Shown: piece by piece, positions 1 through 64,000 of the stretch
How the letters are laid out: the number at the start of each line of letters is the position of its first letter
Position numbering within the stretch: position 1 is the first letter of the stretch
NCBI GenBank assembly: GCA_030649345.1
Contig: JAUSKK010000016.1
Coordinates: forward strand, 4,541-68,540
Direction of reading: 5' to 3'
Length of the DNA: 64,000 nucleotides
Source of the DNA: Candidatus Iainarchaeum sp.
GTDB lineage: Archaea > Iainarchaeota > Iainarchaeia > Iainarchaeales > 0-14-0-20-34-12
The notes under the pieces: model-generated
What the model was told of the DNA's origin: nothing
Seen by the model: the letters and a program-made list of their open reading frames with translations, nothing else
Databases searched by the model: none
Made by a program: the position numbers and the translations under genes

Positions 1-540
1 TTCTGCTGGATAAGTTCCGTATCCTGTAACTCCCCAATAATCTGCATTGGGTTTAGCCCAGTATTGTAAAGCTTGTTCTTTAAAATTCGGATAAAATTCT
101 GGCTGTAAATAATATTCTTCTTCCAATTGTCCTATTCCGAAATATTGTCCATTGGCTAATAAATATGCAATTTCACTAAAATCATCAGGCACTGCTGGCA
201 AGTCTGCAAATATGTCTTGTTCGCTTTGAAGTCCAAAATAAGCTGGAGTGGTTTCTAAAGTTATATTCAAATTTTTGGATGCTTGTTCAAATAATTTGTA
301 TCCTTCTCGTTTAGGTTTAAAAGCTTCTTGAAAATAGGTTTGTCTAAGCAAAGGACTATTGCCTGTAAATGAGTTATTTTGTGTTTCAGTCAATGAAATA
401 TTTCCAGTTGGATTAGGCAAAAAATTGAATGAATTATTTAATACAAAAAATACGGCCGCAATAATGGCTATTGCAAAAACTATTTTTAAAAAACTAAATT
501 TGGATTTATTGGGCTGATTGACTGTTGTTTCATTATCCAT
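1..540 (-). CDS. hypothetical membrane-anchored protein, 5'-partial in window (start ATG at 538-540 on minus strand); paralog of the 6386..7261 product
   Basis: Open minus-strand frame with no stops from 540 to the window edge. N-terminal TM segment (IVFAIAIIAAVFFVL). Shares the motif Y-Y-x-Q-P-E-F-x-P-N-F and neighbouring blocks with ORF 6386..7261. Confidence 0.45.
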   Translation of the reverse strand, partial: MDNETTVNQPNKSKFSFLKIVFAIAIIAAVFFVLNNSFNFLPNPTGNISLTETQNNSFTGNSPLLRQTYFQEAFKPKREGYKLFEQASKNLNITLETTPAYFGLQSEQDIFADLPAVPDDFSEIAYLLANGQYFGIGQLEEEYYLQPEFYPNFKEQALQYWAKPNADYWGVTGYGTYPAE

Positions 541-616
541 AGTTTAACCCCTTATTCACAAATTAATTTAATATAGGGAATAGTTATGCAAATAATTTAT
601 TAATTGGATGTTTTGT

Positions 617-1324
617 TTAATTCGATCCTACTTGGATTTGAATTGCATGACTTCCTTGTGGTACTGCTACTAAACTGGTTGGGGTATATCCCATTCCATT
701 AAAGTCTCCTGAAAAACATAATTGGTTGGTATCATTAATTCCTAAAGAGGTTACCAGTCTTCCTGCAGTAGTTTCATTAGATTGATTGAATTGCCTGCAT
801 ACTATTTTGGTTACAGCTGTTGTGGCATTGGCTACATTACAATCTTGTCTCCATCCACCCATTCCATTAACGTCTCCTCCGCCTGTGGGTGCAGCTTCAC
901 CGCAGCCAGCTCCTGTTCCCATCCATACTTTTAATACGACATTAACATCTGTTCCATTTAAATCCACCATAAAATTTCCATCAATATTGGCTGCTATATT
1001 TCCATTGTTGGTAATTAAAACAGGTGCTAAAGTTGAGCTTTGGCATTTAGTTGCAGCTCCTCCACCTGAACTGGAATTGGGTCTGGCTTGGCTTCCGTTT
1101 CCGTCAGCATCTGAATCCATATTGGAATCAGTTTCCACAAAATAGAATGCACTGGTAGAACAAGCTGCTCCATAGGTTACTGTGTGACTATAATTAGCTG
1201 GTACTACCCAAGTCATTGTGGTTATAGTCGTTGCTGCATAAACCAAAGGTATTATTGTTAAAAATAATAAAAATATCAGGACTGCTTTCAAATCTCCAGA
1301 ATTGCGGTCTAAGTGGGTATTCAT
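617..1324 (-). CDS. secreted Gly/Asn/Thr/Asp-rich protein with an N-terminal signal peptide (possible surface or adhesin-like)
   Basis: ORF track. Signal-peptide-like N-terminus (KAVLIFLLFLTIIPLVYA|AT). Cys pairs and a TMTW motif also present in the C-terminal domain of the adjacent 1613-aa protein. Confidence 0.5.
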   Translation of the reverse strand: MNTHLDRNSGDLKAVLIFLLFLTIIPLVYAATTITTMTWVVPANYSHTVTYGAACSTSAFYFVETDSNMDSDADGNGSQARPNSSSGGGAATKCQSSTLAPVLITNNGNIAANIDGNFMVDLNGTDVNVVLKVWMGTGAGCGEAAPTGGGDVNGMGGWRQDCNVANATTAVTKIVCRQFNQSNETTAGRLVTSLGINDTNQLCFSGDFNGMGYTPTSLVAVPQGSHAIQIQVGSN

Positions 1325-1510
1325 TTTTTCACGTTGCTTATTTAGTAATGTCTTTACAGTTTAAAATACTTTTGTTATTTTTTTGTTTTTTGGATTTTTA
1401 TGTGTTTTTGGCTGGTTTAAATTTTAACCATTTTTTTAAAGAAATTCGTGTCTTGCCGGAACTCATAGAACAGTTTAAATAAATAAATTGCTTTTGTTTA
1501 TGGGGTTTCT

Positions 1511-4500
1511 GTGTTTTGGTTGCGTTTATTTTTTCTAGTTTGTCTTTTTCAGTTTTTTCTTTCCCCGGTCTTAGCGCAGACAGATTCGTTTTCTCAAACT
1601 GTTCCTTTAACTCAATACTTTGTTTTAGATTCAAATCAATCTATGCTGGCAATGCTTCCTGCAGTCAGCCAAGTAAGTCCATTGAATTCTGTTCAAGCAA
1701 TTCAATTTCAAGTTCCTATTTTTGTTGATTCCAATACTCAATTTTCGAAAGCAGTATTTTCTTTTTCTGAACTGCCGTTAAATCAAAAAACACCCACTGC
1801 ATTAATTTCTTTACTGCCGGAACAGCGTTCCAGTTTGTTTTTTTTAATTTTAGTGCTGGGATTAATTATTATTGTACTTTTCATTAAACCAGGTTCCAAG
1901 AAAAAAAATTTGTTTGCGTTTTTTCTGATTTTTTGTTTTTTGTTTTCATTGAATCTTACAGCTCAAGAATCTGTTTCTGAATTAACTCTTCCATTGCTTA
2001 AAACAGACCCTGAACTTGCATCTGTTTCCAATTCAGATTGGAGTATTCTTTTGTCCAATACTCAAACAACTAATTTTTCTTTTTCTTTTTCAAATACCAT
2101 TCCATCGAATTCAGTTATTGAAAATTTAAATTTGCATTTTTCTGCTCGTGCAGAAATTCAATCAGTCAATAATTCAGCTGAATCTGCTTCAAGTGAAATA
2201 GTTAATGCAGGTGAAAATTCAAATGAAATTGAAGATTTAACTGAAACCATTGTTGAAACTCCAAGTGATTCTTTAACATCCAGTGAAGAAATTGTGCCCA
2301 GCGAAGAAACCTTAGTTCCTGTTTCGGATTCAGTTAATGAACCTGCACTTCCTGCAGTTGAATCTGTAGATCCTGTTAGTGAACCTGTAGATTCTTCGAA
2401 TGAACCATTAACTTCTTCCGATGCAAATTCTCCTGAAACTATTTTAACCTCTTCTTCTGTTTCTGAACTTCAATCCAATTCGAATTCCGTAATTTTTTTT
2501 GCAGATGTTGATTCAGAATTTATTTCCGAAAATTTATCTGCAGAAAATGTTCCTTTAGCTTTTTTATCCATTGATTTTTGGAATGGCTCTGCATGGGTTC
2601 CTGTTTTAGATTGCCAAGATTTGAATATTTTTTCAACCATCCAAGATACTGTATGCGATCTTTCTTCTGTTATTCCAGTTCTTTCTTCCGAGCCCATTGT
2701 CTTAGGTTTTCGGGTAACTCCTTTACAGGAAAATGTTACTCTTTTTTTAACCAACACTGCTTTAAAATCTCTAATTTCTTCTTCAAATTCAGGAACAGCT
2801 CAAATTACGGTATATTATAAAACAACCGAAGGACTTCAGTCTTTGCCGGATTGTGTAAATCTTGATTTTTCTTTTAAAACTTTTTCTTGTGACTTTTCTT
2901 CTTTTTTTAAAAATTCTTCCGGCATTCAAAATTTAATTTTTGAAATCCATACTCAGCAAACTTCTGGTTCAGTTCAAGCTGGTTTAAATTCAGCCCAGCT
3001 TGATTTTTCGTATTCTTCTTTAAACCCGAATGCAGTTCATCTTGCAACTTTACTTTCAGACCGACAACCAGTGCTTGACTTTGATTCTGTTCTTATAACT
3101 GGTTCTGAGTTTACTTTGGATCAGAATGTTTTCAGTGTTTTTTCTATTGTAAATCCTGTTCTAAATTCTTTGCAAATCAAAAAATCTTCTTTGACTGCCG
3201 AACCTACTCAAATGTCCATTCAGTCTTTGCCTGTATCCATTCCTGCTCCAGAAGGCATAAAATGGCAGAATGTTTTTGCTGTCAATTTTGGAGATTCTAA
3301 TTTTTCCGAAGCTGTTTTTCAAATTAAAGATTCAAATGCTTTAATTTATTTTTGTTCTGAATTTAATTTTGAAAAAAATATATGTGCTTTAGACTGGATC
3401 AAACTTAACACTGGCAAGTCTGTGTTCATTCCTTCTCCAGGTGTTTTAGGATTCGGAATTCAGGATATTTCTTTTATTCATGGTTTTGTTTGCTTGAATT
3501 GCGATTCCAAGAATTCTTCAGCTAAAGATATTCAAGTTAATGTTAAAGTATTCAATGCCGGCAGTCAAACAGATGTAAATTTAACCAGTTTTTTTCCAGT
3601 TGCTTTGGAAGTAATTGATTCCAATCAAGGTTTGGTTTTAGATCATAATAGTGAATTCCGAAAAATTGTTTGGCAGAATCTTTCATTTGAAAATTCATTT
3701 ACTCAAAGTTATGTTCTGCGTGTTTCACCTAAAAACTCAAAAAAAGCATTCTTTTTTTCCATGCTTTCCAATTTGTCTTCGGATTATGTGCAAATGAATT
3801 TTTCGCTTTCTAGAAAAGAAAAACTTGTGCAAAAATTTGAAAAAAAATCAATGCATGAAATCCGCAAAGATATCCAGAAAGAATTCAAAACCATTGTCAA
3901 AAAACATGCGTTTGAATCCGATGAAGCTGTATTGCTGCCGTTTAAAAAATCTGAATTAGACACTGTTTTAAGTGCTCAAGACTTTTCAGAATTTACCAAT
4001 TCGGAATCTACCCATTTTTCAGAAAAAAGAATTGGCTCCAAAATTGTCCGGGCCGGCTTTTTCGGAGACACTTTGCTTCAGCCGGAAATTGTGGTTTCAG
4101 ATTCTGATCCCAATGAATTTATGCTTTTAGCCAAGCCAGAAACCAATGAATTTATTCCCGGAGAATACAAAGTATGGATTGCGGTTGAAGAAAATAATTC
4201 TGTTTCGTATGAAGAATATTCTTTTTCTTGGGGTTTAATTACTGTAAATTCATTTAAGCCTTTATATCATCCCAATGAAAAAGTAGAATTGTATTCAGTT
4301 GTTTTGGATTCAGCTGGTTTTCCTAGATCGGGAGCTCAAATTAAATTTACAGTTCAAACTCCTTCTTTGGTGTTGAATTTTTCTACAGTCGATGGAACGA
4401 TTGTGGAAACTTCTGTGAAAGGAGTCTATAAAGCAGAATTTTTAGCAGCTGAAATTGGAAATTATTTGGTTCAAGCTGAAACCAATATTGAAGGATCTCC

Positions 4501-6352
4501 CATTGTTTCGGAAAACAATTTTGGTGTCAGAGAATTTTTTGAATTTGATATTGTCCGCGAAATGCCTTTTACGATTGATCCCAGAAACGGGCCGTTTCAT
4601 ACCAAAATTACAATTACTCCCTTTATTGATAATTCAATTTCTTATCAAGTCAAAGAAGTTTTCTCTAAATCAATAACTCCTTCCAATACTTCTGCCAGTA
4701 TTTCTTCTACAGATACTTTGCAGTATTTGGATTGGCCGAGTGTTTCTGGTCCGCAAACTTTTGAGTATGATTTTGATGCTCCTTTCTTTTGGCCGCGTTT
4801 GTTTGAATTTGGAAAAATTCAAATACAATATGATTCGAATAAAACTTTTACAGAAGAACGTGCTTTTGATTTAGCTATTGATCCTACTGTATCAACTACT
4901 TGGTATATTGTAGATACGACAGACACTCAACAAGGTGTAGACATTAATGAACCTAAACCTGACAGACATACTAATTTTGCAAGCAAAGGAACACCTGCTC
5001 CTTCTTTATTGGCTTTTGGTTTAGCTAAAGGAAATGCAGTAGCTTCTAATGGTGTAAGAAAAGTTACTGGAGCTACAGCGACTGGTGACTATAATGCTTT
5101 AGTGGTTACTTCTCCTCCTTTGCGTGGTCAATTTATTAGTGGAACTTGGACTATGGATATCTGGGGGTTACAAAATAATGCTAGTGCTGATTTAACTCCG
5201 AATGCATATCTTCGGGTTTGGACAGCTGCCACGGATAGTGCAGGTGATGAAATTTGTGCCAAAACAGCTGATGGCGCTGAATGGGGTAATGCTTCATCTA
5301 ATCGTACTTTAATGACTTGGACTTGTTCTGGCAATCCAGTAACCTTTGCGAATAAAGATAAACTTGTATTGGAAATTGTCAGTGCTGGTTTAAGCCCTGG
5401 TTCGTCTAGCTCGTATGCAGACATTAATTACGGTAATACTTCCAGTGATTCAAGGATAACCAGTCCAGATACTTTACGTTTATATGCTGAATTAAAACAA
5501 CCTGTTATTTCGATTCCTTCGGCTGACAACAATTCTGGAACTGTTACAGGCGTGAATATGCGTGTGCAGGCAACTGTTGGTTGTACCAGTGTTTATTATG
5601 GTGATTGTGGTGATGTCAATGCCAGAATTCAGTTTTGTCAAACTGAAGGTTGTACTAATTTTGCGGACATGAATTTTACAGACGGTGGTTTACGTATTGT
5701 GGCAGGAGATCAAATTGTATATGAGCAAGATTTGGTTTCGGGTGAAACTTCTTCTGCATTTGCTTGGGAAATTCAAGGCTTTACTGCAGCAACCTATGAA
5801 TTGCGTTTGCGTACAGACGCTAATTTTACAGACACCAATACTTCTTCTGGAACAGATCGTACAATTACAATTAGTGCTCCGGGTGGAGCAGACTTAACTT
5901 TTGCTTTAGCGTATCCTGCTTCAGGCTGCACGAACGGAAAAGGTCGTACTTCTGCTGGAAATGGTGCTTGTGAAAAAGTTTATTTTGAAACCACTGATTT
6001 ATCTGGAAATGCGGATGAAAATCAAGTAATTCCAGAGGGCGGTAATCCATTTTTTGTATATGACAATCAAAGTACAAGCAGTTCAGATATTAATTTTACT
6101 TTAGACTTAAATGCTGCTTTGCCTTCCAGTTTATGGCTGAAAACTTCAACCATTTCTTCCGGTTATGCAGGTTCTTGCACCAGCAATCCAGACAACAATT
6201 GTGTTTCTATAACTACTGTGGCTCAAAATATTGGGAAAGCAATTTTTAGTACTGGTTCCCAAGATTTGAATGTATGGCTTTGGGCGGACTTTTTCCAGTC
6301 GAGTGTTCAAACCCAAGACCGAAATGCCACCAGTACTAGTGTGAGTTCGTAA
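1511..6352 (+). CDS. giant (1613 aa) secreted or surface protein, Ser/Phe/Asn-rich, with a higher-GC Gly/Thr/Asp-rich C-terminal domain
   Basis: Long uninterrupted ORF. N-terminal signal peptide (FLSPVLA|QT). A second signal-like or TM segment near residues 110-160. Composition shift after about nt 4900. Confidence 0.6.
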   Translation: MFWLRLFFLVCLFQFFLSPVLAQTDSFSQTVPLTQYFVLDSNQSMLAMLPAVSQVSPLNSVQAIQFQVPIFVDSNTQFSKAVFSFSELPLNQKTPTALISLLPEQRSSLFFLILVLGLIIIVLFIKPGSKKKNLFAFFLIFCFLFSLNLTAQESVSELTLPLLKTDPELASVSNSDWSILLSNTQTTNFSFSFSNTIPSNSVIENLNLHFSARAEIQSVNNSAESASSEIVNAGENSNEIEDLTETIVETPSDSLTSSEEIVPSEETLVPVSDSVNEPALPAVESVDPVSEPVDSSNEPLTSSDANSPETILTSSSVSELQSNSNSVIFFADVDSEFISENLSAENVPLAFLSIDFWNGSAWVPVLDCQDLNIFSTIQDTVCDLSSVIPVLSSEPIVLGFRVTPLQENVTLFLTNTALKSLISSSNSGTAQITVYYKTTEGLQSLPDCVNLDFSFKTFSCDFSSFFKNSSGIQNLIFEIHTQQTSGSVQAGLNSAQLDFSYSSLNPNAVHLATLLSDRQPVLDFDSVLITGSEFTLDQNVFSVFSIVNPVLNSLQIKKSSLTAEPTQMSIQSLPVSIPAPEGIKWQNVFAVNFGDSNFSEAVFQIKDSNALIYFCSEFNFEKNICALDWIKLNTGKSVFIPSPGVLGFGIQDISFIHGFVCLNCDSKNSSAKDIQVNVKVFNAGSQTDVNLTSFFPVALEVIDSNQGLVLDHNSEFRKIVWQNLSFENSFTQSYVLRVSPKNSKKAFFFSMLSNLSSDYVQMNFSLSRKEKLVQKFEKKSMHEIRKDIQKEFKTIVKKHAFESDEAVLLPFKKSELDTVLSAQDFSEFTNSESTHFSEKRIGSKIVRAGFFGDTLLQPEIVVSDSDPNEFMLLAKPETNEFIPGEYKVWIAVEENNSVSYEEYSFSWGLITVNSFKPLYHPNEKVELYSVVLDSAGFPRSGAQIKFTVQTPSLVLNFSTVDGTIVETSVKGVYKAEFLAAEIGNYLVQAETNIEGSPIVSENNFGVREFFEFDIVREMPFTIDPRNGPFHTKITITPFIDNSISYQVKEVFSKSITPSNTSASISSTDTLQYLDWPSVSGPQTFEYDFDAPFFWPRLFEFGKIQIQYDSNKTFTEERAFDLAIDPTVSTTWYIVDTTDTQQGVDINEPKPDRHTNFASKGTPAPSLLAFGLAKGNAVASNGVRKVTGATATGDYNALVVTSPPLRGQFISGTWTMDIWGLQNNASADLTPNAYLRVWTAATDSAGDEICAKTADGAEWGNASSNRTLMTWTCSGNPVTFANKDKLVLEIVSAGLSPGSSSSYADINYGNTSSDSRITSPDTLRLYAELKQPVISIPSADNNSGTVTGVNMRVQATVGCTSVYYGDCGDVNARIQFCQTEGCTNFADMNFTDGGLRIVAGDQIVYEQDLVSGETSSAFAWEIQGFTAATYELRLRTDANFTDTNTSSGTDRTITISAPGGADLTFALAYPASGCTNGKGRTSAGNGACEKVYFETTDLSGNADENQVIPEGGNPFFVYDNQSTSSSDINFTLDLNAALPSSLWLKTSTISSGYAGSCTSNPDNNCVSITTVAQNIGKAIFSTGSQDLNVWLWADFFQSSVQTQDRNATSTSVSS

Positions 6353-6385
6353 CAAAAAATAGTTTGTAACAAAAAATGCATTGCC

Positions 6386-7261
6386 ATGAATCGAAAGAAA
6401 TTTTTTTTAGGACTAATTTTTTTTGAATTTTTTTTGCTTTTAATTTACTTTTTTTCCTTTTCTTCCATAAGTCCTGCGCTTTTACCGCCTGCTCCAATTT
6501 CTATTTCTTCCCATTCTTTTTTTTCTAAATCTTTAATCACACAGCGATTGGATTACAATTCAGGTTATTTTGTTTCATCTTCCATGAATCAATTTTTTCC
6601 TATCTCCAATGCTTTCAAAAATCTTCCAATTCCACCTAAAGATTTTTTTAAACACACACAATTGTTTTCCAAAGAATATGGTTCAGCAGTAAATCTTCTG
6701 CCCAAATACTATCGTCAACCTGAATTTTTGCCTAATTTTTATGAAAACTTTTTTGTCCATTATCAAACTTTTAATCCTACCCATTTTTTCATTCAAGGCC
6801 TAGGCGTTCTTCCATTTGAACAATTTATTTCATTAAAAAAAGGAGAACGCAAACGCATTGCTTTATTTTGGCACACTGCTTTTGGAGTGCAGTCCTTTCA
6901 AGGAATTCGTATTCAAACACAATTTCCAGAACAAAGTTTTACTCTTCAAAATTATTTATATAATTCTCAAGACTCAGCAAAAGTTTCAAATTATTTCTCG
7001 ATTGCTTTAACTCCATCCGAATTTTTACTGGGTCCAGCTTATCCTTTTTTTGACCCTGCTTGGAACCAAAAAGTAATTGCTGAAATTGAAGCCTTGCCGG
7101 ATTCTTTGCCTGGCAATTATGTTGTGGCTTTTGAAATTACTTCTCCTTCCTTAGAAAATGAATCTATTTGGTCTAATCAAAAAACTAATTATGTTTCCGG
7201 CAGTGATTTAGCCCAATCTAATTTTCCGAGAGCCAGATTGAATATCCGCATAGAACCTTAA
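6386..7261 (+). CDS. hypothetical membrane-anchored protein; paralog of the partial ORF at 1..540
   Basis: N-terminal TM segment (LGLIFFEFFLLLIYFF). Shared YYRQPEFLPNF block. Confidence 0.5.
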   Translation: MNRKKFFLGLIFFEFFLLLIYFFSFSSISPALLPPAPISISSHSFFSKSLITQRLDYNSGYFVSSSMNQFFPISNAFKNLPIPPKDFFKHTQLFSKEYGSAVNLLPKYYRQPEFLPNFYENFFVHYQTFNPTHFFIQGLGVLPFEQFISLKKGERKRIALFWHTAFGVQSFQGIRIQTQFPEQSFTLQNYLYNSQDSAKVSNYFSIALTPSEFLLGPAYPFFDPAWNQKVIAEIEALPDSLPGNYVVAFEITSPSLENESIWSNQKTNYVSGSDLAQSNFPRARLNIRIEP

Positions 7262-7317
7262 GTTCGCAAATCTTAAGGGCACTTTGTTTTATTAGTTTGT
7301 TTGCTTATTTATAAAAT

Positions 7318-7698
7318 ATGATTCAAAAACGAAAAGTATCCAGCCGAGCACTTCGTGCAACAAACAAACTGTCGGCTAAACGAAAAGGCAAGCTAAATCA
7401 ACTTGATCGAAGAAAATTATTCAAAAAACGATTTCGCTGGTCAGTTACCAAAGCCTTGAATTTAATGCAAATTCAAAACAAAGATTCCAGGGCGTTAATT
7501 CATTTAGCTGCACAAGATTTAGCTCATGATTTATTAAAAGGAAATCTCAGTTCTCCAAAAGCAGAATATGTAAGAACACTTTTTTCTACTCAGGCTGAAG
7601 CGAATCAATTTTTTAGGTATTTATCCAGATTTGCAGGAGTCATTCCCCATTTATTTAATTATCCAATGCCTCGCAAAGTGACCTCTAGGCATCCTTAG
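7318..7698 (+). CDS. small basic hypothetical protein
   Basis: ORF track. Lys/Arg-rich N-terminus. No recognisable motif. Confidence 0.35.
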   Translation: MIQKRKVSSRALRATNKLSAKRKGKLNQLDRRKLFKKRFRWSVTKALNLMQIQNKDSRALIHLAAQDLAHDLLKGNLSSPKAEYVRTLFSTQAEANQFFRYLSRFAGVIPHLFNYPMPRKVTSRHP

Positions 7699-7748
7699 TT
7701 TTTTTGCTTTAGAATAGTATAAATTCATTTGCCTTTATTTTATCCCTT

Positions 7749-9392
7749 ATGCCAGCTACATTTGAATCTTTTACAGAACAAGAAAAACAAGTCTTGAAAC
7801 CATACTTTACTAATTTAGATCAATCTATTTTTGTTTTGCAAAATTTGCCGGAAGTCGTCAAAGGAGCTTTATTTTCCAGATATTCTAGGTCTTCTAAATT
7901 ATTGCGCAGACTGTTACTCGAAGAATTTTTGAATGTAAAAGAACTCGGCTTAACCGAACTGTTAAATCATCAAGCCAATACACAAGATCCTTTGGTGGCT
8001 GCCAAAAAAGCCGAAGAATTTTACGACCGAGTCTTGGTTGGCTTTGGAGATGACTCAGTTGCAGAATTGGCTGGCTGTCATATTGCCTGTGAACAAGTTT
8101 CCATGATTGCCACCAAAGCCTTAGAAGATTCACGGATTGGCTTGTGTCCTTTAGAGAAAAGTACACGGTATGTTTATTTTGATCAAAAAATAAATGGCCA
8201 CTATCAGTATTTGTTAGAAAAAGATTTAATGAATTCAGAATTTGCAGACTTATACACTGAAACTTGTGATTCTTTGTTTGATGTGTATGCCAAAATTTTA
8301 GAACCTATGAAAAAATATTTTACAGACTTATATCCTAAAGATGCTGAAACTTCTGATCGTGCTTACACTTCTGCTGTGAAAGCCAAAACCTGTGATACTA
8401 TTCGTGGTTTATTGCCAGCCAGTACTTTAACCAATTTAGGCTTGTATGGAAATGGCCGAGCGTTTGAATATTTATTGCAAAAAATGTATGCCAATCCTTT
8501 AAGTGAAATGCAGTCTTTGGCTTCAGAAATGCATTCCGAATTACGAAAGTATATTCCTTCGTTTGTCAAACGTGCCAATGATTCTTTAGGCCAAACCACC
8601 ATTGATTTCTGGCAGCAATCTTGGGCTGTTCAAAAAAAATATGCCGAAAAACAATTCAATCAAGTTCCTATGGAGTCAGTTCCTCAAGTTGAATTAATTG
8701 ACTTTGATTCCAAAGCGGAAGAAAAAGTGTTGACTGCTTTATTGTATTCCAAAACTGGTTTGTCCTTAAAACAAATTCGAAAACATATTCAAAAACTTTC
8801 AGTTTCTGAAAAACAGCAAATTTTTCAAGAATATTTAAATCATCGAAAAAACCGCAGACACAAGCCCGGAAGAGGATTTGAAACTGCGCAATATACTTTT
8901 GATATTCACGCCAACTTTAATGCTTTCCGTGACCTTCAAAGGCATAGAATGTTAACTCAAGAACGACAACTTCTTTCATGCAATTTAGGGCATATTACTC
9001 CCAAAGAATTATTCGATGCAGGCTTTGCTGAAGAGTATCAAAGTGTAATGAGTCAAGCCAAGGAATCGTTTGATGTTATTGCAAAAAAAATGCCAGCTCA
9101 AGCTCAATATATTGTTCCTATGGGGTATCATGTTCGCTGGTATATTTCTTTGAATGCCAGAGAAATGTATCATTTATGTGAACTGCGTTCAGTCCAGCAA
9201 GGTCATCCAGATTATCGCTATGTTGCGCAGCAAATGTTTTTGGAAGCTCAAAAAGTGCATCCTTTGTTAATGAATGCCATGAAATTTGTAGACATGAAAC
9301 AATATTCCTTTGAACGAATTGAAGCCGAAAAATATACCGATAAACGAATGGATGAAATTAAACAAAAGCATGGAATTGAATGGAAAGAATAG
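7749..9392 (+). CDS. thyX: FAD-dependent thymidylate synthase ThyX-like, apparent tandem-duplicated ThyX fold (547 aa)
   Basis: ThyX signature RHR-x(7-9)-S (QRHRMLTQERQLLS). Two ThyX-like LP-x-S/T...N-x-R blocks (IRGLLPASTLTNLGLYGNGRAFEYLLQKM and AQYIVPMGYHVRWYISLNAREMYHLCELR). Confidence 0.55.
   Translation: MPATFESFTEQEKQVLKPYFTNLDQSIFVLQNLPEVVKGALFSRYSRSSKLLRRLLLEEFLNVKELGLTELLNHQANTQDPLVAAKKAEEFYDRVLVGFGDDSVAELAGCHIACEQVSMIATKALEDSRIGLCPLEKSTRYVYFDQKINGHYQYLLEKDLMNSEFADLYTETCDSLFDVYAKILEPMKKYFTDLYPKDAETSDRAYTSAVKAKTCDTIRGLLPASTLTNLGLYGNGRAFEYLLQKMYANPLSEMQSLASEMHSELRKYIPSFVKRANDSLGQTTIDFWQQSWAVQKKYAEKQFNQVPMESVPQVELIDFDSKAEEKVLTALLYSKTGLSLKQIRKHIQKLSVSEKQQIFQEYLNHRKNRRHKPGRGFETAQYTFDIHANFNAFRDLQRHRMLTQERQLLSCNLGHITPKELFDAGFAEEYQSVMSQAKESFDVIAKKMPAQAQYIVPMGYHVRWYISLNAREMYHLCELRSVQQGHPDYRYVAQQMFLEAQKVHPLLMNAMKFVDMKQYSFERIEAEKYTDKRMDEIKQKHGIEWKE
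9355..9388. repeat. 34-bp direct repeat, copy 1 (3' end of thyX)
   Basis: aaattaaacaaaagcatggaattgaatggaaaga is identical to 9937..9970. Confidence 0.85.
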
Positions 9393-9443
9393 GTTACTTT
9401 CAATATGTGGGCGCAGATTTATTAAAAAGAATCAAACACTGTT

Positions 9444-9842
9444 ATGTGTATGATGAAATTTCTTTCTGTCGAAAAAATAATTGAATTAAACCTACTGGCG
9501 CTTAATTTAATTGCTGTTAAAAAAGCAGATCAAGCTAAAGTTTTAAGCAAAAGTAAGATTGCTGAAATCGTTGAAAGTTGCAAAACCTTAAATGGAGATG
9601 TCTATGATCATGCTGTTTTTTTACTTAAGCAAATTGTACAAAAGCATGCGTTTGCAAGTGGAAATCGCCGTACTGCTTTTTTGGTTATGAAATATTTTTT
9701 GGTTTTAAATAAACAAAAGCTTAGAATTTCAGACAATCCTGAAAATGCACGAGTCATGCAGGGAATTCGGGAAAATTATTATTCAGACAATGAATTGAAG
9801 GAGTGGATTAAAAATGGAAAAATTAGAAACTTCCAGCGATAA
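9444..9842 (+). CDS. Doc/Fic-family toxin (death-on-curing-like)
   Basis: Fic/Doc core motif H-x-F-x-x-G-N-x-R-T-A (HAFASGNRRTAF). N-terminus resembles the Doc ISPEELIALHDANI region (LSVEKIIELNLLAL). Confidence 0.65.
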   Translation: MCMMKFLSVEKIIELNLLALNLIAVKKADQAKVLSKSKIAEIVESCKTLNGDVYDHAVFLLKQIVQKHAFASGNRRTAFLVMKYFLVLNKQKLRISDNPENARVMQGIRENYYSDNELKEWIKNGKIRNFQR

Positions 9843-9933
9843 ACTAAAATATGAAATTGTTTTAGAAGAACTTGCAGAATTTAAAAAATTGGTTCAAGGG
9901 CATAAAAAATTACTTATTGCAATAGGTGAACTT
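9814..9933 (+). CDS. 39-aa small ORF overlapping the 3' end of the Doc gene (possible cognate antitoxin or accessory)
   Basis: ATG at 9814. Translates to MEKLETSSDKLKYEIVLEELAEFKKLVQGHKKLLIAIGEL. No family recognised. Confidence 0.2.
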
Positions 9934-9936
9934 TAA

Positions 9937-9970
9937 AAATTAAACAAAAGCATGGAATTGAATGGAAAGA
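9937..9970. repeat. 34-bp direct repeat, copy 2
   Basis: Identical to 9355..9388. Followed by a TAA codon, so it could terminate a ThyX C-terminus in a pre-insertion arrangement. Confidence 0.85.
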
Positions 9971-9977
9971 GTAATTT

Positions 9978-10244
9978 ATGCCGGAATCTTTAGAACAACG
10001 TGTGACTCGAATTGAAGAAAGAAATTCAAAAGTAGAAACTGACAAAAGCTGGGAGACTAGCTGGTTTCGCAGAATTTTAATTGCAGTAGTTACCTATATT
10101 TTGATTGCTTGGCTGTTTCTAACTCTTCAAGTTCCCAATTCTTTTGAAAATGCCTTAATTGGAACGATTGCTTTTTTGATTTCTACTCTTTCCCTTCCTT
10201 TTATTAAACAGTTCTGGATTCAACACTTTTACAAGAAAAAATAA
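9978..10244 (+). CDS. small membrane protein (2 predicted TM helices)
   Basis: ORF track. Hydrophobic segments ILIAVVTYILIAWLFL and LIGTIAFLISTLSL. Confidence 0.4.
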   Translation: MPESLEQRVTRIEERNSKVETDKSWETSWFRRILIAVVTYILIAWLFLTLQVPNSFENALIGTIAFLISTLSLPFIKQFWIQHFYKKK

Positions 10245-10253
10245 CGGATTTGT

Positions 10254-10505
10254 ATGCTGGAATATGTTGGAATTGCCGGATTGCTTTTGTTGTTGTTGGC
10301 TTGGATTCCGGAAACTTTGGAAGTCATTCGTTTGCGTAAAACAGAAATGGAAATCAAGTTTATTTTAATTTATACTTTAGGTTCTGTGTTTTTAGCTGTT
10401 CATTCTTTTTTGTTGAAAGACTCCATTTTTTTGATTTTAAATGTATTAATTGTTTTCAGTACTTTGATTAATGCCTATTATTTTTTTCGAATTCCTAAAA
10501 AATAG
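10254..10505 (+). CDS. small membrane protein (2-3 predicted TM helices)
   Basis: ORF track. Strongly hydrophobic. Confidence 0.4.
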   Translation: MLEYVGIAGLLLLLLAWIPETLEVIRLRKTEMEIKFILIYTLGSVFLAVHSFLLKDSIFLILNVLIVFSTLINAYYFFRIPKK

Positions 10506-10649
10506 TTATATGTGAGGTATTTCTTTTTGTTTTAGTTTAGGCGGAATTTCTTTTACATCCACTTCTGTAAAACTATGACCGCAGCAAATCTTGGCTCCTT
10601 TCGGAGAATGGTATAGGTCTCCGCAAAGCGTACATTTATAGGCTTTCAT
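10506..10649 (-). CDS. small zinc-ribbon-like protein (about 47 aa)
   Basis: Minus-strand ORF MKAYKCTLCGDLYHSPKGAKICCGHSF.... Cys pairs CxxC and CC-G-H. Not in the ORF track because it is shorter than 60 aa. Confidence 0.3.
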   Translation of the reverse strand: MKAYKCTLCGDLYHSPKGAKICCGHSFTEVDVKEIPPKLKQKEIPHI

Positions 10650-10709
10650 TTTTGCTCCATTAAATCTTTACGTATACCTGTTTTCCATGTTTTTAATGTT
10701 TTCGATCCC

Positions 10710-11744
10710 TTGATTCATATGCTTTCTCCTATTCCGTTTTCTTTTGAATCCAAATTTGACTCCATTTTAAAGACCCATTTAGTTTCAAAAATTTCAGAGT
10801 CTCTTTCAGCATATGAAAATCCTTCTTTTTTAGCAGGTTTTATTTGGCCGAAAGATTTTTCAAAAGAACAAATTTTGGATTTAAAAGCAAATTTTCAGCA
10901 AAATTTAACCAGCGAACTTTCAAAAGCACTGCATTCAATTCCAGACTTTCAAAATCCAGTAACTTCCATTTACATTGATTTTACTTTAAATCAAATTACG
11001 TTTCACATCCAACCTGTCTACATTTTTGGACATTATAAAAAATTTTCTCGTACAATTACACAGACCTTTCCGTATTGTTTTCATTGCAAAGGACAATCCT
11101 GTCGTTTGTGCAATTTTACCGGCCGAGAACCCTGTGAAAGCGTGCAAGAAATCATTGCAGAACCAGCTCAAAACTTATTTCAATCGAATGATAATAAATT
11201 TCATGGAGCCGGAAGAGAAGACCAAGATGTCCGCATGCTGGGCAATGGCAGAGCTTTTGTTTTAGAATTAATCGATCCCCAAAAACGTTCCATGGATTTA
11301 TCTAAATTGGAACAAGAAATAAATTCGAAAAATCAAAACAAAGTTGAAGTTATTCGCTTGCAGTATTGTTTGAAAGCAAAAATTGCTGAAATCAAAGAAG
11401 CCAAATTCAGCAAAATTTATTTAGCGGAAGTTACAGGCGTAAAACCTTTTGTAAAAGAAAAATTGCTGAGTTTAAAAAATCAAACTTTTGAATTAAACCA
11501 AGCTACACCGCAAAGAGTACAGTATCGTAGAGCTGAATTGATTCGCAAAAAAAGAATTAAAGTTTTAGACATTGTGCCTAAAACAGACTGTGTATTTGAA
11601 ATCAAACTGGAAGCTGAAGCTGGAGCGTATATTAAAGAATTTATTTCCTCAGATCAAAATAGAACCAAACCCAGTTTAGCTGAATTATTAAACAATGTAT
11701 GCGACTGTACTGCATTGGATGTTCTAGAAATTATCGAAAATTAG
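10710..11744 (+). CDS. pus10: tRNA pseudouridine(54/55) synthase Pus10
   Basis: Pus10 catalytic block FHGAGREDQDVRMLGNGRAFVLEL. Zinc-binding CxxC pairs (CFHCKGQSCRLCNF). Confidence 0.7.
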   Translation: MIHMLSPIPFSFESKFDSILKTHLVSKISESLSAYENPSFLAGFIWPKDFSKEQILDLKANFQQNLTSELSKALHSIPDFQNPVTSIYIDFTLNQITFHIQPVYIFGHYKKFSRTITQTFPYCFHCKGQSCRLCNFTGREPCESVQEIIAEPAQNLFQSNDNKFHGAGREDQDVRMLGNGRAFVLELIDPQKRSMDLSKLEQEINSKNQNKVEVIRLQYCLKAKIAEIKEAKFSKIYLAEVTGVKPFVKEKLLSLKNQTFELNQATPQRVQYRRAELIRKKRIKVLDIVPKTDCVFEIKLEAEAGAYIKEFISSDQNRTKPSLAELLNNVCDCTALDVLEIIEN

Positions 11745-12808
11745 ATTTTTCTTTGCACACTATATTCTGCCAAAGCCTTCAATTTTTGTTTGGCTTTACT
11801 TTCTTTTAATTCTTTATCCACTTTCTTCCAGCTTCCCAGTACAATTTCTTCCGCTTTTCCTTTAGCATACTCAATGGCATCTGTTTTTTGAATCAAGTCA
11901 ATGCCTCTTTTAATTTCATTCGGAAAACGTGTATGTGAATTCAATATTTCAATTAATTCTTTTCGTTCTTTTTCATTTAATTTTTTTAAAGCCCTTAAAA
12001 CCAGCAAAGTTCGTTTGCCTTCCGTGATATCTTCTCCGATTGTTTTTCCCCATTCTCCGCTTTCAGGAACTAAATTTAAGATATCATCCTGTATCTGAAA
12101 TCCCACGCCTATACTTTGAGCAAATTCTCCTAAAGCATTAATTTGTTTTTTGGTTCCATTACCTAAAATTCCCCCAATCATAGCACTCATTCTTGCAAGC
12201 ACTCCAGTTTTACACAAACACATTTGCAAGTAATGCTCTTCGCTTAAATTTGTCTTTTTTCCTTTATGCCAATGAATGTCCATGGCTTGGCCTAAGCTTA
12301 CGCGGAGCATTTCTTCTACAAATACATTGTATATTTGTACTTGTTGTTTTTCGCTTAATTTTTTTAAATTCCGATACACTGGAATCATAGGCAAAAAATA
12401 CAAAGTATTCGAATCATTAATGGCTGTATCCATTCCAAACAATTTATGCAATGCAGGTTTTCCTCTTCTTACCTCTGAACCATCTTCAATGTCATCGGCA
12501 ACCAGAGTTCCATTGTGCACCATTTCCGGAATAGGTGTAAACGGCAAAGCTTTTTTTTCAGTTCCACCCACCGCTGTACAGCACCAAATCATTAAAGCTG
12601 GCCGCCATCTTTTTCCGCCGCGATTTAATAAATCCCAAATCGGTTTGCTGACTTCTTCAGTAATGGTTTCCGAGTGATATTTGTAAACAGGTTTCCCTAA
12701 AGCAGTATTCAACCAAGCATTCGAAATTTTTTTAGGCAAAATTTTTTGCATTTCTTGATCTATTTTTGGTTTGAGTTTTTTCAATTCGTGTTTAATATCT
12801 ACACTCAT
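11741..12808 (-). CDS. polyprenyl (isoprenyl) diphosphate synthase family, paralog 1
   Basis: First Asp-rich motif DDIEDGSEVRRGKPA. GGKRWRP. Second motif reads QIQDDILN (DDxxN rather than the usual DDxxD). Confidence 0.7.
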   Translation of the reverse strand: MSVDIKHELKKLKPKIDQEMQKILPKKISNAWLNTALGKPVYKYHSETITEEVSKPIWDLLNRGGKRWRPALMIWCCTAVGGTEKKALPFTPIPEMVHNGTLVADDIEDGSEVRRGKPALHKLFGMDTAINDSNTLYFLPMIPVYRNLKKLSEKQQVQIYNVFVEEMLRVSLGQAMDIHWHKGKKTNLSEEHYLQMCLCKTGVLARMSAMIGGILGNGTKKQINALGEFAQSIGVGFQIQDDILNLVPESGEWGKTIGEDITEGKRTLLVLRALKKLNEKERKELIEILNSHTRFPNEIKRGIDLIQKTDAIEYAKGKAEEIVLGSWKKVDKELKESKAKQKLKALAEYSVQRKI

Positions 12809-12866
12809 AAAAAGTATACGTATTCTCTGAACTTTTTATACTTGTGCTTTCTACAAAATATTAACT

Positions 12867-12995
12867 GTTATCCAATGCAATAGGTAGAAATCAATAATTC
12901 TTTTTGTTTGTTCAATACCTTGTCCAAGGTATTGAATGTTATCCAATGCAATAGGTAGAAATCAATAATTCTTTTTGTTTGTTCAATACCTTGTC
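12867..12995. repeat. tandem direct repeat of 58 bp, 2 copies, period 71 bp, each containing an 11-bp-arm inverted repeat
   Basis: gttatccaatgcaataggtagaaatcaataattctttttgtttgttcaataccttgtc at 12867-12924 and 12938-12995. Palindrome ttcaatacctt-gtcc-aaggtattgaa at 12911-12936. Confidence 0.85.
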
Positions 12996-14092
12996 TATAC
13001 TTTTCGTTGAACCACAAATTCTGCCAAAGCTTTCAGTTTTTGCTTGAATACACTTTCCGCAAGCTGGTTTTCTACATTTCTCCAGCTTTCAATTACAATA
13101 TCTTCTGCTCGCTTTAAAGAATATTCTACTGCTCCTGTTTTTTTAATAATTTCAATGGCTCGAATAATTTCAAATTCATTTCTTGTATGGCTTTTTAGAA
13201 TTTGAATTAATTCTTCTTTTTCTTTGGCTGGAGCTAATTGGAGTGCACGTAAAACTAAAATAGTTCTTTTGCCTTCCGTAATGTCATCCCCGACTGCTTT
13301 GCCCCATTCTTGGCTGGCTGGAAATAAATTTAAGATATCGTCTTGAATCTGAAAGCCTACACCAATGCTTTCAGCAAACTTTCCCAAAACATTTATTTGT
13401 TCTAGACTTCCATTTCCTAAAATGACTCCAATTTTGGCACTCATTCTAGCTAAAACACCGGTCTTGTAAGCGCACATTTGTAAATAATGTTCTTCGGTTA
13501 AATCGTATCTTTTATGATTATGCCAATGAATATCCATGGCTTGACCCATGCTGGCTCGAAACATTTCTTCTCCAATAACTTCAAATAAAGCCAGTCTTTT
13601 TTCTGCACTTAAATGCCCCATATTTCTATAAAGTAAAACTTGCGGCAAAAAATACAAAGCTCCAGAATTATTTACTGCAGTATCCAAGCCATACAATACA
13701 TGAATGGCAGGCTTTCCTCTTCGAACCTCAGATTTGTCTTCTACATCGTCTGCAATTAAAGTTCCAGTATGAATCAATTCAGGCAAAGGAGTAAACATTA
13801 AAGCATCTTCTATTTTTCCTTGAACCGAACCACAAGACCATAACATTAAAGCTGGCCGCCATCGTTTTCCGCCGCGGTCTAAAAAATCCCAAACTGGAAC
13901 AGCAAATTCTTCTTGCAAGGTCTGAATATCGTATTTGTAGGCTGCAGGCCCTAAAGTTAATTTCATCCAGTCTTCAGTAATTTGTCTGGGAATAATTCGT
14001 TCCATTTCCCGATTAATCCAAGGTTTAATGGCTTCCAATTCGTGTTTAATATTAATTGATTGCAGGACTGTTTTTTCCATAGGCTCACCCAA
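12995..14092 (-). CDS. polyprenyl (isoprenyl) diphosphate synthase family, paralog 2
   Basis: DDVEDKSEVRRGKPA and QIQDDILN. About 55% identity to paralog 1 by eye. Confidence 0.7.
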   Translation of the reverse strand: MGEPMEKTVLQSINIKHELEAIKPWINREMERIIPRQITEDWMKLTLGPAAYKYDIQTLQEEFAVPVWDFLDRGGKRWRPALMLWSCGSVQGKIEDALMFTPLPELIHTGTLIADDVEDKSEVRRGKPAIHVLYGLDTAVNNSGALYFLPQVLLYRNMGHLSAEKRLALFEVIGEEMFRASMGQAMDIHWHNHKRYDLTEEHYLQMCAYKTGVLARMSAKIGVILGNGSLEQINVLGKFAESIGVGFQIQDDILNLFPASQEWGKAVGDDITEGKRTILVLRALQLAPAKEKEELIQILKSHTRNEFEIIRAIEIIKKTGAVEYSLKRAEDIVIESWRNVENQLAESVFKQKLKALAEFVVQRKV

Positions 14093-14188
14093 AGTATCAT
14101 TTTAAAAAATATAAAAAAATCTAAAAAACTAAGACTAATTGAGTAAAAGACCAATGGGCTTTTAAATCTTTCAAGTTTAATTTCTAAA

Positions 14189-14293
14189 ATGAAAAAAATT
14201 CCCAAAAAATGCCCACAGTGCAATTCCTCGCGCATTATCAGTGCACTAAATCGTTTTAAGTGCTTGAAATGCAATTTTATTCACAGTGTTTAA
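14189..14293 (+). CDS. 34-aa zinc-ribbon mini-protein
   Basis: MKKIPKKCPQCNSSRIISALNRFKCLKCNFIHSV, with CPQC-x13-CLKC. Not in the ORF track because of its size. Confidence 0.3.
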   Translation: MKKIPKKCPQCNSSRIISALNRFKCLKCNFIHSV

Positions 14294-14706
14294 CCTAAAA
14301 ATTCTTTTAAAACTTTTAATCTTGCTTGTTTTTTGGAAATTTCGTTTCTGGTCTGCAAACTATCTCTTCCAGCTCCGTGTGAAAGCTCTAAAATATCTTG
14401 TTCCAGTTGCCCAATTTCTCCTCGGATTGTTTTTTTTACAATCGGAGTTATTTTTCGTGTTTGTTTGAACTTTCTCAAGGCTCTTAATTTTGCACTTTTT
14501 GTAACTCCCGTAATTCTTCCCACTCTAAATGGCCTAATTTTGCTTTTTCGGTTAGACCGCAGTCTTTCTTTTGGGCCCCAAGGCATGATTGTTAATCCGC
14601 GAACCACATATTGTTTGGTTCTCCGCAAAGTTTTCGTTCGATCTTGCAATGTATGTTTTACTGCTCTCGGAATTTTTCGTGCAATCATAGTATCATTCAA
14701 TAACAT
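14290..14706 (-). CDS. small highly basic protein (possible ribosomal or RNA-binding protein; family not assigned)
   Basis: Lys/Arg-rich throughout. A hydrophobic Cys/Phe-rich plus-strand ORF lies on the opposite strand (14333..14917). Confidence 0.35.
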   Translation of the reverse strand: MLLNDTMIARKIPRAVKHTLQDRTKTLRRTKQYVVRGLTIMPWGPKERLRSNRKSKIRPFRVGRITGVTKSAKLRALRKFKQTRKITPIVKKTIRGEIGQLEQDILELSHGAGRDSLQTRNEISKKQARLKVLKEFLG

Positions 14707-14717
14707 TTTCAGTATAT

Positions 14718-17690
14718 TTAATTCTTTTTCAATTGGTTTTCAATTTCTTGCTCTAATAATTTCAAAAATTTGTCTTGCTGGTCTATTGGAACCCTGCAGC
14801 CCGCTGCTGGACGATGTCCTCCACCTTCAGCTCCTTCAATTTGTGCACAGCAAGTCTTCAAAAGTGTTCCTAAATTTAATCCAGCCCGAACCAAATCATC
14901 ACTTGCGCGAGCACTAATCTTCAAATTCCCATCCGGATATTTAGAAATCGCAATAATGGGTTTATTATGTTCCAGTATTCCAGAGCCATACAGCATTCCT
15001 GCCACAATTCCAATAATGGAATCTTTAATTTTTCCTTTGGAATCAAAATAATAATAATTTTTTCTTTTCTCCACTCCTTGTTCTGTAACCAATCTAAGTC
15101 CTTCACTGAGTTCTCTTCGATGATTGGCAAGCAAACGCAAAGCTTCATCGTAAGCATTCGAACGATTTCCTAAACACACTTGCAAAGCAATATCTTCATT
15201 TTCATGGCGTGCACAATTATGAACTACTATTCCATTTGCAATATAGTTGTGTGTTTCATCTACTGTAAAATCATAAACTTCGCTTATTCCATTCACTTCT
15301 TTTATCTCTTCAATTTTTTCCCAAGTTAAATCTGATTCCAAATGTGAATAAATTATTTTTATAAGATTGGATGCATGACCTAATTTAGTTATCACGACTT
15401 TAATGCCATTACCCAGCTTTTTTTGGGCATTCGCTCCAGGCTTTTTTCCTTCAATAATCCGGTAAGTCCATTCTTCTGATAATTCACAATATTGACTAAA
15501 TTGCCTTGTGCTTATTTTGGCATTTTCTAAAAATTCAGGTAACTTTTTGTTTTGCAAAAATTTATCCACGGCAGCAATTTTTTTTTGTAGCTGTACTTCA
15601 AAATAGTCTATGAACTTAACTGCGTGCTGTCTTGTTGGATTAACTGCGCTTTTTTTATAATACGTAAAAATACTGCTGATTTCATTTGGTATTCCAAGCA
15701 AATCTTTCAATTCCAATAACTCATTTTTAATTTGTGGCATTATTTCATAATTCGAATTATCCAATTGTGTGTTTTTTATGAACTTTCTTATTTTTAATTG
15801 GTAATGGCTATTTTTCATTATAGGTTCTAATTTTTTAAAATTTTCAATTCCAGTTATAAACAACCTATATTTATTGCCTGTACAATCTTTGCATGGTTTG
15901 TTTGTGACTGTGCTGTTTATTGAAAATTTTAATAGGATATTTTGAAAATCGTTCATTATCTCTTTGCTGTGACTTGCGTAGGTTATGCTTCTGCCGGACA
16001 TTGAACCATCGCTTTCTAATAACCCGCGAATACACGCAGCAGCGTTCTTCTTGTTTAGAAACGGTATTATTTTTTTAAGAGTGATCTGTGTGTCTTTTTT
16101 CCCTTTAGGAACTCCTAACCTGTTGAAAACTTCAACCAGTGTTTTTCCATTTATGTAAGCACTAAAATAGGTCGGCCGGCGGTCATAGGATAATTTGCTT
16201 ATTCCAAACAAACTTTTTATTATGTGTTTATGTTTTTTGAATATTCGTCTGCCTTTCAGAGTATTGGGGTAAATTAATCCTATATTGTGTGTGTCTAAAT
16301 GTCCGTCTCCTAAAATAAACCCATACAACTCAAAGAAATTCGAATTTAGTTCAGTGTTTTTTATGTAATTTATGCATCGCTTAAATCTGAATCTATTTCC
16401 ATTCGAGCTCCATTGTATTTCATCTTGCTTAAAAAAATCTTTTGCATACGTTTTTTTAATTTCTATATCCGGAATGCTCCGCAGCGTGGCAACATAATCA
16501 CCAGTACGTAACTTTTCTAGTTCGTGCCAGCCAAATGTGTGATTGTAGGATAAAATTTCATGATTTTGTGTAGCAATAAGTGTTTTTTTTCTATTTGTTT
16601 TTAACTCCAGTAATTTAATTCCTGGCGGCACTGCAATTTTATGTCTTTTTTCAATCTGACTTTTGCTGTATTTCAAACTTTTTTGGTTAAGACTCAGCAG
16701 TTTCTCTTTGTCAAAATTTTGTATTGGGATGTTTGTCCCATTTGAATCCAAAATGAGTGTATCTGCTGTCACACAGGCATTTAGAATGGTTCCATATTCT
16801 TTAGCATCCTTTAATGGACTACCCCAACTTTCTTTTGTTAAAGTATACACTTCTCCAATTAAGGATTGAATTTTCCATTCCGGAACATTGACTTGATGCA
16901 AATACAAAATCAAAGCAGTCGTAAATTTTTGTTTATCGTCCAAACTTAATTCTTCATAACTTGGCCAACGATTATCTTGTTTTATTTTAATTCCATTTTC
17001 ATGCAAAAAAGAAACGCAAGCTCCTTCATTTCCAGTTAAACCTGGCAACATCGGAGAACTGGCAAACATTAAAAATTGAACCAAAGGCCGTGAAATTCTT
17101 CCATACAAACGTAAATCAATTTTTTTTTCTAACACACCTGCGCTAATTCCATCTTCTAAAATTTCCCGATTCAAACCAATCACTTTTCCAGAGCTATCCT
17201 GCACATCTCCACAAGCTCCCACAATTCCTAAATCGGCTAAATCTTTATTTTTTTCATTTAACATTCTGGCAAAAAAATAAGCTGAACCACTAGCACTCAA
17301 TTCATAACTTCCACTAAATCCAAATGTGTTTGCATTGAAGTGATTTTCATGATCACTTGTAACCTGATGATGATCTAAAACAAAGAAATTTTTTCCAAAT
17401 TCTTTTTCTAAAGGAATTAAATAACTAGAGCCTAAATCCACAAAAATAATGTTTTCAAAACCCAATTCTGCTTGTTTTGCTTTCAGTTCTAAAACAATTT
17501 CTGCATACAATTGCTTCAAAATTCTAGTGCCTAAAACTTTTTTGTTTTCCCGTTGCAAAGCTTTAATCACAATTGCAGTTGACGTACATCCGTCAGCGTC
17601 ATGATTTCCAACAATAAAAAAATTATCCAAATTCCTTATTTTTCCAACAATTTGTGTCAATCGTTCTTCGAATGCTTTTTGGTCTCCCAT
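14718..17690 (-). CDS. archaeal RecJ/Cdc45-like DHH-family nuclease (GAN-like), interrupted by an in-frame intein
   Basis: DHH motifs (IVGNHDADGC and FVLDHHQV). DHHA1 GGGH motif (GAEGGGHRPAAG). Extein is about 470 aa after removal of the 520-aa intein. Confidence 0.7.
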   Translation of the reverse strand: MGDQKAFEERLTQIVGKIRNLDNFFIVGNHDADGCTSTAIVIKALQRENKKVLGTRILKQLYAEIVLELKAKQAELGFENIIFVDLGSSYLIPLEKEFGKNFFVLDHHQVTSDHENHFNANTFGFSGSYELSASGSAYFFARMLNEKNKDLADLGIVGACGDVQDSSGKVIGLNREILEDGISAGVLEKKIDLRLYGRISRPLVQFLMFASSPMLPGLTGNEGACVSFLHENGIKIKQDNRWPSYEELSLDDKQKFTTALILYLHQVNVPEWKIQSLIGEVYTLTKESWGSPLKDAKEYGTILNACVTADTLILDSNGTNIPIQNFDKEKLLSLNQKSLKYSKSQIEKRHKIAVPPGIKLLELKTNRKKTLIATQNHEILSYNHTFGWHELEKLRTGDYVATLRSIPDIEIKKTYAKDFFKQDEIQWSSNGNRFRFKRCINYIKNTELNSNFFELYGFILGDGHLDTHNIGLIYPNTLKGRRIFKKHKHIIKSLFGISKLSYDRRPTYFSAYINGKTLVEVFNRLGVPKGKKDTQITLKKIIPFLNKKNAAACIRGLLESDGSMSGRSITYASHSKEIMNDFQNILLKFSINSTVTNKPCKDCTGNKYRLFITGIENFKKLEPIMKNSHYQLKIRKFIKNTQLDNSNYEIMPQIKNELLELKDLLGIPNEISSIFTYYKKSAVNPTRQHAVKFIDYFEVQLQKKIAAVDKFLQNKKLPEFLENAKISTRQFSQYCELSEEWTYRIIEGKKPGANAQKKLGNGIKVVITKLGHASNLIKIIYSHLESDLTWEKIEEIKEVNGISEVYDFTVDETHNYIANGIVVHNCARHENEDIALQVCLGNRSNAYDEALRLLANHRRELSEGLRLVTEQGVEKRKNYYYFDSKGKIKDSIIGIVAGMLYGSGILEHNKPIIAISKYPDGNLKISARASDDLVRAGLNLGTLLKTCCAQIEGAEGGGHRPAAGCRVPIDQQDKFLKLLEQEIENQLKKN
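15216..16775 (-). mobile_element. intein with LAGLIDADG homing-endonuclease domain, residues 306-825 of the DHH nuclease
   Basis: N-splice Cys (NA|CVTADTLILD). Two LAGLIDADG-like blocks (LYGFILGDGHL and LLESDGSMS). C-splice VVHN|C. Confidence 0.7.
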
Positions 17691-17750
17691 ATTAAGTTTG
17701 AGTTTGAATGGTTTAAAAAGAAAACGAAGGTAGACTTCCCGTTAAATCAG

Positions 17751-17984
17751 TTAATTGGAGCTTTTTTGAACCGGTATTTTGGAAACACTAACTTCAGCTA
17801 AAGATTTTGCAGGAATTCTCTCTTTAATGGCCAGTAATTCTATTCCTAAAATATTGCCATCTTTGTCAAAATCTGCAATAGTTTTGTTATCGATTTTTTT
17901 GTTTTTATAAAATGTGCCTTTTCGAAACGAAATATACATTGCATTTGCGTCTAAGTCAATTTTGATCTTCATAACTATACCCAA
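17751..17984 (-). CDS. DUF2283-like small protein (putative antitoxin partner)
   Basis: 77 aa. 10-nt overlap with the upstream DUF4258-like gene. Confidence 0.4.
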   Translation of the reverse strand: MGIVMKIKIDLDANAMYISFRKGTFYKNKKIDNKTIADFDKDGNILGIELLAIKERIPAKSLAEVSVSKIPVQKSSN

Positions 17985-18202
17985 TATGTGGTTATAATCT
18001 TAATAATTGTATCCGTTTTTTGGAAAACAACTTCTAACCTTCCTTTGAACGTATTTTTAGTAGCTATCCAGGTATCTTTTTGTTTTTCAATTCTTTCTGC
18101 CTGTTCAATGACCTCTATTACTAAATCCAACGATACTCCTCGTTGGTGCATTCTTTCCTGTGCATGACCTGTAAGTAGGTATTTCATTTTCTCCAAATAC
18201 AA
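17975..18202 (-). CDS. DUF4258-like small protein (putative toxin)
   Basis: LTGHAQERMHQRGVS resembles the H-A-x-x-R-M-x-x-R-G-I/V-S block of DUF4258. Confidence 0.45.
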   Translation of the reverse strand: MYLEKMKYLLTGHAQERMHQRGVSLDLVIEVIEQAERIEKQKDTWIATKNTFKGRLEVVFQKTDTIIKIITTYWV

Positions 18203-18262
18203 AATTCGTTTTTCTTTATAAACACTTTGAGAGTAGACTTCCGGTATTTCCGGTGAAATTAG

Positions 18263-18880
18263 TTAGATTTCAATAATCTTATCGCAGAATTCTGAAATGT
18301 ATTCCGCCAAGCTTTTTTTGTGTTCTTTAGCCAGCAACACTATTGAATTGGCTTCATGAATTCTGGATTTGGAAATCAGACTGTGCACAAATTTTTCGAC
18401 AGTATCGTGCTGGTTGTATACCAATAAAGTACTGGCTGAATCCAATAACACAAACTTTTTGCCTTTTAATTCTTTTAAAATATTTTCTGTTAAAACACTA
18501 ATTTCTGTCAATTCTTTTGGAGAGTCCACAAAATAAAAATTTTCTTTGCTGGATTTTTGTCCGCCGCTTTGCATGGTAATTCCATCCAAGAAAACAAGCT
18601 GGTTGGTGTCAATTCCTTGTGCTTTAATTTTTTCTTCCAATATTTGGGCTGGCATGTTAACTGTAATATAAACACCCCAATATTTTTTTTGAATTAAATA
18701 TTTGATAATTCCTGCAATCACTTGATTGTGGCTGGATAAGTTTTCAATAACCAAAACTTGAAAATCTGGATCCAATCCTTCCAGTTCGCGCTGAAAGATC
18801 AACGAAATTTTACGGCTTTCCAACAATAATTCTTCCAGTTCATTTTGAGGTAAAGTAGTTTCAGACATATGAGTGTTCAA
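18263..18880 (-). CDS. KaiC/RecA-superfamily-like protein lacking a Walker A motif (degenerate paralog)
   Basis: No GxxxxGK[ST]. Fold-level resemblance to the adjacent KaiC-like protein (VLLDSAS and VLLAKEH blocks). Confidence 0.3.
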   Translation of the reverse strand: MNTHMSETTLPQNELEELLLESRKISLIFQRELEGLDPDFQVLVIENLSSHNQVIAGIIKYLIQKKYWGVYITVNMPAQILEEKIKAQGIDTNQLVFLDGITMQSGGQKSSKENFYFVDSPKELTEISVLTENILKELKGKKFVLLDSASTLLVYNQHDTVEKFVHSLISKSRIHEANSIVLLAKEHKKSLAEYISEFCDKIIEI

Positions 18881-18973
18881 AATATACTGTAAGTATAATG
18901 CAGTCTGGCTTTATTTTATTTTGGTTTATTTGCTTGTTTTGCAAGCTGTTTCAGCGTTGTTTCCATGTCTGTA

Positions 18974-19708
18974 TCATTTCACGTCTTCAAATAATTGCTG
19001 CCCTGCTAAAATATGAACTCCTTCTCGGTCAATGCGTACTGGATGCAAATTTTCGCTGATTTTGGTGTTTCTCATTTTAAGAATTCCTGTGCCGCGAATG
19101 AATTTTTCCTGGAGTTTAGTGTGGTACATTAAAATGACTCCATCCGCTACATATTCTTCCAATCCAAACAAAGAACTGGAATTATCTAAAGAAATTTCAT
19201 TCGTAATAATACTGGTAACATTCAATCGTTTCAGCATTCTTCCCAAACTCAAAATTCGCTTTCTGGCATCCAGTTCTTTTTCAAAATACAATCGAAAAAT
19301 TACGCCTGGATCAATAATGACTCGTTTGGCTCCTAATTTTTCAGTTAAAGTTTCAATCGTATTCCTGAGTTTGTCAAAATCGTACAATTCAATGTTTTCA
19401 ATTTCTAACATTCCCTTGTCCATTTGTTCTCTTAAATTCCATCCAAAATAGGAAGCCATATTCACAAGTTCATCTACTTCTTCTTCTAAAGAAATATACA
19501 CTCCTGGCTCATTATGGTATTTGGCTCCATAATACAAGTATTGCATGCATAGCACTGTTTTGCCTGAACCCGGATCTCCAGAGACAACTACTAAAGAACC
19601 TTTTGGAATTCCACCGTCCAATAATTCATCCAATCCAGGCACTCCGGATTTCACTCTTTCTGGAGTAGTTAAAACATTTTCCGTACTTGCGATTTTTTTT
19701 GCCGCCAT
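18974..19708 (-). CDS. KaiC-like RecA-superfamily ATPase (FlaH/RadB-like, single domain)
   Basis: GVPGLDELLDGGIPKGSLVVVSGDPGSGKT (Walker A). KaiC-type N-terminal G-x-P-G-x-D motif. Confidence 0.6.
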   Translation of the reverse strand: MAAKKIASTENVLTTPERVKSGVPGLDELLDGGIPKGSLVVVSGDPGSGKTVLCMQYLYYGAKYHNEPGVYISLEEEVDELVNMASYFGWNLREQMDKGMLEIENIELYDFDKLRNTIETLTEKLGAKRVIIDPGVIFRLYFEKELDARKRILSLGRMLKRLNVTSIITNEISLDNSSSLFGLEEYVADGVILMYHTKLQEKFIRGTGILKMRNTKISENLHPVRIDREGVHILAGQQLFEDVK

Positions 19709-19844
19709 TAAAATCTCCTGGATTTTAAAGTTTTTGAACTTGAAAATTTTGAAGTCATTAGGATATTAATTGGTTTATTCTATTAAAAGCTTTCTTTAGA
19801 AGAATAGAAAAAAATCAGATACTGAAAATAAAAAAAGTATAAAA

Positions 19845-20131
19845 GGCGTGGTTTTAACTTAAGCAGAATTCCGAAGAAATCTCTCGGCTAATTCTTGAAC
19901 AAGTCAAAAACTAACGCTTAAGTCCCCAACCACACCGAATACTTAGTGATCCAGTCAATTATTAACCGCTGTTCGTTCTAAATCCAAACAAGCTTAACTG
20001 GGTTAATTCGGAATCTGTACCTCAACCGCGGTGGCGCAACTTAAACCCAAGGTTTAAGTGCGCATTAAACCCTGTTGGTTTTAATTGCGGTTGGTGGCAC
20101 GCAGTGCTTCCGCATTGCTCCAGCACTGCTG
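19845..20131. ncRNA. candidate structured non-coding RNA (about 290 nt; SRP RNA-like or RNase P RNA-like size; family and strand unassigned)
   Basis: GC-rich island in an otherwise AT-rich 470-bp intergenic gap. Nested complementary segments (ggcgtggtt/aaccacacc, acttaagc/gcttaagt, agaatt/aattct, ccga/tcgg). A 13-bp hairpin gcgcaacttaaacc-caa-ggtttaagtgcgc. A 7-bp stem cagtgct/agcactg. T-rich flanks on both sides. Confidence 0.3.
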
Positions 20132-20180
20132 ATTAAGTTTTATTCATTTTTTATTCTTTTTCAATCTAAAACTCTGTTAT

Positions 20181-20759
20181 ATGTGGATTTTGGGTTTAAC
20201 TGGAAATATTGCTTCCGGCAAATCAACTGTTTTGCGTTTGTTTTCCAAATATTTTTCCGTCATTGATTCCGATCAAATTGTGAAAAAATTGTACGAAAAT
20301 TCGAAAATTCAAAAACAAATACTCCAAAAATTTGGTTTTACCTCAAAACCTAAATTAGCTGACTTAATTTTTTCAAATAAAACTGCGCGCAAACAATTGG
20401 AACAAATTGTACATCCCTTGGTTTTTAAAGAAATTCAAAAACAATTGCAAACTTTTCGAAAACAAAAAAAAGTATTCTTGGTTGTAGTAGATGTTCCTTT
20501 GTTGTTTGAAACAAAGTTTGAAAAAAAATGCACTTGGACTTTAGTGGTGGCTTCAACACGTAAACTTCAAATTCAGCGTTTGCAAAAACAAGGTTATTCC
20601 AAACAAGAAGCTTTGCAGAGAATGCAAGCTCAAAAAAAGCAAGAATGGAAACTCAATCAAACTGACTTTGTGGTGTGGAATACGAAATCCAAGAAAGTTT
20701 TGGCAACCGAAGTAAATAAATGGATTTCATTCTTTATAGGTTTATATTATGTCTGTTAA
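20181..20759 (+). CDS. coaE: dephospho-CoA kinase, bacterial type
   Basis: N-terminal P-loop ILGLTGNIASGKST. Confidence 0.7.
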   Translation: MWILGLTGNIASGKSTVLRLFSKYFSVIDSDQIVKKLYENSKIQKQILQKFGFTSKPKLADLIFSNKTARKQLEQIVHPLVFKEIQKQLQTFRKQKKVFLVVVDVPLLFETKFEKKCTWTLVVASTRKLQIQRLQKQGYSKQEALQRMQAQKKQEWKLNQTDFVVWNTKSKKVLATEVNKWISFFIGLYYVC

Positions 20760-21243
20760 ACGAATTGCAGTTTACCCAGGAACTTTTGATCCCATTACTT
20801 TAGGGCACTTGGATGTCATTGACCGGGCTTTAAAAATGTTTGACCTTGTCATTGTTGCAGTCACAGACAATTCTGAAAAAAAATCCTTTTTTTCTATTCA
20901 AGAACGTTTGCAGTTGGTTTCCAAAGTTTGCAAAAATAGACCGCGAATTAAAGTCGAATTTTTTTCCGGATTATTGGTAGATTTTATGAAACAAAAACAA
21001 GCCCAAATTATTGTTCGCGGTTTGCGTGAATTGTCTGATTTTGAATTTGAATTCCAGCAAGCTGTCATGAACCGGAAAATGAATCCTGTTTTAGACACTG
21101 TTTTTGTAATGACGGATCCTAAATATTTTTATGTAAGTTCAAGTATGGTTCGGCAAATTGCATTTTTGCACGGCAATATCAATATGTTTGTGCCTAAACT
21201 TGTAAATTTAGCCATTCAAAGAAAGCTTAAAGCCAAAATTTAG
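20749..21243 (+). CDS. coaD: phosphopantetheine adenylyltransferase, bacterial type
   Basis: YPGTFDPITLGHLD nucleotidyltransferase motif. About 160 aa. Overlaps coaE by 11 nt. Confidence 0.75.
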   Translation: MSVKRIAVYPGTFDPITLGHLDVIDRALKMFDLVIVAVTDNSEKKSFFSIQERLQLVSKVCKNRPRIKVEFFSGLLVDFMKQKQAQIIVRGLRELSDFEFEFQQAVMNRKMNPVLDTVFVMTDPKYFYVSSSMVRQIAFLHGNINMFVPKLVNLAIQRKLKAKI

Positions 21244-21357
21244 GTTTTTTAACCCGCAAAGTATTTATATTAAACGGCATTTTATCTATGTTACCAGTGT
21301 ATTCTGGTTATTTGGACATTTGTCCAGCACACAGTTTTTTTCGTGAGGTGAAAATAA

Positions 21358-21801
21358 ATGAATAATAAAGGACAGTCAGCATTAGAGTATTTGATGACTT
21401 ATGGATGGGCTTTGATTGTAATCGCAATTGTAGTAGGAGTATTAATTGTAATTTCCAGCAGTTCAACCGCAGGTGTTGTTTGCCAGCCCCAAAGCACAGA
21501 CTTAGGAGTTCAAACAGCTTCAGTTACCAGAGATCGAGTGCAATTATCTTTGCAAAACAGAACCGGTGTACGAATCACCAGTGTTGCTGTAGCTGATTTC
21601 GGAGACTTTTCTCCTGTTACAGACTTAACAGCCAGTGCAGCCACAGTGGATGCAGGAATTAATTTTTCTATTGATTCAGGAGCTAACGATGGCCCCGGAG
21701 CTTTAGGAAGATTTACCAACGGTGTCATTCGAGTTACGTACACTAAAACAGGCTTGACAGGCGCCAGCGACACAAACATTGTTTGTTCTGGAACTTTGTA
21801 A
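21358..21801 (+). CDS. archaeal type IV pilin-like protein (class III signal peptide)
   Basis: MNNKG|QSALEYLMTYGWALIVIAIVVGVLIV, a canonical prepilin-peptidase (PibD/FlaK-type) site. Confidence 0.6.
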   Translation: MNNKGQSALEYLMTYGWALIVIAIVVGVLIVISSSSTAGVVCQPQSTDLGVQTASVTRDRVQLSLQNRTGVRITSVAVADFGDFSPVTDLTASAATVDAGINFSIDSGANDGPGALGRFTNGVIRVTYTKTGLTGASDTNIVCSGTL

Positions 21802-21859
21802 ATAAATTAGTCATCTAGATTTCGGAATGGATTGTTCCATTTCGAATCTTTTTCTTTTT

Positions 21860-22321
21860 TTATTCTTCTCTTAATTTTCCAAACTTTTGAGCAACCAAAT
21901 AAATAAAGGCTGTTTTTCTTTTTCCAGTCAAACTAGGAAAATTAGTTTGTTTTAATAATTTTCGAAAAAGTCCTTGAATGCGCAGACTGTTTTCAACAAA
22001 AAGTGTTTCTGAATTTGCTTTTATGACAGTTTGAATAACTTCATGAATTTGCAAACGAGTGTGCGTATCTGAAATTCCTAAAGCATCCAAAGCATATTTG
22101 GTGCTAACCCGTGCAGTTAATTGCTGAATTTTGAGTCTTTGAGCATGCAGACCGCTCCATGCTCTGGCATGAACGGCTAATTCAATGGGTACGACATGAT
22201 CTTGTTTTTGTCCTTGTTCAAATGCTTGAATTCCTTTTCTTCTAATTATCTTTTTCAAATTCTTAGCATGTTTTCCTTTTGGTTGTAATATTCCATGGAT
22301 TCGTGTTTTAATTTTTAACAA
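21860..22321 (-). CDS. hypothetical protein
   Basis: ORF track. No motif recognised. Confidence 0.35.
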   Translation of the reverse strand: MLKIKTRIHGILQPKGKHAKNLKKIIRRKGIQAFEQGQKQDHVVPIELAVHARAWSGLHAQRLKIQQLTARVSTKYALDALGISDTHTRLQIHEVIQTVIKANSETLFVENSLRIQGLFRKLLKQTNFPSLTGKRKTAFIYLVAQKFGKLREE

Positions 22322-22333
22322 AGCATATCCCTC

Positions 22334-23362
22334 TTAAAATAAGCCGCCGACTCCGCCAATCATGCTTGCCAAAGTATTTTTGACTATAAAAAATAAGACA
22401 ATAGCTACAATTAAAATCATTGGAATTAATTTAATGCCTGCTTTTTCTTTTCCGTTTTGAATAATTCCTATAGTAAAACTGGCCGAGAATGCAGTGACAA
22501 TTAATGCAATTAAAGAAAACAATTGAATAAAATCCGGGCTAATTTGAGTTCTGGAAGCTCCCACAAATGAACTCAGCCCGCTTAAAGGCCCTAAATTTCC
22601 GGAAGGCATATCTTTCAAAGAACTTAAAGTTCCAGAAGTAGCCATTAATTGTTCACTGACTGTTCCTACAATTACTGTAGAAATTCCAAACAAAATAGGG
22701 GCTCCCAAAGCTGAAGTAATGAAAATCATTCCAACATACATACTAATATTGGCTTGAATTTCTTTCTGCAATGCATTCTCTTCTCGTAAATCATTTCCTA
22801 ACTGCAAAAGCAAATCTGCAATCTGAGCACCATTTTTGATTCCTTCTACCAATAATTTTAATGTCCGTTCTAAAACAGGCGAGCGAATGGTTGTTGAAAT
22901 TTCACTTAAAGCCTGCGTTGTCTTTTCTCCAGCCAAAATTTTTCTTCCAGCAGTTTTTAATTCTTCAGCAAATCCGCCGAATTCACTTCGAGCAGAAACA
23001 AACAAGGCTTTTTCTGTAGTCATTCCAGACTTAATATTGCTGGCCACCAATTGCAAAGCATCCGGCAATACACTTTCTGTAAATTTAGCTCTTTTTTCTG
23101 CTTTGGAATCCAACAAATACCATTGCAATCCAAGTCCCAATAAAAATCCAACGAATAATCCAAGAAATGCAGCCAGTATGCTTTGAAAAATAATTCCAGA
23201 AACAATACATCCAATGACTGCAAGAATTCCTGCTCGAATCATCCATTGTCCAGCTAAAGCTCTCCGATCTTTTTGAATGCCGGCATAAATGGATGTAGTG
23301 TAAATCCAGTTTTCAATTTTTTCTGGAACCAATGATCCTAAACGTAAATATAGTTCGCTCAT
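22334..23362 (-). CDS. type II secretion system F-domain (FlaJ/TadC-like) polytopic membrane protein, second half
   Basis: Multiple TM helices bracketing a cytoplasmic helical domain. Lies immediately downstream of the other T2SF-like gene. Confidence 0.5.
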   Translation of the reverse strand: MSELYLRLGSLVPEKIENWIYTTSIYAGIQKDRRALAGQWMIRAGILAVIGCIVSGIIFQSILAAFLGLFVGFLLGLGLQWYLLDSKAEKRAKFTESVLPDALQLVASNIKSGMTTEKALFVSARSEFGGFAEELKTAGRKILAGEKTTQALSEISTTIRSPVLERTLKLLVEGIKNGAQIADLLLQLGNDLREENALQKEIQANISMYVGMIFITSALGAPILFGISTVIVGTVSEQLMATSGTLSSLKDMPSGNLGPLSGLSSFVGASRTQISPDFIQLFSLIALIVTAFSASFTIGIIQNGKEKAGIKLIPMILIVAIVLFFIVKNTLASMIGGVGGLF

Positions 23363-23372
23363 AATGTATCCT

Positions 23373-24251
23373 TTACAGCAATGCCGGCCTTCTGGATTTC
23401 ATAATTCCAATAAAAAAATAATTCATGATAATCACTCCAGCCAGCAGTCCCCAGAAAAATATTTCTGTAATCTGAATTTGCGGAATACTTCCCAATACAA
23501 TCAAAAAAGTTAAACCCAATGCAGGCAAAATAACTCCAATCATCATGTAAATTAAGGAATCCAACCGTAATTGTGACCCATATTTTCGAATATCAATTAA
23601 TTGATCGCGAACCATGCTATTCAAGGATTCCTGCAATACATATGAAATTTCAGCTCCGCCTTTAATTCCATTAATAATCTGCCAAATTACTTTCCGCAAA
23701 GAAGGCGAAGGATTATCTAAAGCCATTTCTTGCAAGGCATCGTCTTGATGAATTCCTGAATTAATTTTTTGAACAGTTTTCTTAAACTCTTGGCTTAATA
23801 CGCCGTATTCTTCTTCAGCTACAATATTCATGGCTTGAAACAAGCCTACTCCAGATTTAACTTGAATTAACAAAGTTCGGACTGCATAAATTAAATTTTG
23901 TTCAATTTCCCGAACTTTTCGTTTAATCAAAATTTTTGGAAAAAACACAACCTGAATTCCGACCAATAATCCTAAAAGTATCCCTGCAAAAATTCCCAAA
24001 AACCAAAACATACTTCCTGTAAACAAAAGTACTCCAGTAAACACTACTGCAAACACGCTTGCGTAGACTGCAAACAATGAACTGGCAATTCCTAAATACG
24101 TTTGAGTAGAATAATTAATTCCTGCTTGTTCTAATTCAATTTTTAAGTTTGGAAATCCTTTTTCTAAACCAGCACCTATATCCATCCAAGGTTTATCCAT
24201 TTTTTCTATTTGTATTTCTGTCCAAAAATTAAACGGTATTTTGATGGTCAT
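23373..24251 (-). CDS. type II secretion system F-domain (FlaJ/TadB-like) membrane protein, first half
   Basis: TM helices plus a soluble domain. 10-nt gap to the next gene. Confidence 0.5.
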   Translation of the reverse strand: MTIKIPFNFWTEIQIEKMDKPWMDIGAGLEKGFPNLKIELEQAGINYSTQTYLGIASSLFAVYASVFAVVFTGVLLFTGSMFWFLGIFAGILLGLLVGIQVVFFPKILIKRKVREIEQNLIYAVRTLLIQVKSGVGLFQAMNIVAEEEYGVLSQEFKKTVQKINSGIHQDDALQEMALDNPSPSLRKVIWQIINGIKGGAEISYVLQESLNSMVRDQLIDIRKYGSQLRLDSLIYMMIGVILPALGLTFLIVLGSIPQIQITEIFFWGLLAGVIIMNYFFIGIMKSRRPALL

Positions 24252-24364
24252 TTAAAACTCCTCCAAGAGTTTTAAAAATTTCAAAATCCCTGATTTTGAA
24301 TTCATTTAAAATTCCCCTGAACTTTAAAATCGTTTAAATTTCTCAAATTTAAAATCATTTAAAA

Positions 24365-25897
24365 TTACACCGACGCCTTGTCTTCGAATTCAAATTTTTT
24401 GTTCTGAGAAGCCATTTCTACAATTTGGCTTTTATCTGAATAATAACTGGCAATAATTCTCCCGACTTGATTTACGCCTGTAACTTTTTGTTGAATCATC
24501 CAATTCAAGACTTTTTGTTTTTCATTCATTTCTTGATCAATTTCTGCTTTGGTTAAACCAGTATGCAATCCCAATTCATCGTAGAATCGAATGCTTTCAT
24601 TGTTTTTGTCAACTTCATCTTTCACTGGCTTCCACCGGAATAAAGTATTGGTTTTCAAGCCTTGCTCTGTAGCCGCTCTTTTTTCTGGAATAAATTCAGC
24701 CACTTGCAATACTCTTCGTGCTCCCAATCTTCTGTTTCTAAACATTACTACATTCAAATTCACAGCCTCCAACAAACTGATAGGAACACCAATTGGTGGA
24801 TTGGTTAACCGAGTTATTGTTTCATCGGCTGTATTGGCATGCACTGTAGTATAAACTGCATGTCCTGTGTGCATGGCTTCAAACATTACTTCAGCTTCTC
24901 GTTTTCTTCGCACTTCTCCGACAATAATTCTGTCTGGCCGCATACGCAAACTATTAACCAATAAGTCAATCATTTCAACAGCTCCTTTTCCTTCTGAATT
25001 GGGTTCTCGGGTTGTCATTGGCACCCAATGCATAAAGTCAGGCAAAATTAATTCACGGGTATCTTCAATGGATAATACTCGGTGGTTGGGTTGAATGAAC
25101 GGCAAGCAAGCACCCAAAATAGTTGTTTTTCCGCTGGCTGTTCCTCCGCTGAACAAAACATTTAATTCGTATTCAAAAGCTTCCCATAACAAAGCTACCA
25201 CATCAGGTGTTAAGGTTCCATTTTGAATTAAATCCAAAACAGTCCAAGGGTCTCTTCGAAATCTTCGGATGGTAATCGTGTTTCCTTTTCCGCTGATCGG
25301 AAACAAAGTTGCATTGGCACGATCTCCACTTAACAAATGGGCATCCAGTAAAGGACTTAATACTGTAATTTGTTTTCCGATTCTTCGAGCAATAATGTTG
25401 GCATAATTTTCAATTTCTTCTTCCGGCTGAATTAAAATATTGGTTTTCAGCCAGCCGTGTTTTTTATGATATACCCAAATAGGTTCATGGGAATGATTGA
25501 TTACAATTTCTTCTAAATTGGCATCGTTTAATAAAATTTCAATTGACCCCAAGCCCATCATTTCATTAACCAAGAAAGACAAGATCATGGATTTTTCGCT
25601 TACATTCATGCCGGGAAATTCTTTGCTGATCATTTTTTCTGCGCGTTCAATTAGTTTGCTTTTGGTTTCCTCTAAAAATCTAGGGTCTGCAATTTTTTCC
25701 AAAGCAATTCCAATGCCTGCAATCAATTCATGTTTCAGTTTTTTCAACAATGCTTGTGTTCCAATTCCAAACTCAGGCAAACCTGCATTGTATTCCAAAA
25801 CATATAATTCAGGTTTTCGAACAATATTGATTTCGATCGGGCTTTTTCCCAATTGAATTGAATAACTTTCTACAATTTTTTCTTTCAAAGAATTCAC
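24365..25897 (-). CDS. FlaI/PilB/GspE-family secretion ATPase (archaeal type IV pilus or archaellum assembly ATPase)
   Basis: Walker A LFSGGTASGKTT. Asp/His boxes (RIIVGEVR and MHTGHAVYTTVHAN). Confidence 0.75.
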   Translation of the reverse strand: MNSLKEKIVESYSIQLGKSPIEINIVRKPELYVLEYNAGLPEFGIGTQALLKKLKHELIAGIGIALEKIADPRFLEETKSKLIERAEKMISKEFPGMNVSEKSMILSFLVNEMMGLGSIEILLNDANLEEIVINHSHEPIWVYHKKHGWLKTNILIQPEEEIENYANIIARRIGKQITVLSPLLDAHLLSGDRANATLFPISGKGNTITIRRFRRDPWTVLDLIQNGTLTPDVVALLWEAFEYELNVLFSGGTASGKTTILGACLPFIQPNHRVLSIEDTRELILPDFMHWVPMTTREPNSEGKGAVEMIDLLVNSLRMRPDRIIVGEVRRKREAEVMFEAMHTGHAVYTTVHANTADETITRLTNPPIGVPISLLEAVNLNVVMFRNRRLGARRVLQVAEFIPEKRAATEQGLKTNTLFRWKPVKDEVDKNNESIRFYDELGLHTGLTKAEIDQEMNEKQKVLNWMIQQKVTGVNQVGRIIASYYSDKSQIVEMASQNKKFEFEDKASV

Positions 25898-27021
25898 TTC
25901 CTATTCTTAGATGTATTAATGGATTTTGGGTTTAATTTACTTTTCTTTTGGTATTCAATCGACCAATATTCGATTTCCCCTAAAGGCGGGTAATGGATGG
26001 CCAAAAGCATGTTTTGTTCTAAAATTTCAGCATACTCCCGCACACTCTGCAAGGACTCATTCAATTTTTTGGCTGCTTCTTTTTCACTCGTTTTTTCCTG
26101 CTGGTTTACATAATCCAATAATTGATCTAACTGGGTTAACACTTTATGTTTTTGAATTTCTTTTAATATATAAACAACCTTTTCTTTGTTGTCCAACTTT
26201 TTGAGTGTTTGTTCGTGTTCGGTTTGAATTAATTCCAATAAGCTTTGATAATCTTGTACAATTTTTTGCACACCCAGCTTTTGAACATCGTGTTCAATTT
26301 CTGCACTGGTGATTCCATATTTTTTTGCAAGTTTTTCCAATTTTTCTTGTAGAATCTGCAATTTTTCTGGATTGATTTGCTGCTGTACTGCTCGAAGTCC
26401 GTTGATCCATTCCATGGATGGTTTGGATACTGCTGACGCAGGTTGTTTTTCGTTTTCCGTGCTTTCTTTTTTTTGTTTTTTTTCTATCCAAATTCTTTTT
26501 TCTGCAGTAATTTTAGCTAATTCCAATCGCAAATCATAAAATCGGTCCCGAAATTCTTTTTCAGAAATTCTGCGTTTATAAAAATTGATTTCAGTTTCTT
26601 TCAATAACTTTCGTATTTCTTCTTCCCGAATTTCCAATTCCCTTATTTTATCTTCTATATTTTGTTCTGCTTGAATAAATTTTTTTTCTGGAATTTGAAT
26701 TAATGCAATTTGTGGTTTAATTTTTTCATCCAATTCTTGTTTGATTTTTTCCAAATACTCTGGAGAATAGATTACATTTACTGTTTGAATGGGACTGTTT
26801 CCTCCTTTTTTAGCTTGCACTTTTTTTTCTACAATTTTAATTCCAGCAATTTTGTTTTGGAGTTTTTCTTTCAGTTCAAAATCTTTGGCACGGGCTTGAT
26901 TTTTGGACTCTTTTTCCAAAATAATATCCAATGATCTTTGCCAGCGTTTTTTCCAGCCTTCCATGGCTGCTTGGGCATGTTTTTGGGTGTTTCCAAACCA
27001 ACCGTGTTTTCCATTTTTCAT
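25894..27021 (-). CDS. coiled-coil protein (Lys/Glu/Gln-rich), pilus-locus associated
   Basis: Heptad-rich low-complexity sequence. 4-nt overlap with the ATPase gene start. Confidence 0.45.
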   Translation of the reverse strand: MKNGKHGWFGNTQKHAQAAMEGWKKRWQRSLDIILEKESKNQARAKDFELKEKLQNKIAGIKIVEKKVQAKKGGNSPIQTVNVIYSPEYLEKIKQELDEKIKPQIALIQIPEKKFIQAEQNIEDKIRELEIREEEIRKLLKETEINFYKRRISEKEFRDRFYDLRLELAKITAEKRIWIEKKQKKESTENEKQPASAVSKPSMEWINGLRAVQQQINPEKLQILQEKLEKLAKKYGITSAEIEHDVQKLGVQKIVQDYQSLLELIQTEHEQTLKKLDNKEKVVYILKEIQKHKVLTQLDQLLDYVNQQEKTSEKEAAKKLNESLQSVREYAEILEQNMLLAIHYPPLGEIEYWSIEYQKKSKLNPKSINTSKNRK

Positions 27022-27126
27022 ATAAGACCTTTACTATTATTGATTTAGTATATTTCAGGATGTTGAATACTATTTAATGCAATAATGTATGTATCAATCA
27101 TACCTTTTATTTGTTCAACATCTTGA

Positions 27127-27993
27127 TTAGGTTTTTCTTTGCTTTAAAGAATCGCCTACTTGAATACTGTTTTTACTCCATTCAATTTCTGGAACATTTC
27201 CTGCACCAAAATCAACACTGGTTTCGATTTCAATGGGTACAGAATTTTCATTTTTAATTTCTAATTTTCCGTTAAGCCCTAAAGTAATCACTATATCATT
27301 GCCTGCGTTTCCGGATGTTTTAATTGTAATGGTGCTAACTTGATTGGGGTCTGCATTGTCTTCAATATAGCTGGTTTCCAAAATTTTACTGGAGTCCAAT
27401 ACCTTCAAGTCTATGAATATGCCTTTTGTACAGCTTCCAGTACATTCTTTTACATTGGTGCTTAAACTTTCATAGGACTGATTTTGTAAAGTAATTTGCA
27501 ATTGATATCCTTCAAAATTAATTGTTTTTGGATTGATTTGGAGTATGTTTTGATTTTTGGCTTTTTTTCCGGTTTGCAAAGGATGGCCATAATTTACATC
27601 GTATGGCTGAATGGTTAATTCATTTAAGCTTAAACTGGCTGTGTTCAAATTAATATCTAAATTGTCTTTGTGTTGTCCTGTAAATTTTGCGTAGGTTTCT
27701 AAATCCAAAGCATATTGTTGTTTCCCTTTTTTATCGGGCAATGTTTCTGTAAATGTAATTTTTCCACTTTCAATAATCCAACTGGTTCCTCCAATTTTTT
27801 GCAAAATTTCAGCAATATTATCGGAAATGTTTTCGTATTTGGCCTGCAGGTTTTCCATACCGGCCAATTCTTTAAATCCATTAGAATACAAATCATTGCT
27901 TTTTTGATATTCAATTCCGGCATTCAATAAAAAAAATCCCAGAATCAAAGCAACCATGCTTCCGATAAAGGCTTTATTGTTTTGAAAAATCAT
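27127..27993 (-). CDS. pilin-like protein with N-terminal hydrophobic segment
   Basis: MIFQNNKAFIGSMVALILGFFLL. Confidence 0.4.
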   Translation of the reverse strand: MIFQNNKAFIGSMVALILGFFLLNAGIEYQKSNDLYSNGFKELAGMENLQAKYENISDNIAEILQKIGGTSWIIESGKITFTETLPDKKGKQQYALDLETYAKFTGQHKDNLDINLNTASLSLNELTIQPYDVNYGHPLQTGKKAKNQNILQINPKTINFEGYQLQITLQNQSYESLSTNVKECTGSCTKGIFIDLKVLDSSKILETSYIEDNADPNQVSTITIKTSGNAGNDIVITLGLNGKLEIKNENSVPIEIETSVDFGAGNVPEIEWSKNSIQVGDSLKQRKT

Positions 27994-28511
27994 TGAAGTT
28001 CAGTCTCCAGTTCAGCTAGATAATAACGATAAATTTTTCCATCTTTGAATGTTAAAAACATTCTACGCCCTTTGTTTTGTTTGCCTGTATTTGAATTAAA
28101 CGTATTTCCCAATTTTTGTTCGCTGACTAAACTGAACTGGTTTTCTGAAAAAGTGTATTCTTTTAAAGTTAGTTTCCATTTCCAGTTTGCCGGCAAGCTT
28201 GAGTTAATTAATCGAGTCAATAAATCTGCGTTTAAGCTTTCCAATGCATTTCGTTCATCCAATAAGTCTAAAGTATCATTAATTCTTTTCTGAACATTGA
28301 TGGTCCCCAAACTGTTTTTTTCATTGAATGAATAGTTTGCCAAAAGAGTATATAAGGAAATAAAAATAATCATGGCTAAGACTGCATCCAAGATTAACGC
28401 ATATCCTTTATTGGAATAGCGTAAACGTAAATTGTGCGATTTCTCCATTATATTCCACGGTCCTTTGAATCGAAATTTTTTGAATTGCTTGAGTATCTGA
28501 AATGGGCGCAA
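27990..28511 (-). CDS. pilin-like protein (class III signal peptide; true start possibly the internal Met at 28448)
   Basis: RYSNKG|YALILDAVLAMIIFISLY. Confidence 0.45.
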   Translation of the reverse strand: MRPFQILKQFKKFRFKGPWNIMEKSHNLRLRYSNKGYALILDAVLAMIIFISLYTLLANYSFNEKNSLGTINVQKRINDTLDLLDERNALESLNADLLTRLINSSLPANWKWKLTLKEYTFSENQFSLVSEQKLGNTFNSNTGKQNKGRRMFLTFKDGKIYRYYLAELETELQ

Positions 28512-28893
28512 ATTTTAGCAATTCAATTCCATTTTGTTCTAATTTTAATTCAAATTGGTATTCTTCGATATTCATTTTTTGCTTTAATGTTTCGTAATTT
28601 GAGTCTGTAAATGCATTCCATTTTTCTAAATAAATTATTCGCTTTTCATTTACTAAAGAAGGCGTATTGTAATCTGCCTGCAAATGCCAGTTTTCTGGAT
28701 TTCCAGACTGCATAATTAATACTTCTGCAATTTCCAATGCTTTAACTTCCAATCCATAGGCTTGAGATTGCCGGTTCATTTTGGTTAATTCATTGTTAAA
28801 ACTAACCACAGTAATGCCTACCATAATTACAATCACTATGACTGAAAAAAACAAATCAATGCTTTCAATTTGCGCTTTATTATTTTTAACCAA
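28408..28893 (-). CDS. pilin-like protein (class III signal peptide)
   Basis: MVKNNKA|QIESIDLFFSVIVIVIMVGI. Confidence 0.45.
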   Translation of the reverse strand: MVKNNKAQIESIDLFFSVIVIVIMVGITVVSFNNELTKMNRQSQAYGLEVKALEIAEVLIMQSGNPENWHLQADYNTPSLVNEKRIIYLEKWNAFTDSNYETLKQKMNIEEYQFELKLEQNGIELLKFAPISDTQAIQKISIQRTVEYNGEIAQFTFTLFQ

Positions 28894-29257
28894 ATACCAA
28901 CACCTTGTTTTGATTGGTTATAGTTATATTTCCTGAACCATTGTATTGTCCTTGAAGAACAGCGGCATGAGTACAACTAGCTCCCTGTAAAGCATTTTCG
29001 TCTTTGTTTACAAACACCAGTTGTGCAGTGATGACTACATTGAAATCATTGGCAATAATACTTTGAGTTCTATTTCCTCCCGCATACACACTATTAAGCT
29101 GGGCACTGATTTTTTCACAGCCTATTTTTAGTTCAAAATTTTTGACTGCATTATTTCGCTGAATATCTCCTTGGCCTACATAACTAAGAATGACTGCAAA
29201 AAACAATAAGAGTACAACAAATGCAATTAGCATTTCCATAGATACTTGTCCGCGCAT
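28886..29257 (-). CDS. archaeal type IV pilin-like protein
   Basis: MRG|QVSMEMLIAFVVLLLFFAVIL. Confidence 0.55.
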   Translation of the reverse strand: MRGQVSMEMLIAFVVLLLFFAVILSYVGQGDIQRNNAVKNFELKIGCEKISAQLNSVYAGGNRTQSIIANDFNVVITAQLVFVNKDENALQGASCTHAAVLQGQYNGSGNITITNQNKVLVFG

Positions 29258-29337
29258 AAAATTCTCTCAGTATGTTGAATATTAAGTAATTCAATATATT
29301 TAAATCAAAATGATCTTTTAATTGTTCAACATACTGA

Positions 29338-30765
29338 CTAAGGAAATCCACTGCTGGTATATATCGTTCCGTCACTGAAATTATAATCCAAAGTAACCAC
29401 TTCGCCTACATCGTCAATATCGCCATCAAATTCTAACCTGTTTCCATTACTTTGGTAAACTGTTTGTTTGGGAATATTGAAATCTGTAATATTAATCCAA
29501 GTACCTGTGCTTGCACTTCCACTGAAAACTTGCTGGCCGTTTAATCTAATTTTTTCAATTCGATTGCTTGGATCATTGGTCCAACTGACTTTCATGTGGG
29601 TAATTGTTGTCGTTGCACAATTGCTGGCATTTTCCATGCCCCAATTTCGAATAATTTCTCCGCCTTCAGTGTACTGTGCAGTGCTCCAACTATGCACAAA
29701 GTTTCCATTGGCATTGGAACCATTTACCGCAAATACATTTTGGTCGGTTACAGTATTAATTTTTTTTCCAGTGGCTTGAATGTTCCAATTTCCTTGATTT
29801 CCGCTATTGCAGGAGAGTACAAATGAACTTTGATAAAATCCATCAGCTGTTGTTTTTTCTAATTCTTGATTGACTGTACTTCCTGCTGGATTTTTCAAAA
29901 AAGTATTCAAGTCAGCATTCATTAAGCTTCCGTTTTCATCTGCAGTTCGAACTTCAAAAAATACAGTGTCTCCAAATACAAAACTATTGGCAGGTCCAGT
30001 ATATCCTGAATCACCATAGGTTAGAACATTGACATCTCCCAATTCTTGTCCTACATTAATTTGAATCCATGCAATGGTTTCCAATCCTTGATTGGATTTA
30101 ATAATAATTGCACCTTCATACATTTTGGTTGCTGCATTGCTGGGCACTGTAATGGTTACTGTAAAAATTCCACTAGTTCCAGAATTCAAACTTGAAGGCA
30201 AATTGCTAATTCCAATCATTCCATTCAAACTTGAATCTATACTGGGTGTAATTCCGTTGACTGTAAGATCCGATAAATTGGCTAAATTGTAATCAGTTTT
30301 CACATACACACTTCCTTGCGTCATTTCTCGTGCAAACAATTCAGGTTGTATACTTAATCCTTGTCCGATTTTGACTGTTCCAGAATTATCCAATTGAATC
30401 AATACATCATAAATTCCAGCAGTCATGGGCAAATATCCTTGAACATTTCCATCGGCTAAATAGGTTGCGGTTCCCCCAGTTCCAGCTCCGTATACTGAAT
30501 ACGTCCAGCCAATTTCTTTTCCAGAAACAATGGATTTTTGTATTCCGGAAGGCAAAGAAATTCGAACTAATTTTTGAGAACCTGGACCTAAAGCATATAC
30601 TTCGTTGGCTGCTTGCGTTAAAGACAAAGCACTTGAGCTTAAGGACTCGAATTGAATCTTTTTTTGTGCAATATCGTTGCTGACACTAAACAAAAAGCCA
30701 ACTACAAATATTACAAAAGCCACAATAAACAAGTATTCTACAGATGATTGTGCACGAAATTTCAT
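29338..30765 (-). CDS. large pilin-like protein (475 aa) with class III signal peptide
   Basis: MKFRA|QSSVEYLFIVAFVIFVVGFL. Confidence 0.55.
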   Translation of the reverse strand: MKFRAQSSVEYLFIVAFVIFVVGFLFSVSNDIAQKKIQFESLSSSALSLTQAANEVYALGPGSQKLVRISLPSGIQKSIVSGKEIGWTYSVYGAGTGGTATYLADGNVQGYLPMTAGIYDVLIQLDNSGTVKIGQGLSIQPELFAREMTQGSVYVKTDYNLANLSDLTVNGITPSIDSSLNGMIGISNLPSSLNSGTSGIFTVTITVPSNAATKMYEGAIIIKSNQGLETIAWIQINVGQELGDVNVLTYGDSGYTGPANSFVFGDTVFFEVRTADENGSLMNADLNTFLKNPAGSTVNQELEKTTADGFYQSSFVLSCNSGNQGNWNIQATGKKINTVTDQNVFAVNGSNANGNFVHSWSTAQYTEGGEIIRNWGMENASNCATTTITHMKVSWTNDPSNRIEKIRLNGQQVFSGSASTGTWINITDFNIPKQTVYQSNGNRLEFDGDIDDVGEVVTLDYNFSDGTIYTSSGFP

Positions 30766-30834
30766 ATACTGAATAAAAGAATTTAATCAATTTAATTGTT
30801 CCGTTCAATGGGTTGAACGTGGATATATGTTGAT

Positions 30835-31257
30835 TTAGTCTCGTCCAAATTCTTCTGCAGGAATTTTTCGGTCAATGTCAAATTGTTCTCTTAACAATCG
30901 CTTGGCTATTAATTGTTCAGCTTTACTAATTTGGGTGCCGCCATCTACAATTCGTTCCAGCAATCCAATGGCTCTCCGGTCTTTTCGCATGGCAAATCCA
31001 TAGGTTCCCTGAAATCTATGTTCAAAAAAAAGCATTTTGCGTTCATCTACAGTAAACCTTTTTCCAATTTCAGCTTGTCTTCCTAAATCTTTTAAAACTT
31101 CATCAAAAGGAGAACTTTCTTTGGAAACTTTTCGTTCTGTTGTTCCAGCTACTGGGCTTCTTACACTTCTACTTGCACTAGGGTTTCCAGTTCTTTCTGG
31201 TTTTGCTTTTCCTACAGGTTTATGCATATGCACTTGCATTACTGGTCGTTTCATCAA
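30835..31257 (-). CDS. hypothetical Arg/Gly/Ala-rich protein; compositional outlier (higher GC)
   Basis: ORF track. Composition unlike the neighbouring proteome. Confidence 0.4.
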   Translation of the reverse strand: MMKRPVMQVHMHKPVGKAKPERTGNPSASRSVRSPVAGTTERKVSKESSPFDEVLKDLGRQAEIGKRFTVDERKMLFFEHRFQGTYGFAMRKDRRAIGLLERIVDGGTQISKAEQLIAKRLLREQFDIDRKIPAEEFGRD

Positions 31258-31336
31258 AATTCCTCATTAAATTTTTCACTGAATAAACTTAATTTATGAC
31301 TTTCTTTTTTTATTTCTATTCTATTGATTTTTTGTT

Positions 31337-32671
31337 TTAAATTTCAATCTTTTCTTTCAGTGCTGGAACAAATGCTTGTACTTTTGCTTTTTTTTCTAAT
31401 TCTTTTTGTAATTCCAGTCCTTTGCTTTCTTCTCCGTGTACCAAAAATACTTGTTTGGGTTTGATTTTATTCACAAACTCCAGCAGTCCTTTGTAATCCG
31501 AGTGTCCTGAAAACTTAACTTGTTTCACACAGCAATTGACTTCTATTTTTTTTCCATTTTTTAATTCAATTTCTTTTTCTCCATCCAATAGTTGTCTTCC
31601 AATGGTTCCATGTACTTGGTATCCTGCAATTACAATGCAATGTCTTTGTTCGGGTGCCATGTGTTCAAAATATTTAACGCTGGGCCCGGCGCTTAACATT
31701 CCGCTAGTTGCTAAAATTACGGATTGGGGTGTTTCAACTACATCTTTTTTATGAAATGTTTTCGGTTTTTTAATAACTTTGTCTTTGAATGGATCGTCAT
31801 CCGCTGTTAAAATTCTGTTCGGAATTTCTTTTTTCAGCCAAATTACATTATGTCTGCAAATTCGATTGGCTCTAGTAATCATTCCATCTACAAACAAATT
31901 TAATTCAGGCAAATATTTTGAACGTACATAATTGGTGACTGCAAACATAATTTCTTGTCCTCTTCCGACAGCAAAAGCTGGGACCAAAACATTTCCGTTT
32001 CGTGCAAAAGTTTCTTTAATAATATCCGCCAATTCTTTACTGGCCTTTTGCAAACTAGGCAAAGAATCTTGTTTTCCTCCATACGTGCTTTCCATAATCA
32101 AAGCATCTATTGTTTGATTCGGAATTTCGGCTCCATCCAATAAGTGCGTTTCTCGTATATTGAAGTCTCCAGTGTACAATAACTTTTTTCCATTGTTTTC
32201 CACTAAAATCATACAGCTTCCTGGAATATGTCCTGCATTAAAAAACTCAATGAAAATTTTTGGAAAAACCTCAATTCTTTCCCGATACTCTAACAAACTA
32301 ACTTGTTCTAAGGTTTGTTCAATTCCTTGATTGGAGTAACAGTCTGCTTCTTGTTCTTTTGCAATCTTTAAAGCATCGCTTAACAATAAATGCATTAAAT
32401 CTCTCGTAGGCTTAGTGCAATAAATTTTTCCAGTAAAACCAGCTTCAACCAAAAACGGAATATATCCTGAATGATCTAAATGTGCATGGCTTACAATAAT
32501 GCAGTCCATATTTTTTGCTTTCTTGATAATTCCAACTGGAAATCGTTGTTCAGGCAATTGCGAGCCTAAATTAATTCCGCAATCCAATAAAATATTTTTT
32601 CCATTTGCTTCCAGCAAAAAACAACTTCTTCCCACTTCTCGGACAGCACCTAAAAAAGAAATCTTCATCAA
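31337..32671 (-). CDS. beta-CASP metallo-beta-lactamase family ribonuclease (aCPSF2/RNase J-like)
   Basis: HxHxDH motif (SHAHLDHSG). About 440 aa. C-terminal beta-CASP-type His (FSGHSD...LVHGE). Confidence 0.7.
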   Translation of the reverse strand: MMKISFLGAVREVGRSCFLLEANGKNILLDCGINLGSQLPEQRFPVGIIKKAKNMDCIIVSHAHLDHSGYIPFLVEAGFTGKIYCTKPTRDLMHLLLSDALKIAKEQEADCYSNQGIEQTLEQVSLLEYRERIEVFPKIFIEFFNAGHIPGSCMILVENNGKKLLYTGDFNIRETHLLDGAEIPNQTIDALIMESTYGGKQDSLPSLQKASKELADIIKETFARNGNVLVPAFAVGRGQEIMFAVTNYVRSKYLPELNLFVDGMITRANRICRHNVIWLKKEIPNRILTADDDPFKDKVIKKPKTFHKKDVVETPQSVILATSGMLSAGPSVKYFEHMAPEQRHCIVIAGYQVHGTIGRQLLDGEKEIELKNGKKIEVNCCVKQVKFSGHSDYKGLLEFVNKIKPKQVFLVHGEESKGLELQKELEKKAKVQAFVPALKEKIEI

Positions 32672-33294
32672 TATTCATCCGCCAAAGGTGCAAATACAAA
32701 TTTTCCATTCCGATAACCAACCAATACTAAATTTTGTGGAGTAATCTCTGTTCGTTCTCTAATCTGTACTAATGCAATCAGCAAACGTCTTCCATCCAGA
32801 TTATGCTTGCGTTGAATTTTTTCAAAAAATTTAGTGCCTCGAAGAGTCGGTTCTGATTTGCCCCCAATGCCTAAAATTTCCATGACCGGTATGCCGTGTG
32901 TTTTTCCCATGGCAATTAATTCTTTACTAATTGCATAAGCATTCAATGGCAATAATTGATATAGTTTCGATTTGTATTTTCGATTATGATCCCGGATTCT
33001 TTTTTTGATAAAGTCAATGGTTTCTTGCGCTGTGAACTGGAGTTCATTAACTGAATCTATTCCCATTCTTTGAACTCGCTTAATTACAATTCTTCGCGTT
33101 TTCGGAAAATTTCTGGAAACATTCATTTCACGTATTCGATAACCCCAGTCTCTGGTGCTTGTTGGATCTTGATTAAATGGATTGGTTCCTTGTCTGGGAT
33201 CAATGTTTTTCATTCTGCGCAATCTTGTATCTATTTTAGGCGCTGCTTTTTTCAAGCGTTTAATCAGTTTTTTCGGCAAAATTCGAGTAACCAT
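32668..33294 (-). CDS. hypothetical basic protein
   Basis: ORF track. 4-nt overlap with the upstream RNase gene, suggesting an operon. Confidence 0.4.
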   Translation of the reverse strand: MVTRILPKKLIKRLKKAAPKIDTRLRRMKNIDPRQGTNPFNQDPTSTRDWGYRIREMNVSRNFPKTRRIVIKRVQRMGIDSVNELQFTAQETIDFIKKRIRDHNRKYKSKLYQLLPLNAYAISKELIAMGKTHGIPVMEILGIGGKSEPTLRGTKFFEKIQRKHNLDGRRLLIALVQIRERTEITPQNLVLVGYRNGKFVFAPLADEY

Positions 33295-33354
33295 TTCAAT
33301 CCTATCAATACTTCAAACGCATTATTTAAGCCTATTTTGGTTGGCTTATTGAGT

Positions 33355-33945
33355 ATGACTGAAGAACCAATTCAACCTGAACTAAAGCTATACCGTGCTT
33401 TATTGGAAAAATATGCTGATATTATTAATGAACATGAACGCAAAACCATTGGGCAATTAAAAGCTTTAGTCAATCCAGAAAACTTAAGCATTCAAGCCTT
33501 GCTGTCAGATTTTCTGCCAGAAAATTATTCGTTTGAACAAGATTATTTAACTGTTTTAGAAAAAGTGTACACTTATTTAAAAAATGAAGTTCAATGCATC
33601 AAAACAGATTTGAATATTAATTATTGGATGTCGACTGAAGAAATTTTGCAACACCAAGTTGCAGATGACGAAGACATTGCAGTTTTATTGTGCGCTTGCA
33701 TGCATGCCTTAGGTGACAAACAAGCTTTTGTCACAATTGCTGAATTATCCAATCTAAGCACGCATGCTTTTGTTTTAACTGAATACAAAGATCAAGCTTT
33801 GCTGTTAGATTTGTTTCAAAAATATGAATTTCAAAAATTTTTTGGAACCAAAGTTACAGTTTTAGAAAATTATACTTTCGAAGAAACAGCCATTAAACAA
33901 TTCATGTACCAATTCAATCACTTTGAATACAAGCAGTTTCTCTAA
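33355..33945 (+). CDS. hypothetical protein (196 aa from the internal ATG of track ORF 33070..33945)
   Basis: The upstream part of the track ORF overlaps the minus-strand gene, so the ATG at 33355 is the likely start. Confidence 0.4.
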   Translation: MTEEPIQPELKLYRALLEKYADIINEHERKTIGQLKALVNPENLSIQALLSDFLPENYSFEQDYLTVLEKVYTYLKNEVQCIKTDLNINYWMSTEEILQHQVADDEDIAVLLCACMHALGDKQAFVTIAELSNLSTHAFVLTEYKDQALLLDLFQKYEFQKFFGTKVTVLENYTFEETAIKQFMYQFNHFEYKQFL

Positions 33946-33948
33946 ACC

Positions 33949-33971
33949 TAAACCGCGGAAACCTGCGGTTT
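33949..33971. terminator. GC-rich hairpin between convergent genes
   Basis: taaaccgc-ggaaacct-gcggttt, a 7-bp stem. Confidence 0.4.
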
Positions 33972-34028
33972 CCCCAGTTCCAAGTTCCTCCTGACCCTTC
34001 CCTTATTGGTCTTTCTATTTTTTTAAAA

Positions 34029-34652
34029 TTAGCGTGCCGGCCTGAATCGTTTAATGGTGCCAACATCTAAAATATACAAACTTCCAGTTTTGGTCTTAGG
34101 GTCTAACTCAATTGTAAATGCTTCCATAGGAATTACCCAGCCATTTTTTGCAGCTAGTGTGACTGCTGTTTGAATTTGTTTTTGAATCACTGGATAATTT
34201 TTAATTCCACGAAAAGTTCCTGCCTGTTCCATTAACACCAGCAAAGAATTCGCTCCAGCCGGCCAGTGATTTTCTGGCAACTCAATAAATCTTCCAGGAT
34301 TTAAGTCCATTAATTTTTTTCCTTTTAATCCCAATCGTGTTAAAATTAAACTGGCAGCTCCAGAACTGTTAACTTTTAATCGTACTGTTCTCGGAAAAAG
34401 TTTTCTAGGTAAAAATCCCATCAAGCTTTTGAATGTTAAATAATCCTGCGAAGCTGTAGTTTTATGCGAAGGCGGATTTTCATGATATCTTTTTTCAGCT
34501 AAACTAACTCGATGTTTTCCTCTTCTATATTCCAAAGCTTCAACAACCCCTTGTCCACCGCGTCCAATTTCTCTTCCCTGAACAATACTTCCCTTCAAAG
34601 TATTTCTTCTTCCGCCTGCTAAATGAAATCCTCGTAGTTTACGTGCCTGCAT
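34029..34652 (-). CDS. small protein-kinase-fold-like protein (atypical; RIO/Bud32-like traits), paralog A
   Basis: Gly-rich loop GRGGQGVV. LAEK Lys. HGW...N replaces HGD...N. DVG replaces DFG (LYILDVGTIKR). Paralogous to 35142..35696. Confidence 0.4.
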   Translation of the reverse strand: MQARKLRGFHLAGGRRNTLKGSIVQGREIGRGGQGVVEALEYRRGKHRVSLAEKRYHENPPSHKTTASQDYLTFKSLMGFLPRKLFPRTVRLKVNSSGAASLILTRLGLKGKKLMDLNPGRFIELPENHWPAGANSLLVLMEQAGTFRGIKNYPVIQKQIQTAVTLAAKNGWVIPMEAFTIELDPKTKTGSLYILDVGTIKRFRPAR

Positions 34653-34686
34653 ATATAATTATTCCCTTCAGTTCTTTTTATACTAT

Positions 34687-35139
34687 ATGATTAAAGAAAA
34701 AAGTGCCGGAATTCTAATCTTTTTCTTAGACGCCCAGCAAACACCCCAATATCTTTTACTGCATTATCCGTTAGGCCATTGGGATTTTCCGAAAGGCCAT
34801 GTAGAACAAAATGAAACTTTAGAAGAAACTGCTCTCCGCGAACTCGAAGAAGAAACCGGAATTTCCAAAAATCAAATTGCAATTATCTCTGGATTTGAAC
34901 AATCTTTATCTTATTCCTATAATCACAGCGGAAAAAAATTCTTCAAAGAAGTAACTTTTTTCTTGGCAAAAACTCAAACTCAAACAGTAAAAATTTCGCG
35001 CGAACACATTAATTTCACTTGGTTGCCGTTTGAATTGGCGTATTCTAAATTAACCTATGAAAATGCTAAAAATATCCTAGAAAAAGCTCACATTTTCCTA
35101 AAACAAAAATTCAGCCAGAAAAAATTAGAGCAATTTTAA
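34687..35139 (+). CDS. NUDIX hydrolase
   Basis: Nudix box GHWDFPKGHVEQNETLEETALRELEEETGI. Confidence 0.75.
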   Translation: MIKEKSAGILIFFLDAQQTPQYLLLHYPLGHWDFPKGHVEQNETLEETALRELEEETGISKNQIAIISGFEQSLSYSYNHSGKKFFKEVTFFLAKTQTQTVKISREHINFTWLPFELAYSKLTYENAKNILEKAHIFLKQKFSQKKLEQF

Positions 35140-35141
35140 TT

Positions 35142-35696
35142 TTATTTTTTAGATTGAATTTTCCGAATACTTCCTAAATCCACAATATATAATTTTCCAT
35201 ATCCTGTGCTTGGATTCCAGTCTGCCATGAATGCATTAAACGGCAAAATAAATCCATGCGCCTTTGCAGTTTCCATAACTGTTTCCATTTCTGTAAATAA
35301 AGCTTTCCTGTTTTTTACTTGACCTAAAACTTCCGAGTATCGTACTTTCCATAAATCCAATACCTGATTTCCATTTCTTCCAAGTTGAGTCATTATCAAA
35401 CTAGGTCTTTTTCCTTTTTCTAACTTTAAACGGACTGTGGGTAAAAATAATTTTTTTGGCAAAAATGTCTGCAAGGCTTTAACCATTTGAAAATCTCTTC
35501 GCGCATTTGTAAACGGATAATAAGTTCTATATTCTTTTTCTGCTAAATGGATTGTATGCTTTCCTTTTGAATACGTAAATTCAAATATAGTTCCATCGTC
35601 TCCGCCTAAATCCAGCATTTTTTTCTGAACTCCTGTATTTCCTGTAATTTTTTTCCTTCCACCCAGTAAGCGAATCTTTGGTTTTGGTTTAAACAT
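35142..35696 (-). CDS. small protein-kinase-fold-like protein, paralog B
   Basis: HLAEKEY, HGFILPFN and LYIVDLGSIRK. Shared FLPKKLF-PTVRLK block with paralog A. Confidence 0.4.
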   Translation of the reverse strand: MFKPKPKIRLLGGRKKITGNTGVQKKMLDLGGDDGTIFEFTYSKGKHTIHLAEKEYRTYYPFTNARRDFQMVKALQTFLPKKLFLPTVRLKLEKGKRPSLIMTQLGRNGNQVLDLWKVRYSEVLGQVKNRKALFTEMETVMETAKAHGFILPFNAFMADWNPSTGYGKLYIVDLGSIRKIQSKK

Positions 35697-35858
35697 TTCA
35701 CAACCTTTTATTCACTAATTTGTGTGCTTTGCTTTAGATTAAAGTTATGGTTTAACTTACTTTCAGGTCTGTATTAGTGCATATTTCAAAATGTTCATAC
35801 TTGCTCATACTGTGTCCTATTCGTTCGCCTATTTAAATTTTCGAATCGTTTTCTTAGT

Positions 35859-37253
35859 ATGGAACAAGTTGTTCAAATTGAACCCACTCTTTTTCGTGAA
35901 TACGATATTCGAGGCATAGTAGATCAAGATTTAACACCGCAAACCATTCAATGGATTGGTCAAGCTTTTGGAACATATTTAAAAAACAAAAAAATTTCTG
36001 ATTGTGTCGTAGGCTTTGATGCCCGTTCGTATTCTGAAAAAGTTTCCAAAGACCTTATTCAAGGTTTACTGAAAACTGGAGTCAATGTTATTTCCATTGG
36101 CACATGTTTAACTCCAATGCTGTATTTTGCTCAATTTAATTTAAATATTTCTGCCGGGGTCATGGTGACAGCTTCGCATAATCCGAATGGCTGGACTGGA
36201 TTCAAACTAAGTTATACTCCGGGTTTGACTTTAGGCACGGAAGAAATTCAAGAACTGCATCAAATGATTTTAAATCAAAACTTTGTTTTCGGAAAAGGAA
36301 TTGAAAAACAAAAGTCTATCACTGAACCGTACATTAAAGAATTGGTTCAAAAAATTAAGCTTAAACAAAAACCCAAAATTGTAGTCAATACCAGAAATGG
36401 AACAGCTGCTTTGTTTGCGCCAGAGTTATTTAAGTTAGCTGGCTGTCAAGTGATTGAACAATTTTGTTCTCTGGATACTTTATTTCCAAACGGAAACCCC
36501 AACCCAAGTTTGCAAGATATGCTGGAAGAAACTGGAAAAAAAGTAATCCACGAAAAAGCAGACTTGGGTTTTGCTTTTGACGGCGATGGAGACAGATTGG
36601 GAATTGTGGATTCTAAAGGTAATCCAATTTATGCTGACAAAATTGCCTGCGTTTTATCCCAGCATATTTTGAAAAAACAACCGTATGCTTCCATTGTATT
36701 TGATGTCAAATGTTCTCAGGCTTTGCCGGATGTTATTGCTCAAAGTAAAGGAATTCCAGTTATGTGGAAAACAGGACATTCGCACATTAAACATAAAGCT
36801 AAAGAAATCAAAGCAGCCTTTGCAGCTGAACGCTCTGGCCATTTCTTTTTCTTTGACAGATACTATGGCTATGATGATGCCTTGTATACTGGTTTGCGTG
36901 TCTTGGAAGTTTTAGAATCTGAAAAAAAATCTTTGCATGAGCTCATTCAACAATTGCCGCATTATGTTACAGCTCCAGTTTATGCTGTAACTTGCAGAGA
37001 CACTGTCAAATATCAAGTGGTTGAAAAAATGGTGAAAAATTTAAAACAAAAATTTCCCAAAGTCAATGACATTAATGGAGCTCGTGTAGAATTTCCAGAC
37101 GGCTTTATGCTGGTGCGCGCTTCCTCCAATGAACCTATCCTGGTTTTAGTATTTGAAGCCAAAAGCGAAAAAAGATTGGAAGAATTTAAAACAATTATGA
37201 AAACAGAATTAAGCCAATATCCTGAAATTGGAAAAGAATGGCATTACAATTAA
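35859..37253 (+). CDS. phosphoglucomutase/phosphomannomutase
   Basis: Active-site TASHNP motif (VTASHNPNGWTGFK). FDGDGDR metal-binding loop. Confidence 0.75.
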   Translation: MEQVVQIEPTLFREYDIRGIVDQDLTPQTIQWIGQAFGTYLKNKKISDCVVGFDARSYSEKVSKDLIQGLLKTGVNVISIGTCLTPMLYFAQFNLNISAGVMVTASHNPNGWTGFKLSYTPGLTLGTEEIQELHQMILNQNFVFGKGIEKQKSITEPYIKELVQKIKLKQKPKIVVNTRNGTAALFAPELFKLAGCQVIEQFCSLDTLFPNGNPNPSLQDMLEETGKKVIHEKADLGFAFDGDGDRLGIVDSKGNPIYADKIACVLSQHILKKQPYASIVFDVKCSQALPDVIAQSKGIPVMWKTGHSHIKHKAKEIKAAFAAERSGHFFFFDRYYGYDDALYTGLRVLEVLESEKKSLHELIQQLPHYVTAPVYAVTCRDTVKYQVVEKMVKNLKQKFPKVNDINGARVEFPDGFMLVRASSNEPILVLVFEAKSEKRLEEFKTIMKTELSQYPEIGKEWHYN

Positions 37254-37266
37254 TGGTGATTAATTT

Positions 37267-38277
37267 ATGAAAAAATTACGAATTGCAATCAATGGTTTTG
37301 GAAGAATTGGACGATTATTTTATCGAATTGCTTTAGAACATCCAAATCTAGAAGTGGTTGCAGCCAATGATTTAGGTTTAACTCCTGTTCTGGCTAATTT
37401 ATTAAAATTTGATTCAGTTTACGGAAAATTCAATCATTCTATTTCAGTCCAAAACGAAACCATTCAAGTAGATCAACATTCAATTCAATTTTTTCACGAA
37501 CGCGATCCTGTAAATTTGCCTTGGAAAAATTTAGACATTGATTTAGTTTTGGACGCTACCAGTTTGTTTCGAAAACGAGAACAATTAGAACCTCACTTAA
37601 AAGCCGGAGCCAAAAAAGTACTCATTGCAGTGCCGCCCAAAGATGAAAGCATTCAACAAATTGTCTTATGTGCGAACAAACCAGTATACGATCCAAAAAA
37701 ACACGATATTGTAAGCATGGCTTCTTGTACTACCAATTCAGCAGTTCCTTTAGCTTTGGTTTTACACAAAGAATTTGGAATCGAAAAAGGATTCATTAAC
37801 ACTACGCATGCTGTAACCATGGATCAATCTTTACTGGATGCATCCAACAAAGATATGCGCCGGGCCAGAAATTCTATGTTGAATATTATTCCAACCAGTA
37901 CAGGTTCGGCCAAAGCAGTAGGAGTTGTTATTCCAGAACTTAAAGGAAAATTAAACGGAGTGGCTATGCGGGTGCCCATCAGTGCAGGATCGATTACAGA
38001 CTTAACCGTTAAATTATCTAAAGCAAGCACTGTTGAAGAAGTGAATCAAAAATTCAAGCACTATGCGCAAACTTCTTTGAAAGGCTTTTTAGAATACTCT
38101 GAAGAAGAATTGGTCAGCTCAGATATTGTTGGAAATTCAAATACGTGTATTTTTGACTCCAAACAAACCATGGTTATTGGAGATTTAGTGAAAGTCTTAG
38201 GCTGGTACGACAATGAATTTGGGTATGCCAGCAAACTAGCGGATTTTGCAGATTATATTTTAGAACAAGGTTTTTGA
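37267..38277 (+). CDS. gap: glyceraldehyde-3-phosphate dehydrogenase, type I (bacterial/eukaryotic type)
   Basis: NGFGRIGR NAD-binding motif. Catalytic SCTTN. Confidence 0.8.
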   Translation: MKKLRIAINGFGRIGRLFYRIALEHPNLEVVAANDLGLTPVLANLLKFDSVYGKFNHSISVQNETIQVDQHSIQFFHERDPVNLPWKNLDIDLVLDATSLFRKREQLEPHLKAGAKKVLIAVPPKDESIQQIVLCANKPVYDPKKHDIVSMASCTTNSAVPLALVLHKEFGIEKGFINTTHAVTMDQSLLDASNKDMRRARNSMLNIIPTSTGSAKAVGVVIPELKGKLNGVAMRVPISAGSITDLTVKLSKASTVEEVNQKFKHYAQTSLKGFLEYSEEELVSSDIVGNSNTCIFDSKQTMVIGDLVKVLGWYDNEFGYASKLADFADYILEQGF

Positions 38278-38278
38278 A

Positions 38279-39505
38279 ATGCATGATTACGAAAAATTGC
38301 CTTACATTAATGGACAAGATTTAACTGGAAAAACTGTTCTAGTTCGAGTTGACTTAAACACCAGTGTCCAAAATGGAAAAATTACTTTAAGTCCAAGATT
38401 ATTCGAGCACAGCAATACTTTAGAAGATTTATCGGACCGCAATGCTAAAGTTGTAGCTGTAAGCCATCAAGGAAGAAAAGACAGAGATGATTTTGTTTCC
38501 TTAGAACAACATGCTGAAGTCTTAGAACATTTAACTGGAAAACATGTACAATTTTGTTCCTGGGATGATGACTATATTTCCAAAATTAAAGAACTTAAAA
38601 ACGGAAATATTTTGGTTTTAGACAACACACGTTTTTTAGATTACGAAACTCAAGAACTAAGCGCAGAAGAACATGCTGAAAATCCTAAAGTTAAAGAATT
38701 AGCCAAAGTATGCGATATGTTTGTTTTAGATACTCTAAGTGTAGCGCATAGATCTCATGCTTTGGTGGTAGGTTTAATGCCGTTATTGCCGAGTTTTATT
38801 GGTCCAGTTTTAAGAAAAGAATTAAAGGCTTTGAAAAAAATTGTGACAGCCGATCATGGTTCTGTTTTAATTTTAGGCGGAGCCAAAGTAGAAGAATCTT
38901 TGGAAGCCATGAAAAAAATGTTAACTGCGGAAAAGGTTGACTTAGTTTTATTGGGTGGAATTCCAGGCGAGCTTGCAATCATTGCAAAAGGAGAAAATTT
39001 AGGAAAAAAACAACACTGGCTTCAAGAAAAAGGATACATTCAATTCGTGCCTTTGCTGAAAGAATTTTTAGAACGCTACGAAGATCGTATATTAATTCCG
39101 GTTGATTTTGCAGTTGAACGAAATTTGCGCAGAAAAGAAATTTCTTTAGCTGAATTACCCATGCATGAAACCATCTATGATATCGGAGAAGTCACAGCAC
39201 AAATGTATGCCTCCAAATTAGAAAATGCAAAACTCGTAATTTTTAACGGGCCAGTTGGAGTATTTGAAAAATATCAATTTTCGTATGGCACCAGAAAACT
39301 TTTGTCAGCTTTAGCAGACTCTCGTGCCTTTTCTGTAATTGGCGGAGGAGATACTTTGACTGCCATTTCTTCTTTGGGTTTTAAAGAACGAGAATTTTCT
39401 CACACCAGTTTAGCTGGAAAAGCTTTGCTGGATTTCTTGGCAGGAAACAAAGTAGCTGCCTTGGCTGCTATTGAAAAATATGCACCGAAAGTTGAAATAA
39501 AATAA
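38279..39505 (+). CDS. pgk: phosphoglycerate kinase
   Basis: LVRVDLN N-terminal motif. About 408 aa. Confidence 0.75.
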   Translation: MHDYEKLPYINGQDLTGKTVLVRVDLNTSVQNGKITLSPRLFEHSNTLEDLSDRNAKVVAVSHQGRKDRDDFVSLEQHAEVLEHLTGKHVQFCSWDDDYISKIKELKNGNILVLDNTRFLDYETQELSAEEHAENPKVKELAKVCDMFVLDTLSVAHRSHALVVGLMPLLPSFIGPVLRKELKALKKIVTADHGSVLILGGAKVEESLEAMKKMLTAEKVDLVLLGGIPGELAIIAKGENLGKKQHWLQEKGYIQFVPLLKEFLERYEDRILIPVDFAVERNLRRKEISLAELPMHETIYDIGEVTAQMYASKLENAKLVIFNGPVGVFEKYQFSYGTRKLLSALADSRAFSVIGGGDTLTAISSLGFKEREFSHTSLAGKALLDFLAGNKVAALAAIEKYAPKVEIK

Positions 39506-39520
39506 TTATTTTTTTAACAT

Positions 39521-40339
39521 TTAGTCGTACGCACTTATTAATTCACTGATGAGACTTTTTGCTTGGTCTAAAGTACAATAACTGGATGCTGGAGTATTTT
39601 GATAGTTTACAGTTCCTGCATTTTGGTTACTGGTTACATTCGTTTTTCCATGAGAATCATGATACTCGTAGACATACCCATTTTTTAGAAGAACAACTAT
39701 GTCATAAGCAAAATCATCAATATTTTCTCTGTTGCTGCCAACTGCATTGGAAGTATTAATATACTCTGCAAAAGCAGCTTGTCCAAGATCTGAAATGGGA
39801 ACAACTGTTCGCTGTGTAGTTTTTTCATATTCCATATCTTCATTAAATTGAGCCAAAGTAGATTTACTAAGCATACCGTTCTGAGCACCAAAAGATATGT
39901 CAAAGCTAAATTCATCTCCAATAATCGTCATGCATGATCCATCGCTTCCAACATTCCTGCGATTCCCTTCTGTACTGGGACAAGATATATTTCCTGTTAT
40001 AGTACAATATCTTTTGACTAAATCTGCATTAAGACAAATTGTGCCTGGAGTGGCAATTTCGCTAGTGCAACTGTATTTTGAAGGTTCAATTGCAGAATCA
40101 ACAGTAGCTGCTGTTTCAGATGAAGCTGTATTGGTATTTGTTTGGCTAATTGAATTCTGTGAACTTCCAGTTTCATTTGTTGAAGTTGTCTGCGTGTCTG
40201 ATTGTGTGCATCCAGTTAAGACTGCAAGAACTAAAATTAAAATACCAATTTTCAGTTTTAATTGCATGTGATCTAATAAGAATCTTATTCTTTTTAAATC
40301 TTTCAGTTGAAAATGGACTTGTTTAATATCCAATTGCAT
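39521..40339 (-). CDS. secreted Ser/Thr-rich protein, lipoprotein-like signal (LAVLTGC)
   Basis: Hydrophobic leader followed by a Cys lipobox-like motif. Likely start at the internal Met (MQLKLKIGILILV). Confidence 0.45.
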   Translation of the reverse strand: MQLDIKQVHFQLKDLKRIRFLLDHMQLKLKIGILILVLAVLTGCTQSDTQTTSTNETGSSQNSISQTNTNTASSETAATVDSAIEPSKYSCTSEIATPGTICLNADLVKRYCTITGNISCPSTEGNRRNVGSDGSCMTIIGDEFSFDISFGAQNGMLSKSTLAQFNEDMEYEKTTQRTVVPISDLGQAAFAEYINTSNAVGSNRENIDDFAYDIVVLLKNGYVYEYHDSHGKTNVTSNQNAGTVNYQNTPASSYCTLDQAKSLISELISAYD

Positions 40340-40359
40340 CAGCTGTTGACTTGTGCATT

Positions 40360-40641
40360 TTATTTGACTTCAACACCAAACTTTGTTTTCAAAGCATCAA
40401 TTAAATCTCGGACTTGTACTCCATTGGTTCTAGCAATTGCTTTAACTCTGCCTAAATTAATTATACGTAAATCGCCTTTCACACTTTTCACTAAATTGGT
40501 GGCAGTTATAGCAACCTGAGAAGCGTACCGTTTGGGCACCCGATTCGCTCTGAGTTTCTTTACATCCAAGTGACGTGTAGTTCTTTTGGGTGTCAGCACT
40601 GGCTTTCCTTTAGGTCGAACTCTTCCAGCAGGCATATACAT
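40360..40641 (-). CDS. small basic nucleic-acid-binding-like protein
   Basis: ORF track. Lys/Arg-rich N-terminus. Confidence 0.35.
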   Translation of the reverse strand: MYMPAGRVRPKGKPVLTPKRTTRHLDVKKLRANRVPKRYASQVAITATNLVKSVKGDLRIINLGRVKAIARTNGVQVRDLIDALKTKFGVEVK

Positions 40642-40645
40642 TTAG

Positions 40646-41827
40646 TTGTTCAGGTTCCCTAATATACTTATGTCTAAAGAACAAAACTTAGTTCCGGCTT
40701 TAGAAATTCCGAATATTACTTTGGCTTTCTTGGTTCAAGAACTCCAGCCTCAATTATTGAATGCCTATGTCAACAAAATCCAACAAATGTCCAATCAAAT
40801 TCTTAAATTCAAAATTCACACAAAAACCGGAGATCGCACTTTATTAATTACATCCAATTCAATTTACTTTACCAATTATTCTACGCAAGCTAAACCCAAT
40901 CCTACTTCATTTGCTTCTTTTTTAAACAAACACTTGTACAATGAACGCATTTTAAAATTTGAACAAATAACCAGCGAACGAATTATTGTACTTGAATTTC
41001 GTTCCTGTAAATTATATTGTGAATTGTTTGCGCAAGGAAACATTATTCTCACCGATTTAAACAATCAAATTTTGATGCCATTCAAACCCAAATCTTGGAG
41101 TGTACGTACTCTCCGAAAAGGAGAAACCTATCAATTGCCTCCAGCCCGCGGTTCCAATCCATTTACTGTTTCTGTCCAAGAATTTTCCAAAGCCATTCAA
41201 GCCAGTCCTAAAAATTTAGTTCAATCTTTAATTGCAACTGTCAATTTAGCTCCCGTAATTGCTGAACAAATTTGTGCGGATATAAAACTCGAAAAAACAA
41301 TTCAACCCAATACTTTGACTTCCAAACAAATTCAATCCTTATTTCATCAACTGCAATTTTATTACATCCAATCTTTGCAAAAAATACCCCAACCCAGCTT
41401 ATTGGAAAACCCAACTAAAACTATTCTTTTACCTTATTCTTTGCCTTTACACGTTCAATTTGTATCCAAAGAATACACTTCTTTTACAGAAGCCTTGGAT
41501 GAACTTAATTTAGGAAAAATTACTCAATCCAATCCTCAAGAAGTTGAAGAACAAAAAACTCAAACCAAAAAATTTTCAGAATTAGAATATTCCATTCAAC
41601 AACAGCATGTTTTATTCAAAGAATGCGAAGAAAATGCTGTTCTGTATGCTCAATTGGGCGAAAAAATTTATGAAAATTATTCAGCTTTGTCTGAAGTAAT
41701 TTTATGGATTCAAGAAAATACAAACCCGAAAATAAATTCCCCTGAAATTCTTGAAAAACTTAAGCAAAAATTTCCATTCATTCAAGAAATGGATCTCCGA
41801 AAAAAAGAATTAATTGTGGATCTATGA
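40646..41827 (+). CDS. NFACT-N domain protein (Rqc2/NEMF/FbpA family homolog, short form)
   Basis: N-terminal pattern typical of NFACT-N: ...DRTLLITSNSIYFT...PTSFASFLNKHLYNERILKFEQITSERIIVLEF. Confidence 0.5.
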   Translation: MFRFPNILMSKEQNLVPALEIPNITLAFLVQELQPQLLNAYVNKIQQMSNQILKFKIHTKTGDRTLLITSNSIYFTNYSTQAKPNPTSFASFLNKHLYNERILKFEQITSERIIVLEFRSCKLYCELFAQGNIILTDLNNQILMPFKPKSWSVRTLRKGETYQLPPARGSNPFTVSVQEFSKAIQASPKNLVQSLIATVNLAPVIAEQICADIKLEKTIQPNTLTSKQIQSLFHQLQFYYIQSLQKIPQPSLLENPTKTILLPYSLPLHVQFVSKEYTSFTEALDELNLGKITQSNPQEVEEQKTQTKKFSELEYSIQQQHVLFKECEENAVLYAQLGEKIYENYSALSEVILWIQENTNPKINSPEILEKLKQKFPFIQEMDLRKKELIVDL

Positions 41828-41900
41828 AATAAACTATTTTATTTTAAAATAATATTATTCCTAAAAAAATTATTGAAATGAACCAAAATTAAATTTGAAT

Positions 41901-41936
41901 TCAATATGTTGAATATTAACATTCAACATATTGAAC
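41901..41936. promoter_or_regulatory. 15-bp perfect inverted repeat with 6-bp spacer between convergent genes
   Basis: ttcaatatgttgaat-attaac-attcaacatattgaa. Confidence 0.5.
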
Positions 41937-41955
41937 TATGCAAGCCTTTGTATAT

Positions 41956-42222
41956 TTACTCTAAAGGACCAGCTAATTCTCGTTCATCTACAATAAAAAC
42001 ATCGCTTACTGCTGTGACAGCCGAGTAAGGTACTTCAATGGTTTTATCTCTTGGCTGAATTTTTTTCACAATCTTACTGGTGCGATCTACTTCAATTAAA
42101 AGTTTTTCAATTTCACCGGTTTTTTCGTTAATTAATAAATCGGTTAATCTTCCCAATTCATCGCCCCTATTGGTTATGACTCTTTTTGCAGCTAATTGTC
42201 TTGCAATCGTATATTTGTACAT
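41956..42222 (-). CDS. PRC-barrel domain protein
   Basis: 88 aa, small beta-barrel pattern (GDELGRLTDLLINEKTGEIEKLLIEV). Confidence 0.45.
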   Translation of the reverse strand: MYKYTIARQLAAKRVITNRGDELGRLTDLLINEKTGEIEKLLIEVDRTSKIVKKIQPRDKTIEVPYSAVTAVSDVFIVDERELAGPLE

Positions 42223-42303
42223 TGCTTCACCCCAATATCTAGAAAGAATCTTCTTTTTATAAACTTTTCTATCTTTGCTTCTACATAAGAACCAGGGATT
42301 GAT

Positions 42304-42654
42304 TTGGCTAAAGATTTAAGTGCAAAAGAAGGCTTTCCGCCTGTTAAAGAAAAAAAGCCTTCAAACCCTAAAGGTTTCCAAAAATACCTAGTTATGTTTG
42401 TAGTGTTTTTTGCAATAGGTATTGCAGTTCAACACTTTGTAATTGAACCTATTTTAAATCCCCAACTATGGCAAGAATTGGATCAATTAAAACGAGATAA
42501 AGCCTTATTGAATGCAGAAAACAATTCTTGTCTTTCCGAAAAAGCTTTAACCTCTAACCAAGATCAAACCTGCCAAACTGAATTAAATGCCTGCAATGAA
42601 CAAAGATTGCAAGTTCAGCAAGAATTAACGGATTGTACGCTCAATTCGCAATAA
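42304..42654 (+). CDS. small membrane-anchored coiled-coil protein
   Basis: One TM helix (YLVMFVVFFAIGIAV). Confidence 0.35.
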   Translation: MAKDLSAKEGFPPVKEKKPSNPKGFQKYLVMFVVFFAIGIAVQHFVIEPILNPQLWQELDQLKRDKALLNAENNSCLSEKALTSNQDQTCQTELNACNEQRLQVQQELTDCTLNSQ

Positions 42655-42693
42655 CCAGCTTGTTTAAAAATTTTCTCTAGCCTAATTCTTTTA

Positions 42694-45600
42694 ATGGCTA
42701 AGAGAGTTGCGTTGCGCACAGTTCTATGCATAGCATTATTTTTCTTTAGCTTAGGCTGTTTGGACCAAAAAAATTTTGCAAAAAACCAACAGCTCTGTTA
42801 CCAAGTGTCTGTTCTATCTTCACCCAATATTCCTTCATGCACTTCCCAATCTGCTTGTTTTGAAAAAGTTAATTCTTCTATTTTAAACTTTGATTACTCT
42901 GCATTTGATTTACAAATTACTCAAAAATTTTTTGAATACAAAAACCAGCTGGCTTTATCTTGGCATTATTTTAATCAATCCAAAAACGAATTTGAAAAAC
43001 TTCAAACCCTGTGCCAATCTGCAGACTTTCAATCTCTGCCAGAACAATTAACTCAAATTAGTTTTTACTTAAATCAAGCATTTGAATCTGCCTTGAAAAC
43101 CAATCGCATTTCTTTTGAAATCATTGCCTTGGAAGCATTCCTTTTAGAACAACAACACATTGACTTAATTCCAGAAAGCAACCTGCACATACACTACACT
43201 ATTTTATTGGATAATTTAAATCAAGCTCATTCTCAAATAATTATTCCCAATTCCTATTACCAAAATTATTCGCAAGCCCTTCAAGAGTTTGAAAATTTTG
43301 CACAACTCCAAGGCTTCCAATCTTTTATTGCAGAACCTGTTACTTTTTTAGATTTATTCCATATTTCGAGTCAGCGTTTTCCCAGTAAACTAAATTCTGA
43401 AGAACCTTTCTTTTTTCCAACTCTTAAAACATATGTTCCAAAAGTGTTCAATTTTGCCTATCAATCCCAGCGCATTCAGGATTCAACTACTTTCCTTCAG
43501 CAGCTTCAATCCTTTGATTTAATTCAAAAATATTCACAAATCGCAGCAGTCCAAAATTCTGTGCCCTCCCAGTTTTCAATTCTTTTTTCCACTCTGGCGT
43601 ATGAAAAATCTTTTACAATTTCGCAAAATCAAACTCAGTTTAAAATTCTCCAAACTAAATTAAACGGTCTTGAACTGCGCTGGCAGTCGTTTCAAGAACT
43701 AGACTTTAATCGAACATTTCCTGTTCTGTTTTCCTCCATAAATTCAAAATTGATTCAGCTCCAAGACAAAATTATGCGAAAACGAATTACTTTCGGTGAA
43801 GCTTCCAAAATTATTTCCAATTTATCCAGTAATCTTTCCGGAATAGATCAAAAACTTTCTTTTTGGTCTTCCGCGATCCAACAAGAACTTTCCAATTGTT
43901 CGGAGATTCCCAAAAATGTTTCGCTTAAAGAAAAACTTTGGATTTGCAGAAATCCACCCAAACCTTTGCTGGAAGTGTCTAAACAATCTATGCATTGCTT
44001 AAACGATTGGAATTTACTGCAAAACATTGACTGGATTCAACGCAAACTTGATTTAGATTTCAAAACAATTTCCTATTCTGGCTGTCCGCAAACACTTTTT
44101 TTGCGTTTAACTCAAATTCATTCTTGGCCGGAAATTCAAAATCTACTTTTAATTCGAACAGAATTTTTAACCTTATTAGAACAAACGCAACCACTCCGGC
44201 CTTTTCTTTCGGAAACACTGCGTATGCGATTTCAAGCACTTGAAAAAAAAACTTCAGAATTTGAAGTTAATTTTTTTGAAAATAAAATTTCCATTCAAGG
44301 TCTTCAAATTTTTTCAACACTTCCTTCTCTTCTGTTGAAACTCCACCAAGAACTTTTAGATTTGTCTGCAGAAAGTTTAGCATACTATTTTTCTCAAAAT
44401 CCAATCTTGGAATTTTCTCCAACATACACTCAAGGTAAACTTAAATTTGAAAACTCTTTTTTTGATTTAAATTATCCAGTTCAATTTTCCATTCCTTGGC
44501 CTTTGTCCATTTTAGATTTAGATTTAAATTCTATGAATTCCAGTAAAATTCAAATCAGCAAAGATCATTCTAAAATTACGTTTATTTTTCCCCAAATTTC
44601 CATGGGAACGTTATCCATTCCTTTTTTTGGAAATACGTCAGCATTTTTTTCCGAAAATGTGTCTTTTTTGAAAATAACTTCAGAAGAACTCTTGATGAAA
44701 AATCAATTAAAAATCCATCAAACCATTCAGCCAGCTAATTTTTTGGTTGCACTTTCCAATTTTGATTTATCCATAAATCAAGTATTTGTTTTCTTTAATC
44801 AATCCAGTATTCCAGCTTACGCTGAAAATAATTCTTTAAAATTTTCACTTCCAGTGGTTTCTGCTCAAGATACTTTAGAAATCTTATATTCTTTAAATCA
44901 GCCAATACTCGTAACTATTCAATCGCAACAAAACATTCCGGAAAATACCCCAAAGTTTACTCAAATTTTGACTTTTTCTGTTCAAAACAAAAGTTCTACT
45001 GAATTTTCGAATATTCAAATTACTCTGCCATTTTCTTCCAATCCGTTCATTGAATCCATTTCTGCTTTTTCTGAAAACGAAAAAATTCCAGTGCAAATGC
45101 ATTCAGATAGTCTTTCCATTATTTTTCCAAAACTTTATCCTAAAGCGCAAGCTGTTTTTTCTGTAAATTTGGACATCGAAAACCGTTCTCAATTTTTTCA
45201 AGCACGCATAACTGAACTCGAAGAAAAATCACTCCAGCTTCAAAATCCAGAAATGTATTCTATGCAAATACTGGCATTTAAACAAAAACAAGGATTGTCT
45301 GAAGATTTTGACCAATTATTGGCATTGGAAAAACAAATTCAAATTTCTCTGGAAACCGAAATTAAAAATCAAGAATTTTTAGATCAATTTCGTTTTAAAG
45401 AAAATTTGTTTTTAATCCAGCAAAAAAATTTGACTCATGACTTTAATTTACTGAACCAGTCTTTACCGATTGAGTTTCAGCAAGCTCAGCAATTCTATCA
45501 AGACGCACGCTCCAGTTTAAATTCTGATCCAGTTCAATCTATGCGCTGGCTAACCCAAGCTCAAATAACTTTAAATAAAATAAATTTTGAAACCTACTTT

Positions 45601-46503
45601 AAGTCAACTCAGCAGGTATTGGAAGAAAAATTTCTGGAATTAAAACAAGTCCACGAATTTCTTGCAAGTCTGAATATTTTAGATTCCAGTGAAACAACAT
45701 TGTTTTTTTCTCTTCAAGACAAAATCCAATTCATTTCTTCTGTTCAAATCATTCAATCTTCTTTTTACGATGTATTTAAAGAATTTTTTTCCAACTCTCA
45801 AGACTTGAATTTAACCCAAATACGTTTGCTGAAAACAGCTCAAGCTCATGCTGGGACTGAAATTAAAAAATTTCGTACTCTGCTGGAGTTTCCAGAATTA
45901 CCTAAACTTAAAGCAGAACTGGAAGCTGTTCAGTCTCATTCTTGGTTGTCGGATTATTATTTTCCTTTGTTAACTCTTAAAGATTTAGATTTAATGCAAA
46001 CCACTATAGACAAAATTATTCAAAGTTCTTTGTTTTCCAAATTGGAATCTTTTGAAAATGATCTTGAAACCAATATGCTGCAAGCCTTGAAAGCTTTTCA
46101 TAAAATTGAACCAGAATTAATTCAAAAAATTCAATTAATGGAGTCATTTCAATTTTCGCTGCGTTCTTTTTCTGCAGAATTGCAAAAAGACGCTATGCTT
46201 TTTTATGAAAAAGCTCAAGCAACAGGATTAGATACTGCTGAATTCAAAACTGCTTTAGATAAAGCCAAACGCTTAATTGAAAATAAAAATTACTTGAAAT
46301 CTATTTCCATTACAGGTTTACTAACTACAGTTCCATCTTCTTCTGTTTTTCCCATTCATTGGGTTTTATTATTTTGCGTTTTATTGATTACCTCATTTTT
46401 AGGATATAAAAAAATAACGCAACCCAAACTTAAAAAAAGAAAACGCAAATTGCGTTCTTTACTTTCGAGTCCAAAGAACAATCAAGATAGCCAAAGCCAC
46501 TAA
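42694..46503 (+). CDS. large (1269 aa) surface protein with N-terminal signal peptide and C-terminal TM anchor plus basic tail
   Basis: Signal peptide (LCIALFFFSLGC). C-terminus is VLLFCVLLITSFLGYKKITQPKLKKRKRK. Confidence 0.55.
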   Translation: MAKRVALRTVLCIALFFFSLGCLDQKNFAKNQQLCYQVSVLSSPNIPSCTSQSACFEKVNSSILNFDYSAFDLQITQKFFEYKNQLALSWHYFNQSKNEFEKLQTLCQSADFQSLPEQLTQISFYLNQAFESALKTNRISFEIIALEAFLLEQQHIDLIPESNLHIHYTILLDNLNQAHSQIIIPNSYYQNYSQALQEFENFAQLQGFQSFIAEPVTFLDLFHISSQRFPSKLNSEEPFFFPTLKTYVPKVFNFAYQSQRIQDSTTFLQQLQSFDLIQKYSQIAAVQNSVPSQFSILFSTLAYEKSFTISQNQTQFKILQTKLNGLELRWQSFQELDFNRTFPVLFSSINSKLIQLQDKIMRKRITFGEASKIISNLSSNLSGIDQKLSFWSSAIQQELSNCSEIPKNVSLKEKLWICRNPPKPLLEVSKQSMHCLNDWNLLQNIDWIQRKLDLDFKTISYSGCPQTLFLRLTQIHSWPEIQNLLLIRTEFLTLLEQTQPLRPFLSETLRMRFQALEKKTSEFEVNFFENKISIQGLQIFSTLPSLLLKLHQELLDLSAESLAYYFSQNPILEFSPTYTQGKLKFENSFFDLNYPVQFSIPWPLSILDLDLNSMNSSKIQISKDHSKITFIFPQISMGTLSIPFFGNTSAFFSENVSFLKITSEELLMKNQLKIHQTIQPANFLVALSNFDLSINQVFVFFNQSSIPAYAENNSLKFSLPVVSAQDTLEILYSLNQPILVTIQSQQNIPENTPKFTQILTFSVQNKSSTEFSNIQITLPFSSNPFIESISAFSENEKIPVQMHSDSLSIIFPKLYPKAQAVFSVNLDIENRSQFFQARITELEEKSLQLQNPEMYSMQILAFKQKQGLSEDFDQLLALEKQIQISLETEIKNQEFLDQFRFKENLFLIQQKNLTHDFNLLNQSLPIEFQQAQQFYQDARSSLNSDPVQSMRWLTQAQITLNKINFETYFKSTQQVLEEKFLELKQVHEFLASLNILDSSETTLFFSLQDKIQFISSVQIIQSSFYDVFKEFFSNSQDLNLTQIRLLKTAQAHAGTEIKKFRTLLEFPELPKLKAELEAVQSHSWLSDYYFPLLTLKDLDLMQTTIDKIIQSSLFSKLESFENDLETNMLQALKAFHKIEPELIQKIQLMESFQFSLRSFSAELQKDAMLFYEKAQATGLDTAEFKTALDKAKRLIENKNYLKSISITGLLTTVPSSSVFPIHWVLLFCVLLITSFLGYKKITQPKLKKRKRKLRSLLSSPKNNQDSQSH

Positions 46504-47679
46504 ACCCAAAATTGCACCCTGCATTAATAAAAGAGCTGTGGTATTTTCTCGGAATCCAATGCTTACTGGTTCACAGGCCGCTAAAACTTTCTCGTTTTCA
46601 GTAATTTGGCAGCCTACTTGATAGTTTCCAGTTTGAGTACTGCTGGCTGTGAATACAATTTCTTTTTCTTCGCCTACATTCATGCGGTTAATATTCACTA
46701 TTGCATTCCGATCCAATTTTAAATTTTCGTTGTCTTGAATTAATTCAAATTTTAAATCAAATAAAGGCTGGGTTGAATTGTTTCGAATAACTGCTTTAAT
46801 TTCTGTATTTTCTGAAGTATTTAAAACTGCCTGCGTAACCAGCAGTCCGGAAGTTACTTCTATTTTTTCCACAATTTGCAATAAAATATAATTGGAATGC
46901 AATTCTTGCTGTTCTTCAAACACATTGGTGTACAATAAAATAGCTGGAACAAATCCAATCAAATCATGCTGAGAATTTAATTTGGCAGTATACGTAAATG
47001 TTTTGCTTCCTTTAGCTGGAATCACTGCGTTTTCATAATACGTGTCTCCAACCACAGTTAAATCATGCAAGTATTCTTCAGCTACTGGTCGTGCAAAATT
47101 TACGTCTACAACAGCATCCTGGCTGCCTGTATTGGTTACTGTAATTTCAATAGGAATATCTTCTCCCACAAAATACTTTCCATTTTCTGTACTTTGCGTA
47201 AAATTCACAGTTTGAATAATGGGTGTTTTATAAAATCCAATTTTTGAAGACTCCAATAAAACAGCTTTCGTAATACTGTCGCTGGTGCTCAAACATATTT
47301 CTAAAGTATTTTCTTCTTGAATTGCGTTTTGGTCTGCCCAAACTCTTAAAGTACAAGCTGAATCTTCGGAACAATTCATTAATTCGTTGCTGGTTTGTAC
47401 ATTCATTAATTCAATATTATTTAATTTTACTTTTATTGTTCCAGTTCCTTGACGGGTTGGAGTAAATACTGTATTCAAAGAAAATACAGGATAAAAATCC
47501 GCGTCCAAATTTTGACTTAAAAAAGAAACTTCCAAACAATCGGAAAGATTTTTTCCATCGATCACTAAATCAGAATATCCTTTTTCTTCAAATGAAGTTT
47601 CAGAAAAATCAATCTGAGCACTAACCAGGCCACTTAAACTAATTAAACATAACAAAAAAACAATAAATTTTCTATTCAT
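46459..47679 (-). CDS. secreted surface protein with C-terminal TM anchor
   Basis: Signal peptide (LLCLISLSGLVSA|Q). C-terminus is ILGLVALAILIVLWTRK. Confidence 0.5.
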   Translation of the reverse strand: MNRKFIVFLLCLISLSGLVSAQIDFSETSFEEKGYSDLVIDGKNLSDCLEVSFLSQNLDADFYPVFSLNTVFTPTRQGTGTIKVKLNNIELMNVQTSNELMNCSEDSACTLRVWADQNAIQEENTLEICLSTSDSITKAVLLESSKIGFYKTPIIQTVNFTQSTENGKYFVGEDIPIEITVTNTGSQDAVVDVNFARPVAEEYLHDLTVVGDTYYENAVIPAKGSKTFTYTAKLNSQHDLIGFVPAILLYTNVFEEQQELHSNYILLQIVEKIEVTSGLLVTQAVLNTSENTEIKAVIRNNSTQPLFDLKFELIQDNENLKLDRNAIVNINRMNVGEEKEIVFTASSTQTGNYQVGCQITENEKVLAACEPVSIGFRENTTALLLMQGAILGLVALAILIVLWTRK

Positions 47680-47700
47680 TCTAAATTGCCCCTTGGAATT

Positions 47701-48201
47701 TTAAAAGCTTTTCAAGAGCTTTTGTTTCCCCAATACTAATAGTATTTTACCAAGCGTTTCTTTTATACTATTATTGTTTTGCACGCAAACAACCTTTTTG
47801 GTGCCATATTTTCGTAAAGCATGCTTTTTACAATACTCTATGCCTTCACAAAAAACATTGTCCAATAATTTTTCCATTTTATACTGTTTGTATTCTAGTC
47901 TTTGCTCTAATAACTCTGGATGAACTTGCAAGACAATCGCTAAATCTACAGGTAACTTAATTTCGCAAACCATATGCCCTTCAATTACATAGTTTTTCAA
48001 GCCTTTAACCTGTTTTTCCAAAGCTTTCTTGAGTTTAGGCAAAGGAACTACTAACTCATTTTCTACAGTATCCCAGTGTCCAATATTTTGTTTTACAGAT
48101 ACTTCCATTTCATTAAAGTATTTGAGTTTCAGTTCTTTAGCTAAAGCTCGAGCAATAGTTGTTTTTCCTGTGCCTGGAGTTCCAGTAATTAAAAGACGCA
48201 T
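47701..48201 (-). CDS. adenylate kinase isoenzyme-6/Fap7-like nucleotide kinase
   Basis: P-loop ITGTPGTGKTT at the N-terminus. About 166 aa. Confidence 0.6.
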   Translation of the reverse strand: MRLLITGTPGTGKTTIARALAKELKLKYFNEMEVSVKQNIGHWDTVENELVVPLPKLKKALEKQVKGLKNYVIEGHMVCEIKLPVDLAIVLQVHPELLEQRLEYKQYKMEKLLDNVFCEGIEYCKKHALRKYGTKKVVCVQNNNSIKETLGKILLVLGKQKLLKSF

Positions 48202-48259
48202 ATTGAATTAATTAAAGAAGGAATTAAAGAACAAATGGCTATTGCCTAAACTCTAGGTA

Positions 48260-48652
48260 TTATTTGCGAGTTTTCTTTCGACTGCCTGGGCCATATTTTG
48301 GATTCCAGTCTGCTTGTGTTGAAAGGCTTCCCTGAGTTAATCTTTCACTTTTTTCTCTAACCTCTTCATAAGAAAGTGGTTTTTTACCACGGCTAACCAA
48401 GCGACCCTTTTCTAATTTAAGTTCATGTGGTTTAAGAAAACGATCAAAAGCTCTCAAATCAGATGCACGCTCAGCAGGTCCTGTGTGTGTAGTAAAACGA
48501 TTTCCTTTATTTCTTACTGATATATAATGAACCTGAGCCGAAACTCTGCCTCCACTAGTTCCACGGTCTGTAATTGTTGCACTCAAACGTCCGCCTGCTT
48601 TTCTTCTATTTGCAGTTGGTTTTTTTCTAAGTAAAGGTTTCATAAGTTTCAC
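48260..48652 (-). CDS. small Arg/Lys/Gly-rich basic protein (possible ribosomal or RNA-binding protein, unassigned)
   Basis: ORF track. Confidence 0.35.
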   Translation of the reverse strand: MKLMKPLLRKKPTANRRKAGGRLSATITDRGTSGGRVSAQVHYISVRNKGNRFTTHTGPAERASDLRAFDRFLKPHELKLEKGRLVSRGKKPLSYEEVREKSERLTQGSLSTQADWNPKYGPGSRKKTRK

Positions 48653-49177
48653 CTAAATACAATGCCTTAATTAGATTTAATTCTAACTTTTTCGAAACTA
48701 ATAGGGGCTTGGTAGGGGGGAATATGGGGTGAATAGCAAAACATTAATTTTTAGTAAAGGCTAGTTTATTGTCTTGTAGGACAAAGCCGCCTTTTTCTAA
48801 AATTTCAACTAGTTTTAGGGCTCTTTCTTGACTGATTTTGCCATGCATTTCATTCATTCTTTTCCCCCTCACACCTTCTACAATATATTCTAACTCCTTT
48901 ATATATCTACCGTTTAACAGAGCCTAAATTAACCCTCTTTTTGTTAATTAATAACTATATTTGGTTATTTTGCAAAATAGAGCTTAAAATAGCCTTATTT
49001 TTTATGTATATTTGCAAAATTAGAAAAAAATAATTTTTTAAAAAAAATAAAAAGTTTGGGCGTTATGTATATGTACTTTATTTTGCGTTTTTAGGCACTT
49101 TTGTTTAGTTCTAATTTTTTGACTTATTTTTTTCAAATCCAAAACCTATTTATACTTCTAATTCAATTATTTATTTT

Positions 49178-50275
49178 ATGCATAATTTTGTTCAAAAAAC
49201 ATCCATGCTTTTCTTGTTAGTCTTAGTTTTGGTTAGCTTAGGGTGTACTTCAAGTACTCCTTCAGATCAAACAACCAATTCACTGCCTGCAGACACTCAA
49301 ACAACACTTGGCCAATCGAATGATTCTGATACCACTGTTGATGGCACAGCTGGAACTAGTCCAGATACTGACGTTGTTGTAGTTGAATATGAATTTTCTT
49401 TGTCTTCCAGTGAACCTATTTCGAGTTTATCTGACTCTGAATTAAGCTCTGCTGCTGAAGGTTTTTCTAGAATAATTCCTAAAAAAGTCAAATTAGTAAA
49501 CAGTTTTTCGTTTTCAGATATTGAAACCATTTTAAGTAATTCTGAAGATCTGCAAAGTTTTGGATTTAACACTGTCTTGATTCGTATACCGTATACTGTG
49601 ACTTCAGAAGGATTATTTGAATTAATCCAAAAAGGAAATTTGTCGGAATCTGATACTGAAAAATTGTTTGAAACCTATGTTGTTTTAGCTAAACAAAAAC
49701 ATTGGGCTGTATGGATAGCTCCTTCTTTTTCAGTGTCTGAATCATTGATTGCATTGCCGGACTTTCAAGTTAAAGCCAAAGAACTTTCGTTTAAATGGGC
49801 TGCAGTTGCACAAAAATATTTCGCAGACTTTTTTTCTCCTGCAATTGTTATAGAATCTGCTTTTCAAAAATTAACGGATAGCGAACGCAGAACTTTAGAT
49901 GAGACTACTTCGTTTTATGAATCTATTGCATTTAGTTTGCCTACTTACTATACTGGCCCGTGTATTGTTTATTTAGCCAATTCAAGTCAGTCAGGTTATT
50001 TTAATAAAGGAACTTGCAAATGGGTGGCTTTTGATTTAACTAAAACTTCAAGTCAATTAACTGCTTCGATTGAACGATTTGAAGCCATTGCAGATAACTG
50101 GCAGGTAAAATTTATTCCAGTTCAAATTGTGGACGGAAAAGAACTATACTCAGACTTATTTACCGCACTCCAAGGACAAGAATTCGCTGGCGGTTTAGGC
50201 TTAACGAATTTGTCTTGGTTAAATGACAAAGAATTTAGAGATTCTTTTAAAGAATTTTTAATAGAATTTAAGTAA
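49178..50275 (+). CDS. secreted lipoprotein-like protein (LVSLGC)
   Basis: Signal peptide with a Cys. Ser/Thr-rich linker. Confidence 0.45.
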   Translation: MHNFVQKTSMLFLLVLVLVSLGCTSSTPSDQTTNSLPADTQTTLGQSNDSDTTVDGTAGTSPDTDVVVVEYEFSLSSSEPISSLSDSELSSAAEGFSRIIPKKVKLVNSFSFSDIETILSNSEDLQSFGFNTVLIRIPYTVTSEGLFELIQKGNLSESDTEKLFETYVVLAKQKHWAVWIAPSFSVSESLIALPDFQVKAKELSFKWAAVAQKYFADFFSPAIVIESAFQKLTDSERRTLDETTSFYESIAFSLPTYYTGPCIVYLANSSQSGYFNKGTCKWVAFDLTKTSSQLTASIERFEAIADNWQVKFIPVQIVDGKELYSDLFTALQGQEFAGGLGLTNLSWLNDKEFRDSFKEFLIEFK

Positions 50276-50291
50276 TTAATTTATGGTTGAT

Positions 50292-52184
50292 TTATTTTAA
50301 TCGTACCATATCCAAGTTTCTCATGGCTGTGCTTGGAATTTTCATTTTTTGAGAAATGTATTGAGAGAATGCAATGGCTTTGCTTTTTTCTCCATGATTG
50401 ACCAAGACTCTTTTTGGTTTTGGATTAATGCGTTTCAAATAACTTAACAATTGCAGAATATCGCTGTGTCCAGAAAAGCCGTCGACTGTTTCTATTCGCA
50501 TATTGATTTTCAATGCTTTGGTTCTTCCATGAGAATCTGTGATGGGTAATTCTTTGATTCCTTCTTGGATTTTTCTTCCAGTAGTTCCTTGTGCTTGGAA
50601 TCCTACAAAAATTAAAGTATTTTTAGGGTCTTCAGCTAATTCTTTAAAGTAATAATAACTCGAGCCTCCAGTTAACATTCCAGAACTGGCAATAATTACG
50701 GATCCGCCGTCTTCCAAAATTTGTTTTCGATCCAAGTTTTTGGCGTTCTTAAAAATTTCACTAATAAACGGAGAATCGTTTTGCAGAATTCTTCGTTTGA
50801 CTTTTTCGCGTAAATATTCAGGATATGCTGTATGCACTGCACTGGCTTCATTGGTCATTCCATCTACATAGCATTTGGGTTTCATTAATCCTGTTTTGAA
50901 AAAGTTTTCAATCACCAGCATGATTTCTTGTCCTCTCCCTACTGCAAATACTGGAATTAATACATTTCCGCCTTGGTCTATGGTTTGTTTTACAATGTCA
51001 AATAATTGTTTTTCTGCAATCTCTCGGTTCGGCTGATAATCTGATTTTCCTCCATACGTACTTTCAATAATTAAAGTTTCCAGTCTAGGATAATTCAAAT
51101 CAATATTGTCAAACAATCGAACAAAACCATATTTGATGTCTCCAGAGTAAACCAAATTATGGTCTCCTTCGCCTATGTGTAAATGAACACTGGCACTTCC
51201 TAAAATATGAGCTGCATTGTGTAAAGTTAATCGCATATCTGGGGCAATATCTGTAACTTTTCTGTAATCTCTCGGAATACAGTACTTAAGCATTTCTTTT
51301 ACATCGCGTTCCGAATACGGAGCGTCTCGTCCTTCTTTGGTTAATACATCAATAAAATCAAATTGCATTAAAGTCATTAAATCTCTTGTTGGCAGAGTAC
51401 TGTACACTGGTCCTTTGTATCCCATTTTGAATAAGTAGGGCAAAAATCCGCAGTGATCCATGTGCGCATGGCTAATGATCACAGCATCTAATTCACTTAA
51501 CGGGAAATGCAAGGTTTCCAAAAAAGGATACGAGTCTTTGGTGGCATTGGATACATTTAATCCGCAATCCAATAATACTTTGGTTTGCGGAGTTTCTACC
51601 AGCATACAACTTCGGCCTACTTCTTGAAATCCTCCCAATGCTCCTATTCGAACCCATTCTGCTTGTTTGTTGGCATCTCTATAAATTCGTTCAGCTACTT
51701 GTTTAAGAATTTCTTTTCGTTCTTTCGAATATTTGTTTAAATGATGTCGTAATCCTGTTAAAATTTCAGATTCTTGTGTTGGCGCTCGCACAATATTGGG
51801 AGTCCATCCAGTTTCTAGAATAATTCTTTTCGAAGTTTCTCCGCCTTTTCCAATAACCAGTCCTGGCTTTAAGGCTTCAATAACTGCTTCCGAAAAACAT
51901 TCATTGAATGTAATATCTTTGATGCCTGCATCCACTGGAATAATTTCTTTAATTTTTTCCAAAGCTTCATCTTTATCCATCAGTAAGCTTTTGTCGGTGC
52001 GGATATTCATCATTTTTTTTAATTCATGAGACAATTTGGAAACCAAATTATCGTTTTCAAAAAATGCTTTTGGATTTTTGGTGTAAATTGCAATTTCCGG
52101 TCCTTCCATTTCAATTTTAGTAATTTCTGCATTGTTAGGTGCAATATTGTGAATGGTTTCTTTAATTTGGTTTATAACTTCCAT
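50292..52184 (-). CDS. aCPSF1 (archaeal cleavage/polyadenylation specificity factor homolog; KH-KH-MBL-beta-CASP RNase)
   Basis: About 630 aa with an N-terminal KH region. HxHxDH motif (SHAHMDHCG). Beta-CASP C-terminus. Confidence 0.8.
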   Translation of the reverse strand: MEVINQIKETIHNIAPNNAEITKIEMEGPEIAIYTKNPKAFFENDNLVSKLSHELKKMMNIRTDKSLLMDKDEALEKIKEIIPVDAGIKDITFNECFSEAVIEALKPGLVIGKGGETSKRIILETGWTPNIVRAPTQESEILTGLRHHLNKYSKERKEILKQVAERIYRDANKQAEWVRIGALGGFQEVGRSCMLVETPQTKVLLDCGLNVSNATKDSYPFLETLHFPLSELDAVIISHAHMDHCGFLPYLFKMGYKGPVYSTLPTRDLMTLMQFDFIDVLTKEGRDAPYSERDVKEMLKYCIPRDYRKVTDIAPDMRLTLHNAAHILGSASVHLHIGEGDHNLVYSGDIKYGFVRLFDNIDLNYPRLETLIIESTYGGKSDYQPNREIAEKQLFDIVKQTIDQGGNVLIPVFAVGRGQEIMLVIENFFKTGLMKPKCYVDGMTNEASAVHTAYPEYLREKVKRRILQNDSPFISEIFKNAKNLDRKQILEDGGSVIIASSGMLTGGSSYYYFKELAEDPKNTLIFVGFQAQGTTGRKIQEGIKELPITDSHGRTKALKINMRIETVDGFSGHSDILQLLSYLKRINPKPKRVLVNHGEKSKAIAFSQYISQKMKIPSTAMRNLDMVRLK

Positions 52185-52375
52185 TTAAAATCCTCCGGAT
52201 TTTAATATATAAAATTCCTTGAATTTTATAATTGTAAAAATTCTTCAAATTTTTACAAATTTTTTAAATTTTCGTTAAAATTTAAATCCATAGTTTCTTC
52301 CCGAGTGTGTTTATATAAAAATGCAAAATAATTTTTTCCTAGCAAAAGGCATGCTAGTTTTTTTAGCTCTCTTTT

Positions 52376-53026
52376 TTAGTTGATTGTTCTATTTTTTTCT
52401 TCTTCTACTAATTTTTTGATAGCTTCGTCATCCAATAGTCTGGCTCCGTTTGTGTCAATGACCATGATGGTAATGCTTCGTCCGCCAGTATAAATGTCTC
52501 TTTTTTTGCTGGCTAAAATAGCGCGAGTCACTAAATGCAGTCCGTCATCTAAGTTCATATTGTCTTTATAGTTTTGATCCAATACAGTTAAAGCCAAAGT
52601 AGTTCCGCTTCCAGAAGTTGCAAATTGGCTGCGTTCTAAATATCCGCCAAAAGGCATTAATTCAAATAATTCTGGTTTGCGAATCATTCCAGCTAAAATA
52701 AATTGCACTTCAAAAGGGAAATATCGATTGGCATTTAATACATTGGATATGTAGGTTGCCATGGCTTTAGCTGTCATAGGCGTGTCTCGTTCAATTTCAT
52801 ATAATTTAGCATGGGCTTGCAAGAATCGAAGTAAAGTCATACTGTCTGCAACGCTTCCTGCAGTTGTAAGTGCTGTCTTGTCTGTGACTTTGTATATTTT
52901 TTGAGATTCTTGATCGTAGCTTAAATGCCCTAAAGTAGCTTGCATATCTGCAGCTAAAATAACCGCGTCTTTGACAACAATTCCTACTGTTGTTGTTCCT
53001 GTTTTCAATTCATTTTGTGAAACCAT
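52376..53026 (-). CDS. psmB: proteasome subunit beta
   Basis: Propeptide followed by the catalytic Thr (KTG|TTTVGIVVKDAVILAADMQAT). Confidence 0.8.
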   Translation of the reverse strand: MVSQNELKTGTTTVGIVVKDAVILAADMQATLGHLSYDQESQKIYKVTDKTALTTAGSVADSMTLLRFLQAHAKLYEIERDTPMTAKAMATYISNVLNANRYFPFEVQFILAGMIRKPELFELMPFGGYLERSQFATSGSGTTLALTVLDQNYKDNMNLDDGLHLVTRAILASKKRDIYTGGRSITIMVIDTNGARLLDDEAIKKLVEEEKNRTIN

Positions 53027-53144
53027 TAAAAAACCTGTTTTTTTTAAATTTTGTTACAAAATTTAAACCCATAAAAATTCCTGATAGAAACTAGAACCCT
53101 CTATATCCATGAACTACGGTTTATTTTAAAAAGGTTCCGTCCGT

Positions 53145-53873
53145 TTAGTTTTCTTCTTCACTGTGCTCATGTTCTTCGGTTTTATTGTAATTTTTTAAGT
53201 CTTCTTTTTTGAATTCATCAATGAATTTTACTTTTTTGACATCGTCTAAATATTTTAACAAAGCAACAGCTGTATGGTGTCTTCCGTGCATGGATTTAAA
53301 GAAATCTTTTCCATCCAATTCAATACTGACTTCTGCATTTCCGGACTTTACATTTTCGGAATTCACAAAAGGCAAATATTTTTTGGCAATGGCTTTCATT
53401 TTTTCATTTTTATCTGTAATTTGATCAACTACTTTAATATCATATTCTAAAGTTTTTCCTGCCAATGGGTGATTGAAATCTACGCGGACTCTTCCTCCGC
53501 TGACAGTTTGAACTCTTCCTTGCATATCATTTAAGCTAACTGCCAATCCTGGAACTGGCATAATGTTTCTGTTTTTAAATTCCTGTAATGGAACTAGGCG
53601 CACCAACTCTGCCTTTCGTTCTCCGAATGCTTTGCTTGAATTAATTTGAATGTTTTTGTTTTCTCCAATTTTCATTGTCTTTAAGTTTTCCTCTAATTCT
53701 GGCAAAATTTCATGGTTTCCTAAAATAAGTGTTAACGGCTGATAGTTGAAATCTTTATTGTAAATCCCTGCTTCAATGGCTTTTTGTTCATTCGTAGTAT
53801 CAAATATTTCTTGTTTTTCTTTGTCTTTTGCTGTAAAATCAATCTGTACAATATCTCCATCTTTTAATGCCAT
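53145..53873 (-). CDS. FKBP-type peptidyl-prolyl cis-trans isomerase (archaeal long type)
   Basis: N-terminus is MALKDGDIVQIDFTAK...IFDTT. Acidic C-terminal tail. Confidence 0.6.
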   Translation of the reverse strand: MALKDGDIVQIDFTAKDKEKQEIFDTTNEQKAIEAGIYNKDFNYQPLTLILGNHEILPELEENLKTMKIGENKNIQINSSKAFGERKAELVRLVPLQEFKNRNIMPVPGLAVSLNDMQGRVQTVSGGRVRVDFNHPLAGKTLEYDIKVVDQITDKNEKMKAIAKKYLPFVNSENVKSGNAEVSIELDGKDFFKSMHGRHHTAVALLKYLDDVKKVKFIDEFKKEDLKNYNKTEEHEHSEEEN

Positions 53874-54025
53874 TAAAAAACCTCCTTGTTTTTTAAAGTT
53901 TTTAAATTCTTCAAATTTATCGCCATTAGAAATCGTTTTTTTACTAGCTATTAAAGATATTAGTAAAAGGTATGTTTTTTAACCTTCTGTTAAGGCTGTT
54001 CAGAGTGTTGAATGAATAAAAATCA

Positions 54026-55570
54026 TTGATCCATAAGTTTATTCCATTAATTAGTATTCAACACTCTGCCGAACCAAATCCATGCCTTTTTAACTTTTTG
54101 TTTTATTATATATCTATTCACTATTCTGCGGGGATGTACTTGAATTCAAATGGATTAACTTCAAATCAAATTTTTATTATTGTAATTGCTGTCTTAATGA
54201 TTACATCTACAGTAGGCTTTTCTTTAGCTTTTGGAAACAATTCTTCTACTCAGCCAGTGGATGATCCTTTATTGAATCAAGCCAATACTTCTACATCTAT
54301 TGTTTTGGAAGCTAAAGAAGTAGAAGGAATCATTGATCGTTTTTTGCCTCAAGTTCGAATTGCAGGCTACACCGATAATTTGAATATTGACGAAATTGAT
54401 GCCCAAATTTTAGCCACGGATTCAGTTGAAACTGTTTTATCTTCTGAATTTTCGACCCAAGCCAATTCCAGTCAATTAGTTTATGTTGCAGATGTTGTTC
54501 TCCAACAAGACATTACTGCTTTAGATGCCGCAAATGAGTTAACTGAAAAAGCCAATTTTTTGTCTGAATTGCAAATGATTTCCAAAGCTTTAATTAAATT
54601 GCCGGAAAAAGTCACGGCAACCAATGCGGAATTAAATATTTCCAAAGAATATTCTTTGCCTCAGCCGTTTGTAGAAGCTTTAGCTCAGCTTACGTTTAAT
54701 GAAGGCGATATTGTTTTCTTGGATCTGCGAATGAATTTAGTTAACAATGTAATTCAAATCACCAATGCAGCTATTACTGGAAATGTCAGTCAAACACAAT
54801 TTGAATTTTCTACACAAGCTAAAGTTAAAGTTGCGGAATTAGAACCTAGATTGGTTTTTTCCGGAGAATTTATTTACTCTGGTTTTGACGTAAATGTCAT
54901 TGAACAAGAAATAAAAGAAGAAGTTCAAGACGTAAATGAAACCAAAGTTCGTGTTTATTTTGGTGAACGCAATATTTTGGTTGGATTAGAACTTATTCGA
55001 AATGATTTAAATATTCAAGATTTACAAGCATTGGCTGCAAGAGCTTCCCTCAATTTTTTAGGAAGTGAAATTTTAACTGACAACAACACAACCACTTTAG
55101 CTATTGAATACAACGGAGGTCAATTGGATTATTTTCTTATTCGGGAAGATTTACTGGCTGCACTTGAAGAAGCAGGCTATCAAAAAGATGTGGATTTTAC
55201 TTTTTTAGATACCCAAGCAACCATTCAAGGAGAAGTTGTTTTTTCCAGCCTTGAAGAAATGACTGCCAAAGTAATTGCTTTACGAAAAATTTTATCGGAA
55301 AAATACAAAATTACCACAACCGATGTTCCAGTTCATCAAGTCGCAAAACTCCAAGCCTTAGAGCCTTTAGTGGATTCGTCTCGAAATCAGTCATTTGATT
55401 ACAATACTTTGTTTTCGGGTCTTGTATTGGTCGGAAACCAAGTTAATGATGAAATTACTTTACCTATTGCAGTACAAGTCCAAGGCCGAACGATTACCTA
55501 TGCTCAAGGAGTTCAAGGAACCCAGCAAGACATAATTGTAACTCACGGTCCTGAAGAAGAATCTGAATAA
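54026..55570 (+). CDS. hypothetical membrane-anchored extracellular protein (start uncertain; possibly the internal Met before the TM)
   Basis: TM segment (IFIIVIAVLMITSTVGFSLAF). Confidence 0.4.
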   Translation: MIHKFIPLISIQHSAEPNPCLFNFLFYYISIHYSAGMYLNSNGLTSNQIFIIVIAVLMITSTVGFSLAFGNNSSTQPVDDPLLNQANTSTSIVLEAKEVEGIIDRFLPQVRIAGYTDNLNIDEIDAQILATDSVETVLSSEFSTQANSSQLVYVADVVLQQDITALDAANELTEKANFLSELQMISKALIKLPEKVTATNAELNISKEYSLPQPFVEALAQLTFNEGDIVFLDLRMNLVNNVIQITNAAITGNVSQTQFEFSTQAKVKVAELEPRLVFSGEFIYSGFDVNVIEQEIKEEVQDVNETKVRVYFGERNILVGLELIRNDLNIQDLQALAARASLNFLGSEILTDNNTTTLAIEYNGGQLDYFLIREDLLAALEEAGYQKDVDFTFLDTQATIQGEVVFSSLEEMTAKVIALRKILSEKYKITTTDVPVHQVAKLQALEPLVDSSRNQSFDYNTLFSGLVLVGNQVNDEITLPIAVQVQGRTITYAQGVQGTQQDIIVTHGPEEESE

Positions 55571-55643
55571 AATTAGTATCATTTAAATAAAATTAGTTTT
55601 ATTTTTTAGTACTTTTAATTTTTAAAAGTTTTCAATTTTGAAA

Positions 55644-55976
55644 TCATTTTTTTAGCAAAGTAATTGCTTTAGCAATATCTTGATCATTTTCTTCCAAGGC
55701 TTTTCGTGCAATTTCTTTGGAAACATTGGCTTGTTCTGCCACCAGTACAATATCTTCTTCTGAAAGATTTTCTTCTATTTTTTCTTTGCCCATTATGGTA
55801 TATGTTTTTTGTCCTTGCATTTCAATGGCTGTTACATTGGGTTGTTCAATTATAATTTTTTTCCCATTTTGTTCAATGATAACGCGTACAGCTGGAATTT
55901 CTTGAGATTTAATGCCCAATTGCTGCATCATTTTTTGCATTTGTTTGGGGTCCATTCGACCCATTCCAGGAATCAT
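55644..55976 (-). CDS. nascent polypeptide-associated complex protein (NAC alpha, archaeal) with C-terminal UBA-like domain
   Basis: NAC domain followed by EEDIVLVAEQANVSKEIARKALEENDQDIAKAITLL. Confidence 0.7.
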   Translation of the reverse strand: MIPGMGRMDPKQMQKMMQQLGIKSQEIPAVRVIIEQNGKKIIIEQPNVTAIEMQGQKTYTIMGKEKIEENLSEEDIVLVAEQANVSKEIARKALEENDQDIAKAITLLKK

Positions 55977-56036
55977 TCAATCACGTCAGTAATTATGTAC
56001 AGTAACTTTAATATATCATTTTACATTAATTGGTAT

Positions 56037-56699
56037 ATGGTTGTAGACAAAAATCAGGAAAAAATCATTTCGTCTCTTGAAGACTTGAATTCATTTGTGC
56101 AAATTGATTGGGTCAAACAAGAAGCCCGCAAGCAGTCATTAACTCATTATTTTGCCAGCGGCGGAGTTATTCGTATTCAAATTAATTCAGCTCAAGAACC
56201 TACATTGGTTTATCCCAATAAAAATCGTGTCAAAAATTTGCTGGAAACCAAAAATAGTCTTAAACAAAATTATTCACAAAAATTAAATTTATGGCAAAAA
56301 AAATTAACCGAAGCCAAATTCTTTAACACCATGAATGAATTGAAAAAATTCACCAGTCCTGTTTTTTGGAAACATATTCAAAAATATTTTATGGACCCGG
56401 AATACAAAAAGCACGCCGACAGTATTCAATTGCCTGTGGCTTTAGTGAATGATCCGAGATACAAGCCTATGATTCAAATGTTTGTACGCGATCCAGATTA
56501 CCGAAAACAATTGGTAGACACAGTTCAAGAATCTGTAGTGTATGCCAACAACCGCAAAGTTGCACAATTTGCTGAATTTGTGCAAGACTTCCGAAAACAA
56601 GAATGTTTGCGCAGAATCAAAGAATTGGACCACAAAATTGCAGAATTAAATTTAGACATTCAAGCCCTGCAAGAACTCAACAAAAGGTCTTTGTTTTAA
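56037..56699 (+). CDS. hypothetical protein (220 aa from the internal ATG of track ORF 55809..56699)
   Basis: The upstream part of the track ORF overlaps the NAC gene on the opposite strand. Confidence 0.4.
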   Translation: MVVDKNQEKIISSLEDLNSFVQIDWVKQEARKQSLTHYFASGGVIRIQINSAQEPTLVYPNKNRVKNLLETKNSLKQNYSQKLNLWQKKLTEAKFFNTMNELKKFTSPVFWKHIQKYFMDPEYKKHADSIQLPVALVNDPRYKPMIQMFVRDPDYRKQLVDTVQESVVYANNRKVAQFAEFVQDFRKQECLRRIKELDHKIAELNLDIQALQELNKRSLF

Positions 56700-56704
56700 T
56701 TATT

Positions 56705-57403
56705 TTATTCAATTCTTGTAATCACATAACAAAAACTATCTGGAATATGAAATTCTTTTATAACACGCTTTTTAGAATAGTTTACAATTTTAACTTGAAT
56801 GCCTGGAATTTTCCTCAGATCATGCAATAATTCCAAATCAGAAGAATTAAACACAATCTTTCCGCCTATTTTCATTTTTGGCAGCAATCTTTTAACATCG
56901 AATGGAATGTTACTTGATTTAGACAAACCATAATGAGAATATGCATAATCAATTTTTTTCTTGCCAAACAATCTTGGAAAATCGAAACTGCTTTCATGGA
57001 CAAATTCTACATTTCTGTTTTCTTTCCATTCATCATAAAATTCTTCTGAAAAACCAAAACAACGAGCATTCGGAAAAGCTTGTGCCAATTCTGTAATGGC
57101 CGTGCCTTTTCCGCAGCCATAATCCACAATCACTGGTTTTTCACTTTTTTGAACTCTAACCCGAATGGCTTTCACTAAATCAAAACCAAAAGTTTGACTA
57201 ATTCTTGCCAAAGAAGAAGAAACCAAACTCCATTGCCTGCCGCTAAATATTCGCGTTGTTCTAGGCCTTGTTTTTGATTCAAGTTCTGGGCGAAAAATAG
57301 TGGCTGTATGTTTTGGATATACTGGCTTTCTGGGCGAATTTCGTTTTCCATATACTGGCATACAATCATTAAACTGTTTTTCAATAAAAACCTTCTTTTT
57401 CAC
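56705..57403 (-). CDS. class I SAM-dependent methyltransferase
   Basis: Motif I VIVDYGCGKGTA. Confidence 0.6.
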   Translation of the reverse strand: MKKKVFIEKQFNDCMPVYGKRNSPRKPVYPKHTATIFRPELESKTRPRTTRIFSGRQWSLVSSSLARISQTFGFDLVKAIRVRVQKSEKPVIVDYGCGKGTAITELAQAFPNARCFGFSEEFYDEWKENRNVEFVHESSFDFPRLFGKKKIDYAYSHYGLSKSSNIPFDVKRLLPKMKIGGKIVFNSSDLELLHDLRKIPGIQVKIVNYSKKRVIKEFHIPDSFCYVITRIE

Positions 57404-57475
57404 CGGAAATACCGGAAGTCTACCTCCGAATTCTTTTTAAATAAAAAAATTCCAATTTGTTTGGAGTGTGGTTAA

Positions 57476-57721
57476 ATGAAGCCAATTAAAAAATTTAATT
57501 CAGGAACCATCAGCGCAGCTGTATGGGAAAACAGCGGAAAAGAAGGAAATCAGTTTTACACTGTAAGTATGCAGCGCAGTTACAAATCTAAAGAAAGCAC
57601 TGAATGGAAACAAAGCCATTCTTTGCGTGTACACGACTTGCCCAAAGCAGTTCTGGTCCTGCAGGAAGCTTACAAATTTCTGGCGTTAAAAGAACCCAAT
57701 GGAGCCACTGAAGGATTATAA
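57476..57721 (+). CDS. small hypothetical protein
   Basis: ORF track. Confidence 0.3.
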   Translation: MKPIKKFNSGTISAAVWENSGKEGNQFYTVSMQRSYKSKESTEWKQSHSLRVHDLPKAVLVLQEAYKFLALKEPNGATEGL

Positions 57722-57770
57722 ATTCTAAAATGGGGTCTTGAGGATTATAACTCAGAGAAACTCTTATAAA

Positions 57771-57782
57771 TATGTGCACATA
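57771..57782. promoter_or_regulatory. perfect 12-bp palindrome upstream of the antitoxin gene (candidate operator)
   Basis: tatgtgcacata. Followed by a Shine-Dalgarno-like ggggtga before the ATG at 57822. Confidence 0.45.
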
Positions 57783-57821
57783 ATTTATTTATTACACATA
57801 TTTTATAGGGGGTGACTTTAA

Positions 57822-58067
57822 ATGGTGACTATTACTCTTGCAGTTTCTGCTGAACTAAAACAAGATATGGAAAAGTTTCCGGAAATGAACTGGTCAGCTG
57901 TAGCTCGTGCAGCGATTCAACAAAAAATCAATGACTTAAAATTCTTGAAAGAATTCAAGAAAGACAGTGAGCTTACAGAAGAAGATGCTGTTCGAATGGG
58001 CCGAGAAGTTAGTATTGCTTTAGGCAAACGATTATTGCAATTGAAAAAAAAAGAGGCAGCAAAATGA
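57822..58067 (+). CDS. VapB-like antitoxin
   Basis: 81 aa. 4-nt overlap with the downstream PIN gene. Confidence 0.5.
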   Translation: MVTITLAVSAELKQDMEKFPEMNWSAVARAAIQQKINDLKFLKEFKKDSELTEEDAVRMGREVSIALGKRLLQLKKKEAAK

Positions 58068-58468
58068 ATTTGATTGTAGATGCCAATATTGTTTTTGCTG
58101 TTTTAATCAAACAAGGCATTTCCGAAGATTTGTTATTTGATGAACAGTTTACAATCTATGCTCCAGAGTTCCTTTTCATTGAATTTGAAAAATACAAGTC
58201 TTTTCTATTAACAAAAACCCATCGGACTGAAATAGAATTCATTCATGTTTTATCCACAATCCGAAATCACATTGTTTTAGTTCCATCGCAAGAACTTGAA
58301 CCTTTTTTGGATCCCGCAAATCTAATTTCACCAGATCCGCGAGATATTCCATATATTGCCTTAGCTATTAAACTGAATGCAGTTATTTGGTCCAATGATC
58401 GTTTGCTGAAAGAAAAATTGCCATCGTATGTTAAGGTCTATACTACTCAAGAACTCTTAAAGCTGTGA
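58064..58468 (+). CDS. PIN-domain ribonuclease toxin (VapC-like)
   Basis: N-terminus is MNLIVDANIV (conserved Asp at position 6). About 134 aa. Confidence 0.65.
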   Translation: MNLIVDANIVFAVLIKQGISEDLLFDEQFTIYAPEFLFIEFEKYKSFLLTKTHRTEIEFIHVLSTIRNHIVLVPSQELEPFLDPANLISPDPRDIPYIALAIKLNAVIWSNDRLLKEKLPSYVKVYTTQELLKL

Positions 58469-58478
58469 ATTTTTTTAT

Positions 58479-60587
58479 ATGCCTCAAAATATTCAAGAAA
58501 TTGTGTTAAAGTTAAATTCGTTTTCTTCCTTTAATCCAGTGCAAACTCAAGCGCTTGAACAGAATATTTTAACCAAAACTACTGTTGTAAGTGCTCCTAC
58601 TAGTTCAGGCAAAACTTTGCTGGCTCACTTAACTGCTTTGGATTGTATTTTGAATCGCAGAAAAAAAGTAATTTATACTTGTCCTTTGCGTGCTTTGGCT
58701 TCCGAGCATTTTCATGAATTTAAAGAAAAATATTCCAAAGAATTAGATATTCGAATTGCAGTAAGCACTGGAGATTTAGATTCAACGTCCAAATATTTGA
58801 GTAAATACGATTTGATTGTAAGCACAAATGAAAAATTAGAAAGTTTGCTTCGCCATAATGCAGACTGGCTGAAACAAGTAGGCTTGTTGATTGTGGATGA
58901 AATTCATACTTTGGATTCAGACCGCGGACCAGTTATTGAAATGGTGATTGCCAAACTCAAAATGTTAAATCCAGATTTGCAAATTTTAGCACTGAGTGCC
59001 ACAGTGCCGAATTCGAAAGAAATAGCTGACTGGTTAAATGCTGAGCTTATTCAATCCAATTACAGGCCAGTGCCATTGCAAGAAGGAGTTTTGCTAGAAA
59101 ATACTGTATATTATTCTGATTCTGAATTAGAAGAACTCAAACCTAGCACAGATAGTATTCATTCGGCTGTACAAAATGTTTTAGAAAGAGAAAAACAAAT
59201 TTTGGTATTTGTGCAAGACCGAAGAAGAGCTGAAAGCTTGGCTAAAAATTTAAGTAAACGTATTTCCAAACAAGTATCTGAAAAAGAAAAAATTGTTTTG
59301 GAAAAACTTTCCAAGAAAATTTTACATTCATTGGAAAGTCCAACCGAGCAATGCAAAACTTTAGCTGAAGTTGTTAGTCAAGGAATTGCCTTTCATCATG
59401 CTGGAATTGTTCAAAAACAACGGAAATTAATTGAGGATGCTTTTCGTGCTCGTACTCTGAAAGCCATTATTGCAACTCCGACTTTAGGTGCAGGTCTCAA
59501 TATGCCGTGCGAAACAGTTTTGGTTACCAGCATTCAAAGATATACCGAAAATGGAATGACTCCAATTTCAGTGAATGAATTCAAACAAATGGTTGGCCGT
59601 GCCGGCCGGCCGAAATACGATCAAACCGGCCGTGCTTGGGTTATTGCCAAACACAAGCATGAAAAAGATGATTTGTTGCAAAATTATATTCAAGGTTCTT
59701 TGGAAGACATTCATTCCAAGCTAGGAATTGAGCCAGTCTTGCGAATGCATGCTCTTTCTTTAATCGCGTCTAGATATGTTTTTGACTATCCTTCTCTTGA
59801 AAACTTTTTTTCAAAAACATTTTATGCAAAACAATACGGTGATCTAAAACAATTGCTTTCCAAATTGCATGAACTCATTCTTGAATTAGCTGAATTAAAA
59901 TTTATTCAATTCAATTCTACTCAAACTGCATTTACGTGCACTCCTTTAGGCAAGCGAATTTCTGATTTGTATTTGGATCCTTTAAGTGCAAATACTTTAC
60001 TGCAGTCTTTGGAATTTAATTTAGATTATTTTTCTTCCGTGTTTGCTTTATGCAATACTTTTGAAATGAAACCATACATTAATATTCCGGCCAAAAAAGA
60101 ACAAACTATTTGGTTGAATTTGGTTGAACAAAAAGATTCATTGCCTTTGAATTTTGATCAAGCTCAATTTACGGATCCAGACTTACTGCAAAAGTTTTAT
60201 TCGAGTTCAGTTTTTCAAGATTGGATTCAAGAAGTTTCCGAGCAAACGATTTTAGAAAATTATAATTTACGGCCAGGAGTCCTGCATGCAAAATTGCAGC
60301 GCATGGATTGGCTGGCCTATGCTGCAATTGAATTAGCTAAATTGCAAGGAAAAGAAAAAACAGTCCAATTGTTTTATAGACTGCGAGCAAGGCTCAAACA
60401 TGGATGTAAAGAAGATTTGTTAGAATTGGTTGAATTAAAAGGCATTGGAAGAGTGCGAGCCAGAAAACTAGTTCAAGCACATATTCGAAGTATTGCAGAT
60501 ATTAAACGCATTGATTTAGTTGATTTGGAGAAAATTATTGGAAAAATCCCTGCTTTGAAAGTCAAACAACAGCTAAAACAAGCCTAA
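58479..60587 (+). CDS. Hel308/Ski2-like DNA helicase
   Basis: Walker A APTSSGKT. DEIH box (VDEIHTL). Helicase motif VI QMVGRAGRP. About 700 aa. Confidence 0.8.
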   Translation: MPQNIQEIVLKLNSFSSFNPVQTQALEQNILTKTTVVSAPTSSGKTLLAHLTALDCILNRRKKVIYTCPLRALASEHFHEFKEKYSKELDIRIAVSTGDLDSTSKYLSKYDLIVSTNEKLESLLRHNADWLKQVGLLIVDEIHTLDSDRGPVIEMVIAKLKMLNPDLQILALSATVPNSKEIADWLNAELIQSNYRPVPLQEGVLLENTVYYSDSELEELKPSTDSIHSAVQNVLEREKQILVFVQDRRRAESLAKNLSKRISKQVSEKEKIVLEKLSKKILHSLESPTEQCKTLAEVVSQGIAFHHAGIVQKQRKLIEDAFRARTLKAIIATPTLGAGLNMPCETVLVTSIQRYTENGMTPISVNEFKQMVGRAGRPKYDQTGRAWVIAKHKHEKDDLLQNYIQGSLEDIHSKLGIEPVLRMHALSLIASRYVFDYPSLENFFSKTFYAKQYGDLKQLLSKLHELILELAELKFIQFNSTQTAFTCTPLGKRISDLYLDPLSANTLLQSLEFNLDYFSSVFALCNTFEMKPYINIPAKKEQTIWLNLVEQKDSLPLNFDQAQFTDPDLLQKFYSSSVFQDWIQEVSEQTILENYNLRPGVLHAKLQRMDWLAYAAIELAKLQGKEKTVQLFYRLRARLKHGCKEDLLELVELKGIGRVRARKLVQAHIRSIADIKRIDLVDLEKIIGKIPALKVKQQLKQA

Positions 60588-60648
60588 TTTGTGTAAACTT
60601 TAAATAGTTAATATTCCTTTATTTCTTTAATACTATAAAGGGAAAACT

Positions 60649-63600
60649 ATGCCTTTGGATATTAAACAATTTTTTTCAAATATAGGTCAAGGAATCAAAA
60701 ATTTCTATTATGGTCTGGAAGACAAATATTATGATTTTGTTGACTGGCTAAAAGACCACGGAGTGCCTTTATACAAATTTACAGATTTTGTAGACCAATT
60801 TGCTCCCAGTTTTGTTGTATTGAGTTTAATTTTTTTATTATTAATTTTTTTAGGTTTATGGTTTTTTTTAGGAACTTCCATTACTGGAACAACCACTGAA
60901 TTAACTGCAACTTTGATTGTATTGGATCCAGTGAATAATCCAGTGCAGGATGCCCAAGTTCAAGTTTTTTTGCCAGACAAAACTGAAACTCTTACAACCA
61001 ATGTTTCTGGAAAAGTTCGTTTTATTCTTTCTGCAGAACAAGTGAGTGCGCGCGTCAAAATTGAAAAACAAGACTTCACAACATTTGATTCCAGTATAGA
61101 TTTTGTTGCTGGATTGGAGAATACAATTAATTTAGGATTAATTACAGGCGGTCTAGCAGAATTTCAGGGAACCCAGTATACGGTTACTGTCACGAACTCT
61201 GAAACTGGAAGAAAAATCTCAGGCATTTCTATTGAAGGAAGTTTTAATTGTTCCAATCCTGCTGTAGCTGATCCTTTACCTCAACGAACTACTCCTTTAG
61301 CGAATAGTCAACCTACGTTTACTTTTTCAGTTCCTGAAAACTGTAATACTTTAACTGGCACAATTTTAGCTTCAGGTTTTACGCAGGACACGAAACAAAT
61401 TGGAAATCAAAATTTCATTTTTTCATTAACTCCGGAAGCAGTGCAAGCAGTTACTGGAACTTTAGATGTTCAAGTTTTGGATTCAAACAGCCGAGATGTC
61501 AATAATGCAATTGTCCGAGTTTTTAATTCAGACAATCAAGTTGTTAAAGAAGGAATTTCAGATTCGCATGGTTCTGCACGTTTAACTGAAATTCCTGCTG
61601 GAACTTATAAAGTAACTGCAACTAAAGCAGGACAAAGCAAGACCAATGATTCTGTAGAAATTCAAGCTGGAAGAACTACAGCTATTACTCTTCAGTTTGC
61701 TCGTGCTGTATCTGGCCAAAAATTGTTTTTCAAAATTATAGATTCCAATACTTCTCAAAATTTAGTTGAAGCTATTGTTTTAATTTACAAAAACTCGGAT
61801 TGGGTTTCAGATATTTTAACCACAGATAATTCTGGAACAATTTCGTTTGCTTTAACAGATGCCGTGGATTCCAATACAACTTTTACTGCTTTGGTTTCCG
61901 AAGAAGGCTACAAAACTCAGTTGTTTAGATTAACGGTTCAACTTGCAAGTTCTACTGTTCCTCAAACATTCCAATTGGTTCCTGTGGATCCCGATTGTTC
62001 TGGTAATTGTGGAAATATTTTGGTGACAGTTCAAGATTCTGAACAAGTTGTACAAAATCAAGCGCAAGTAAATATTTATCGTGTAGAATTTTCCAATATT
62101 CCCATTAATTCTAATCCTTTATCTTTCTTTGACACCAATACAGACGGTCAAGTTTTATTTCAAGGAATGGCAGATGGAACTTATTATGCCAAAGCTACGA
62201 AGACTGAAAAATTAGGCCAATCTCCAACTCGTTTGCTTGCCAATGGTTTAGACATTGAATTGCCAGTAACCATTATTTTAGGTAATGGTTTTGTTGAAGT
62301 TACGGTTAAACAAAAAGATTCAGATCAACCAGTTGTTGCAGATGTAAACTTTGTCAGCAATTTTAATGGTGCTTTGTTGGGTTCGTGTAGAACACAAGCT
62401 TTAGATGGAAAATGTACTAGTCAAAGTATTCCTGCGAATGAATTTGTTTGGGTTCAAGTAAGTGCGGAAGGATTTTTTCCTGTAGAGATTGGAGACAATG
62501 GTCGTGCTATTGATATTATTCCTGTAACTCCGAAACGAATTGAAGTAGAATTAACTTCTTTGGCCAATATTCCTGCAGGTGAAAAAATTAGATTAGAGTT
62601 AGACAAAATTTGTGCTTTTAGTCCTTCATGGGATTGCTCCAGTAATACTTTATTGAATTCGAATGCATCTAGAGATACTCCTTATTTAGCAGTTTTCAAT
62701 CTTCAATTTTTAGAACCTGCCGTGAATCCTGTTTTTCATTTACACATAGGTTCGGATTTATTGCAAACATTGTATGAACAAGGAACTGTTCCTCCTTTGG
62801 GTTATAAAATTAAAATAGAAGAAGTACGCGCTCCCCAATCTGTTGTCCAATTGTATACTTGTTTTAAGCCAGTGAATGATTCTTTTTTTACGCAAGATTC
62901 TTCGATTGTAGATTGTGCTACAACAGCTGCTCAAGCCAATGCCAAGCAAGCTATTCTTTCTTGGCCTTTAGTGAATGTAGGTGAACGAAAAGTATTTGCT
63001 AAAATTTGGATTGAGAAAGCTCAAGCTCGCGGTTCTAGTGTTGAGTTGCATGCTCAAACCAAAGGAGATTTTTCTGGAACTGAATTTTTGAGTCCAAGAT
63101 TGGATATCATTCGTTTATTGGGTGAAGCGCGTTGTTCTCCGGGTCAAGATGTTTTATGGCAATTTGGTTTCCAAGCTCCTTTCCAAGGAATTTTATTTAA
63201 TCCAGTAGAACGTATAGGACCGGATGGATTAACTCAAATTACTGTACTGCAAGCTTCCGAGTCTTTGACGACTTCTCAAGATTATTCTTTGAATTATCAG
63301 TTCTCGAATTGTTCAAATCGAACTTTACAAAATGTAGATTTAAGAATCAAAGCCACCAATGTTGGCTTGAATGACATTTTGCTAGAACAAGATTTAGTGT
63401 TTAATGCTGAACCCAATGGTATTCCTGCTCCAGATGGAAGAATTGTTTCCATTCCTTCTTTGATTCGAGATTCTTCTTTTGGGCCAGAAAATATTAGTTT
63501 GTTTGCTCCAACCAAAACTGCTGCCAGTACTGGTTTCCAGTTTGCTTTATTGCAAGCTGGTCAAGCGAATATTGATGATGGAGTTCAGCATCTTCGTTTT

Positions 63601-64000
63601 GTTGTTCAAGGTGGAAACCAATTTGCTTTTGAGGGAATTCCAGAATACATTATTGCCAACACAGAGCAAACTTTGGAAGGTGTAGTCAAAGATTATGAAA
63701 CTTTATTGCCTTTAGAAAATGTTATCGTAGAATACAGGCCTTATCCTGGCCGTGCTTGGTCTAGTTCAGTTCATTCTTTTTCTACTCGCACGAATGCAGA
63801 AGGCCATTATAGTATTCCACTTACAAGAAACAATGGATTAATTATTCAAGTAGGAGATTCTGCCAGATTAATGTTTACTAAACCAAATTATGTGGAAGCC
63901 AAATTTTGGCCAGAAGCTCAAACTCTTGCAGGCTTTTCCGGAATTCAATGCTTAATTGCCCCTGATTTAATTCATGTTAGCAGAATTTCTAGAGAAACCA
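60649..64000 (+). CDS. very large membrane-anchored surface protein with repeated carboxypeptidase-regulatory-like (Ig-like) beta-sandwich modules, 3'-partial
   Basis: ATG at 60649 and an open frame to the window end (over 1100 aa). N-terminal TM (FVVLSLIFLLLIFLGLWFFLG). Repeats such as DSHGSARLTEIPAGTYKVTATKAG, NTDGQVLFQGMADGTYYAKATK and TNAEGHYSIPL. Confidence 0.55.
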   Translation, partial: MPLDIKQFFSNIGQGIKNFYYGLEDKYYDFVDWLKDHGVPLYKFTDFVDQFAPSFVVLSLIFLLLIFLGLWFFLGTSITGTTTELTATLIVLDPVNNPVQDAQVQVFLPDKTETLTTNVSGKVRFILSAEQVSARVKIEKQDFTTFDSSIDFVAGLENTINLGLITGGLAEFQGTQYTVTVTNSETGRKISGISIEGSFNCSNPAVADPLPQRTTPLANSQPTFTFSVPENCNTLTGTILASGFTQDTKQIGNQNFIFSLTPEAVQAVTGTLDVQVLDSNSRDVNNAIVRVFNSDNQVVKEGISDSHGSARLTEIPAGTYKVTATKAGQSKTNDSVEIQAGRTTAITLQFARAVSGQKLFFKIIDSNTSQNLVEAIVLIYKNSDWVSDILTTDNSGTISFALTDAVDSNTTFTALVSEEGYKTQLFRLTVQLASSTVPQTFQLVPVDPDCSGNCGNILVTVQDSEQVVQNQAQVNIYRVEFSNIPINSNPLSFFDTNTDGQVLFQGMADGTYYAKATKTEKLGQSPTRLLANGLDIELPVTIILGNGFVEVTVKQKDSDQPVVADVNFVSNFNGALLGSCRTQALDGKCTSQSIPANEFVWVQVSAEGFFPVEIGDNGRAIDIIPVTPKRIEVELTSLANIPAGEKIRLELDKICAFSPSWDCSSNTLLNSNASRDTPYLAVFNLQFLEPAVNPVFHLHIGSDLLQTLYEQGTVPPLGYKIKIEEVRAPQSVVQLYTCFKPVNDSFFTQDSSIVDCATTAAQANAKQAILSWPLVNVGERKVFAKIWIEKAQARGSSVELHAQTKGDFSGTEFLSPRLDIIRLLGEARCSPGQDVLWQFGFQAPFQGILFNPVERIGPDGLTQITVLQASESLTTSQDYSLNYQFSNCSNRTLQNVDLRIKATNVGLNDILLEQDLVFNAEPNGIPAPDGRIVSIPSLIRDSSFGPENISLFAPTKTAASTGFQFALLQAGQANIDDGVQHLRFVVQGGNQFAFEGIPEYIIANTEQTLEGVVKDYETLLPLENVIVEYRPYPGRAWSSSVHSFSTRTNAEGHYSIPLTRNNGLIIQVGDSARLMFTKPNYVEAKFWPEAQTLAGFSGIQCLIAPDLIHVSRISRET

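Follow-up and report, generated by a model that had tools for sequence, protein, structure and literature searches.

The stretch of DNA analysed here, referred to as the window, is 64 kb long and comes from a DPANN archaeon. Right behind its thyX gene, the product of which is named FAD-dependent thymidylate synthase, Candidatus Diapherotrites, by NCBI, lies a cassette of 548 bp with two genes, doc and a small ORF (Table 1). The cassette is enclosed by a direct repeat. The 34-mer AAATTAAACAAAAGCATGGAATTGAATGGAAAGA has just two occurrences in the window, one at 9355-9388 and one at 9937-9970, both on the + strand with 0 mismatches, and none of 100 dinucleotide-preserving shuffles contained even one match. 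The similarity between the copies extends over 42 nt at 93% (9355-9396 against 9937-9978), and this is the sole such repeat around a small insert within the window. The final 38 nt of thyX, stop codon included, are repeat copy 1, and both copies read in frame as IKQKHGIEWKE-stop, the last two codons being GAA TAG in the first and GAG TAA in the second. Their spacing is 582 nt, or 3 x 194, so that the reading frame is kept between them. Copy 2 begins on the base that follows the stop codon of the small ORF, which it directly abuts, and extends into the start of the next gene, the ATG of which is 3 nt past the TAA of copy 2. The native upstream context of this downstream gene is thus preserved by copy 2. 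The downstream protein itself had no significant match in Pfam or NCBIfam. The C-termini of ThyX homologs are of a like type (...EAEKKIDKKMEEIxKKYG), which indicates that the duplicated tail is native ThyX sequence.

An earlier note on this DNA had described a perfect 34-bp duplication, a TAG or TAA stop codon after each copy and integration at the terminus of a housekeeping gene, all of which was borne out. It had also stated that the copies bracket a Doc/Fic gene and an overlapping ORF of 39 aa; the bracketing is as described but the ORF is 40 aa long. Scans of the window with Rfam and for tRNA genes gave no hits. A similarity of 33 nt (73%) between thyX at 9327-9359 and the start of the small ORF at 9826-9858 was considered as a sign of shared origin and rejected, since the N-terminus of the small ORF is kept throughout its family independently of thyX.

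Table 1. Features at the thyX locus, in window coordinates.
Feature	Positions	Strand	Description
thyX	7749..9392	+	FAD-dependent thymidylate synthase, 547 aa, double Thy1 domain; Pfam Thy1 E=2.4e-41, two stretches
Repeat copy 1	9355..9396	+	34 nt perfect (9355-9388) and 8-nt diverged edge; functional ThyX tail, then TAG
Cassette leader	9393..9449	+	Archaeal TATA-like box TTTATTAAAAA at about 9417-9427, 23-33 nt before ATG 9450
doc	9450..9842	+	Death-on-curing family toxin, 130 aa (NCBI call); alternative ATG 9444 gives 132 aa
Small ORF	9814..9936	+	40 aa, MEKLETSSDKLKYEIVLEELAEFKKLVQGHKKLLIAIGEL; overlaps doc 3' end by 29 nt in another frame
Repeat copy 2	9937..9978	+	34 nt perfect, then GAG TAA TTTA; putative relic of native thyX tail
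Downstream host gene	9978..10244	+	88-aa predicted membrane protein, from ORF list

The Doc toxin and its small partner

The toxin of the insert is a true Doc by Pfam, NCBIfam and fold. It scored 32.4 bits against Pfam PF02661 (Fic/Doc), above the curated gathering score of 24 (E=1.7e-7), and 45.5 bits against NCBIfam TIGR01550 DOC_P1 (cutoff 38.65), where it covers positions 32-121 of the 122 in the profile. The AF2 model (pLDDT 90.6) has six helices, and all five of its best-matching PDB chains come from P1 Doc (3K33, 3KH2, 3DD7; TM 0.70-0.77 over 122 columns). PADLOC gave weak Fic-domain matches short of its E=1e-4 significance. The canonical Doc catalytic loop is HxFx(D/N)(A/G)NKR. The toxin has 379 homologs, for the most part from DPANN. 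Its active-site loop is HAFASGNRRTAF and the loop across the family is H[AP]FASGNRRTAF, in which the His, Phe, Gly, Asn and second Arg are retained, with Ser in the place of Asp/Asn and Arg in that of Lys. By analogy with P1 Doc, the toxin may act on translation through phosphorylation of an elongation factor.

The 57 nt upstream of doc contain a promoter only and no Phd/YefM-type antitoxin gene. Across 74 homologous loci the consensus TTTATAAA was found 25-32 nt upstream of the Doc ATG, with conservation lost beyond about -40. An overlapping ORF of 34 aa at 9380-9484 gave no significant match in Pfam, NCBIfam or the PDB.

An ORF of about 40 aa with a like overlap of doc is present in nearly all of 87 DPANN loci and has the consensus M.KS.NS.D....KIV.EEL..FNKLI.GH.KLL.AIG.L. 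Differences at the three codon positions of 0.37/0.17/0.63 indicate that it is coding sequence, and the small ORF of the window is predicted to form a single helix (residues 7-39, pLDDT 91). The layout is therefore that of a type II toxin-antitoxin system, a toxin gene with an adjacent, overlapping small partner gene that carries a coding signature. Given that it is kept in nearly all of the 87 loci, the small ORF is probably the antitoxin, encoded downstream of the toxin in a reversed gene order. It defines an unannotated protein family that is the obligate companion of an archaeal Doc lineage.

These results agree with the proposal in the earlier note of a Fic/Doc toxin module without an upstream Phd-like antitoxin. 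The note had further offered an addiction or abortive-infection role; the discrete toxin module is confirmed but nothing was found in support of abortive infection specifically. The search of the small ORF against antitoxin families that it suggested gave no match in Pfam, NCBIfam or PADLOC, nor was there one in the PDB.

Flanking repeats of homologous cassettes in DPANN genomes

Direct repeats flanking homologous cassettes were compared with shifted pseudo-cassette controls. Of 70 non-redundant cassettes, 14 had repeats above the 99th percentile of the controls and about 20 were above the 95th. Exact repeats of at least 25 nt were found at 8.7% of cassettes and at 0% of 1359 controls. Host-derived repeats of 15-119 nt are thus present around ∼20% of the 70 cassettes. 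No flanking repeat was detectable around about 70-80% of homologous cassettes, so the long duplication is either not obligatory or subject to decay.

The repeat sequences are unlike from genome to genome. They are usually the tail of a co-directional core gene and stop at its stop codon; in 7 loci, the window included, the cassette-side end of the upstream copy is no more than 4 nt from the stop of the co-directional host gene, and in the uS7 locus (L075) it is 12 nt before it. The host genes donating the tails encode uS7, NusA-KH, ABCE1, PdxT, signal-peptide peptidase and ThyX, and at L023 the repeat begins within the last 16 nt of a tRNA-Glu. The repeats lie close to the cassette in the window and some ten independent loci, with 40-65 nt ahead of the ATG, which is just the promoter, and 0-23 nt past the stop of the small ORF. 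An extra 100-330 nt lies between the cassette and one repeat at L038, L033, L089 and L074. The closest homologs (L002-L007) are in arrays, with a shared motif of 17-26 nt between the small toxin-antitoxin cassettes, where an identical Doc cassette was observed in three neighbour contexts, joined always at one repeat boundary. A metagenome scan with the array motif of L003 gave ten single matches, on unrelated contigs only, and these are probably chance. The GC content of the cassettes follows that of the host (r=0.80, n=76), consistent with exchange among relatives. An argument from a conserved S7-EF-2 operon at L075 and L030 was dropped, the downstream genes there being convergent.

The two copies of a repeat are not always the same. 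In the window the thyX-tail copies differ at three nucleotides in total, and the codon differences (GAA/GAG, TAG/TAA) are synonymous. With only three differing nucleotides, the window alone cannot tell an imported tail from chance. Over 9 loci, however, the codon differences between copies were 22 synonymous versus 9 non-synonymous, the latter conservative, a synonymous bias that departs from neutrality at p=2e-8 and from decay in place, with one copy constrained, at p=2e-4. At L075, 88 identical nt are followed by AGT AGT CGA TAA in one copy and TCT AGC AGG TAG in the other, both of which encode SSR-stop, the universally conserved uS7 end. Most long repeats are likewise identical in the interior and differ at the edges, whereas at L076, L089 and L074 the differences are scattered along the repeat. 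The mostly synonymous and often edge-placed differences indicate that the tail on the cassette side has a separate ancestry and functions as the tail of a gene, and is not a decaying duplicate. In the window such a 3'-end copy restoring the target gene is present at the cassette, as copy 1 completes thyX.

How the cassette may have reached thyX

Neither an empty site nor a free circular form was seen for the window or the sibling loci. A contig scan with the C-terminal half of ThyX found no relative, the 34-mer was absent from the metagenome collection, and an exact look-up of the Doc of the window gave no other contig. The nearest ThyX among 5.8 billion proteins is only 57% identical, which explains why the empty site of the window was not found. 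The thyX loci of three relatives have no Doc; the downstream genes differ in each, hence none is a strict empty site. At L075, all 6 of 6 contigs with identical uS7 were filled.

The thyX cassette is probably an addiction cassette, free of any recombinase gene, that was inserted with a long target duplication via homology-dependent recombination. The recombination route, like the antitoxin function and the toxin activity, is a part of this explanation that we infer. Segment 9393-9936 would be a compact selfish unit with its own TATA promoter, a Doc toxin and a helical partner of 40 aa, inserted directly past the thyX stop in the Diapherotrites archaeon and carrying no recombinase gene or recombination site of its own. 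It most likely came on DNA that also bore a thyX tail, and would have been integrated by host homologous recombination inside the 34-nt identical block. The incoming DNA may have been a small circle, entering by a Campbell-type single crossover, or a linear fragment with one homologous end as anchor. The imported tail (...GAA TAG) would now end thyX, the edge GAA TAG G having come with the cassette, and the original tail (...GAG TAA) would stay as a relic behind the cassette, just ahead of the next gene. Both host genes would thereby be left intact. An excised circle would join ...GGTGAACTTTAA-AAATTAAAC...GAATAGGTTAC with a 582-bp period, and an empty allele would join the thyX body to GAGTAATTTATGCCGG. 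A plain Campbell event between diverged tails predicts differences throughout the repeat, unlike the identical core observed, and extra assumptions are needed to account for this core: that gene conversion took place, that the cassette was excised and integrated repeatedly, or that the crossover fell at the edge of the block.

The earlier note had allowed for site-specific or homology-mediated capture. The synonymous-difference test favours the latter. The site-specific alternative has weak support: the cassette and the 30 largest ORFs of the window gave no integrase, and neither a conserved att core nor a hairpin of attC type was found. In its most explicit form this alternative makes the cassette a non-autonomous integrative element (CIME-like), the repeats being attL and attR generated in trans by a viral or plasmid-borne tyrosine integrase with the thyX 3' end as its target, with the element-borne att replacing the gene tail. 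The 3' ends of housekeeping genes and tRNA genes, as at L023, are typical integrase sites, and an identical core with a synonymously diverged tail is the geometry of icd/icdC around e14 (PMC13626634). We nevertheless regard it as unlikely. Neither the cassette nor the set of the 30 largest window ORFs includes an integrase or transposase, and nothing is conserved among the homologous cassettes outside the promoter and coding regions that could be a common att core. The repeats, of 15-119 nt, are in another gene per lineage, so that each lineage would need its own integrase specificity. Only 1 homolog was found in 2.9 million viral contigs and viral carriage of the cassette was rejected for this reason. 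It is less likely again, and rather improbable, that the cassette is the last remnant of a larger virus or plasmid, integrated site-specifically in thyX and then deleted down to its addictive toxin module. Toxin-antitoxin modules do resist deletion and the extra sequence at the four loci mentioned above could be read in this way, but the repeats hug the cassette in the window and the ten or so independent loci, and repeated trimming to one minimal unit is hard to credit.

A plain target-site duplication, in which a staggered break was filled in at insertion, whether transposon-like or by capture during break repair, and later mutations gave the differences, would leave direct repeats of host sequence around the insert as its classic footprint, and the descriptive class of insertion with long target duplication exists for restriction-modification units (PMC2853133). 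The synonymous bias (p=2e-4 against in-place decay) and recodings of several nucleotides, Ser AGT/TCT and Arg CGA/AGG, make this very unlikely. The cassette also does not resemble a DNA transposon or insertion sequence, as an inverted-repeat scan found no terminal inverted repeats at its ends, no transposase is among the ORFs named above and the repeat length is not fixed. The arrays at L002-L007, shuffled at their shared motif, recall integron-type gene cassettes, and toxin-antitoxin-rich archaeal integron cassette arrays are documented in DPANN (PMC9668308). The cassette would then sit at a secondary site between attC-like repeats. When folded as ssDNA on both strands, however, the repeat regions of the window, which are coding sequence, gave MFE values of -0.1 to -0.6 kcal/mol, no better than shuffles and thus without an attC-like hairpin, while the L003 motifs folded weakly and inconsistently. 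Inspection by eye showed no R'/R'' core motifs, and an integron integrase was likewise not found. The attC reading of the window was therefore rejected on folding, and an integron origin is highly improbable. Hardly to be entertained at all is an assembly artefact, in which assembly through the shared 34-mer would have built a strain variant or a free circle of 582 bp into the chromosome. The source is a metagenome-assembled genome sampled once and, at low k, a 34-nt repeat falls below what many assembly k-mers resolve, but like architecture is present in at least 14 independent assemblies of other genomes, with repeats up to 119 nt, and the 744 nt of the L075 arrangement recur unchanged in three more assemblies, making four independent ones in all, at k127/k141.

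The preferred reading of homology-dependent insertion can be extended, though only tentatively and with some doubt. The Doc cassettes may be an unrecognised minimal class of DPANN mobile element, made up of promoter, toxin and 40-aa partner and lacking a recombinase gene, that homes to the 3' tails of essential, conserved genes via a recoded copy of the tail, uses host homologous recombination only and cycles between integrated and excised forms, the 40-aa helix being a new antitoxin family. If so, both tails would stay subject to coding selection through the cycling, which would also keep the core of the repeat homogeneous.

Relation to known systems and meaning for DPANN archaea

The cassette shares with Phd-Doc of phage P1 the Doc fold, family scores above threshold and the organisation as a small, overlapping two-gene module, co-transcription being predicted here. 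It differs in having the toxin gene first, in a partner that is a predicted helix of 40 aa without Phd/YefM similarity, in the loop HxFASGNRR as opposed to HxFx(D/N)(A/G)NKR and in its DPANN hosts.

A close description of the arrangement is that of insertion with long target duplication for restriction-modification gene units by Nobusato, Furuta and Kobayashi (PMC2853133), reported from bacteria only, no archaeal case having passed their screen. The screen called for an insert of <20 kb with addiction genes and no other mobility genes, and the 548 bp at thyX hold only doc and the small ORF; it also called for a direct repeat of >30 bp unique in the region, and the repeat here, 34 nt perfect or 42 nt at 93%, has two copies in 64 kb. 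A further criterion was a related genome whose empty site bears a single repeat copy, and the searches described above found no such site. Both systems combine an addiction unit lacking mobility genes with long, variable, host-derived repeats, often over the 3' end of a neighbouring gene. The cargo here is, in contrast, an archaeal toxin with its partner, and stop codons mark where the repeats end. The synonymous-bias test goes beyond the restriction-modification case in indicating a separate functional ancestry for one copy.

Another parallel is e14 or phage 21 in E. coli icd, giving icd and the icdC pseudogene, as summarised after Hill et al. 1989 in PMC13626634. There too an element occupies the 3' end of a housekeeping gene, its own tail completes the gene, the displaced native tail is a relic at the far end and the tails differ mainly synonymously or conservatively. 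However, e14, a prophage of 15 kb, encodes its own integrase and has a short core, whereas the present cassette measures 548 bp and lacks a recombinase gene, the identical block, at 34-108 nt, is long, the diverged part is short and the gene is another one in each lineage. Homology-facilitated illegitimate recombination, with one homologous anchor and one illegitimate joint, has been proposed for T6SS effector-immunity and Rhs arrays (PMC5361080). It similarly adds toxin/immunity modules beside the conserved end of an upstream gene and leaves displaced 3' remnants, with no dedicated recombinase; it has been shown only in naturally transformable bacteria, and the relic here is a short duplicated gene tail and not orphan immunity genes. 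Integron cassettes, such as the phd-doc cassettes of Vibrio superintegrons and the archaeal cassette arrays (PMC9668308), are also minimal units of promoter plus gene moving as cassettes, and L002-L007 are arrayed with a shared repeat. The window, unlike them, has no attC-like hairpin, core sites or IntI, and its repeats are a host coding tail.

The analysis shows a widespread two-gene addiction cassette that is found repeatedly behind core genes with a reproducible footprint and without a mobility gene. This extends insertion with long target duplication from bacterial restriction-modification units to archaea and to toxin-antitoxin modules. The synonymous differences between copies are a clue to mechanism, as they point to one copy being a functional gene tail of separate ancestry.

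DPANN archaea have tiny, streamlined genomes. If the interpretation is confirmed, recombination-mediated gene flow among their populations would be naturally marked by these cassettes, which would also offer a model for the invasion, by selfish modules, of genomes with almost no intergenic space.

The cassette at the end of thyX

The 34-nt sequence that ends the thyX gene was found exactly twice in the window, on either side of the Doc cassette, and was matched in none of 100 dinucleotide-preserving shuffles, so the duplication claimed in an earlier note is real. The ungapped similarity of the two copies spans 42 nt at 93%. Copy 2, which follows the small ORF, lies 582 nt (3 × 194) downstream of copy 1, which precedes the cassette, and is therefore in the same frame. 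Both copies encode IKQKHGIEWKE and a stop codon, the sole differences being GAA TAG G in copy 1 versus GAG TAA T in copy 2, and either copy would end ThyX correctly, as had been proposed. The homologs of ThyX end in ...EAEKKIDKKMEEIxKKYG, thus the duplicated stretch is native to ThyX. The small ORF was also present between the copies as described, but it encodes 40 aa and not 39 aa. No other repeats of this type bracketing an insert were observed in the 64-kb window.

Features of the window (positions in nt)
Feature	Position	Strand	Remarks
thyX	7749-9392	+	547 aa; Pfam Thy1 in two stretches; copy 1 is the gene end
Repeat copy 1	9355-9388		34 nt
Leader			57 nt, between copy 1 and doc
doc	9450-9842	+	NCBI call; alternative upstream ATG at 9444 possible
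Invariant Doc loop	9630-9670		
Small ORF	9814-9936	+	40 aa; stop codon directly abuts copy 2
Repeat copy 2	9937-9970		34 nt
Large ORF	1511-6352	+	1613 aa
Polyprenyl synthetase	11741-12808	-	
Tandem repeat	12849-12990		71-nt unit
Polyprenyl synthetase	12995-14092	-	
RecJ/GAN-like gene	14718-17690	-	990 aa
beta-CASP RNase	31337-32671	-	
Large ORF	42694-46503	+	1269 aa
beta-CASP RNase	50292-52184	-	

The surroundings of the cassette are ordinary chromosomal housekeeping DNA, with genes for Pus10, polyprenyl synthases, GAPDH, PGK, a proteasome subunit, FttA, a Hel308-type helicase and an intein-containing RecJ/GAN-like protein; identical proteins are labelled Candidatus Diapherotrites, a DPANN archaeon, by NCBI. 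No tRNA or Rfam family was found in the window. The RecJ/GAN-like gene encodes a DHH-DHHA1 phosphoesterase split by an intein that carries a homing-endonuclease domain of the LAGLIDADG type (Pfam Intein_splicing 85.8 bits, LAGLIDADG_3 52.4 bits), a second selfish element within the window. The adjacent polyprenyl synthetase paralogs have 300 nt in common at 75% identity and a 71-nt unit is present twice at 92% in their spacer, which looks like a tandem gene duplication taking in the upstream region. Two beta-CASP/metallo-beta-lactamase RNase paralogs, one of 630 aa with the FttA KH domain and a shorter one of 444 aa, share stretches of 60-90 nt at 71-75% identity. The two very large ORFs, without a Pfam match at E<=0.001, may encode DPANN surface or host-interaction proteins.

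The Doc toxin and its small partner

The toxin belongs to the Doc family, as the earlier note had supposed. The protein scored above the curated thresholds of Pfam Fic/DOC (32.4 versus 24) and NCBIfam TIGR01550 DOC_P1 (45.5 versus 38.65), and the five best PDB matches of its AlphaFold model (pLDDT 90.6, 36 homologs in the alignment) were all phage P1 Doc with TM of 0.70-0.77. It is presumably active as a toxin. The family of ~130-aa proteins, for which 379 homologs were matched, is found mostly in DPANN lineages and has an invariant loop, H[AP]FASGNRRTAF, in which the Asp/Asn of the canonical Doc loop is replaced by Ser and the Doc-specific Lys by Arg. The catalytic chemistry or substrate of DPANN Doc may be different from that of P1 Doc. 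The target of P1 Doc is an elongation factor. At the loci L099-L108 of one well-sampled groundwater population (e.g. L099 2688-3499), the Doc cassette is located 52 nt after the aEF-1beta gene and has no flanking repeat; this location is striking in view of the target of P1 Doc, but is probably a coincidence.

Among 87 loci with Doc homologs, made up of 80 species representatives and the contexts of close relatives, nearly all have a ~40-aa ORF that overlaps the 3' end of Doc in a different reading frame and has the C-terminus ...GH.KLL.AIG.L-stop. Outside the overlap, pairwise differences at the three codon positions were 0.37, 0.17 and 0.63, a coding signature, and the small ORF is thus a real partner gene of Doc. 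A single long helix is predicted for the partner protein, which is unclassified; no match was obtained in Pfam, NCBIfam, PADLOC or PDB. An exhaustive search over 1.84 billion representatives gave otherwise only stand-alone ~40-aa proteins, the lone exception being a match inside a 5,137-aa protein which is taken to be spurious. The absence of an upstream Phd-like antitoxin was borne out, since the sole element in the leader is an archaeal TATA box, about 25-32 nt ahead of the ATG. The antitoxin is likely to be the downstream partner, with the gene order reversed.

Repeats around Doc cassettes in other genomes

At each locus, the 250-400 nt upstream of Doc were compared with the region that follows the small ORF, using as controls pseudo-cassettes shifted elsewhere within the same loci. 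Exact direct repeats of 89, 88, 79, 51, 36, 34 (the window), 30, 27, 26, 23 nt and so on were found, all differing in sequence from genome to genome. Repeats of at least 19 nt flanked 16% of cassettes versus 1% of controls, and repeats of at least 25 nt flanked 8.7% versus 0% of 1359 controls. Local alignment that allowed mismatches placed 14 of the 70 non-redundant cassettes above the control 99th percentile and about 20 above the 95th, with repeats of up to 119 nt. The window repeat is one case of a family-wide footprint. The unit between the repeats is minimal, with a leader of 40-65 nt for the promoter alone and, in tight cases, 0-23 nt between the small ORF stop and the repeat. Neither inverted repeats nor a conserved terminal sequence were present at the cassette ends across loci. 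Cassette GC tracks host GC over 0.27-0.59 (r=0.80), as expected for exchange among relatives.

At seven loci, the window among them, the upstream copy has its cassette-side end no more than 4 nt from the stop codon of a co-directional host gene; at L075, a uS7 locus, that end is 12 nt before the stop. The host genes are uS7, a NusA-like KH protein, ABCE1/RLI, PdxT, a signal-peptide peptidase and ThyX, plus two without a housekeeping assignment. Elsewhere the repeat begins in the last 16 nt of tRNA-Glu (L023) or corresponds to the tail of a downstream gene in convergent orientation (L089). The preferred site is just downstream of co-directional genes (35 co-directional versus 16 divergent upstream neighbours, p=0.01). 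In three relatives thyX is followed by unrelated genes at -8 to +37 nt, never by Doc. Other small toxin-antitoxin pairs were seen one gene downstream of thyX in the relatives L119 (6681-7177, ParE-like with an 82-aa partner) and L123 (5664-6249, PIN with a 71-aa partner), and the thyX neighbourhood may be a recurrent landing zone for small toxin-antitoxin modules.

A dead second copy decaying in place should accumulate largely non-synonymous differences. The nine coding repeats showed 22 synonymous versus 9 non-synonymous differences between copies, all 9 conservative, where neutrality predicts a synonymous fraction of 23% (p=2e-8) and constraint on just one copy predicts 38% (p=2e-4). The differences are often at the repeat edges with an identical interior, or spread along the repeat in L076, L089 and L074. 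The clearest case is L075, where 88 identical nt are followed by AGT AGT CGA TAA versus TCT AGC AGG TAG, both encoding the universally conserved SSR-stop end of uS7. At L030, 89 identical nt precede five differences within the final nine codons (DVEGMRVV-stop versus DVEGMRVM-stop), and the GAA TAG versus GAG TAA of the window conforms to this pattern. The bias indicates that both tails evolved as coding tails. The cassette-side tail may have been brought by the cassette from another functional gene copy, or the two tails may have been used alternately during excision and re-integration; in both cases integration would depend on homology with the host gene tail and no cassette-borne site would be involved.

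Origin of the duplicated tails

The synonymous recoding between the copies contradicts a plain staggered-cut duplication. An assembly artefact is unlikely given that many independent assemblies show the arrangement; that of L075 is unchanged over 744 nt in three more independent assemblies, which argues against it. The strongest alternative is a site-specific integrase acting in trans on a CIME-like element, which would give the geometry of e14/icd (PMC13626634) but would need a different specificity in each lineage, and neither an integrase or transposase among the window's 30 largest ORFs nor a common core across cassettes was seen. Decay of a larger element to a remnant suits some loose loci, but tight trimming recurs in about ten lineages.

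An integron cassette is contradicted by folding, which found no hairpin at the window repeats, though archaeal cassette arrays exist (PMC9668308) and those of L003 may be related. The JGI metagenome contigs L002-L007 (e.g. L003 1-3057) carry arrays of small toxin-antitoxin cassettes (PIN, ParE, Doc, Fic and others) whose spacers have a common 17-26-nt motif, ...CGCCTCCCGGATCTGCA, with a sharp right boundary and variable left extent. An identical Doc cassette has three different neighbours in them, joined always right after the motif, which shows cassette-level shuffling at repeat boundaries. Hairpin folding of the L003 array motifs was weak and inconsistent, and the arrays may be an archaeal (CALIN-like) cassette array or repeated insertion at one site.

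The footprint matches 'insertion with long target duplication', a descriptive class of restriction-modification units from bacteria only and of unknown mechanism (PMC2853133). It is also like tail-replacing integration at icd (PMC13626634) and homology-facilitated illegitimate recombination, as proposed for T6SS effector-immunity modules (PMC5361080). A full-text literature search gave no description of the cassette family, the 40-aa partner or gene-tail duplications in DPANN archaea.

Host homologous recombination of tail-bearing cassette DNA is the most likely route. The cassette would have entered on DNA also bearing a thyX tail, either a small circle integrating through one crossover or a linear fragment joined homologously at one end and illegitimately at the other, and recombined inside the 34-nt identical block. 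The identical repeat cores would be explained by gene conversion or by repeated rounds of excision and integration. ThyX would then end with the imported GAA TAG, and the native GAG TAA tail would stay as a relic 3 nt ahead of the ATG of the next gene. Both host genes would thus be left intact in a genome where intergenic space is nearly absent and, by analogy with P1 Phd-Doc addiction, the toxin-partner pair would make loss of the cassette costly.

Follow-up and report, generated by a model that had tools for sequence, protein, structure and literature searches.

The recJ gene of a DPANN archaeon (Diapherotrites/Iainarchaeota) contains, as we conclude with high confidence, a canonical class-1 intein with three modules, namely a splicing (HINT) domain, a double-LAGLIDADG homing endonuclease, and an accessory domain that is helical and probably includes a helix-turn-helix (HTH). 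The sequence and fold identity of these modules, the insertion point, the intactness of the splicing and endonuclease residues and the element's patchy occurrence were all established directly. The host gene and the insertion site are rare for inteins, while the element itself is of an ordinary kind.

Identity of the Host Protein

The complete precursor gene lies at positions 14718-17690 on the minus strand of the window (i.e., the whole 64-kb stretch of DNA analyzed here), and all parts of it described below are on the same strand. According to the ORF list and the domain matches, it starts with ATG and encodes 990 residues and a stop codon that are arranged as N-extein, intein and C-extein. 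The same protein is found at NCBI as MDO8427981.1, [quoted passage not shown] and an identical one came from an independent assembly, a Logan contig of run SRR13727527. The N-extein (aa 1-305; 16776-17690) consists of a DHH catalytic domain (Pfam DHH, aa 24-157) with an inserted CMG-interaction domain (CID; aa 195-278; 16857-17108), and its C-terminal end is the motif TILNA. The CID, a feature that marks archaeal RecJ, GAN and Cdc45, matched Pfam DHH_CID (PF21763) over model positions 1-84 of 84 (E = 4.4e-22), and the precursor also matched DHHA1 (E = 8e-13) and DHH (E = 5.7e-9). The C-extein (aa 826-990 and the stop codon; 14718-15215) begins with the +1 nucleophile Cys826 in the sequence C-A-R-H and continues through a linker helix to the DHHA1 domain (aa 887-984). 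The host motifs NHDADG (aa 29-34; 17589-17606), LDHH (aa 105-108; 17367-17378) and GGGH (aa 956-959; 14814-14825), like the 990-aa ORF itself, were present as an earlier reading of the sequence alone (the sequence-only reading) had stated.

The spliced 470-aa sequence matched NCBIfam RecJ_archaeal (NF053576) in a single stretch over model positions 5-452 of 452 with a score of 472.2 bits, and the unspliced precursor scored 454.2 bits, compared with a curated equivalog cutoff of 360 bits. The host protein did not, however, reach the cutoff of NCBIfam GAN_nuclease (NF053575; 285.3 vs. 850 bits). Judged by these profiles, the correct family label for the host protein is RecJ_archaeal, and the description "GAN-type" in the sequence-only reading holds for the architecture of DHH, CID and DHHA1 and for the homology to TkoGAN, but not for membership in GAN_nuclease. 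The spliced extein aligned over its full length with PfuRecJ (5X4H; E = 1.3e-74) and TkoGAN (5GHR; E = 3.5e-72), with which it has the DHH, CID and DHHA1 domains, GGGH and every metal-binding residue in common. In contrast, the characterized Thermococcales RecJ/GAN proteins are without an intein and have Thr where the host protein has the +1 Cys; the +2 residue of the host protein is Ala, whereas Gly is near-invariant at this position in the orthologs. In an alignment with 16 intein-less orthologs (alignment A1), D31, D33, D85, D106-H107-H108, D162 and G956-G-G-H959 were invariant. All of these except the GGGH residues correspond to residues at or near the metal sites of PfuRecJ, in which D34, D36, H106 and D165 are metal ligands and D83 is a possible ligand (PMC5716160). 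The physical association of GAN with GINS51 and the stimulation of the 5'-3' exonuclease are biochemical properties (PMC5716160); for the host protein, an association with GINS is at most a prediction.

Insertion Point

The sequence-only reading had placed an in-frame insertion of 520 residues, starting with Cys and ending with His-Asn before an extein Cys, at 15216-16775, and this placement proved correct to the base. Alignment A1 contained a single clean gap of exactly 520 residues, between TILNA and CARH, which corresponds to aa 306-825; the same segment was recognized by Pfam Intein_splicing, TIGR01445, TIGR01443, the AlphaFold model and Foldseek. The flanks of the insertion aligned without loss, with C826 nearly invariant and R828 invariant among the 16 orthologs. 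[quoted passage not shown] The absence of the segment from these 120 orthologs excludes a conserved native domain, the finding that the sequence-only reading had named as fatal to an intein.

At LNA|C(G/A)R, the insertion interrupts the N-A-T-G-R motif, i.e., N-A-(T/C)-G-R. In the alignment with PfuRecJ, N304, C826 and R828 of the window's protein correspond to N302, T304 and R306 of PfuRecJ, which have been assigned by inference to ssDNA binding and whose mutation lowers or abolishes activity (PMC5716160). Because the element sits inside a motif whose Asn, Thr and Arg are implicated in ssDNA binding by PfuRecJ, no activity is expected of the precursor before splicing. Selection should act against deletions that remove the element imprecisely, and the site should be conserved thereby. 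The insertion again follows the rule by which inteins settle in motifs for substrate binding. The reconstructed empty recJ site is GCTAAAGAATATGGAACCATTCTAAATGCC|TGTGCACGCCATGAAAATGAAGATATTGCT, with the CGR variant in orthologs.

Splicing Domain

The intein begins with CVTADTLIL and ends with GIVVHN, which is followed by Cys826. It matched Pfam Intein_splicing (PF14890) at aa 313-825 (model 2-155 of 155; E = 3.4e-24; 85.8 bits vs. a cutoff of 35.8), NCBIfam intein_Nterm (TIGR01445) at aa 306-380 with a score over the curated cutoff and NCBIfam intein_Cterm (TIGR01443) at aa 804-826 (E = 1e-10; 41.5 bits vs. a cutoff of 15.6). The N-terminal lobe of the HINT domain (intein residues 1-100; 16476-16775), whose beta strands lie at residues 7-98 in the model, contains the N-terminal nucleophile Cys306 (intein residue 1, block A), which is invariant in all nine members of the family described below, and block B (T-x-x-H) in the form T69-Q-N-H72 (16560-16571). 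C1, T69, N71 and H72 were invariant in both a five-intein alignment (A2) and a nine-intein alignment. The C-terminal splicing lobe (blocks F and G; intein residues 482-520, ...VYDFTVDETHNYIANGIVVHN; 15216-15332) was recognized by TIGR01443 and by phmmer, in which it matched the DnaB mini-intein 1MI8 at 1e-9, and none of the eight complete family members differs in its V-Y-D or V-H-N. With His824-Asn825 at the C-terminus and Cys826 at +1, the class-1 splice residues are present.

The AlphaFold model of the intein had a mean pLDDT of 83.4, and its N and C lobes are beta-rich. The best structural matches in Foldseek were solved endonuclease-bearing inteins, i.e., the TliVMA intein (7QSS; 8e-22), PI-PfuI (1DQ3; 9e-16), PI-TkoII (2CW7; 3e-14), 7QST and PI-SceI. 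The insertion is a canonical class-1 intein, and its HINT fold was recovered by Pfam, the AlphaFold model and Foldseek. The E-values for Intein_splicing, LAGLIDADG_3 and the DHH family, together with the NCBIfam terminal models, place the significance of these matches far past chance. Both checks proposed in the sequence-only reading, ortholog alignment and profile search, thus gave the outcome that it had anticipated, with the splicing domain and the endonuclease identified by Pfam, NCBIfam and Foldseek.

Homing Endonuclease and Accessory Domain

The LAGLIDADG homing endonuclease was assigned to intein residues ~141-320 (15816-16355) by Pfam LAGLIDADG_3 (E = 6.7e-14; 52.3 bits vs. a cutoff of 22.5), the model and Foldseek. 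The two LAGLIDADG-like blocks that the sequence-only reading had picked out are both present, as LYGFILGDGHL (aa 455-465; 16296-16328; with Asp157) and LLESDGSMS (aa 557-565; 15996-16022), at the second motif, IRGLLESDGS (with Asp256). In A2 and in all nine family members, G156-D157-G158-H159, S255-D256-G257, G225 and K227 were invariant. The AlphaFold model of the endonuclease shows the alpha-beta-beta-alpha-beta-beta-alpha pattern of a pseudo-dimeric fold and matched I-DmoI with a target-normalized TM-score of 0.75 (range of 0.67-0.77 for I-DmoI and I-Tsp061I). Its motifs identify the endonuclease as one of the monomeric double-motif LAGLIDADG type, with two helices that are each predicted to end in an acidic metal-binding residue.

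An all-helical accessory domain of ~160 aa (intein residues 322-481; 15333-15812) separates the endonuclease from the C-terminal splicing lobe. Its predicted structure, for which five family sequences were used, has helices at residues 324-336, 347-360, 382-409, 412-418, 423-430, 434-441 and 448-479 with pLDDT of 80-94. The domain is kept in all nine family members (PxxWSxHFTYYKxGK ... ISxxWLxxIxxGKxPGxNAxxK). It matched Pfam HTH_3 in five of the nine (best E = 2.3e-4) and HTH_26 in three (best E = 7e-5), and that of the window's own intein matched HTH_60 alone (E = 0.025). XRE-family regulators dominated the list of Foldseek matches, all of which had E >= 0.12 and none of which was significant. 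These sub-threshold profile and fold matches suggest that the accessory domain probably carries an XRE/Cro-type helix-turn-helix, with its core at intein residues ~410-441 (15453-15548).

The TliVMA intein (7QSS), PI-PfuI (1DQ3) and PI-TkoII (2CW7) have the same layout as the RecJ intein, i.e., HINT, double-LAGLIDADG endonuclease and an accessory domain before the C-terminal lobe, and the accessory domains of TliVMA and PI-TkoII are also HTH-like (PMC8966425). These inteins, however, share only 10-17% identity with the RecJ intein and occupy other sites in other hosts (V-ATPase A, ribonucleotide reductase and DNA polymerase B). The accessory domain of the RecJ intein is also larger than theirs, with ~160 aa and two long flanking helices, and had no significant structural match as a whole domain. 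The nearest relatives by sequence outside RecJ, which belong to the same intein lineage, are inteins of archaeal MCM, a Hel308-type helicase and Topo VI-B (P0126-P0131; E = 4e-26 to 3e-22; 24-33% identity), whose host genes and target sites differ from those of the RecJ intein. The MCM inteins have a Pfam-significant HTH_3 after LAGLIDADG (E = 1e-13 and 2e-10), at the position of the HTH-like region in the RecJ intein. PI-SceI, the yeast VMA1 intein, is the archetypal homing intein and is eukaryotic. In a different host protein, it shares with the RecJ intein the class-1 chemistry (Cys1, His-Asn and Cys+1), the nesting of a LAGLIDADG endonuclease and the presence of an additional region for DNA recognition (Foldseek E of ~1e-7 to 1e-8), but PI-SceI has this region inserted into HINT, whereas the RecJ intein has a domain that links the endonuclease to HINT (PMC8966425).

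Distribution of RecJ Inteins

Across the collections searched, eight other distinct RecJ proteins had a colinear intein at the identical site, a family that an exhaustive HMMER search brought to light. The sequence-only reading had called an intein in RecJ/GAN less common, which is right as to rarity but understates it, as all collections searched yielded nine distinct RecJ inteins in total, all at one site. The RecJ-site inteins scored 183-298 bits, and inteins in other hosts scored at most 108 bits. Where the hosts of RecJ inteins are labeled by organism, the labels read Iainarchaeum/Diapherotrites, "Nanoarchaeota" or unclassified archaeon MAGs. At pairwise identities of 29-61%, C1, T-x-N-H, GDGH, SDG and the Gly and Lys of G-x-K were unchanged in all nine inteins, and in the eight complete ones VYD, VHN and the +1 Cys were unchanged as well. 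A JGI metagenome scan returned only three strong matches. One, L027, is, like P0125, a truncated copy from a marine metagenome, and the other two agreed with L002 and L004 in their figures for identity and coverage; the scan yielded neither a closer relative of the window's gene nor an allele of it with an empty site. In a word-indexed protein search, the single intein gave nothing at E <= 1e-5, and a five-intein profile found unrelated inteins alone, in DnaB, a pelota-like protein and dyskerin.

RecJ proteins with an intein are interspersed with intein-less relatives. Seven of them were compared by their exteins, and all but P0124 were more similar to orthologs lacking the intein than to each other; the extein of L007 was 76% identical to intein-less P0072, a pattern of the patchy kind that mobile elements produce.

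Proposed Splicing and Homing, and Alternative Explanations

From the features described above we infer that the RecJ intein splices and cleaves DNA. Translation would yield the 990-aa precursor, in which an N-S acyl shift at Cys306 and trans-thioesterification onto Cys826 would be followed by cyclization of Asn825, helped by His824, and an S-N shift. Ala305 would thereby be joined to Cys826, and the active 470-aa RecJ nuclease and the free 520-aa intein would be released. As a site-specific endonuclease, the free intein would cut a recJ allele that lacks the intein, in the stretch of DNA coding for ...TxLNA|CGRH..., with the accessory domain and its probable HTH likely to contribute extra DNA contacts, and the intein would be copied into the cut allele through recombinational repair (homing). 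No observation speaks against an intein. It should be noted that intact motifs are no guarantee of endonuclease activity, as many inteins that keep them are inactive, e.g., the PhoVMA intein (PMC8966425).

A rather less probable explanation, but one to be weighed seriously, is that the intein splices while its endonuclease is dead or decaying, so that the element would be an immobile, vertically inherited resident late in the homing cycle. The composition of the intein is almost fully host-adapted (GC of 0.320 vs. 0.350 in the exteins; GC3 of 0.292 vs. 0.232), which means that the element did not arrive recently. The window's intein is also the most divergent in the family, with 29-35% identity to all others despite 47-50% identity between its extein and those of L007, P0123 and L002. 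Across the family, those exteins that are most alike also carry the inteins that are most alike (Pearson r = 0.63), which suggests mainly vertical descent within lineages, and solved endonucleases that look intact can be inactive (PMC8966425). Recent homing is beyond demonstration for the window's gene, given that the databases contain no close empty-site relative and that its nearest ortholog is 54% identical. The closest family pair has only 61% protein identity, at which synonymous sites would be saturated for a dN/dS estimate on the endonuclease. Against a dead endonuclease, however, both catalytic Asp residues, GDGH, SDG and the Gly and Lys of G-x-K are invariant in nine sequences that are otherwise ~30-35% identical, and every member retains an endonuclease of the full 180 residues and an accessory domain of 160, with no mini-intein derivatives in the nine-intein alignment. 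This retention points to continued selection on the endonuclease, and the patchy distribution among close intein-less relatives likewise argues for mobility.

It is improbable that the intein has instead been co-opted as a post-translational switch, in which splicing conditional on redox (through a Cys1-Cys+1 disulfide), temperature or ssDNA would control the active RecJ/CMG nuclease. Cys at both splice-junction nucleophile positions and the location of the element within a motif implicated in substrate binding are consistent with such a switch, and precedents for substrate- or stress-controlled splicing by replication and repair inteins are described in two reports (PMC5238726; PMC11409957). 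Nearly all orthologs, however, are intein-less, and selfish mobility is a simpler account of the retained endonuclease. Redox- or ssDNA-dependent gating of the production of active RecJ nuclease in small-genome DPANN archaea is an improbable proposal as well. We give virtually no credence to the idea that the 520-aa segment is a lineage-specific native domain or an assembly or frameshift artefact that fused unrelated sequence. Although the NCBI annotation makes no mention of an intein, this idea is refuted by the significant HMM and fold matches to inteins, the restoration of the full-length RecJ match by exact excision, the identical protein in the independent Logan assembly and the same architecture at the same codon in eight other genomes or metagenomes.

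Implications for Intein Hosts and Annotation

Archaeal RecJ/GAN is the archaeal counterpart of Cdc45, and RecJ/Cdc45 belongs, together with MCM, a known intein host, to the archaeal CMG helicase complex. Inteins cluster strongly in replisome proteins, and RecJ is not mentioned in the main text of a survey on this clustering (PMC4760082); no published description of an intein in RecJ, GAN or Cdc45 was found in the literature searched. The RecJ site is an uncatalogued intein insertion site that brings RecJ/Cdc45 into the set of hosts, and its recurrent use adds one more replisome-linked protein to them. The current understanding of intein function is unchanged by the RecJ intein. The annotation of MDO8427981.1 and of P0123, which was deposited as "hypothetical protein," should read intein-containing RecJ. 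The nine-member family provides natural endonuclease variants with one conserved target region of 20-30 bp, which are possible tools. So is the accessory domain, probably of HTH type, as domains of this kind have been engineered to alter the specificity of intein endonucleases (PMC8966425).

When all six-frame ORFs were searched with phmmer and the nine-intein HMM, the recJ intein was the only one in the 64-kb window. A 138-aa basic ORF adjoining recJ is absent from all related loci, and two giant ORFs elsewhere in the window (1613 and 1269 aa) had no Pfam match. The plus-strand ORFs that overlap recJ (14333-14917, 14770-15051, 14967-15173 and 16663-16869) were treated as antisense by-products.

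The RecJ Host Protein and Its Interruption

The 990-aa ORF placed at 14718..17690 by the sequence-only reading was recovered on the minus strand in the ORF list, with an ATG start, and its product is NCBI protein MDO8427981.1, annotated as [quoted passage not shown] and encoded on a 68.8-kb contig. A script located the DHH motifs NHDADG (aa 29-34) and LDHH (aa 105-108) and the DHHA1 motif GGGH (aa 956-959) of this minus-strand gene, and Pfam analysis of the whole precursor identified the host domains DHH_CID (E = 4.4e-22), DHHA1 (E = 8e-13) and DHH (E = 5.7e-9). The 470-aa spliced RecJ matched NCBIfam RecJ_archaeal (NF053576) in one stretch (model positions 5-452 of 452), with a score of 472 bits versus a cutoff of 360. 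It also aligned over its full length with Pyrococcus furiosus RecJ (PfuRecJ; 5X4H, E = 1.3e-74) and Thermococcus kodakarensis GAN (TkoGAN; 5GHR, E = 3.5e-72). The earlier designation "GAN-type" is supported by the match to TkoGAN, but the score against the GAN_nuclease profile, 285, is below the cutoff of 850. Residues D31, D33, D85, D106-H107-H108 and D162 were invariant in an alignment with 16 orthologs. Given that these are the equivalents of the PfuRecJ metal-site residues, the host is predicted to be a catalytically competent RecJ rather than a degenerate Cdc45-like protein.

The proposed insertion was exact to the base: it comprises 520 aa (aa 306-825, nt 16775..15216), begins with Cys306 (CVTADTLIL...), ends with ...GIVVH824-N825 and is followed by Cys826. 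With the spliced RecJ as query, 374 homologs were detected at E ≤ 1e-10. The best 120 of these were 454-588 aa long and 46-54% identical to the query, and none of the 120 contained an intein domain; their named sources were mostly "Candidatus Diapherotrites"/Iainarchaeum, plus a single Micrarchaeota and several archaeon MAGs without classification. When the precursor was aligned with 16 intein-less orthologs, a check that the sequence-only reading had suggested, a single clean gap of 520 columns separated ...T-I-L-N-A from C-A-R-H.... The possibility that the segment is a native RecJ domain is refuted by its absence from the 120 best orthologs, the clean gap and the matches to intein profiles and folds, while that of an artefact is refuted by other genomes and metagenomes that share the intein at the identical position.

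In the 16-ortholog alignment, N304 and R828 were invariant and the +1 Cys was nearly invariant in the intein-less proteins. Cys826 therefore belongs natively to the host and would serve the intein as its nucleophile. Alignment to 5X4H, with numbering corrected for a 23-residue tag carried by the crystallised protein, placed N304-A305/C826-A827-R828 (the slash marks the intein) at N302-A303-T304-G305-R306 of PfuRecJ. In a comparison with the DrRecJ-ssDNA complex, ssDNA binding was assigned to residues N302, T304 and R306; the PfuRecJ mutants N302A+T304A and N302A+R306A lost ssDNA activity. R307A inactivated TkoGAN, and bacterial RecJ conserves the equivalent Arg (PMC5716160). Because the residues aligned with this N-A-T-G-R sequence flank the insertion point, the intein splits the substrate-binding motif between Ala and Thr/Cys. 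A location inside a substrate-binding motif is typical of intein sites, and a precursor with its motif split in this way would be inactive until spliced.

We noticed that the C-extein starts with C-A-R-H (aa 826-828, window positions 15207-15215), while C/T-G-R stands in place of C-A-R in the 16 orthologs of the alignment and in each of the eight other intein-bearing RecJ proteins. The +2 Gly, which is at least 90% conserved and is Ala in the window RecJ, belongs to both the presumed endonuclease target and the ssDNA-binding motif. Co-adaptation of the homing site, or its self-immunity, might explain this Gly-to-Ala change.

Modules of the Intein

The modules of an endonuclease-bearing intein are identifiable in the 520-aa segment, and its catalytic residue set is intact. 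An intein profile search, also suggested beforehand, matched Pfam Intein_splicing (E = 3.4e-24, model positions 2-155 of 155) to aa 313-825, and both NCBIfam intein_Nterm (aa 306-380) and intein_Cterm (aa 804-826) scored above their curated cutoffs. The LAGLIDADG blocks LYGFILGDGHL (aa 455-465) and LLESDGSMS (aa 557-565) were located by script as claimed, and LAGLIDADG_3 was matched at E = 6.7e-14 in the whole protein. An AlphaFold model of the intein, built on five family members (mean pLDDT 83.4), consists of beta-rich splicing lobes (intein residues 7-98 and 483-519), an endonuclease domain with a double alpha-beta-beta-alpha-beta-beta-alpha fold (residues ~141-320) and an all-helical accessory domain (residues 322-481). 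Its top PDB matches were the endonuclease-bearing inteins TliVMA (7QSS, 8e-22), PI-PfuI (1DQ3, 9e-16) and PI-TkoII (2CW7, 3e-14), with PhoVMA (7QST) and PI-SceI also among the best, followed by free-standing LAGLIDADG enzymes such as I-DmoI. A beta hairpin in the second half of the endonuclease carries C-K-D-C-T-G-N (intein residues 295-301, window 15873-15893). C295, D297 and C298 of this C-x-D-C are invariant in all nine RecJ inteins; two Cys alone fall short of a full zinc-binding site.

The helical domain lies at the place of the accessory domain described for the top-matching inteins, which in TliVMA and PI-TkoII is HTH-like and modulates DNA recognition (PMC8966425). Pfam matches to this domain were non-significant, with HTH_3 in five of nine members (best E = 2.3e-4), HTH_26 in three of nine (best E = 7e-5) and, as the sole match in the window's copy, HTH_60 (E = 0.025). 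When the domain was modelled separately (pLDDT 83.8), the Foldseek list was mostly of XRE-family proteins (HigA, SinR, ClgR, C.Esp1396I, HipB and CapH), all at a non-significant E ≥ 0.12. The nearest MCM inteins have Pfam-significant HTH_3 domains (E = 1e-13 and 2e-10) at the same position. Together, these matches suggest with moderate confidence that the accessory domain is an XRE-type HTH flanked by long helices.

Distribution and History of the RecJ Intein

When 1.84 billion representative proteins were searched exhaustively by HMMER for the intein, the window protein was recovered along with four further RecJ proteins (P0122-P0125), which scored 183-298 bits; after a score gap, the remaining inteins scored at most 108 bits. 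A scan of GTDB species-representative genomes identified six loci, P0123 and P0124 plus the new L002, L003, L004 and L007, from Iainarchaeum, "Nanoarchaeota" and unclassified archaeon MAGs, all with the intein (C...VHN) at the identical position between LN(A/S) and CGR. Three strong hits were found in JGI metagenomes: L027 resembles P0125 in being a truncated copy from a marine metagenome, and for the other two the identity and coverage figures equal those of L002 and L004. The nine distinct RecJ inteins share 29-61% pairwise identity and are colinear throughout, also across the accessory domain. All nine have C1, T-x-N-H, GDGH, SDG and the Gly and Lys of G-x-K unchanged, and the same holds for VYD, VHN and the +1 Cys in the eight complete ones. 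The non-RecJ inteins most closely related to them reside in MCM, a Hel308-type helicase and Topo VI-B. The host of the closest, P0126, is a helicase with DEAD and Helicase_dom4_arc; the window's own Hel308-type helicase (58479-60587, +; DEAD, Helicase_C and Helicase_dom4_arc) shares this Pfam architecture and has no intein.

The distribution is patchy. When seven intein-bearing RecJ proteins were compared with 120 intein-less orthologs, six of the seven exteins were nearer to intein-less orthologs than to other intein-bearing exteins (76% identity between L007 and P0072, 65% between P0123 and P0019, and 54% between the window protein and both P0001 and P0002); the exception, P0124, matched the intein-bearing P0122 best. 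Such a pattern is expected of a mobile element that is gained and lost. The closest extein pairs are also the closest intein pairs (P0124/L003, 77% extein and 61% intein identity; P0123/L007, 56 and 58%). The evidence for descent along host lineages is, however, partial, because Spearman's rho between extein and intein identity within the family was low and not significant (0.22) despite a Pearson r of 0.63. The window intein is the family outlier, being 29-35% identical to any other member, while its extein shares 47-50% identity with the exteins of L007, P0123 and L002, Iainarchaeum-type hosts whose inteins are mutually 50-58% identical. Either its evolution has been faster, or it represents a separate, independently acquired sub-lineage. 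Its composition is near that of its exteins (GC 0.320 versus 0.350; GC3 0.292 versus 0.232), which indicates that it did not arrive recently.

Standard class-1 splicing followed by homing is the most likely interpretation. Class-1 protein splicing would convert the precursor to the 470-aa RecJ and a free 520-aa endonuclease, which would recognise intein-less recJ around the codons of the LNA-CGR junction, with help from the HTH accessory domain, and convert it by homing. The main rival, less probable but plausible, is that the same intein carries a decaying or inactive endonuclease. Nine very divergent copies have kept the endonuclease motifs unchanged, which speaks for continued selection. 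Conditional splicing, and with it a role in regulation, is possible but unsupported.

Full-text searches of an incomplete literature collection came across no account of an intein in RecJ, GAN or Cdc45; none is described in the main text of the principal survey on proteins that host inteins (PMC4760082) or was found in a comparative paper on RecJ and CMG (PMC3307487). The RecJ intein is thus "not found" in the literature rather than "never reported". The novelty lies in the new host and new insertion site; the kind of element is thoroughly known, and the interest is modest.

Genomic Context

Neighbouring genes were assigned with Pfam at ORF-list coordinates. Directly 5' of recJ on the same strand is an overlapping DUF2283/DUF4258 pair (17751-18202, −), which resembles a small toxin-antitoxin-like module, and farther on the 5' side two KaiC/RadA-like ATPase genes lie next to each other (AAA_25/ATPase and DUF7090; 18263-19708, −), both also present on L001, an independently assembled Logan contig. 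The element TTTTTAAA, ~22-30 nt upstream of the recJ ATG within 17691-17750 (−), would fit an archaeal TATA box, with a leader that is short or missing. On the 3' side, starting 11 nt past the recJ stop, is a very basic 138-aa orphan ORF (14290-14706, −; 37 Lys+Arg versus 10 Asp+Glu), which is also called on L001 and had no Pfam match and no counterpart in the related loci fetched; a polyprenyl synthetase gene follows. The long minus-strand gene is overlapped by short plus-strand ORFs that are probably mere antisense by-products of it.

No further intein was detectable in the 64-kb window. Two giant ORFs, 1511-6352 (+, 1613 aa) and 42694-46503 (+, 1269 aa), screened to exclude additional inteins, had no Pfam match at E ≤ 0.001. 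A 547-aa ORF (7749-9392, +), in which no intein signal was found, has its best ThyX (Thy1) match only at aa 316-505, plus a second, unlocated Thy1 stretch. ThyX is usually ~220-250 aa long, and this ORF could encode a duplicated or fused ThyX with an N-terminal region of ~300 aa.

Follow-up and report, generated by a model that had tools for sequence, protein, structure and literature searches.

Positions 19845–19936 of the window, the whole 64-kb stretch of DNA that we analysed, encode on the minus strand an Iainarchaeia small RNA (sRNA) whose family is undescribed, is supported by covariation and is absent from Rfam. The window belongs to a metagenome-assembled genome (MAG) of Candidatus Diapherotrites (GTDB Iainarchaeia, DPANN), and the RNA lies in a gap bordered on the left by a KaiC-like gene (18974–19708, minus strand) and on the right by coaE (20181–20759, plus strand), which diverges from it and opens a bacterial-type coaE–coaD pair at 20181. 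The KaiC-like protein is 100% identical to the NCBI Candidatus Diapherotrites MAG protein of that name, and its neighbours in the window are typical of archaea: one is a RecJ/GAN-like DHH protein that contains an intein, and another has a class III signal peptide. A further KaiC-like protein is encoded at 18263–18880.

A preliminary description of this stretch, made from its letters alone, had pointed to an unusually long gap of 470 bp holding a GC-rich island of about 290 nt, which it took for one structured non-coding RNA. The gap measures 472 bp, compared with a median of 88 bp in the window according to a crude ORF map, and the island (19845–20131, 287 nt) reaches a GC content of 44.9% against 34.3% for the window, a value equalled by just 0.1% of the 287-nt windows in the 64 kb. 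T-rich tracts flank it on both sides, as described. The island folds into a structure of −89.4 kcal/mol on the plus strand (z −4.8) and of −107.7 kcal/mol on the minus strand (z −7.1); each beats all 200 shuffles, and the minus strand folds clearly better. Its GC content is uneven, with 42.4% at 19845–19936, 36.4% at 19937–20013 and 52.6% at 20014–20129, and the minus-strand fold breaks up into independent local domains in which the two ends of the island are unpaired with each other. We consider it probable that the island comprises three separate things, namely the minus-strand gene of a 92-nt sRNA that is protein-bound, trans-acting and linked to KaiC, the promoter of this sRNA, and a lineage-specific palindromic element. 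A structured non-coding RNA is thus borne out for 19845–19936, where covariation and a covariance model score of 46 bits support it, and not as one RNA of about 290 nt.

The 92-nt RNA family and its fold

The first homologues seen were segments of about 90 nt in two loci (L002 and L003), located just upstream of KaiC on its strand, which align with the minus strand of the window at 19845–19936 (GGCGUGGUUGGGAGG...CCACGCC). A pattern search, followed by covariance models, across 88 related Iainarchaeia loci, fetched as those encoding relatives of the KaiC-like protein, yielded a family of 15 members, made up of the window copy and 14 homologues, and an nhmmer profile search recovers the same set. 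The RNA is 74–92 nt long in the 14 relatives, where it has its own promoter and tail. Covariance model R1, built from eight relatives with the window copy left out, matches the window copy with 46.1 bits (E 8.6e-7; 19845–19936, minus strand), which is an independent test of homology; model R2 scores it at 64.8 bits.

The RNA (5' GGUGUGGUUGGGG ... CCACGCC 3') adopts a fold of four helices, P1 to P4, all of which form in the window copy with a single U–U mismatch. The consensus P1 is a nearly invariant 7-bp helix (GGYGUGG/CCACRCC), formed in the window by GGUGUGG (19930–19936) and CCACGCC (19845–19851), and its position 3 covaries between U–A and C–G among family members. P1 is followed by an asymmetric internal loop, with the consensus UUGGGRG plus 1–2 nt on the 5' side and 5–11 nt, often U-rich, on the 3' side; in the window copy the 5' strand of this loop (J1/2) reads UUGGGG (19924–19929) and faces UAAAA (19852–19856). 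The UUGGG motif is invariant in the first eight aligned sequences and is kept in 14 of the 15 members, the exception being UGGGG in L008. P2, of 7–8 bp in the consensus, pairs ACUUAAGC (19916–19923) with GCUUAAGU (19857–19864) and leads into a three-way junction. No linker separates P3 or P4 from P2 there, and the sole unpaired part is a purine-rich J3/4 of 4–6 nt. P3 varies in length, with a family core of 7 bp and 12 bp in the window copy (19887–19915, with 19887–19898 paired to 19904–19915), where it includes several G–U pairs and is closed by a CUUGU loop. The P4 hairpin of the window, AGAUUUC-UUCG-GAAUUCU (19865–19882), pairs 19865–19871 with 19876–19882 and contains the U–U mismatch. Its family consensus is GRAUUC-(UUCG/CUUG)-GAAUUC, usually capped by one of these two tetraloops and stacked directly on P2.

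Covariation in homologous regions, which the preliminary description had proposed as a check, strongly supports this fold. Changes on both sides were found in 18 of the 28 pairs of the 15-sequence alignment, with compensatory changes in all seven modelled P2 pairs and double changes in six of the seven pairs of the P3 core. In the same alignment, which was fitted to the model, 94.9% of the pair cells hold standard pairs, compared with 28–47% when the partners are slid by 1–3 columns, and none of 500 column shuffles reached any of five covariation measures. RNAalifold, run on a MAFFT alignment of eight sequences that is independent of the model, also returned these helices, with compensatory changes at 11 pairs. 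A further GGGAG:UUUUU helix from RNAalifold was dropped as it shows no conservation in the second subfamily, and a crude all-against-all column screen of the 15 sequences for tertiary or pseudoknot pairs yielded none that could be interpreted.

We read the sRNA from the minus strand of the window because G–U cells outnumber A–C cells in the 15-member family (49 versus 8) and because the scores of R1 and R2 are about 50 bits lower on the reverse strand. The preliminary description had left the strand unnamed; the conserved RNA is that of the minus strand. Two of the nested complementary pairs listed there, ggcgtggtt with aaccacacc and acttaagc with gcttaagt, are real and correspond to P1 and P2 by covariation. 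The other two, agaatt with aattct and ccga with tcgg, are complementary and appear in the plus-strand fold of the single sequence, but they are not conserved pairings, and the P3 and P4 of the family differ from them.

Rfam 15 gave nothing at the gathering score in the whole 64-kb window, an outcome that the preliminary description had named, among others, as speaking against a structured RNA. At E ≤ 10, in small search spaces (19650–20300, 19990–20150 and 19838–19942), chance-level matches to miRNA and sRNA models were the only ones obtained. A protein-coding ORF overlapping the region in related genomes had been named in the same way, and no such ORF occupies the place of the RNA in relatives.

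When five members were tested individually, the top Rfam match was RAGATH-32 (RF02922) in three of them, with 14.4–19.7 bits (L089, 19.7 bits, E 0.0068; L011, 18.1 bits; L015, 14.4 bits), and the window copy and L007 gave no RAGATH-32 match at E ≤ 10. This motif is typed as cis-regulatory in Rfam, with its function uncharacterised. It shares with our family a 5' GUGGYUGG, two consecutive hairpins of which the second is UUCG-capped, and a 3' UAA(G/C)UCA. However, the scores of the family fall far short of the gathering score, which is 41.8, the alignments lack about 18 model positions, and the Rfam model, through which alone the two were compared, annotates neither a P1 nor a P2. A pattern derived from the RAGATH-32 consensus matched one coding sequence in viral contigs and nothing else. 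A distant relationship is therefore possible, rather than membership; the sRNA motif itself is solid, and it is either new or at most remotely similar to RAGATH-32.

The Hgc RNAs of Methanocaldococcus, reportedly found by GC-content screens in AT-rich archaea, offer a parallel in the way they came to light, since the present RNA was likewise detected through the high GC content and stable fold of an intergenic island, and it has a putative promoter and oligo-T terminator of its own. It shows no sequence or covariance model similarity to HgcC, HgcE, HgcF or HgcG, and both the lineage (DPANN) and the fold differ.

Promoter and terminator candidates and the KaiC locus

Alignment of the 15 upstream regions revealed 70 conserved nucleotides with the consensus GGTTTGGTTTGCAAA..CAATTCTTTTATTTTTCAAAAGC..TATATTA, followed by GGYGUGG. 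The GGTTTGGTTTGCAAA box spans approximately −58 to −44, the T-rich core of CAATTCTTTTATTTTTCAAAAGC approximately −34 to −25, and the AT-rich TATATTA stands just ahead of the first G of the RNA. In the window, the corresponding region (19937 to about 19996, minus strand) comprises an upstream box, GTTTGGATTTAGAAC (19975–19989), and a TATA-like element, TTAATAATT (19957–19965), centred about 25 nt before the 5' end of the RNA; both are found at the conserved distance and are more diverged than in relatives. The form and the spacing seen upstream of the sRNA match those of an archaeal BRE/TATA promoter that has a proximal element. For this reason, and because it stands at a constant distance from the RNA, we interpret 19937 to about 19996 as probable promoter DNA of the sRNA, lying outside the folded RNA. 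A bacterial sigma-70 promoter and terminator scan was set aside as inapplicable, the host being an archaeon.

From this promoter, transcription of the sRNA would begin with the first G or a nucleotide adjacent to it, and it would end at an oligo-T tract. The tail TTTTATACTTTTTTTATTTTC (19824–19844, minus strand) is the likely terminator in the window, judging from its sequence. T-runs follow the 3' strand of P1 in most members and are weak in L020, L023 and L011, so read-through towards KaiC is possible in these three. The 5' and 3' ends of the sRNA, its abundance and the use of its promoter are predicted features. Downstream of the putative terminator, a highly conserved, promoter-like block, GTTAGCTTTTTAAAGAAGTTAATGCCTATATC, separates the RNA from the start codon of KaiC and is the same in relatives with and without the sRNA; the TATA-like core of what appears to be the KaiC-like gene's own promoter, AGCTTTTAATAG, lies at 19780–19791 of the window (minus strand).

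Within this set of loci, which was assembled through the KaiC-like protein, each of the 15 copies of the sRNA has a KaiC-like gene directly on its 3' side, in the same orientation. The gene that follows is either KaiC_A or an additional paralogue set before KaiC_A. It starts 137 nt downstream of the sRNA in the window, on the same strand, and the distance from the sRNA to the start codon ranges from 85 to 190 nt, extending to 2.5 kb in L012, where an IS200/605 element (tnpA and tnpB) is inserted between the RNA and KaiC. The upstream neighbour varies: the window copy, L008 and L089 have coaE there, most other members have a glycosyltransferase pair, and L059 has a ribonucleotide reductase.

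The RNA and its flanking signals form a gene-like module that some relatives lack. L009, L010 and L085–L088 have the same coaE–GT1–GT2–KaiC synteny, with glycosyltransferases of 80–85% identity, without the whole module of about 180 nt, and L005 has lost the RNA but still carries the promoter box together with some of the TATA region. Searches with model R2 and nhmmer found no copy within 3 kb in about 70 other Iainarchaeia KaiC loci. The sRNA is thus accessory at the KaiC locus, and its absence from close relatives argues against an essential housekeeping role. Its adjacency to KaiC could reflect inherited synteny within one class and not a functional link.

The palindromic element at 20017–20129

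The most GC-rich part of the island holds a second structured element (20017–20129), to which we assign no strand, made up of a three-way junction (20017–20100) and a hairpin (20101–20129) that has a GGA/GGA internal loop in the minus-strand fold. The junction arms are two similar palindromes, TTAAACC-CAA-GGTTTAA and TTAAACCC-TGTT-GGTTTTAA. Both remaining structures of the preliminary description are located here: the 13-bp bulged hairpin exists, and so does the cagtgct/agcactg stem, which extends over 8 bp (20101–20108 with 20122–20129) and not 7. The element is an orphan, with no Rfam match at 19990–20150 (E ≤ 10) and no homologue in the 88 Iainarchaeia loci by BLAST or nhmmer. A tandem-palindrome pattern run on metagenomes matched 19 unrelated loci only, and a viral scan returned palindromes alone. 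We also rejected the element as a paralogue of the sRNA, as it scores at most 8.8 bits against the sRNA model with filters off. The closest relative of the KaiC-like protein is 77% identical, and that of coaE is 46% identical and stands in a different context; the same spacer in relatives contains unrelated hairpin repeats, tandem repeats, a small ORF or an IS200/605 insertion.

We see roughly even odds for two readings of the orphan element. In one it is a lineage-specific RNA, either a small RNA in its own right or an extension of the sRNA at its 5' end; in the other it is a palindromic insertion that is inert. Somewhat short of an even chance, by our estimate, is that it has no function as an RNA and acts at the level of DNA, as an inserted palindrome or the remains of one, similar to a MITE or PATE, or as a pair of operator palindromes. 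Its roughly 40 bp are almost all Watson–Crick, with about one G–U pair compared with a G–U share of 12% in the sRNA family. Folding is significant on both strands, the two palindromes share the form TTAAACC-N3/4-GGTTT(T)AA, and the element is confined to this lineage, in a spacer that is prone to insertions of unrelated repeats and of IS200/605 in relatives. On the other hand, it lacks terminal inverted repeats and occurs only once in the 64 kb, and it folds better on the minus strand (z −5.35) than on the plus strand (z −3.74). Moreover, where an archaeal genome is AT-rich, a GC-rich island with a strong fold such as this one is the classic signature of structural RNA.

A further reading is that the 92-nt RNA represents a new class of DPANN structured RNA with its own biochemistry, either as a cofactor or regulator that binds the KaiC-like ATPase, or as a ligand-sensing or self-processing RNA remotely related to RAGATH-32; the orphan element would then be a second, lineage-specific RNA domain. 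We regard this as unlikely.

It is improbable, in our judgement, that the orphan element and the 92-nt RNA belong to one composite minus-strand transcript of about 290 nt, that is, a 5'-extended version of the family RNA. Such a transcript could begin near a minus-strand motif, GTTTTAGATTGAAAAAG (about 20156–20174), which resembles the family promoter CTTTTATTTTTCAAAAG, but this motif sits in a stretch of 18% GC that also serves coaE, and the resemblance may be due to chance. Short T-runs alone lie between the two elements and the internal sRNA promoter has diverged in the window, yet its box and TATA-like element are still recognisable at the conserved distance. The purine-rich GGA/GGA loop and the single G–U pair favour the minus strand for the orphan element, as a composite would have it; against this, the domains fold independently, and no relative examined has such an extension.

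Proposed role of the sRNA and comparison with other RNA classes

The sequence of the family is conserved chiefly in P1, along the 5' side of the internal loop and in the junction core. Combined with a variable P3 and generic P4 tetraloops, this distribution follows the pattern of a protein-bound or ligand-binding RNA. The most likely role, we infer, is that of an accessory, trans-acting, protein-bound sRNA tied to the adjacent KaiC-like ATPase. The transcript would be a stable small RNA recognised through its conserved P1/internal loop and its junction core, with P3 and P4 serving as structural arms. It may work with, or regulate, the KaiC-like ATPase of the RecA superfamily encoded immediately downstream, in a link that is non-essential, given the loss of the RNA from close relatives. 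A search of the window for antisense targets found complements of the conserved 5' segment at chance level only, and no K-turn or guide-RNA boxes were found in the sRNA. Our analysis identified no binding partner, target or ligand, and the link to defence systems amounts to a weak P-loop match to PADLOC mad8.

The main rival to a trans-acting role, which we nevertheless hold to be quite improbable, is that the 92-nt element acts in cis as a riboswitch-like leader or attenuator that governs read-through into the KaiC-like operon. Such a leader would be expected where the element is found, directly 5' of KaiC and always co-oriented with it, and its conserved nucleotides fall in the junction and internal loop, as those of aptamers do. 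Moreover, a U-run stands just ahead of the 3' strand of P1 in some members, and RAGATH-32, the sole weakly similar Rfam motif, has the cis-regulatory type. The weak T-runs after P1 in L011, L020 and L023 also fit an attenuator, but those of the window and of most members are strong. The distance to the start codon is variable, and exceeds two kilobases where the insertion sequence intervenes, and the conserved KaiC promoter candidate between the RNA and the start codon is unchanged in relatives without the RNA. These last observations agree better with the trans-acting sRNA that we favour.

Several established RNA classes were considered and rejected. ARAGORN detected no tRNA or tmRNA in the window and, with default and intron settings, no intron-containing or split tRNA in 19700–20200, where relaxed thresholds gave implausible calls only; the sRNA is also incompatible with a cloverleaf because P2 encloses P3 and P4. 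Inspection of the 15 members by eye revealed no C/D boxes, no conserved ACA follows P1, after which the next bases vary, and a hammerhead-like core was likewise not seen, with no Rfam match to any of these three classes. A search for a viral origin of the sRNA gave 31 pattern matches, all with at most 26 bits.

The preliminary description had suggested SRP RNA or a reduced RNase P RNA by size, having seen neither the CR-I motif of RNase P nor SRP helix 8 by eye, and both are likewise absent on our inspection. The resemblance to archaeal SRP (7S) RNA lies in a structured RNA of high GC content within an AT-rich archaeal genome, with about the right length for the full island and with a three-way junction and two hairpins that superficially recall the helix 5/6/8 S domain. 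By contrast, the archaeal SRP model (RF01857) and related SRP models have no match in 19650–20300, 19990–20150 or 19838–19942 at E ≤ 10, neither strand has a helix-8 GNAR/AGCA motif by eye, the island ends do not pair, and the conserved unit, dispensable in relatives, measures 74–92 nt against about 300 nt. Archaeal RNase P RNA (RF00373) is similarly multi-helical and GC-rich, and the plus-strand UAAGUCCCC faintly recalls CR-I; this segment is, however, the complement of the P2/J1-2 region of the minus-strand RNA, the size is wrong, there is no covariance model match at the gathering score or at E ≤ 10, and the transcribed strand has no CR-I/CR-V P4, no CR-V partner and no AAGUCC/GGCUU-type pair. 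A single housekeeping RNA of about 290 nt, whether SRP or RNase P, fits the size, the GC contrast and the folding of the whole stretch, and DPANN RNAs can diverge enough to escape standard models, but this reading is already refuted in practice by the Rfam results, by the short RNAs with their own promoter and tail in 14 relatives, by the sRNA promoter candidate inside the island, by the remaining 115 nt or so without a homologue and by the loss from close relatives, which would be unexpected for an essential RNA.

Apart from rRNA, tRNA and guide RNAs, almost no non-coding RNAs have, to our knowledge, been described in DPANN archaea, and a literature search found no such RNA described for Diapherotrites; the sRNA thus comes from an archaeal group that has been little explored. 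Our data illustrate that a GC-rich island read as one RNA can consist of a gene, its promoter and an unrelated palindromic element. The evidence on the sRNA holds no mechanistic surprise yet, and if its function turns out to be routine, for instance that of a minor regulatory sRNA, the finding would be a useful annotation. As a compact RNA with covariation, a predicted promoter and terminator, a KaiC-like candidate partner and natural presence/absence variants, it offers a tractable entry to the small RNAs of reduced genomes, and it may provide a handle on the interaction partners of the abundant archaeal KaiC-like ATPases.

Gene content around the small RNA locus

Across the whole 64-kb window, no tRNA gene was detected and no Rfam family reached its gathering score. 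A second short gap of raised GC content (window 40360-40641, minus strand) proved to contain a highly basic, ribosomal-protein-like ORF of 93 aa and no RNA.

The minus strand encodes a RecJ/GAN-like DHH/DHHA1 protein of 990 aa (window 14718-17690), which is interrupted by an intein carrying a LAGLIDADG homing-endonuclease domain, and a DUF4258/DUF2283 small-gene pair (window 17751-18202), which is probably toxin-antitoxin-like and lies between the RecJ-like gene and the KaiC-like genes. The plus-strand CoaE and CoaD genes (window 20181-21243) encode a dephospho-CoA kinase and a phosphopantetheine adenylyltransferase-like protein, both of bacterial type in this archaeal genome, and the synteny of the CoaE/CoaD–KaiC cluster is kept in many Iainarchaeia loci. 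A TATA-like TTTTTTATTC is located ~25 nt upstream of the CoaE ATG, and CoaE appears leaderless.

Within the orphan GC-rich palindromic element, TGCGGTTGGTGG (window 20084-20100, plus strand) resembles, in inverted orientation, the invariant 5′ GTGGTTGGG of the three-way-junction small RNA (sRNA). We interpret this likeness (8.8 bits) as probably due to chance.

Repeats and a further RNA-like motif near KaiC

Among related loci, the KaiC-adjacent spacer gathers unrelated repeats: three tandem AUCUUCGGAU hairpins (L008:1869-1975), tandem AAAAAGAAATTTGC repeats (L089:440-560) and GC-rich palindromic repeats (L041:2751-2990).

A further conserved RNA-like motif, distinct from the sRNA, comprises a closing stem, a loop with GGAGG, a UUCG- or GAAA-capped hairpin and GGACUUUGAYGC. 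It closely follows the sRNA in four loci (L011:344-410, folding z −5.1; L020:2848-2915; L023:2855-2920; L089:618-680); in a fifth (L046:~2846-2902), it occurs by itself ahead of KaiC. The window holds no motif of this GGAGG loop/GGACUUUGAYGC type.

Insertion and deletion variants of the sRNA locus

An IS200/IS605-type element encoding the Y1 transposase TnpA and TnpB (L012:543-2164) has entered the spacer that separates the sRNA from the KaiC paralogue. At L005:215-265, the sRNA promoter box is kept and the RNA is lost. The entire module, sRNA and promoter, is missing from the spacers between the GT2 glycosyltransferase gene and KaiC of L009, L010 and L085, despite conservation of the KaiC promoter and flanking genes. 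These three loci and L005 are natural deletion variants.

Follow-up and report, generated by a model that had tools for sequence, protein, structure and literature searches.

A family of hairpin-forming repeats in the intergenic spacers of a Candidatus Iainarchaeum contig

Location and genomic neighborhood of the copies

The window, i.e. the whole 64-kb stretch of Candidatus Iainarchaeum DNA that was analyzed, belongs to a MAG of the Candidatus Diapherotrites, uncultured archaea of the DPANN group. It comprises a type IV pilus-like operon and contains five full-length copies (68-70 bp) of an inverted-repeat element together with one minimal palindrome (Table 1). Protein-coding genes make up 90.7% of the annotated span, and all five loci with their six copies are located in the 9.3% of non-coding DNA, namely in three tandem, one divergent and one convergent intergenic region. 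The copy density is about one per 11 kb, and the census refers to this single 64-kb window with its six copies.

Table 1. Copies of the repeat element in the window, with covariance model (CM) scores and predicted folds (kcal/mol, z-score in brackets)
Copy	Position	Strand	Structure	CM score	Fold
G1	12854..12922	+	full-length; left arm degenerate (CAAAATATTAAC), four non-pairs in the stem; tandem with G2	51.9 bits (CM R1, E 9e-8)	DNA -1.8 (+1.3)
G2	12925..12993	+	full-length; perfect 12-bp arms CAAGGTATTGAA / TTCAATACCTTG	86.6 bits	RNA -18.4 (-3.9)
A	27056..27125	+	full-length; arms 27056-27070 and 27111-27125	90.5 bits (E 2e-15)	RNA -21.3 (-4.4)
B	29268..29336	+	full-length; perfect 13-bp arms, 29268-29280 and 29324-29336	83.4 bits	RNA -20.2 (-4.9)
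D	41900..41935	.	minimal palindrome; family arms only (15 bp, perfect, 6-nt loop), without internal segment; 37 internal model positions deleted	36 bits on either strand	DNA -12.6 (-7.3)
E	54001..54068	-	full-length; perfect 13-bp arms CAGAGTGTTGAAT / ATTCAACACTCTG, 54001-54013 and 54056-54068	76.9 bits minus strand, 35 bits plus strand	RNA -21.7 (-5.6)

At the three tandem-gene loci the hairpin begins exactly 1 nt past the upstream stop codon (TAA, TAG and TAG), as read on the gene-sense strand. Copy A follows the TAA between the pilus-operon genes 27127-27993(-) and 25894-27021(-), copy B follows a TAG between the pilin-like genes 29338-30765(-) and 28886-29257(-), with 10 nt left between its end and the next ATG, and G2 follows the TAG of the polyprenyl synthetase gene 12995-14092(-) on the gene-sense (minus) strand. 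The gaps that hold A and B measure 105 and 80 nt. The minimal palindrome D is located between the convergent genes for NFACT (40646-41827(+)) and a PRC-barrel protein (41956-42222(-)), and copy E occupies the divergent gap between the FKBP gene 53145-53873(-) and a membrane-protein gene, which most likely starts at ATG 54134(+). Neither E nor D adjoins a stop codon in the manner of the tandem copies. The distance to the downstream ATG is 10, 35, 43 or 65 nt. The initial annotation had assigned three sites to the pilus cluster. The operon contains only two of the six copies, A and B; the others adjoin polyprenyl synthetases, FKBP and a membrane protein, or NFACT and the PRC-barrel gene.

Homology of the copies and conservation of the stem

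The homology of the full-length copies spans the entire 68-70 nt, arms and interior alike, at a constant length, with nhmmer E-values between copies from 5e-20 to 5e-5. The five full-length copies reach covariance scores of 52-90 bits and D one of 36 bits, against 15 bits for the next match. The arms are 12-14 bp long with the consensus CAG-N-R-T-R-TTGAAY ... RTTCAA-Y-A-Y-N-CTG, of which the TTGAA/TTCAA core is unvarying across all copies, and they enclose an A/T-rich and itself conserved spacer of 42-45 nt. Each full-length copy carries a T4-T5 tract on the strand antisense to the genes. The tandem copies G1 and G2 are identical at 59 internal and right-arm bases, and the divergence between dispersed copies amounts to 20-40%. 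This divergence bears no mark of recent transposition.

The object is larger than initially described, namely an element of about 70 bp and not arms alone. Four of the five near-identical inverted-repeat sites of the initial annotation share the TGTTGAA/TTCAACA core and are retained (A, B, D, E), although the start given for B (29285) was about 17 nt off the real one (29268), and the reported spacer range of 3 to 42 nt does not apply to full-length copies, all of which fall between 42 and 45 nt. The fifth site (30802-30819) has its arms reversed (TTCAA..TTGAA), is matched by neither the HMM nor the CM, and was rejected as a member. The supposed hairpin at 12911-12936 does consist of family sequence, but is in reality formed where the right arm of G1 meets the left arm of G2. 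A pair at 41543/41595 inside an ORF lacks the extended arms and was likewise rejected.

A reading of the sites as chance palindromes of AT-rich intergenic DNA could draw on the further short palindromes in AT-rich spacers and on the core hexamer GTTGAA, whose frequency in the window is that expected by chance (69 observed, 68 expected). The core taken alone shows no enrichment: TGTTGAAT occurs 14 times compared with 6.8 expected, but the excess of six lies entirely within the elements, and the remaining eight occurrences are inside ORFs. The paired elements, in contrast, far exceed chance. A 24-base gapped pattern has three matches against 0.00 in shuffles, and perfect inverted repeats of at least 13 bp number four against 0.54 (shuffle maximum 2). 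Together with the full-length homology of the copies (E-values to 5e-20) and the CM scores, the latter two counts refute the chance reading, to which we assign practically no probability. A chance-level frequency or an equal occurrence inside genes had been named as arguments against the motif; at the scale of the window the former is true of the core hexamer, whereas the paired elements far exceed the shuffles and are all intergenic.

The hairpin is maintained in the family, because its arms vary between copies yet stay paired: 55 of 56 cells of the 14-pair stem are paired, and four pairs show compensatory double changes. When the partner column is shifted, the pairing falls to 35-44%. The arms (68-89% identity between copies) are about as divergent as the interior (56-77%). 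The predicted RNA free energies of the folding copies range from -18 to -22 kcal/mol with z-scores of -3.9 to -5.6; G1 folds no longer (Table 1). Seven pairs of the G.U/G.T type fall on one strand and one on the other, and the strand with the wobble-type pairs folds better, both in the alifold consensus (-17.6 versus -14.3 kcal/mol) and in single-sequence folds (-18 to -22 versus -16 to -19 kcal/mol). This favored strand is antisense to the flanking genes. Full-length homology, constant length and co-varying, well-folding arms bear out the original proposal of a family of small hairpin-forming repeats.

Operator, antisense RNA and cis-acting RNA as alternative readings

Four relatives possess a syntenic pilus operon with an ATPase that is 62-64% identical. 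The genes upstream of the ATPase are separated by 0-59 nt, with the exception of one 164-nt gap in L151; the CM found no match in these four pilus operons, and inverted repeats of at least 12 bp are almost absent. Judged by this comparison, A and B are lineage-specific insertions, since the pilus-operon spacers of the relatives are that short and lack the element.

The two copies in the pilus operon, the unvarying TTGAA/TTCAA core and a TATA-like box TTAATATT inside copy B (at -29 to -22) would suit a DNA operator, at which a dimeric or tetrameric regulator binds two inverted half-sites and co-regulates the pilus and other genes. However, where the arms change outside the core, complementarity is kept; a protein site has no need of this, and it argues for a stem rather than a protein recognition sequence. 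Moreover, five copies have 42-45 bp between their half-sites but D has 6 bp, the start codon lies anywhere from 10 to 65 nt away with D even located between convergent genes, the neighboring genes are functionally unrelated, and the syntenic operons of the relatives do without the element. We consider an operator very unlikely. The transcription-factor site was rejected as a candidate on the co-varying arms, the ATG distances (10, 35, 43 or 65 nt) and the convergent copy, and the previously suggested common control site for a pilus-specific regulator is unsupported for the same reasons, given that only two of six copies belong to the operon and the relatives lack the element.

The better folding of the antisense strand, its seven of eight wobble-type pairs and its T4-T5 tract in every full-length copy would also fit independent small ncRNA genes on this strand, or terminators of divergent antisense transcription from the downstream promoter, the more so as the strand points away from the promoter of the downstream gene in all four loci. 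Yet the 10 nt between copy B and the next ORF leave no room for a promoter, and since the T-tract comes before the 3' arm, stopping there would lose the conserved stem. C/D boxes are absent, and no Rfam family was matched in the whole window at the gathering threshold; around A and B the Rfam search returned noise only (E of 0.5 or more). Both variants of this reading are thus quite improbable. An archaeal C/D box sRNA was rejected in particular, as the candidate C box RUGUUGA pairs perfectly with the opposite arm, which precludes a k-turn; the required C box is RUGAUGA, and the CUGA at the 3' end, a D-box candidate, varies between copies. Terminators or processing sites, as proposed in the initial annotation, are doubtful, because no U-tract follows the hairpin in the sense direction and the T-tract is internal and on the antisense strand. 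An intrinsic-type terminator was rejected, since the sense hairpin is followed by GAAATATAC, AGAGAATTTT, GACAAGG or CCGAACC.

A functional cis-acting RNA in the operon transcripts is more probable, although we still regard it as unlikely. Such an intercistronic or 3'-UTR hairpin, placed 1 nt past the stop, may stabilize the upstream mRNA, act on terminating ribosomes by stalling or coupling them, or serve as a processing mark, and it would be selected whatever its origin. The exact placement behind TAA, TAG and TAG at the three tandem-gene loci is consistent with such a role, as are the stable stems with their compensatory changes, and the 3' arm of copy B is so close to its ATG (10 nt) that folding could occlude initiation unless an upstream ribosome unwinds it. 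E. coli REPs no more than 15 nt away from a stop codon are reported, in the summary of PMC12306157, to stall ribosomes and to lower expression. In contrast, the divergent E and the convergent D do not follow a stop codon, wobble pairs and fold energies favor the antisense strand of the flanking genes, and in the relatives this operon operates without such an element.

Relationship to known repeats and proposed origin

Among the closest known systems are the REPINs, i.e. REP doublets that form hairpins and are mobilized by RAYT transposases, and the REP/BIME elements of Proteobacteria. They share with the present family a unit of about 70 bp, inverted conserved ends, a less conserved spacer and a predicted long ssDNA or RNA hairpin (PMC3116915, PMC12306157); hairpin doublets have a spacing of about 71 bp and frequent compensatory changes (PMC3116915). 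REP and REPIN sequences further resemble the present family in their compensatory stem changes, their location in extragenic DNA, in this family for all six copies of the window and often just past stop codons, the absence of target-site duplications and their tandem clusters, in which a pair with one decayed copy finds its equivalent in G1-G2. However, the arms of our element are not small G+C-rich palindromes, and CAGTATGTTGAAT, CAGAGTGTTGAAT and CAAGGTATTGAAT contain neither an internal palindrome nor a GTAG/CGTC tag. Further differences are the A/T-rich composition and the DPANN archaeon as host; a RAYT gene (IS200/IS605-like TnpA) is absent from the scanned ORFs of the 64-kb window, and the copies are far more divergent than a REPIN population around its master sequence.

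With MITEs, those of archaea included, the family has in common that it is small, non-coding, multicopy and intergenic, that its 68-70 bp are bounded by terminal inverted repeats (arms of 12-15 bp), and that it represents a lineage-specific insertion into otherwise compact spacers. It differs in that target-site duplications are missing (flanks T/A, T/A, G/A, C/T and A/T without direct repeat), that no parent IS with matching ends is found in the window, that the arms co-vary instead of merely decaying, and that 69 bp lies at the lowest extreme of MITE sizes. Pfam scans of 40 ORFs of the window detected no transposase, RAYT or integrase.

Integron attC sites, which have recently been reported in archaea too, are structured recombination sites of 57-140 bp with a fold conserved over sequence, and are found directly behind the ORFs of co-directional arrays. 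Their boxes are outermost, in the order 5'-RYYYAAC...GTTRRRY-3'. The repeat shares the structured character, the conservation of fold over sequence and the location just past ORFs, and GTTGAAT fits GTTRRRY as ATTCAAC fits RYYYAAC. Nevertheless, the order is inverted on both strands (GTTGAAY 5' ... RTTCAAC 3'), the boxes are inner ones within CAGNN/NNCTG stem ends, no integrase domain occurs in the scanned ORFs, and the flanks are syntenic core genes instead of cassettes. The attC site was rejected because of the inverted box order, the missing integrase and a pilus operon order that is kept in four relatives.

We propose, at about even probability, a lineage-specific, non-autonomous, REPIN/MITE-like interspersed hairpin repeat of about 69 bp, of which the sites are copies. 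The repeat would spread or duplicate as one unit, as in the tandem pair G1-G2, and persist solely where the compact DPANN genome leaves short non-coding gaps between genes. Its hairpin would be kept because arm pairing itself is selected or copied, the paired form being most likely ssDNA or RNA of one particular strand. Mobilization may proceed via a hairpin intermediate, with the enzyme supplied by another part of the genome. In operons, only the orientation with the internal T-tract off the sense strand may be tolerated, as oligo-T serves as terminator signal in archaea. In operon mRNA, a hairpin 1 nt past the stop may alter how stable the 3' end is or how translation terminates, the effect reported for E. 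coli REPs near a stop codon. Against the repeat reading stand the conserved interior, which could have a function of its own, and the placement exactly at +1 of three stop codons. This placement is tighter than passive survival in spacers predicts and suggests either a preferred target or a role linked to the termination of translation. No homologue was found in genome, metagenome or viral collections, where pattern scans gave chance matches only; mobility of the repeat is accordingly putative.

Two alternatives are, even taken together, rather improbable. One is an archaeal REPIN-like system with a single-strand transposase that targets TAR-N, the other a translation-coupled, lineage-specific RNA device. 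In the latter, a terminating ribosome would have to melt the 5' arm, since the hairpin begins 1 nt past the stop, and translation of the upstream cistron would control intercistronic RNA folding and thereby mRNA stability, processing or initiation at the next cistron.

Small hairpin repeats of the REP, REPIN and MITE types have been studied extensively in bacteria, but to our knowledge have hardly been described in DPANN archaea with their tiny, densely packed genomes. By the searches performed, the present family is new in sequence, with no match in Rfam or the collections. It reveals no pilus regulon; under the REPIN/MITE-like reading it would document that such elements are able to colonize a reduced archaeal genome, even inside an essential-looking pilus operon. 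If a genome-wide census confirms the family, it would provide a strain-typing marker for the lineage, a handle on the mobilizing enzyme and a natural test of how stop-codon-adjacent hairpins affect archaeal expression.

Extent and membership of the repeat family

The repeated unit measures 68-70 bp. When A and B, the two copies in the pilus operon, are aligned with the reverse complement of E, the copy near the FKBP gene, the 42-45 nt "spacer" between the inverted ends proves to be conserved too, and the motifs common to the alignment include AATGCAATA, ATCAAT and CTTTTNNTTGTTCAA. A search with a family HMM built from these three copies retrieved two further ones at 12.9 kb, the tandem pair G1-G2. 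The scores of the covariance model (CM) of the family are listed in the table; its first match outside the family scores 15 bits, which is noise. The G1-G2 pair is all that separates two polyprenyl synthetase paralogues standing in tandem, 11741-12808 (-) and 12995-14092 (-). Mini-ORFs of the form MLNxx-stop appear in A, B and E whichever strand is read, though not in G2, and were taken as a by-product of the palindrome.

Copies of the hairpin repeat and one further inverted repeat in the window
Feature	Coordinates	Favored strand	CM score (bits)	Setting
G1	12854-12922	plus	51.9	tandem with G2, beside polyprenyl synthetase genes
G2	12925-12993	plus	86.6	tandem with G1, beside polyprenyl synthetase genes
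A	27056-27125	plus	90.5	pilus operon
B	29268-29336	plus	83.4	pilus operon
D (short palindrome, arms-only variant)	41900-41935		36	between convergent genes (NFACT, PRC-barrel)
E	54001-54068	minus	76.9	near FKBP; divergent genes on either side, 65 nt upstream of probable ATG 54134
7-bp hairpin, not a family member	30802-30819			15 nt past the stop of ORF 30835-31257 (-)

The initial annotation had listed near-identical inverted repeats at five sites, an observation that is real and partly mis-described. Of the listed repeats, those at A, B, D and E were confirmed, although the coordinates given were slightly off, as in the case of B. The additional "hairpin" at 12911-12936 arises where the right arm of G1 meets the left arm of G2 and is no separate structure, and the fifth site does not belong to the family, its arm order being opposite and the CM missing it. 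This 7-bp hairpin, CGTTCAA-tggg-TTGAACG, carries the family letters TTCAA/TTGAA in reverse order and resembles the junction of two adjoining elements. A pair at 41543/41595 was likewise rejected as a family member. The bare core shows no enrichment, with 69 occurrences of GTTGAA versus 68 expected. The sequence TGTTGAAT occurs 14 times versus 6.8 expected, six times in elements and eight times inside ORFs, and its excess is due to the elements alone. Perfect inverted repeats of at least 13 bp number four versus 0.54 in dinucleotide shuffles, and a 24-base gapped pattern that fits all four intact copies has no occurrence in shuffles. The non-random part is the paired, extended structure, not the bare core.

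Hairpin structure and position relative to genes

Arm identity between copies is only 68-89% and that of the interior 56-77%, an about equal divergence; within each intact copy the arms pair near-perfectly. The 14-bp stem is paired in 55 of 56 cells (four sequences), compensatory double changes occur in four of its 14 pairs among only four sequences, and sliding the partner columns by 1-3 positions lowers the pairing to 35-44%. The hairpin is thus maintained in the family. Single-sequence RNA folds reach -18 to -22 kcal/mol (z-scores -3.9 to -5.6), and B, E, G2 and D also give significant DNA folds. The left arm of G1 contains four transitions or transversions, and this copy has lost its folding. 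Seven of the eight wobble-type pairs are found on the favored strand, for which alifold gives -17.6 versus -14.3 kcal/mol on the other, and a T4-T5 tract directly precedes the 3' arm on the same strand. Two inner helices are not claimed here, namely, P2 (5 bp, AAUAA/UUAUU), which fits three of the four aligned intact copies (A, E, G2) and shows no double changes, and the P3 hairpin, which is out of register between copies.

All five loci lie inside the non-coding 9.3% of the annotated span. On the gene-sense strand of the three tandem-gene loci, the hairpin starts exactly 1 nt past the upstream stop codon (junctions TAA-t-CAAG, TAG-t-CAGT and TAG-a-CAAGG), and the next start codon follows at 35, 10 and 43 nt. 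No copy at any locus is flanked by direct repeats. The possibility that the element is an intrinsic terminator fails on its defining tests, as there is no U-tract after the hairpin in sense orientation. Oligo-T, an archaeal terminator signal, stands immediately past the stop in many other genes of the window, and selection against the internal T-tract on the sense strand could explain the uniform orientation within operons. Passive survival does not account for the exact +1 spacing at three stop codons. The spacing suggests that the element either inserts 3' of a TAR-N target or has a function tied to the termination of translation. Insertion 3' of the target is known from IS200/IS605-type single-strand transposition. 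A coupling of the latter kind has been described for REPs of E. coli that lie up to 15 nt from a stop codon (PMC12306157).

The window also harbors A/T-only short-loop palindrome clusters on TTTAAA, e.g., TTTAAATTTTG-taa-CAAAATTTAAA, at 52208-52286, 53043-53067 and 24251-24366. They are located 15-45 nt upstream of the start codons of the genes for FttA and the proteasome and of the T2SSF-like gene 23373-24251. They may represent TATA/BRE promoters of symmetric build or operators of a separate family.

Host, gene content and comparison with relatives

The window has a G+C content of 34%. The archaeal core functions it encodes include FttA/aCPSF1, a proteasome subunit, a Hel308-type helicase, Pus10, ThyX, NFACT, FKBP, a RecJ/GAN-like DHH protein with an intein, a type IV pilus-like operon and, read from ORF translations, KaiC-like ATPases, GAPDH and PGK. 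The operon comprises an ATPase, membrane proteins of the T2SSF type and pilin-like proteins bearing class III signal peptides. The pilus ATPase matches MDO8427992.1, a protein of a "Candidatus Diapherotrites archaeon" MAG, at 100% identity, and its second-best homologue reaches 69% identity only; the host is therefore a DPANN archaeon without a close sequenced relative in the collections searched.

The order of the pilus operon is the same in four Diapherotrites contigs (ATPase 62-64% identical). Their spacers between the operon genes upstream of the ATPase measure 0-59 nt, except for one 164-nt gap in L151; the corresponding spacers in the window measure 105 nt (A) and 80 nt (B). The CM found no match in the four contigs, and perfect inverted repeats of at least 12 bp are essentially absent from about 80 kb of the relatives. 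Short spacers, lack of a CM match and the near-absence of inverted repeats thus indicate that A and B are lineage-specific insertions of about 70 bp, not conserved regulatory parts of the pilus operon.

In the genome collection, the loose pattern TGTTGAAYA-N(28-48)-TTTT-N(3-7)-TTCAACAY gave, among the matches listed, only chance ones in unrelated bacteria, and none of these loci scored with the family HMM. A stricter 24-base pattern gave 28 loci in metagenome contigs, all due to chance by HMM and CM. The pattern scan of viral contigs had zero matches, phage blastn yielded nothing below E 0.08, and Rfam had no hit at the gathering threshold and noise only in E-value mode. No tRNA or tmRNA was found, and no transposase, integrase or RAYT domain is present among 40 Pfam-scanned ORFs of the window.

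Several other features of the window deserve mention. A RecJ/GAN-like DHH-DHHA1 protein (14718-17690 (-)) is split by an intein that carries a LAGLIDADG homing-endonuclease domain, and the ORF also contains a perfect inverted repeat of 14 bp (15835-15848 / 15919-15932). In the 547-aa ORF 7749-9392 (+), the ThyX (Thy1) domain is confined to residues 316-505, and the N-terminal ~300 residues have no Pfam match. Basic Lys/Arg-rich ORFs without a Pfam match (34029-34652, 35142-35696, 32668-33294, 30835-31257 and 21860-22321, all (-)) could be candidate lineage-specific nucleic-acid-binding proteins; the first two look paralogous, with the motifs "LAEK.Y" and "LYI.D.G.I" in common. A PIN_2-domain gene and a small ORF overlap in a layout resembling VapBC toxin-antitoxin pairs, and a Fic/DOC-domain ORF is also present (57822-58468 (+), 9444-9842 (+)). 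Two very large ORFs lack Pfam domains, 1511-6352 (+) with 1613 aa at E 0.001 and 42694-46503 (+) with 1269 aa at E 0.01. The cumulative GC skew has its minimum near 56-58 kb, where, together with ORF 55809-56699 (+) and its weak Rep3_N initiator WH1 match (E 8e-4, below cut-off), it could mark an origin or the boundary of an integrated element.

Nature of the element

The best fit is a family of non-autonomous hairpin repeats, specific to this lineage, whose behavior resembles that of bacterial REPINs or MITEs. The likeness comprises the unit length of about 70 bp, the inverted ends, a spacer that is less conserved and compensatory stem changes as well as the strictly extragenic location, tandem clusters and the lack of target-site duplication, all of which are described for REPINs (PMC3116915). 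Unlike REPs, the element has no GTAG/CGTC-tagged palindromes at its ends, and unlike classical MITEs, it has no target-site duplication. Because the defining tests of each were negative, we compare its way of working to that of a REPIN or MITE and claim membership in neither. An attC site was rejected on reversed box order, the missing integrase and the core-gene context; a C/D box sRNA fails its defining tests, and an archaeal ORB or dif-like site is rejected from the sequence, both on box order, position or context.

The initial annotation had left the choice between a shared operator for a dedicated regulator and a family of hairpin repeats. Homologous copies of 68-70 bp with a maintained hairpin speak for the repeats, and a pilus operator is not supported, given the occupation of all intergenic types and the absence of A and B from the syntenic operon of the relatives. 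Tandem, divergent and convergent intergenic regions are occupied alike, which also speaks against a dedicated role as promoter, operator or terminator. The sequence family is new, the kind of element is known and the lineage is an under-studied archaeal one; the novelty is modest. An intriguing feature of the family is the adjacency to stop codons.
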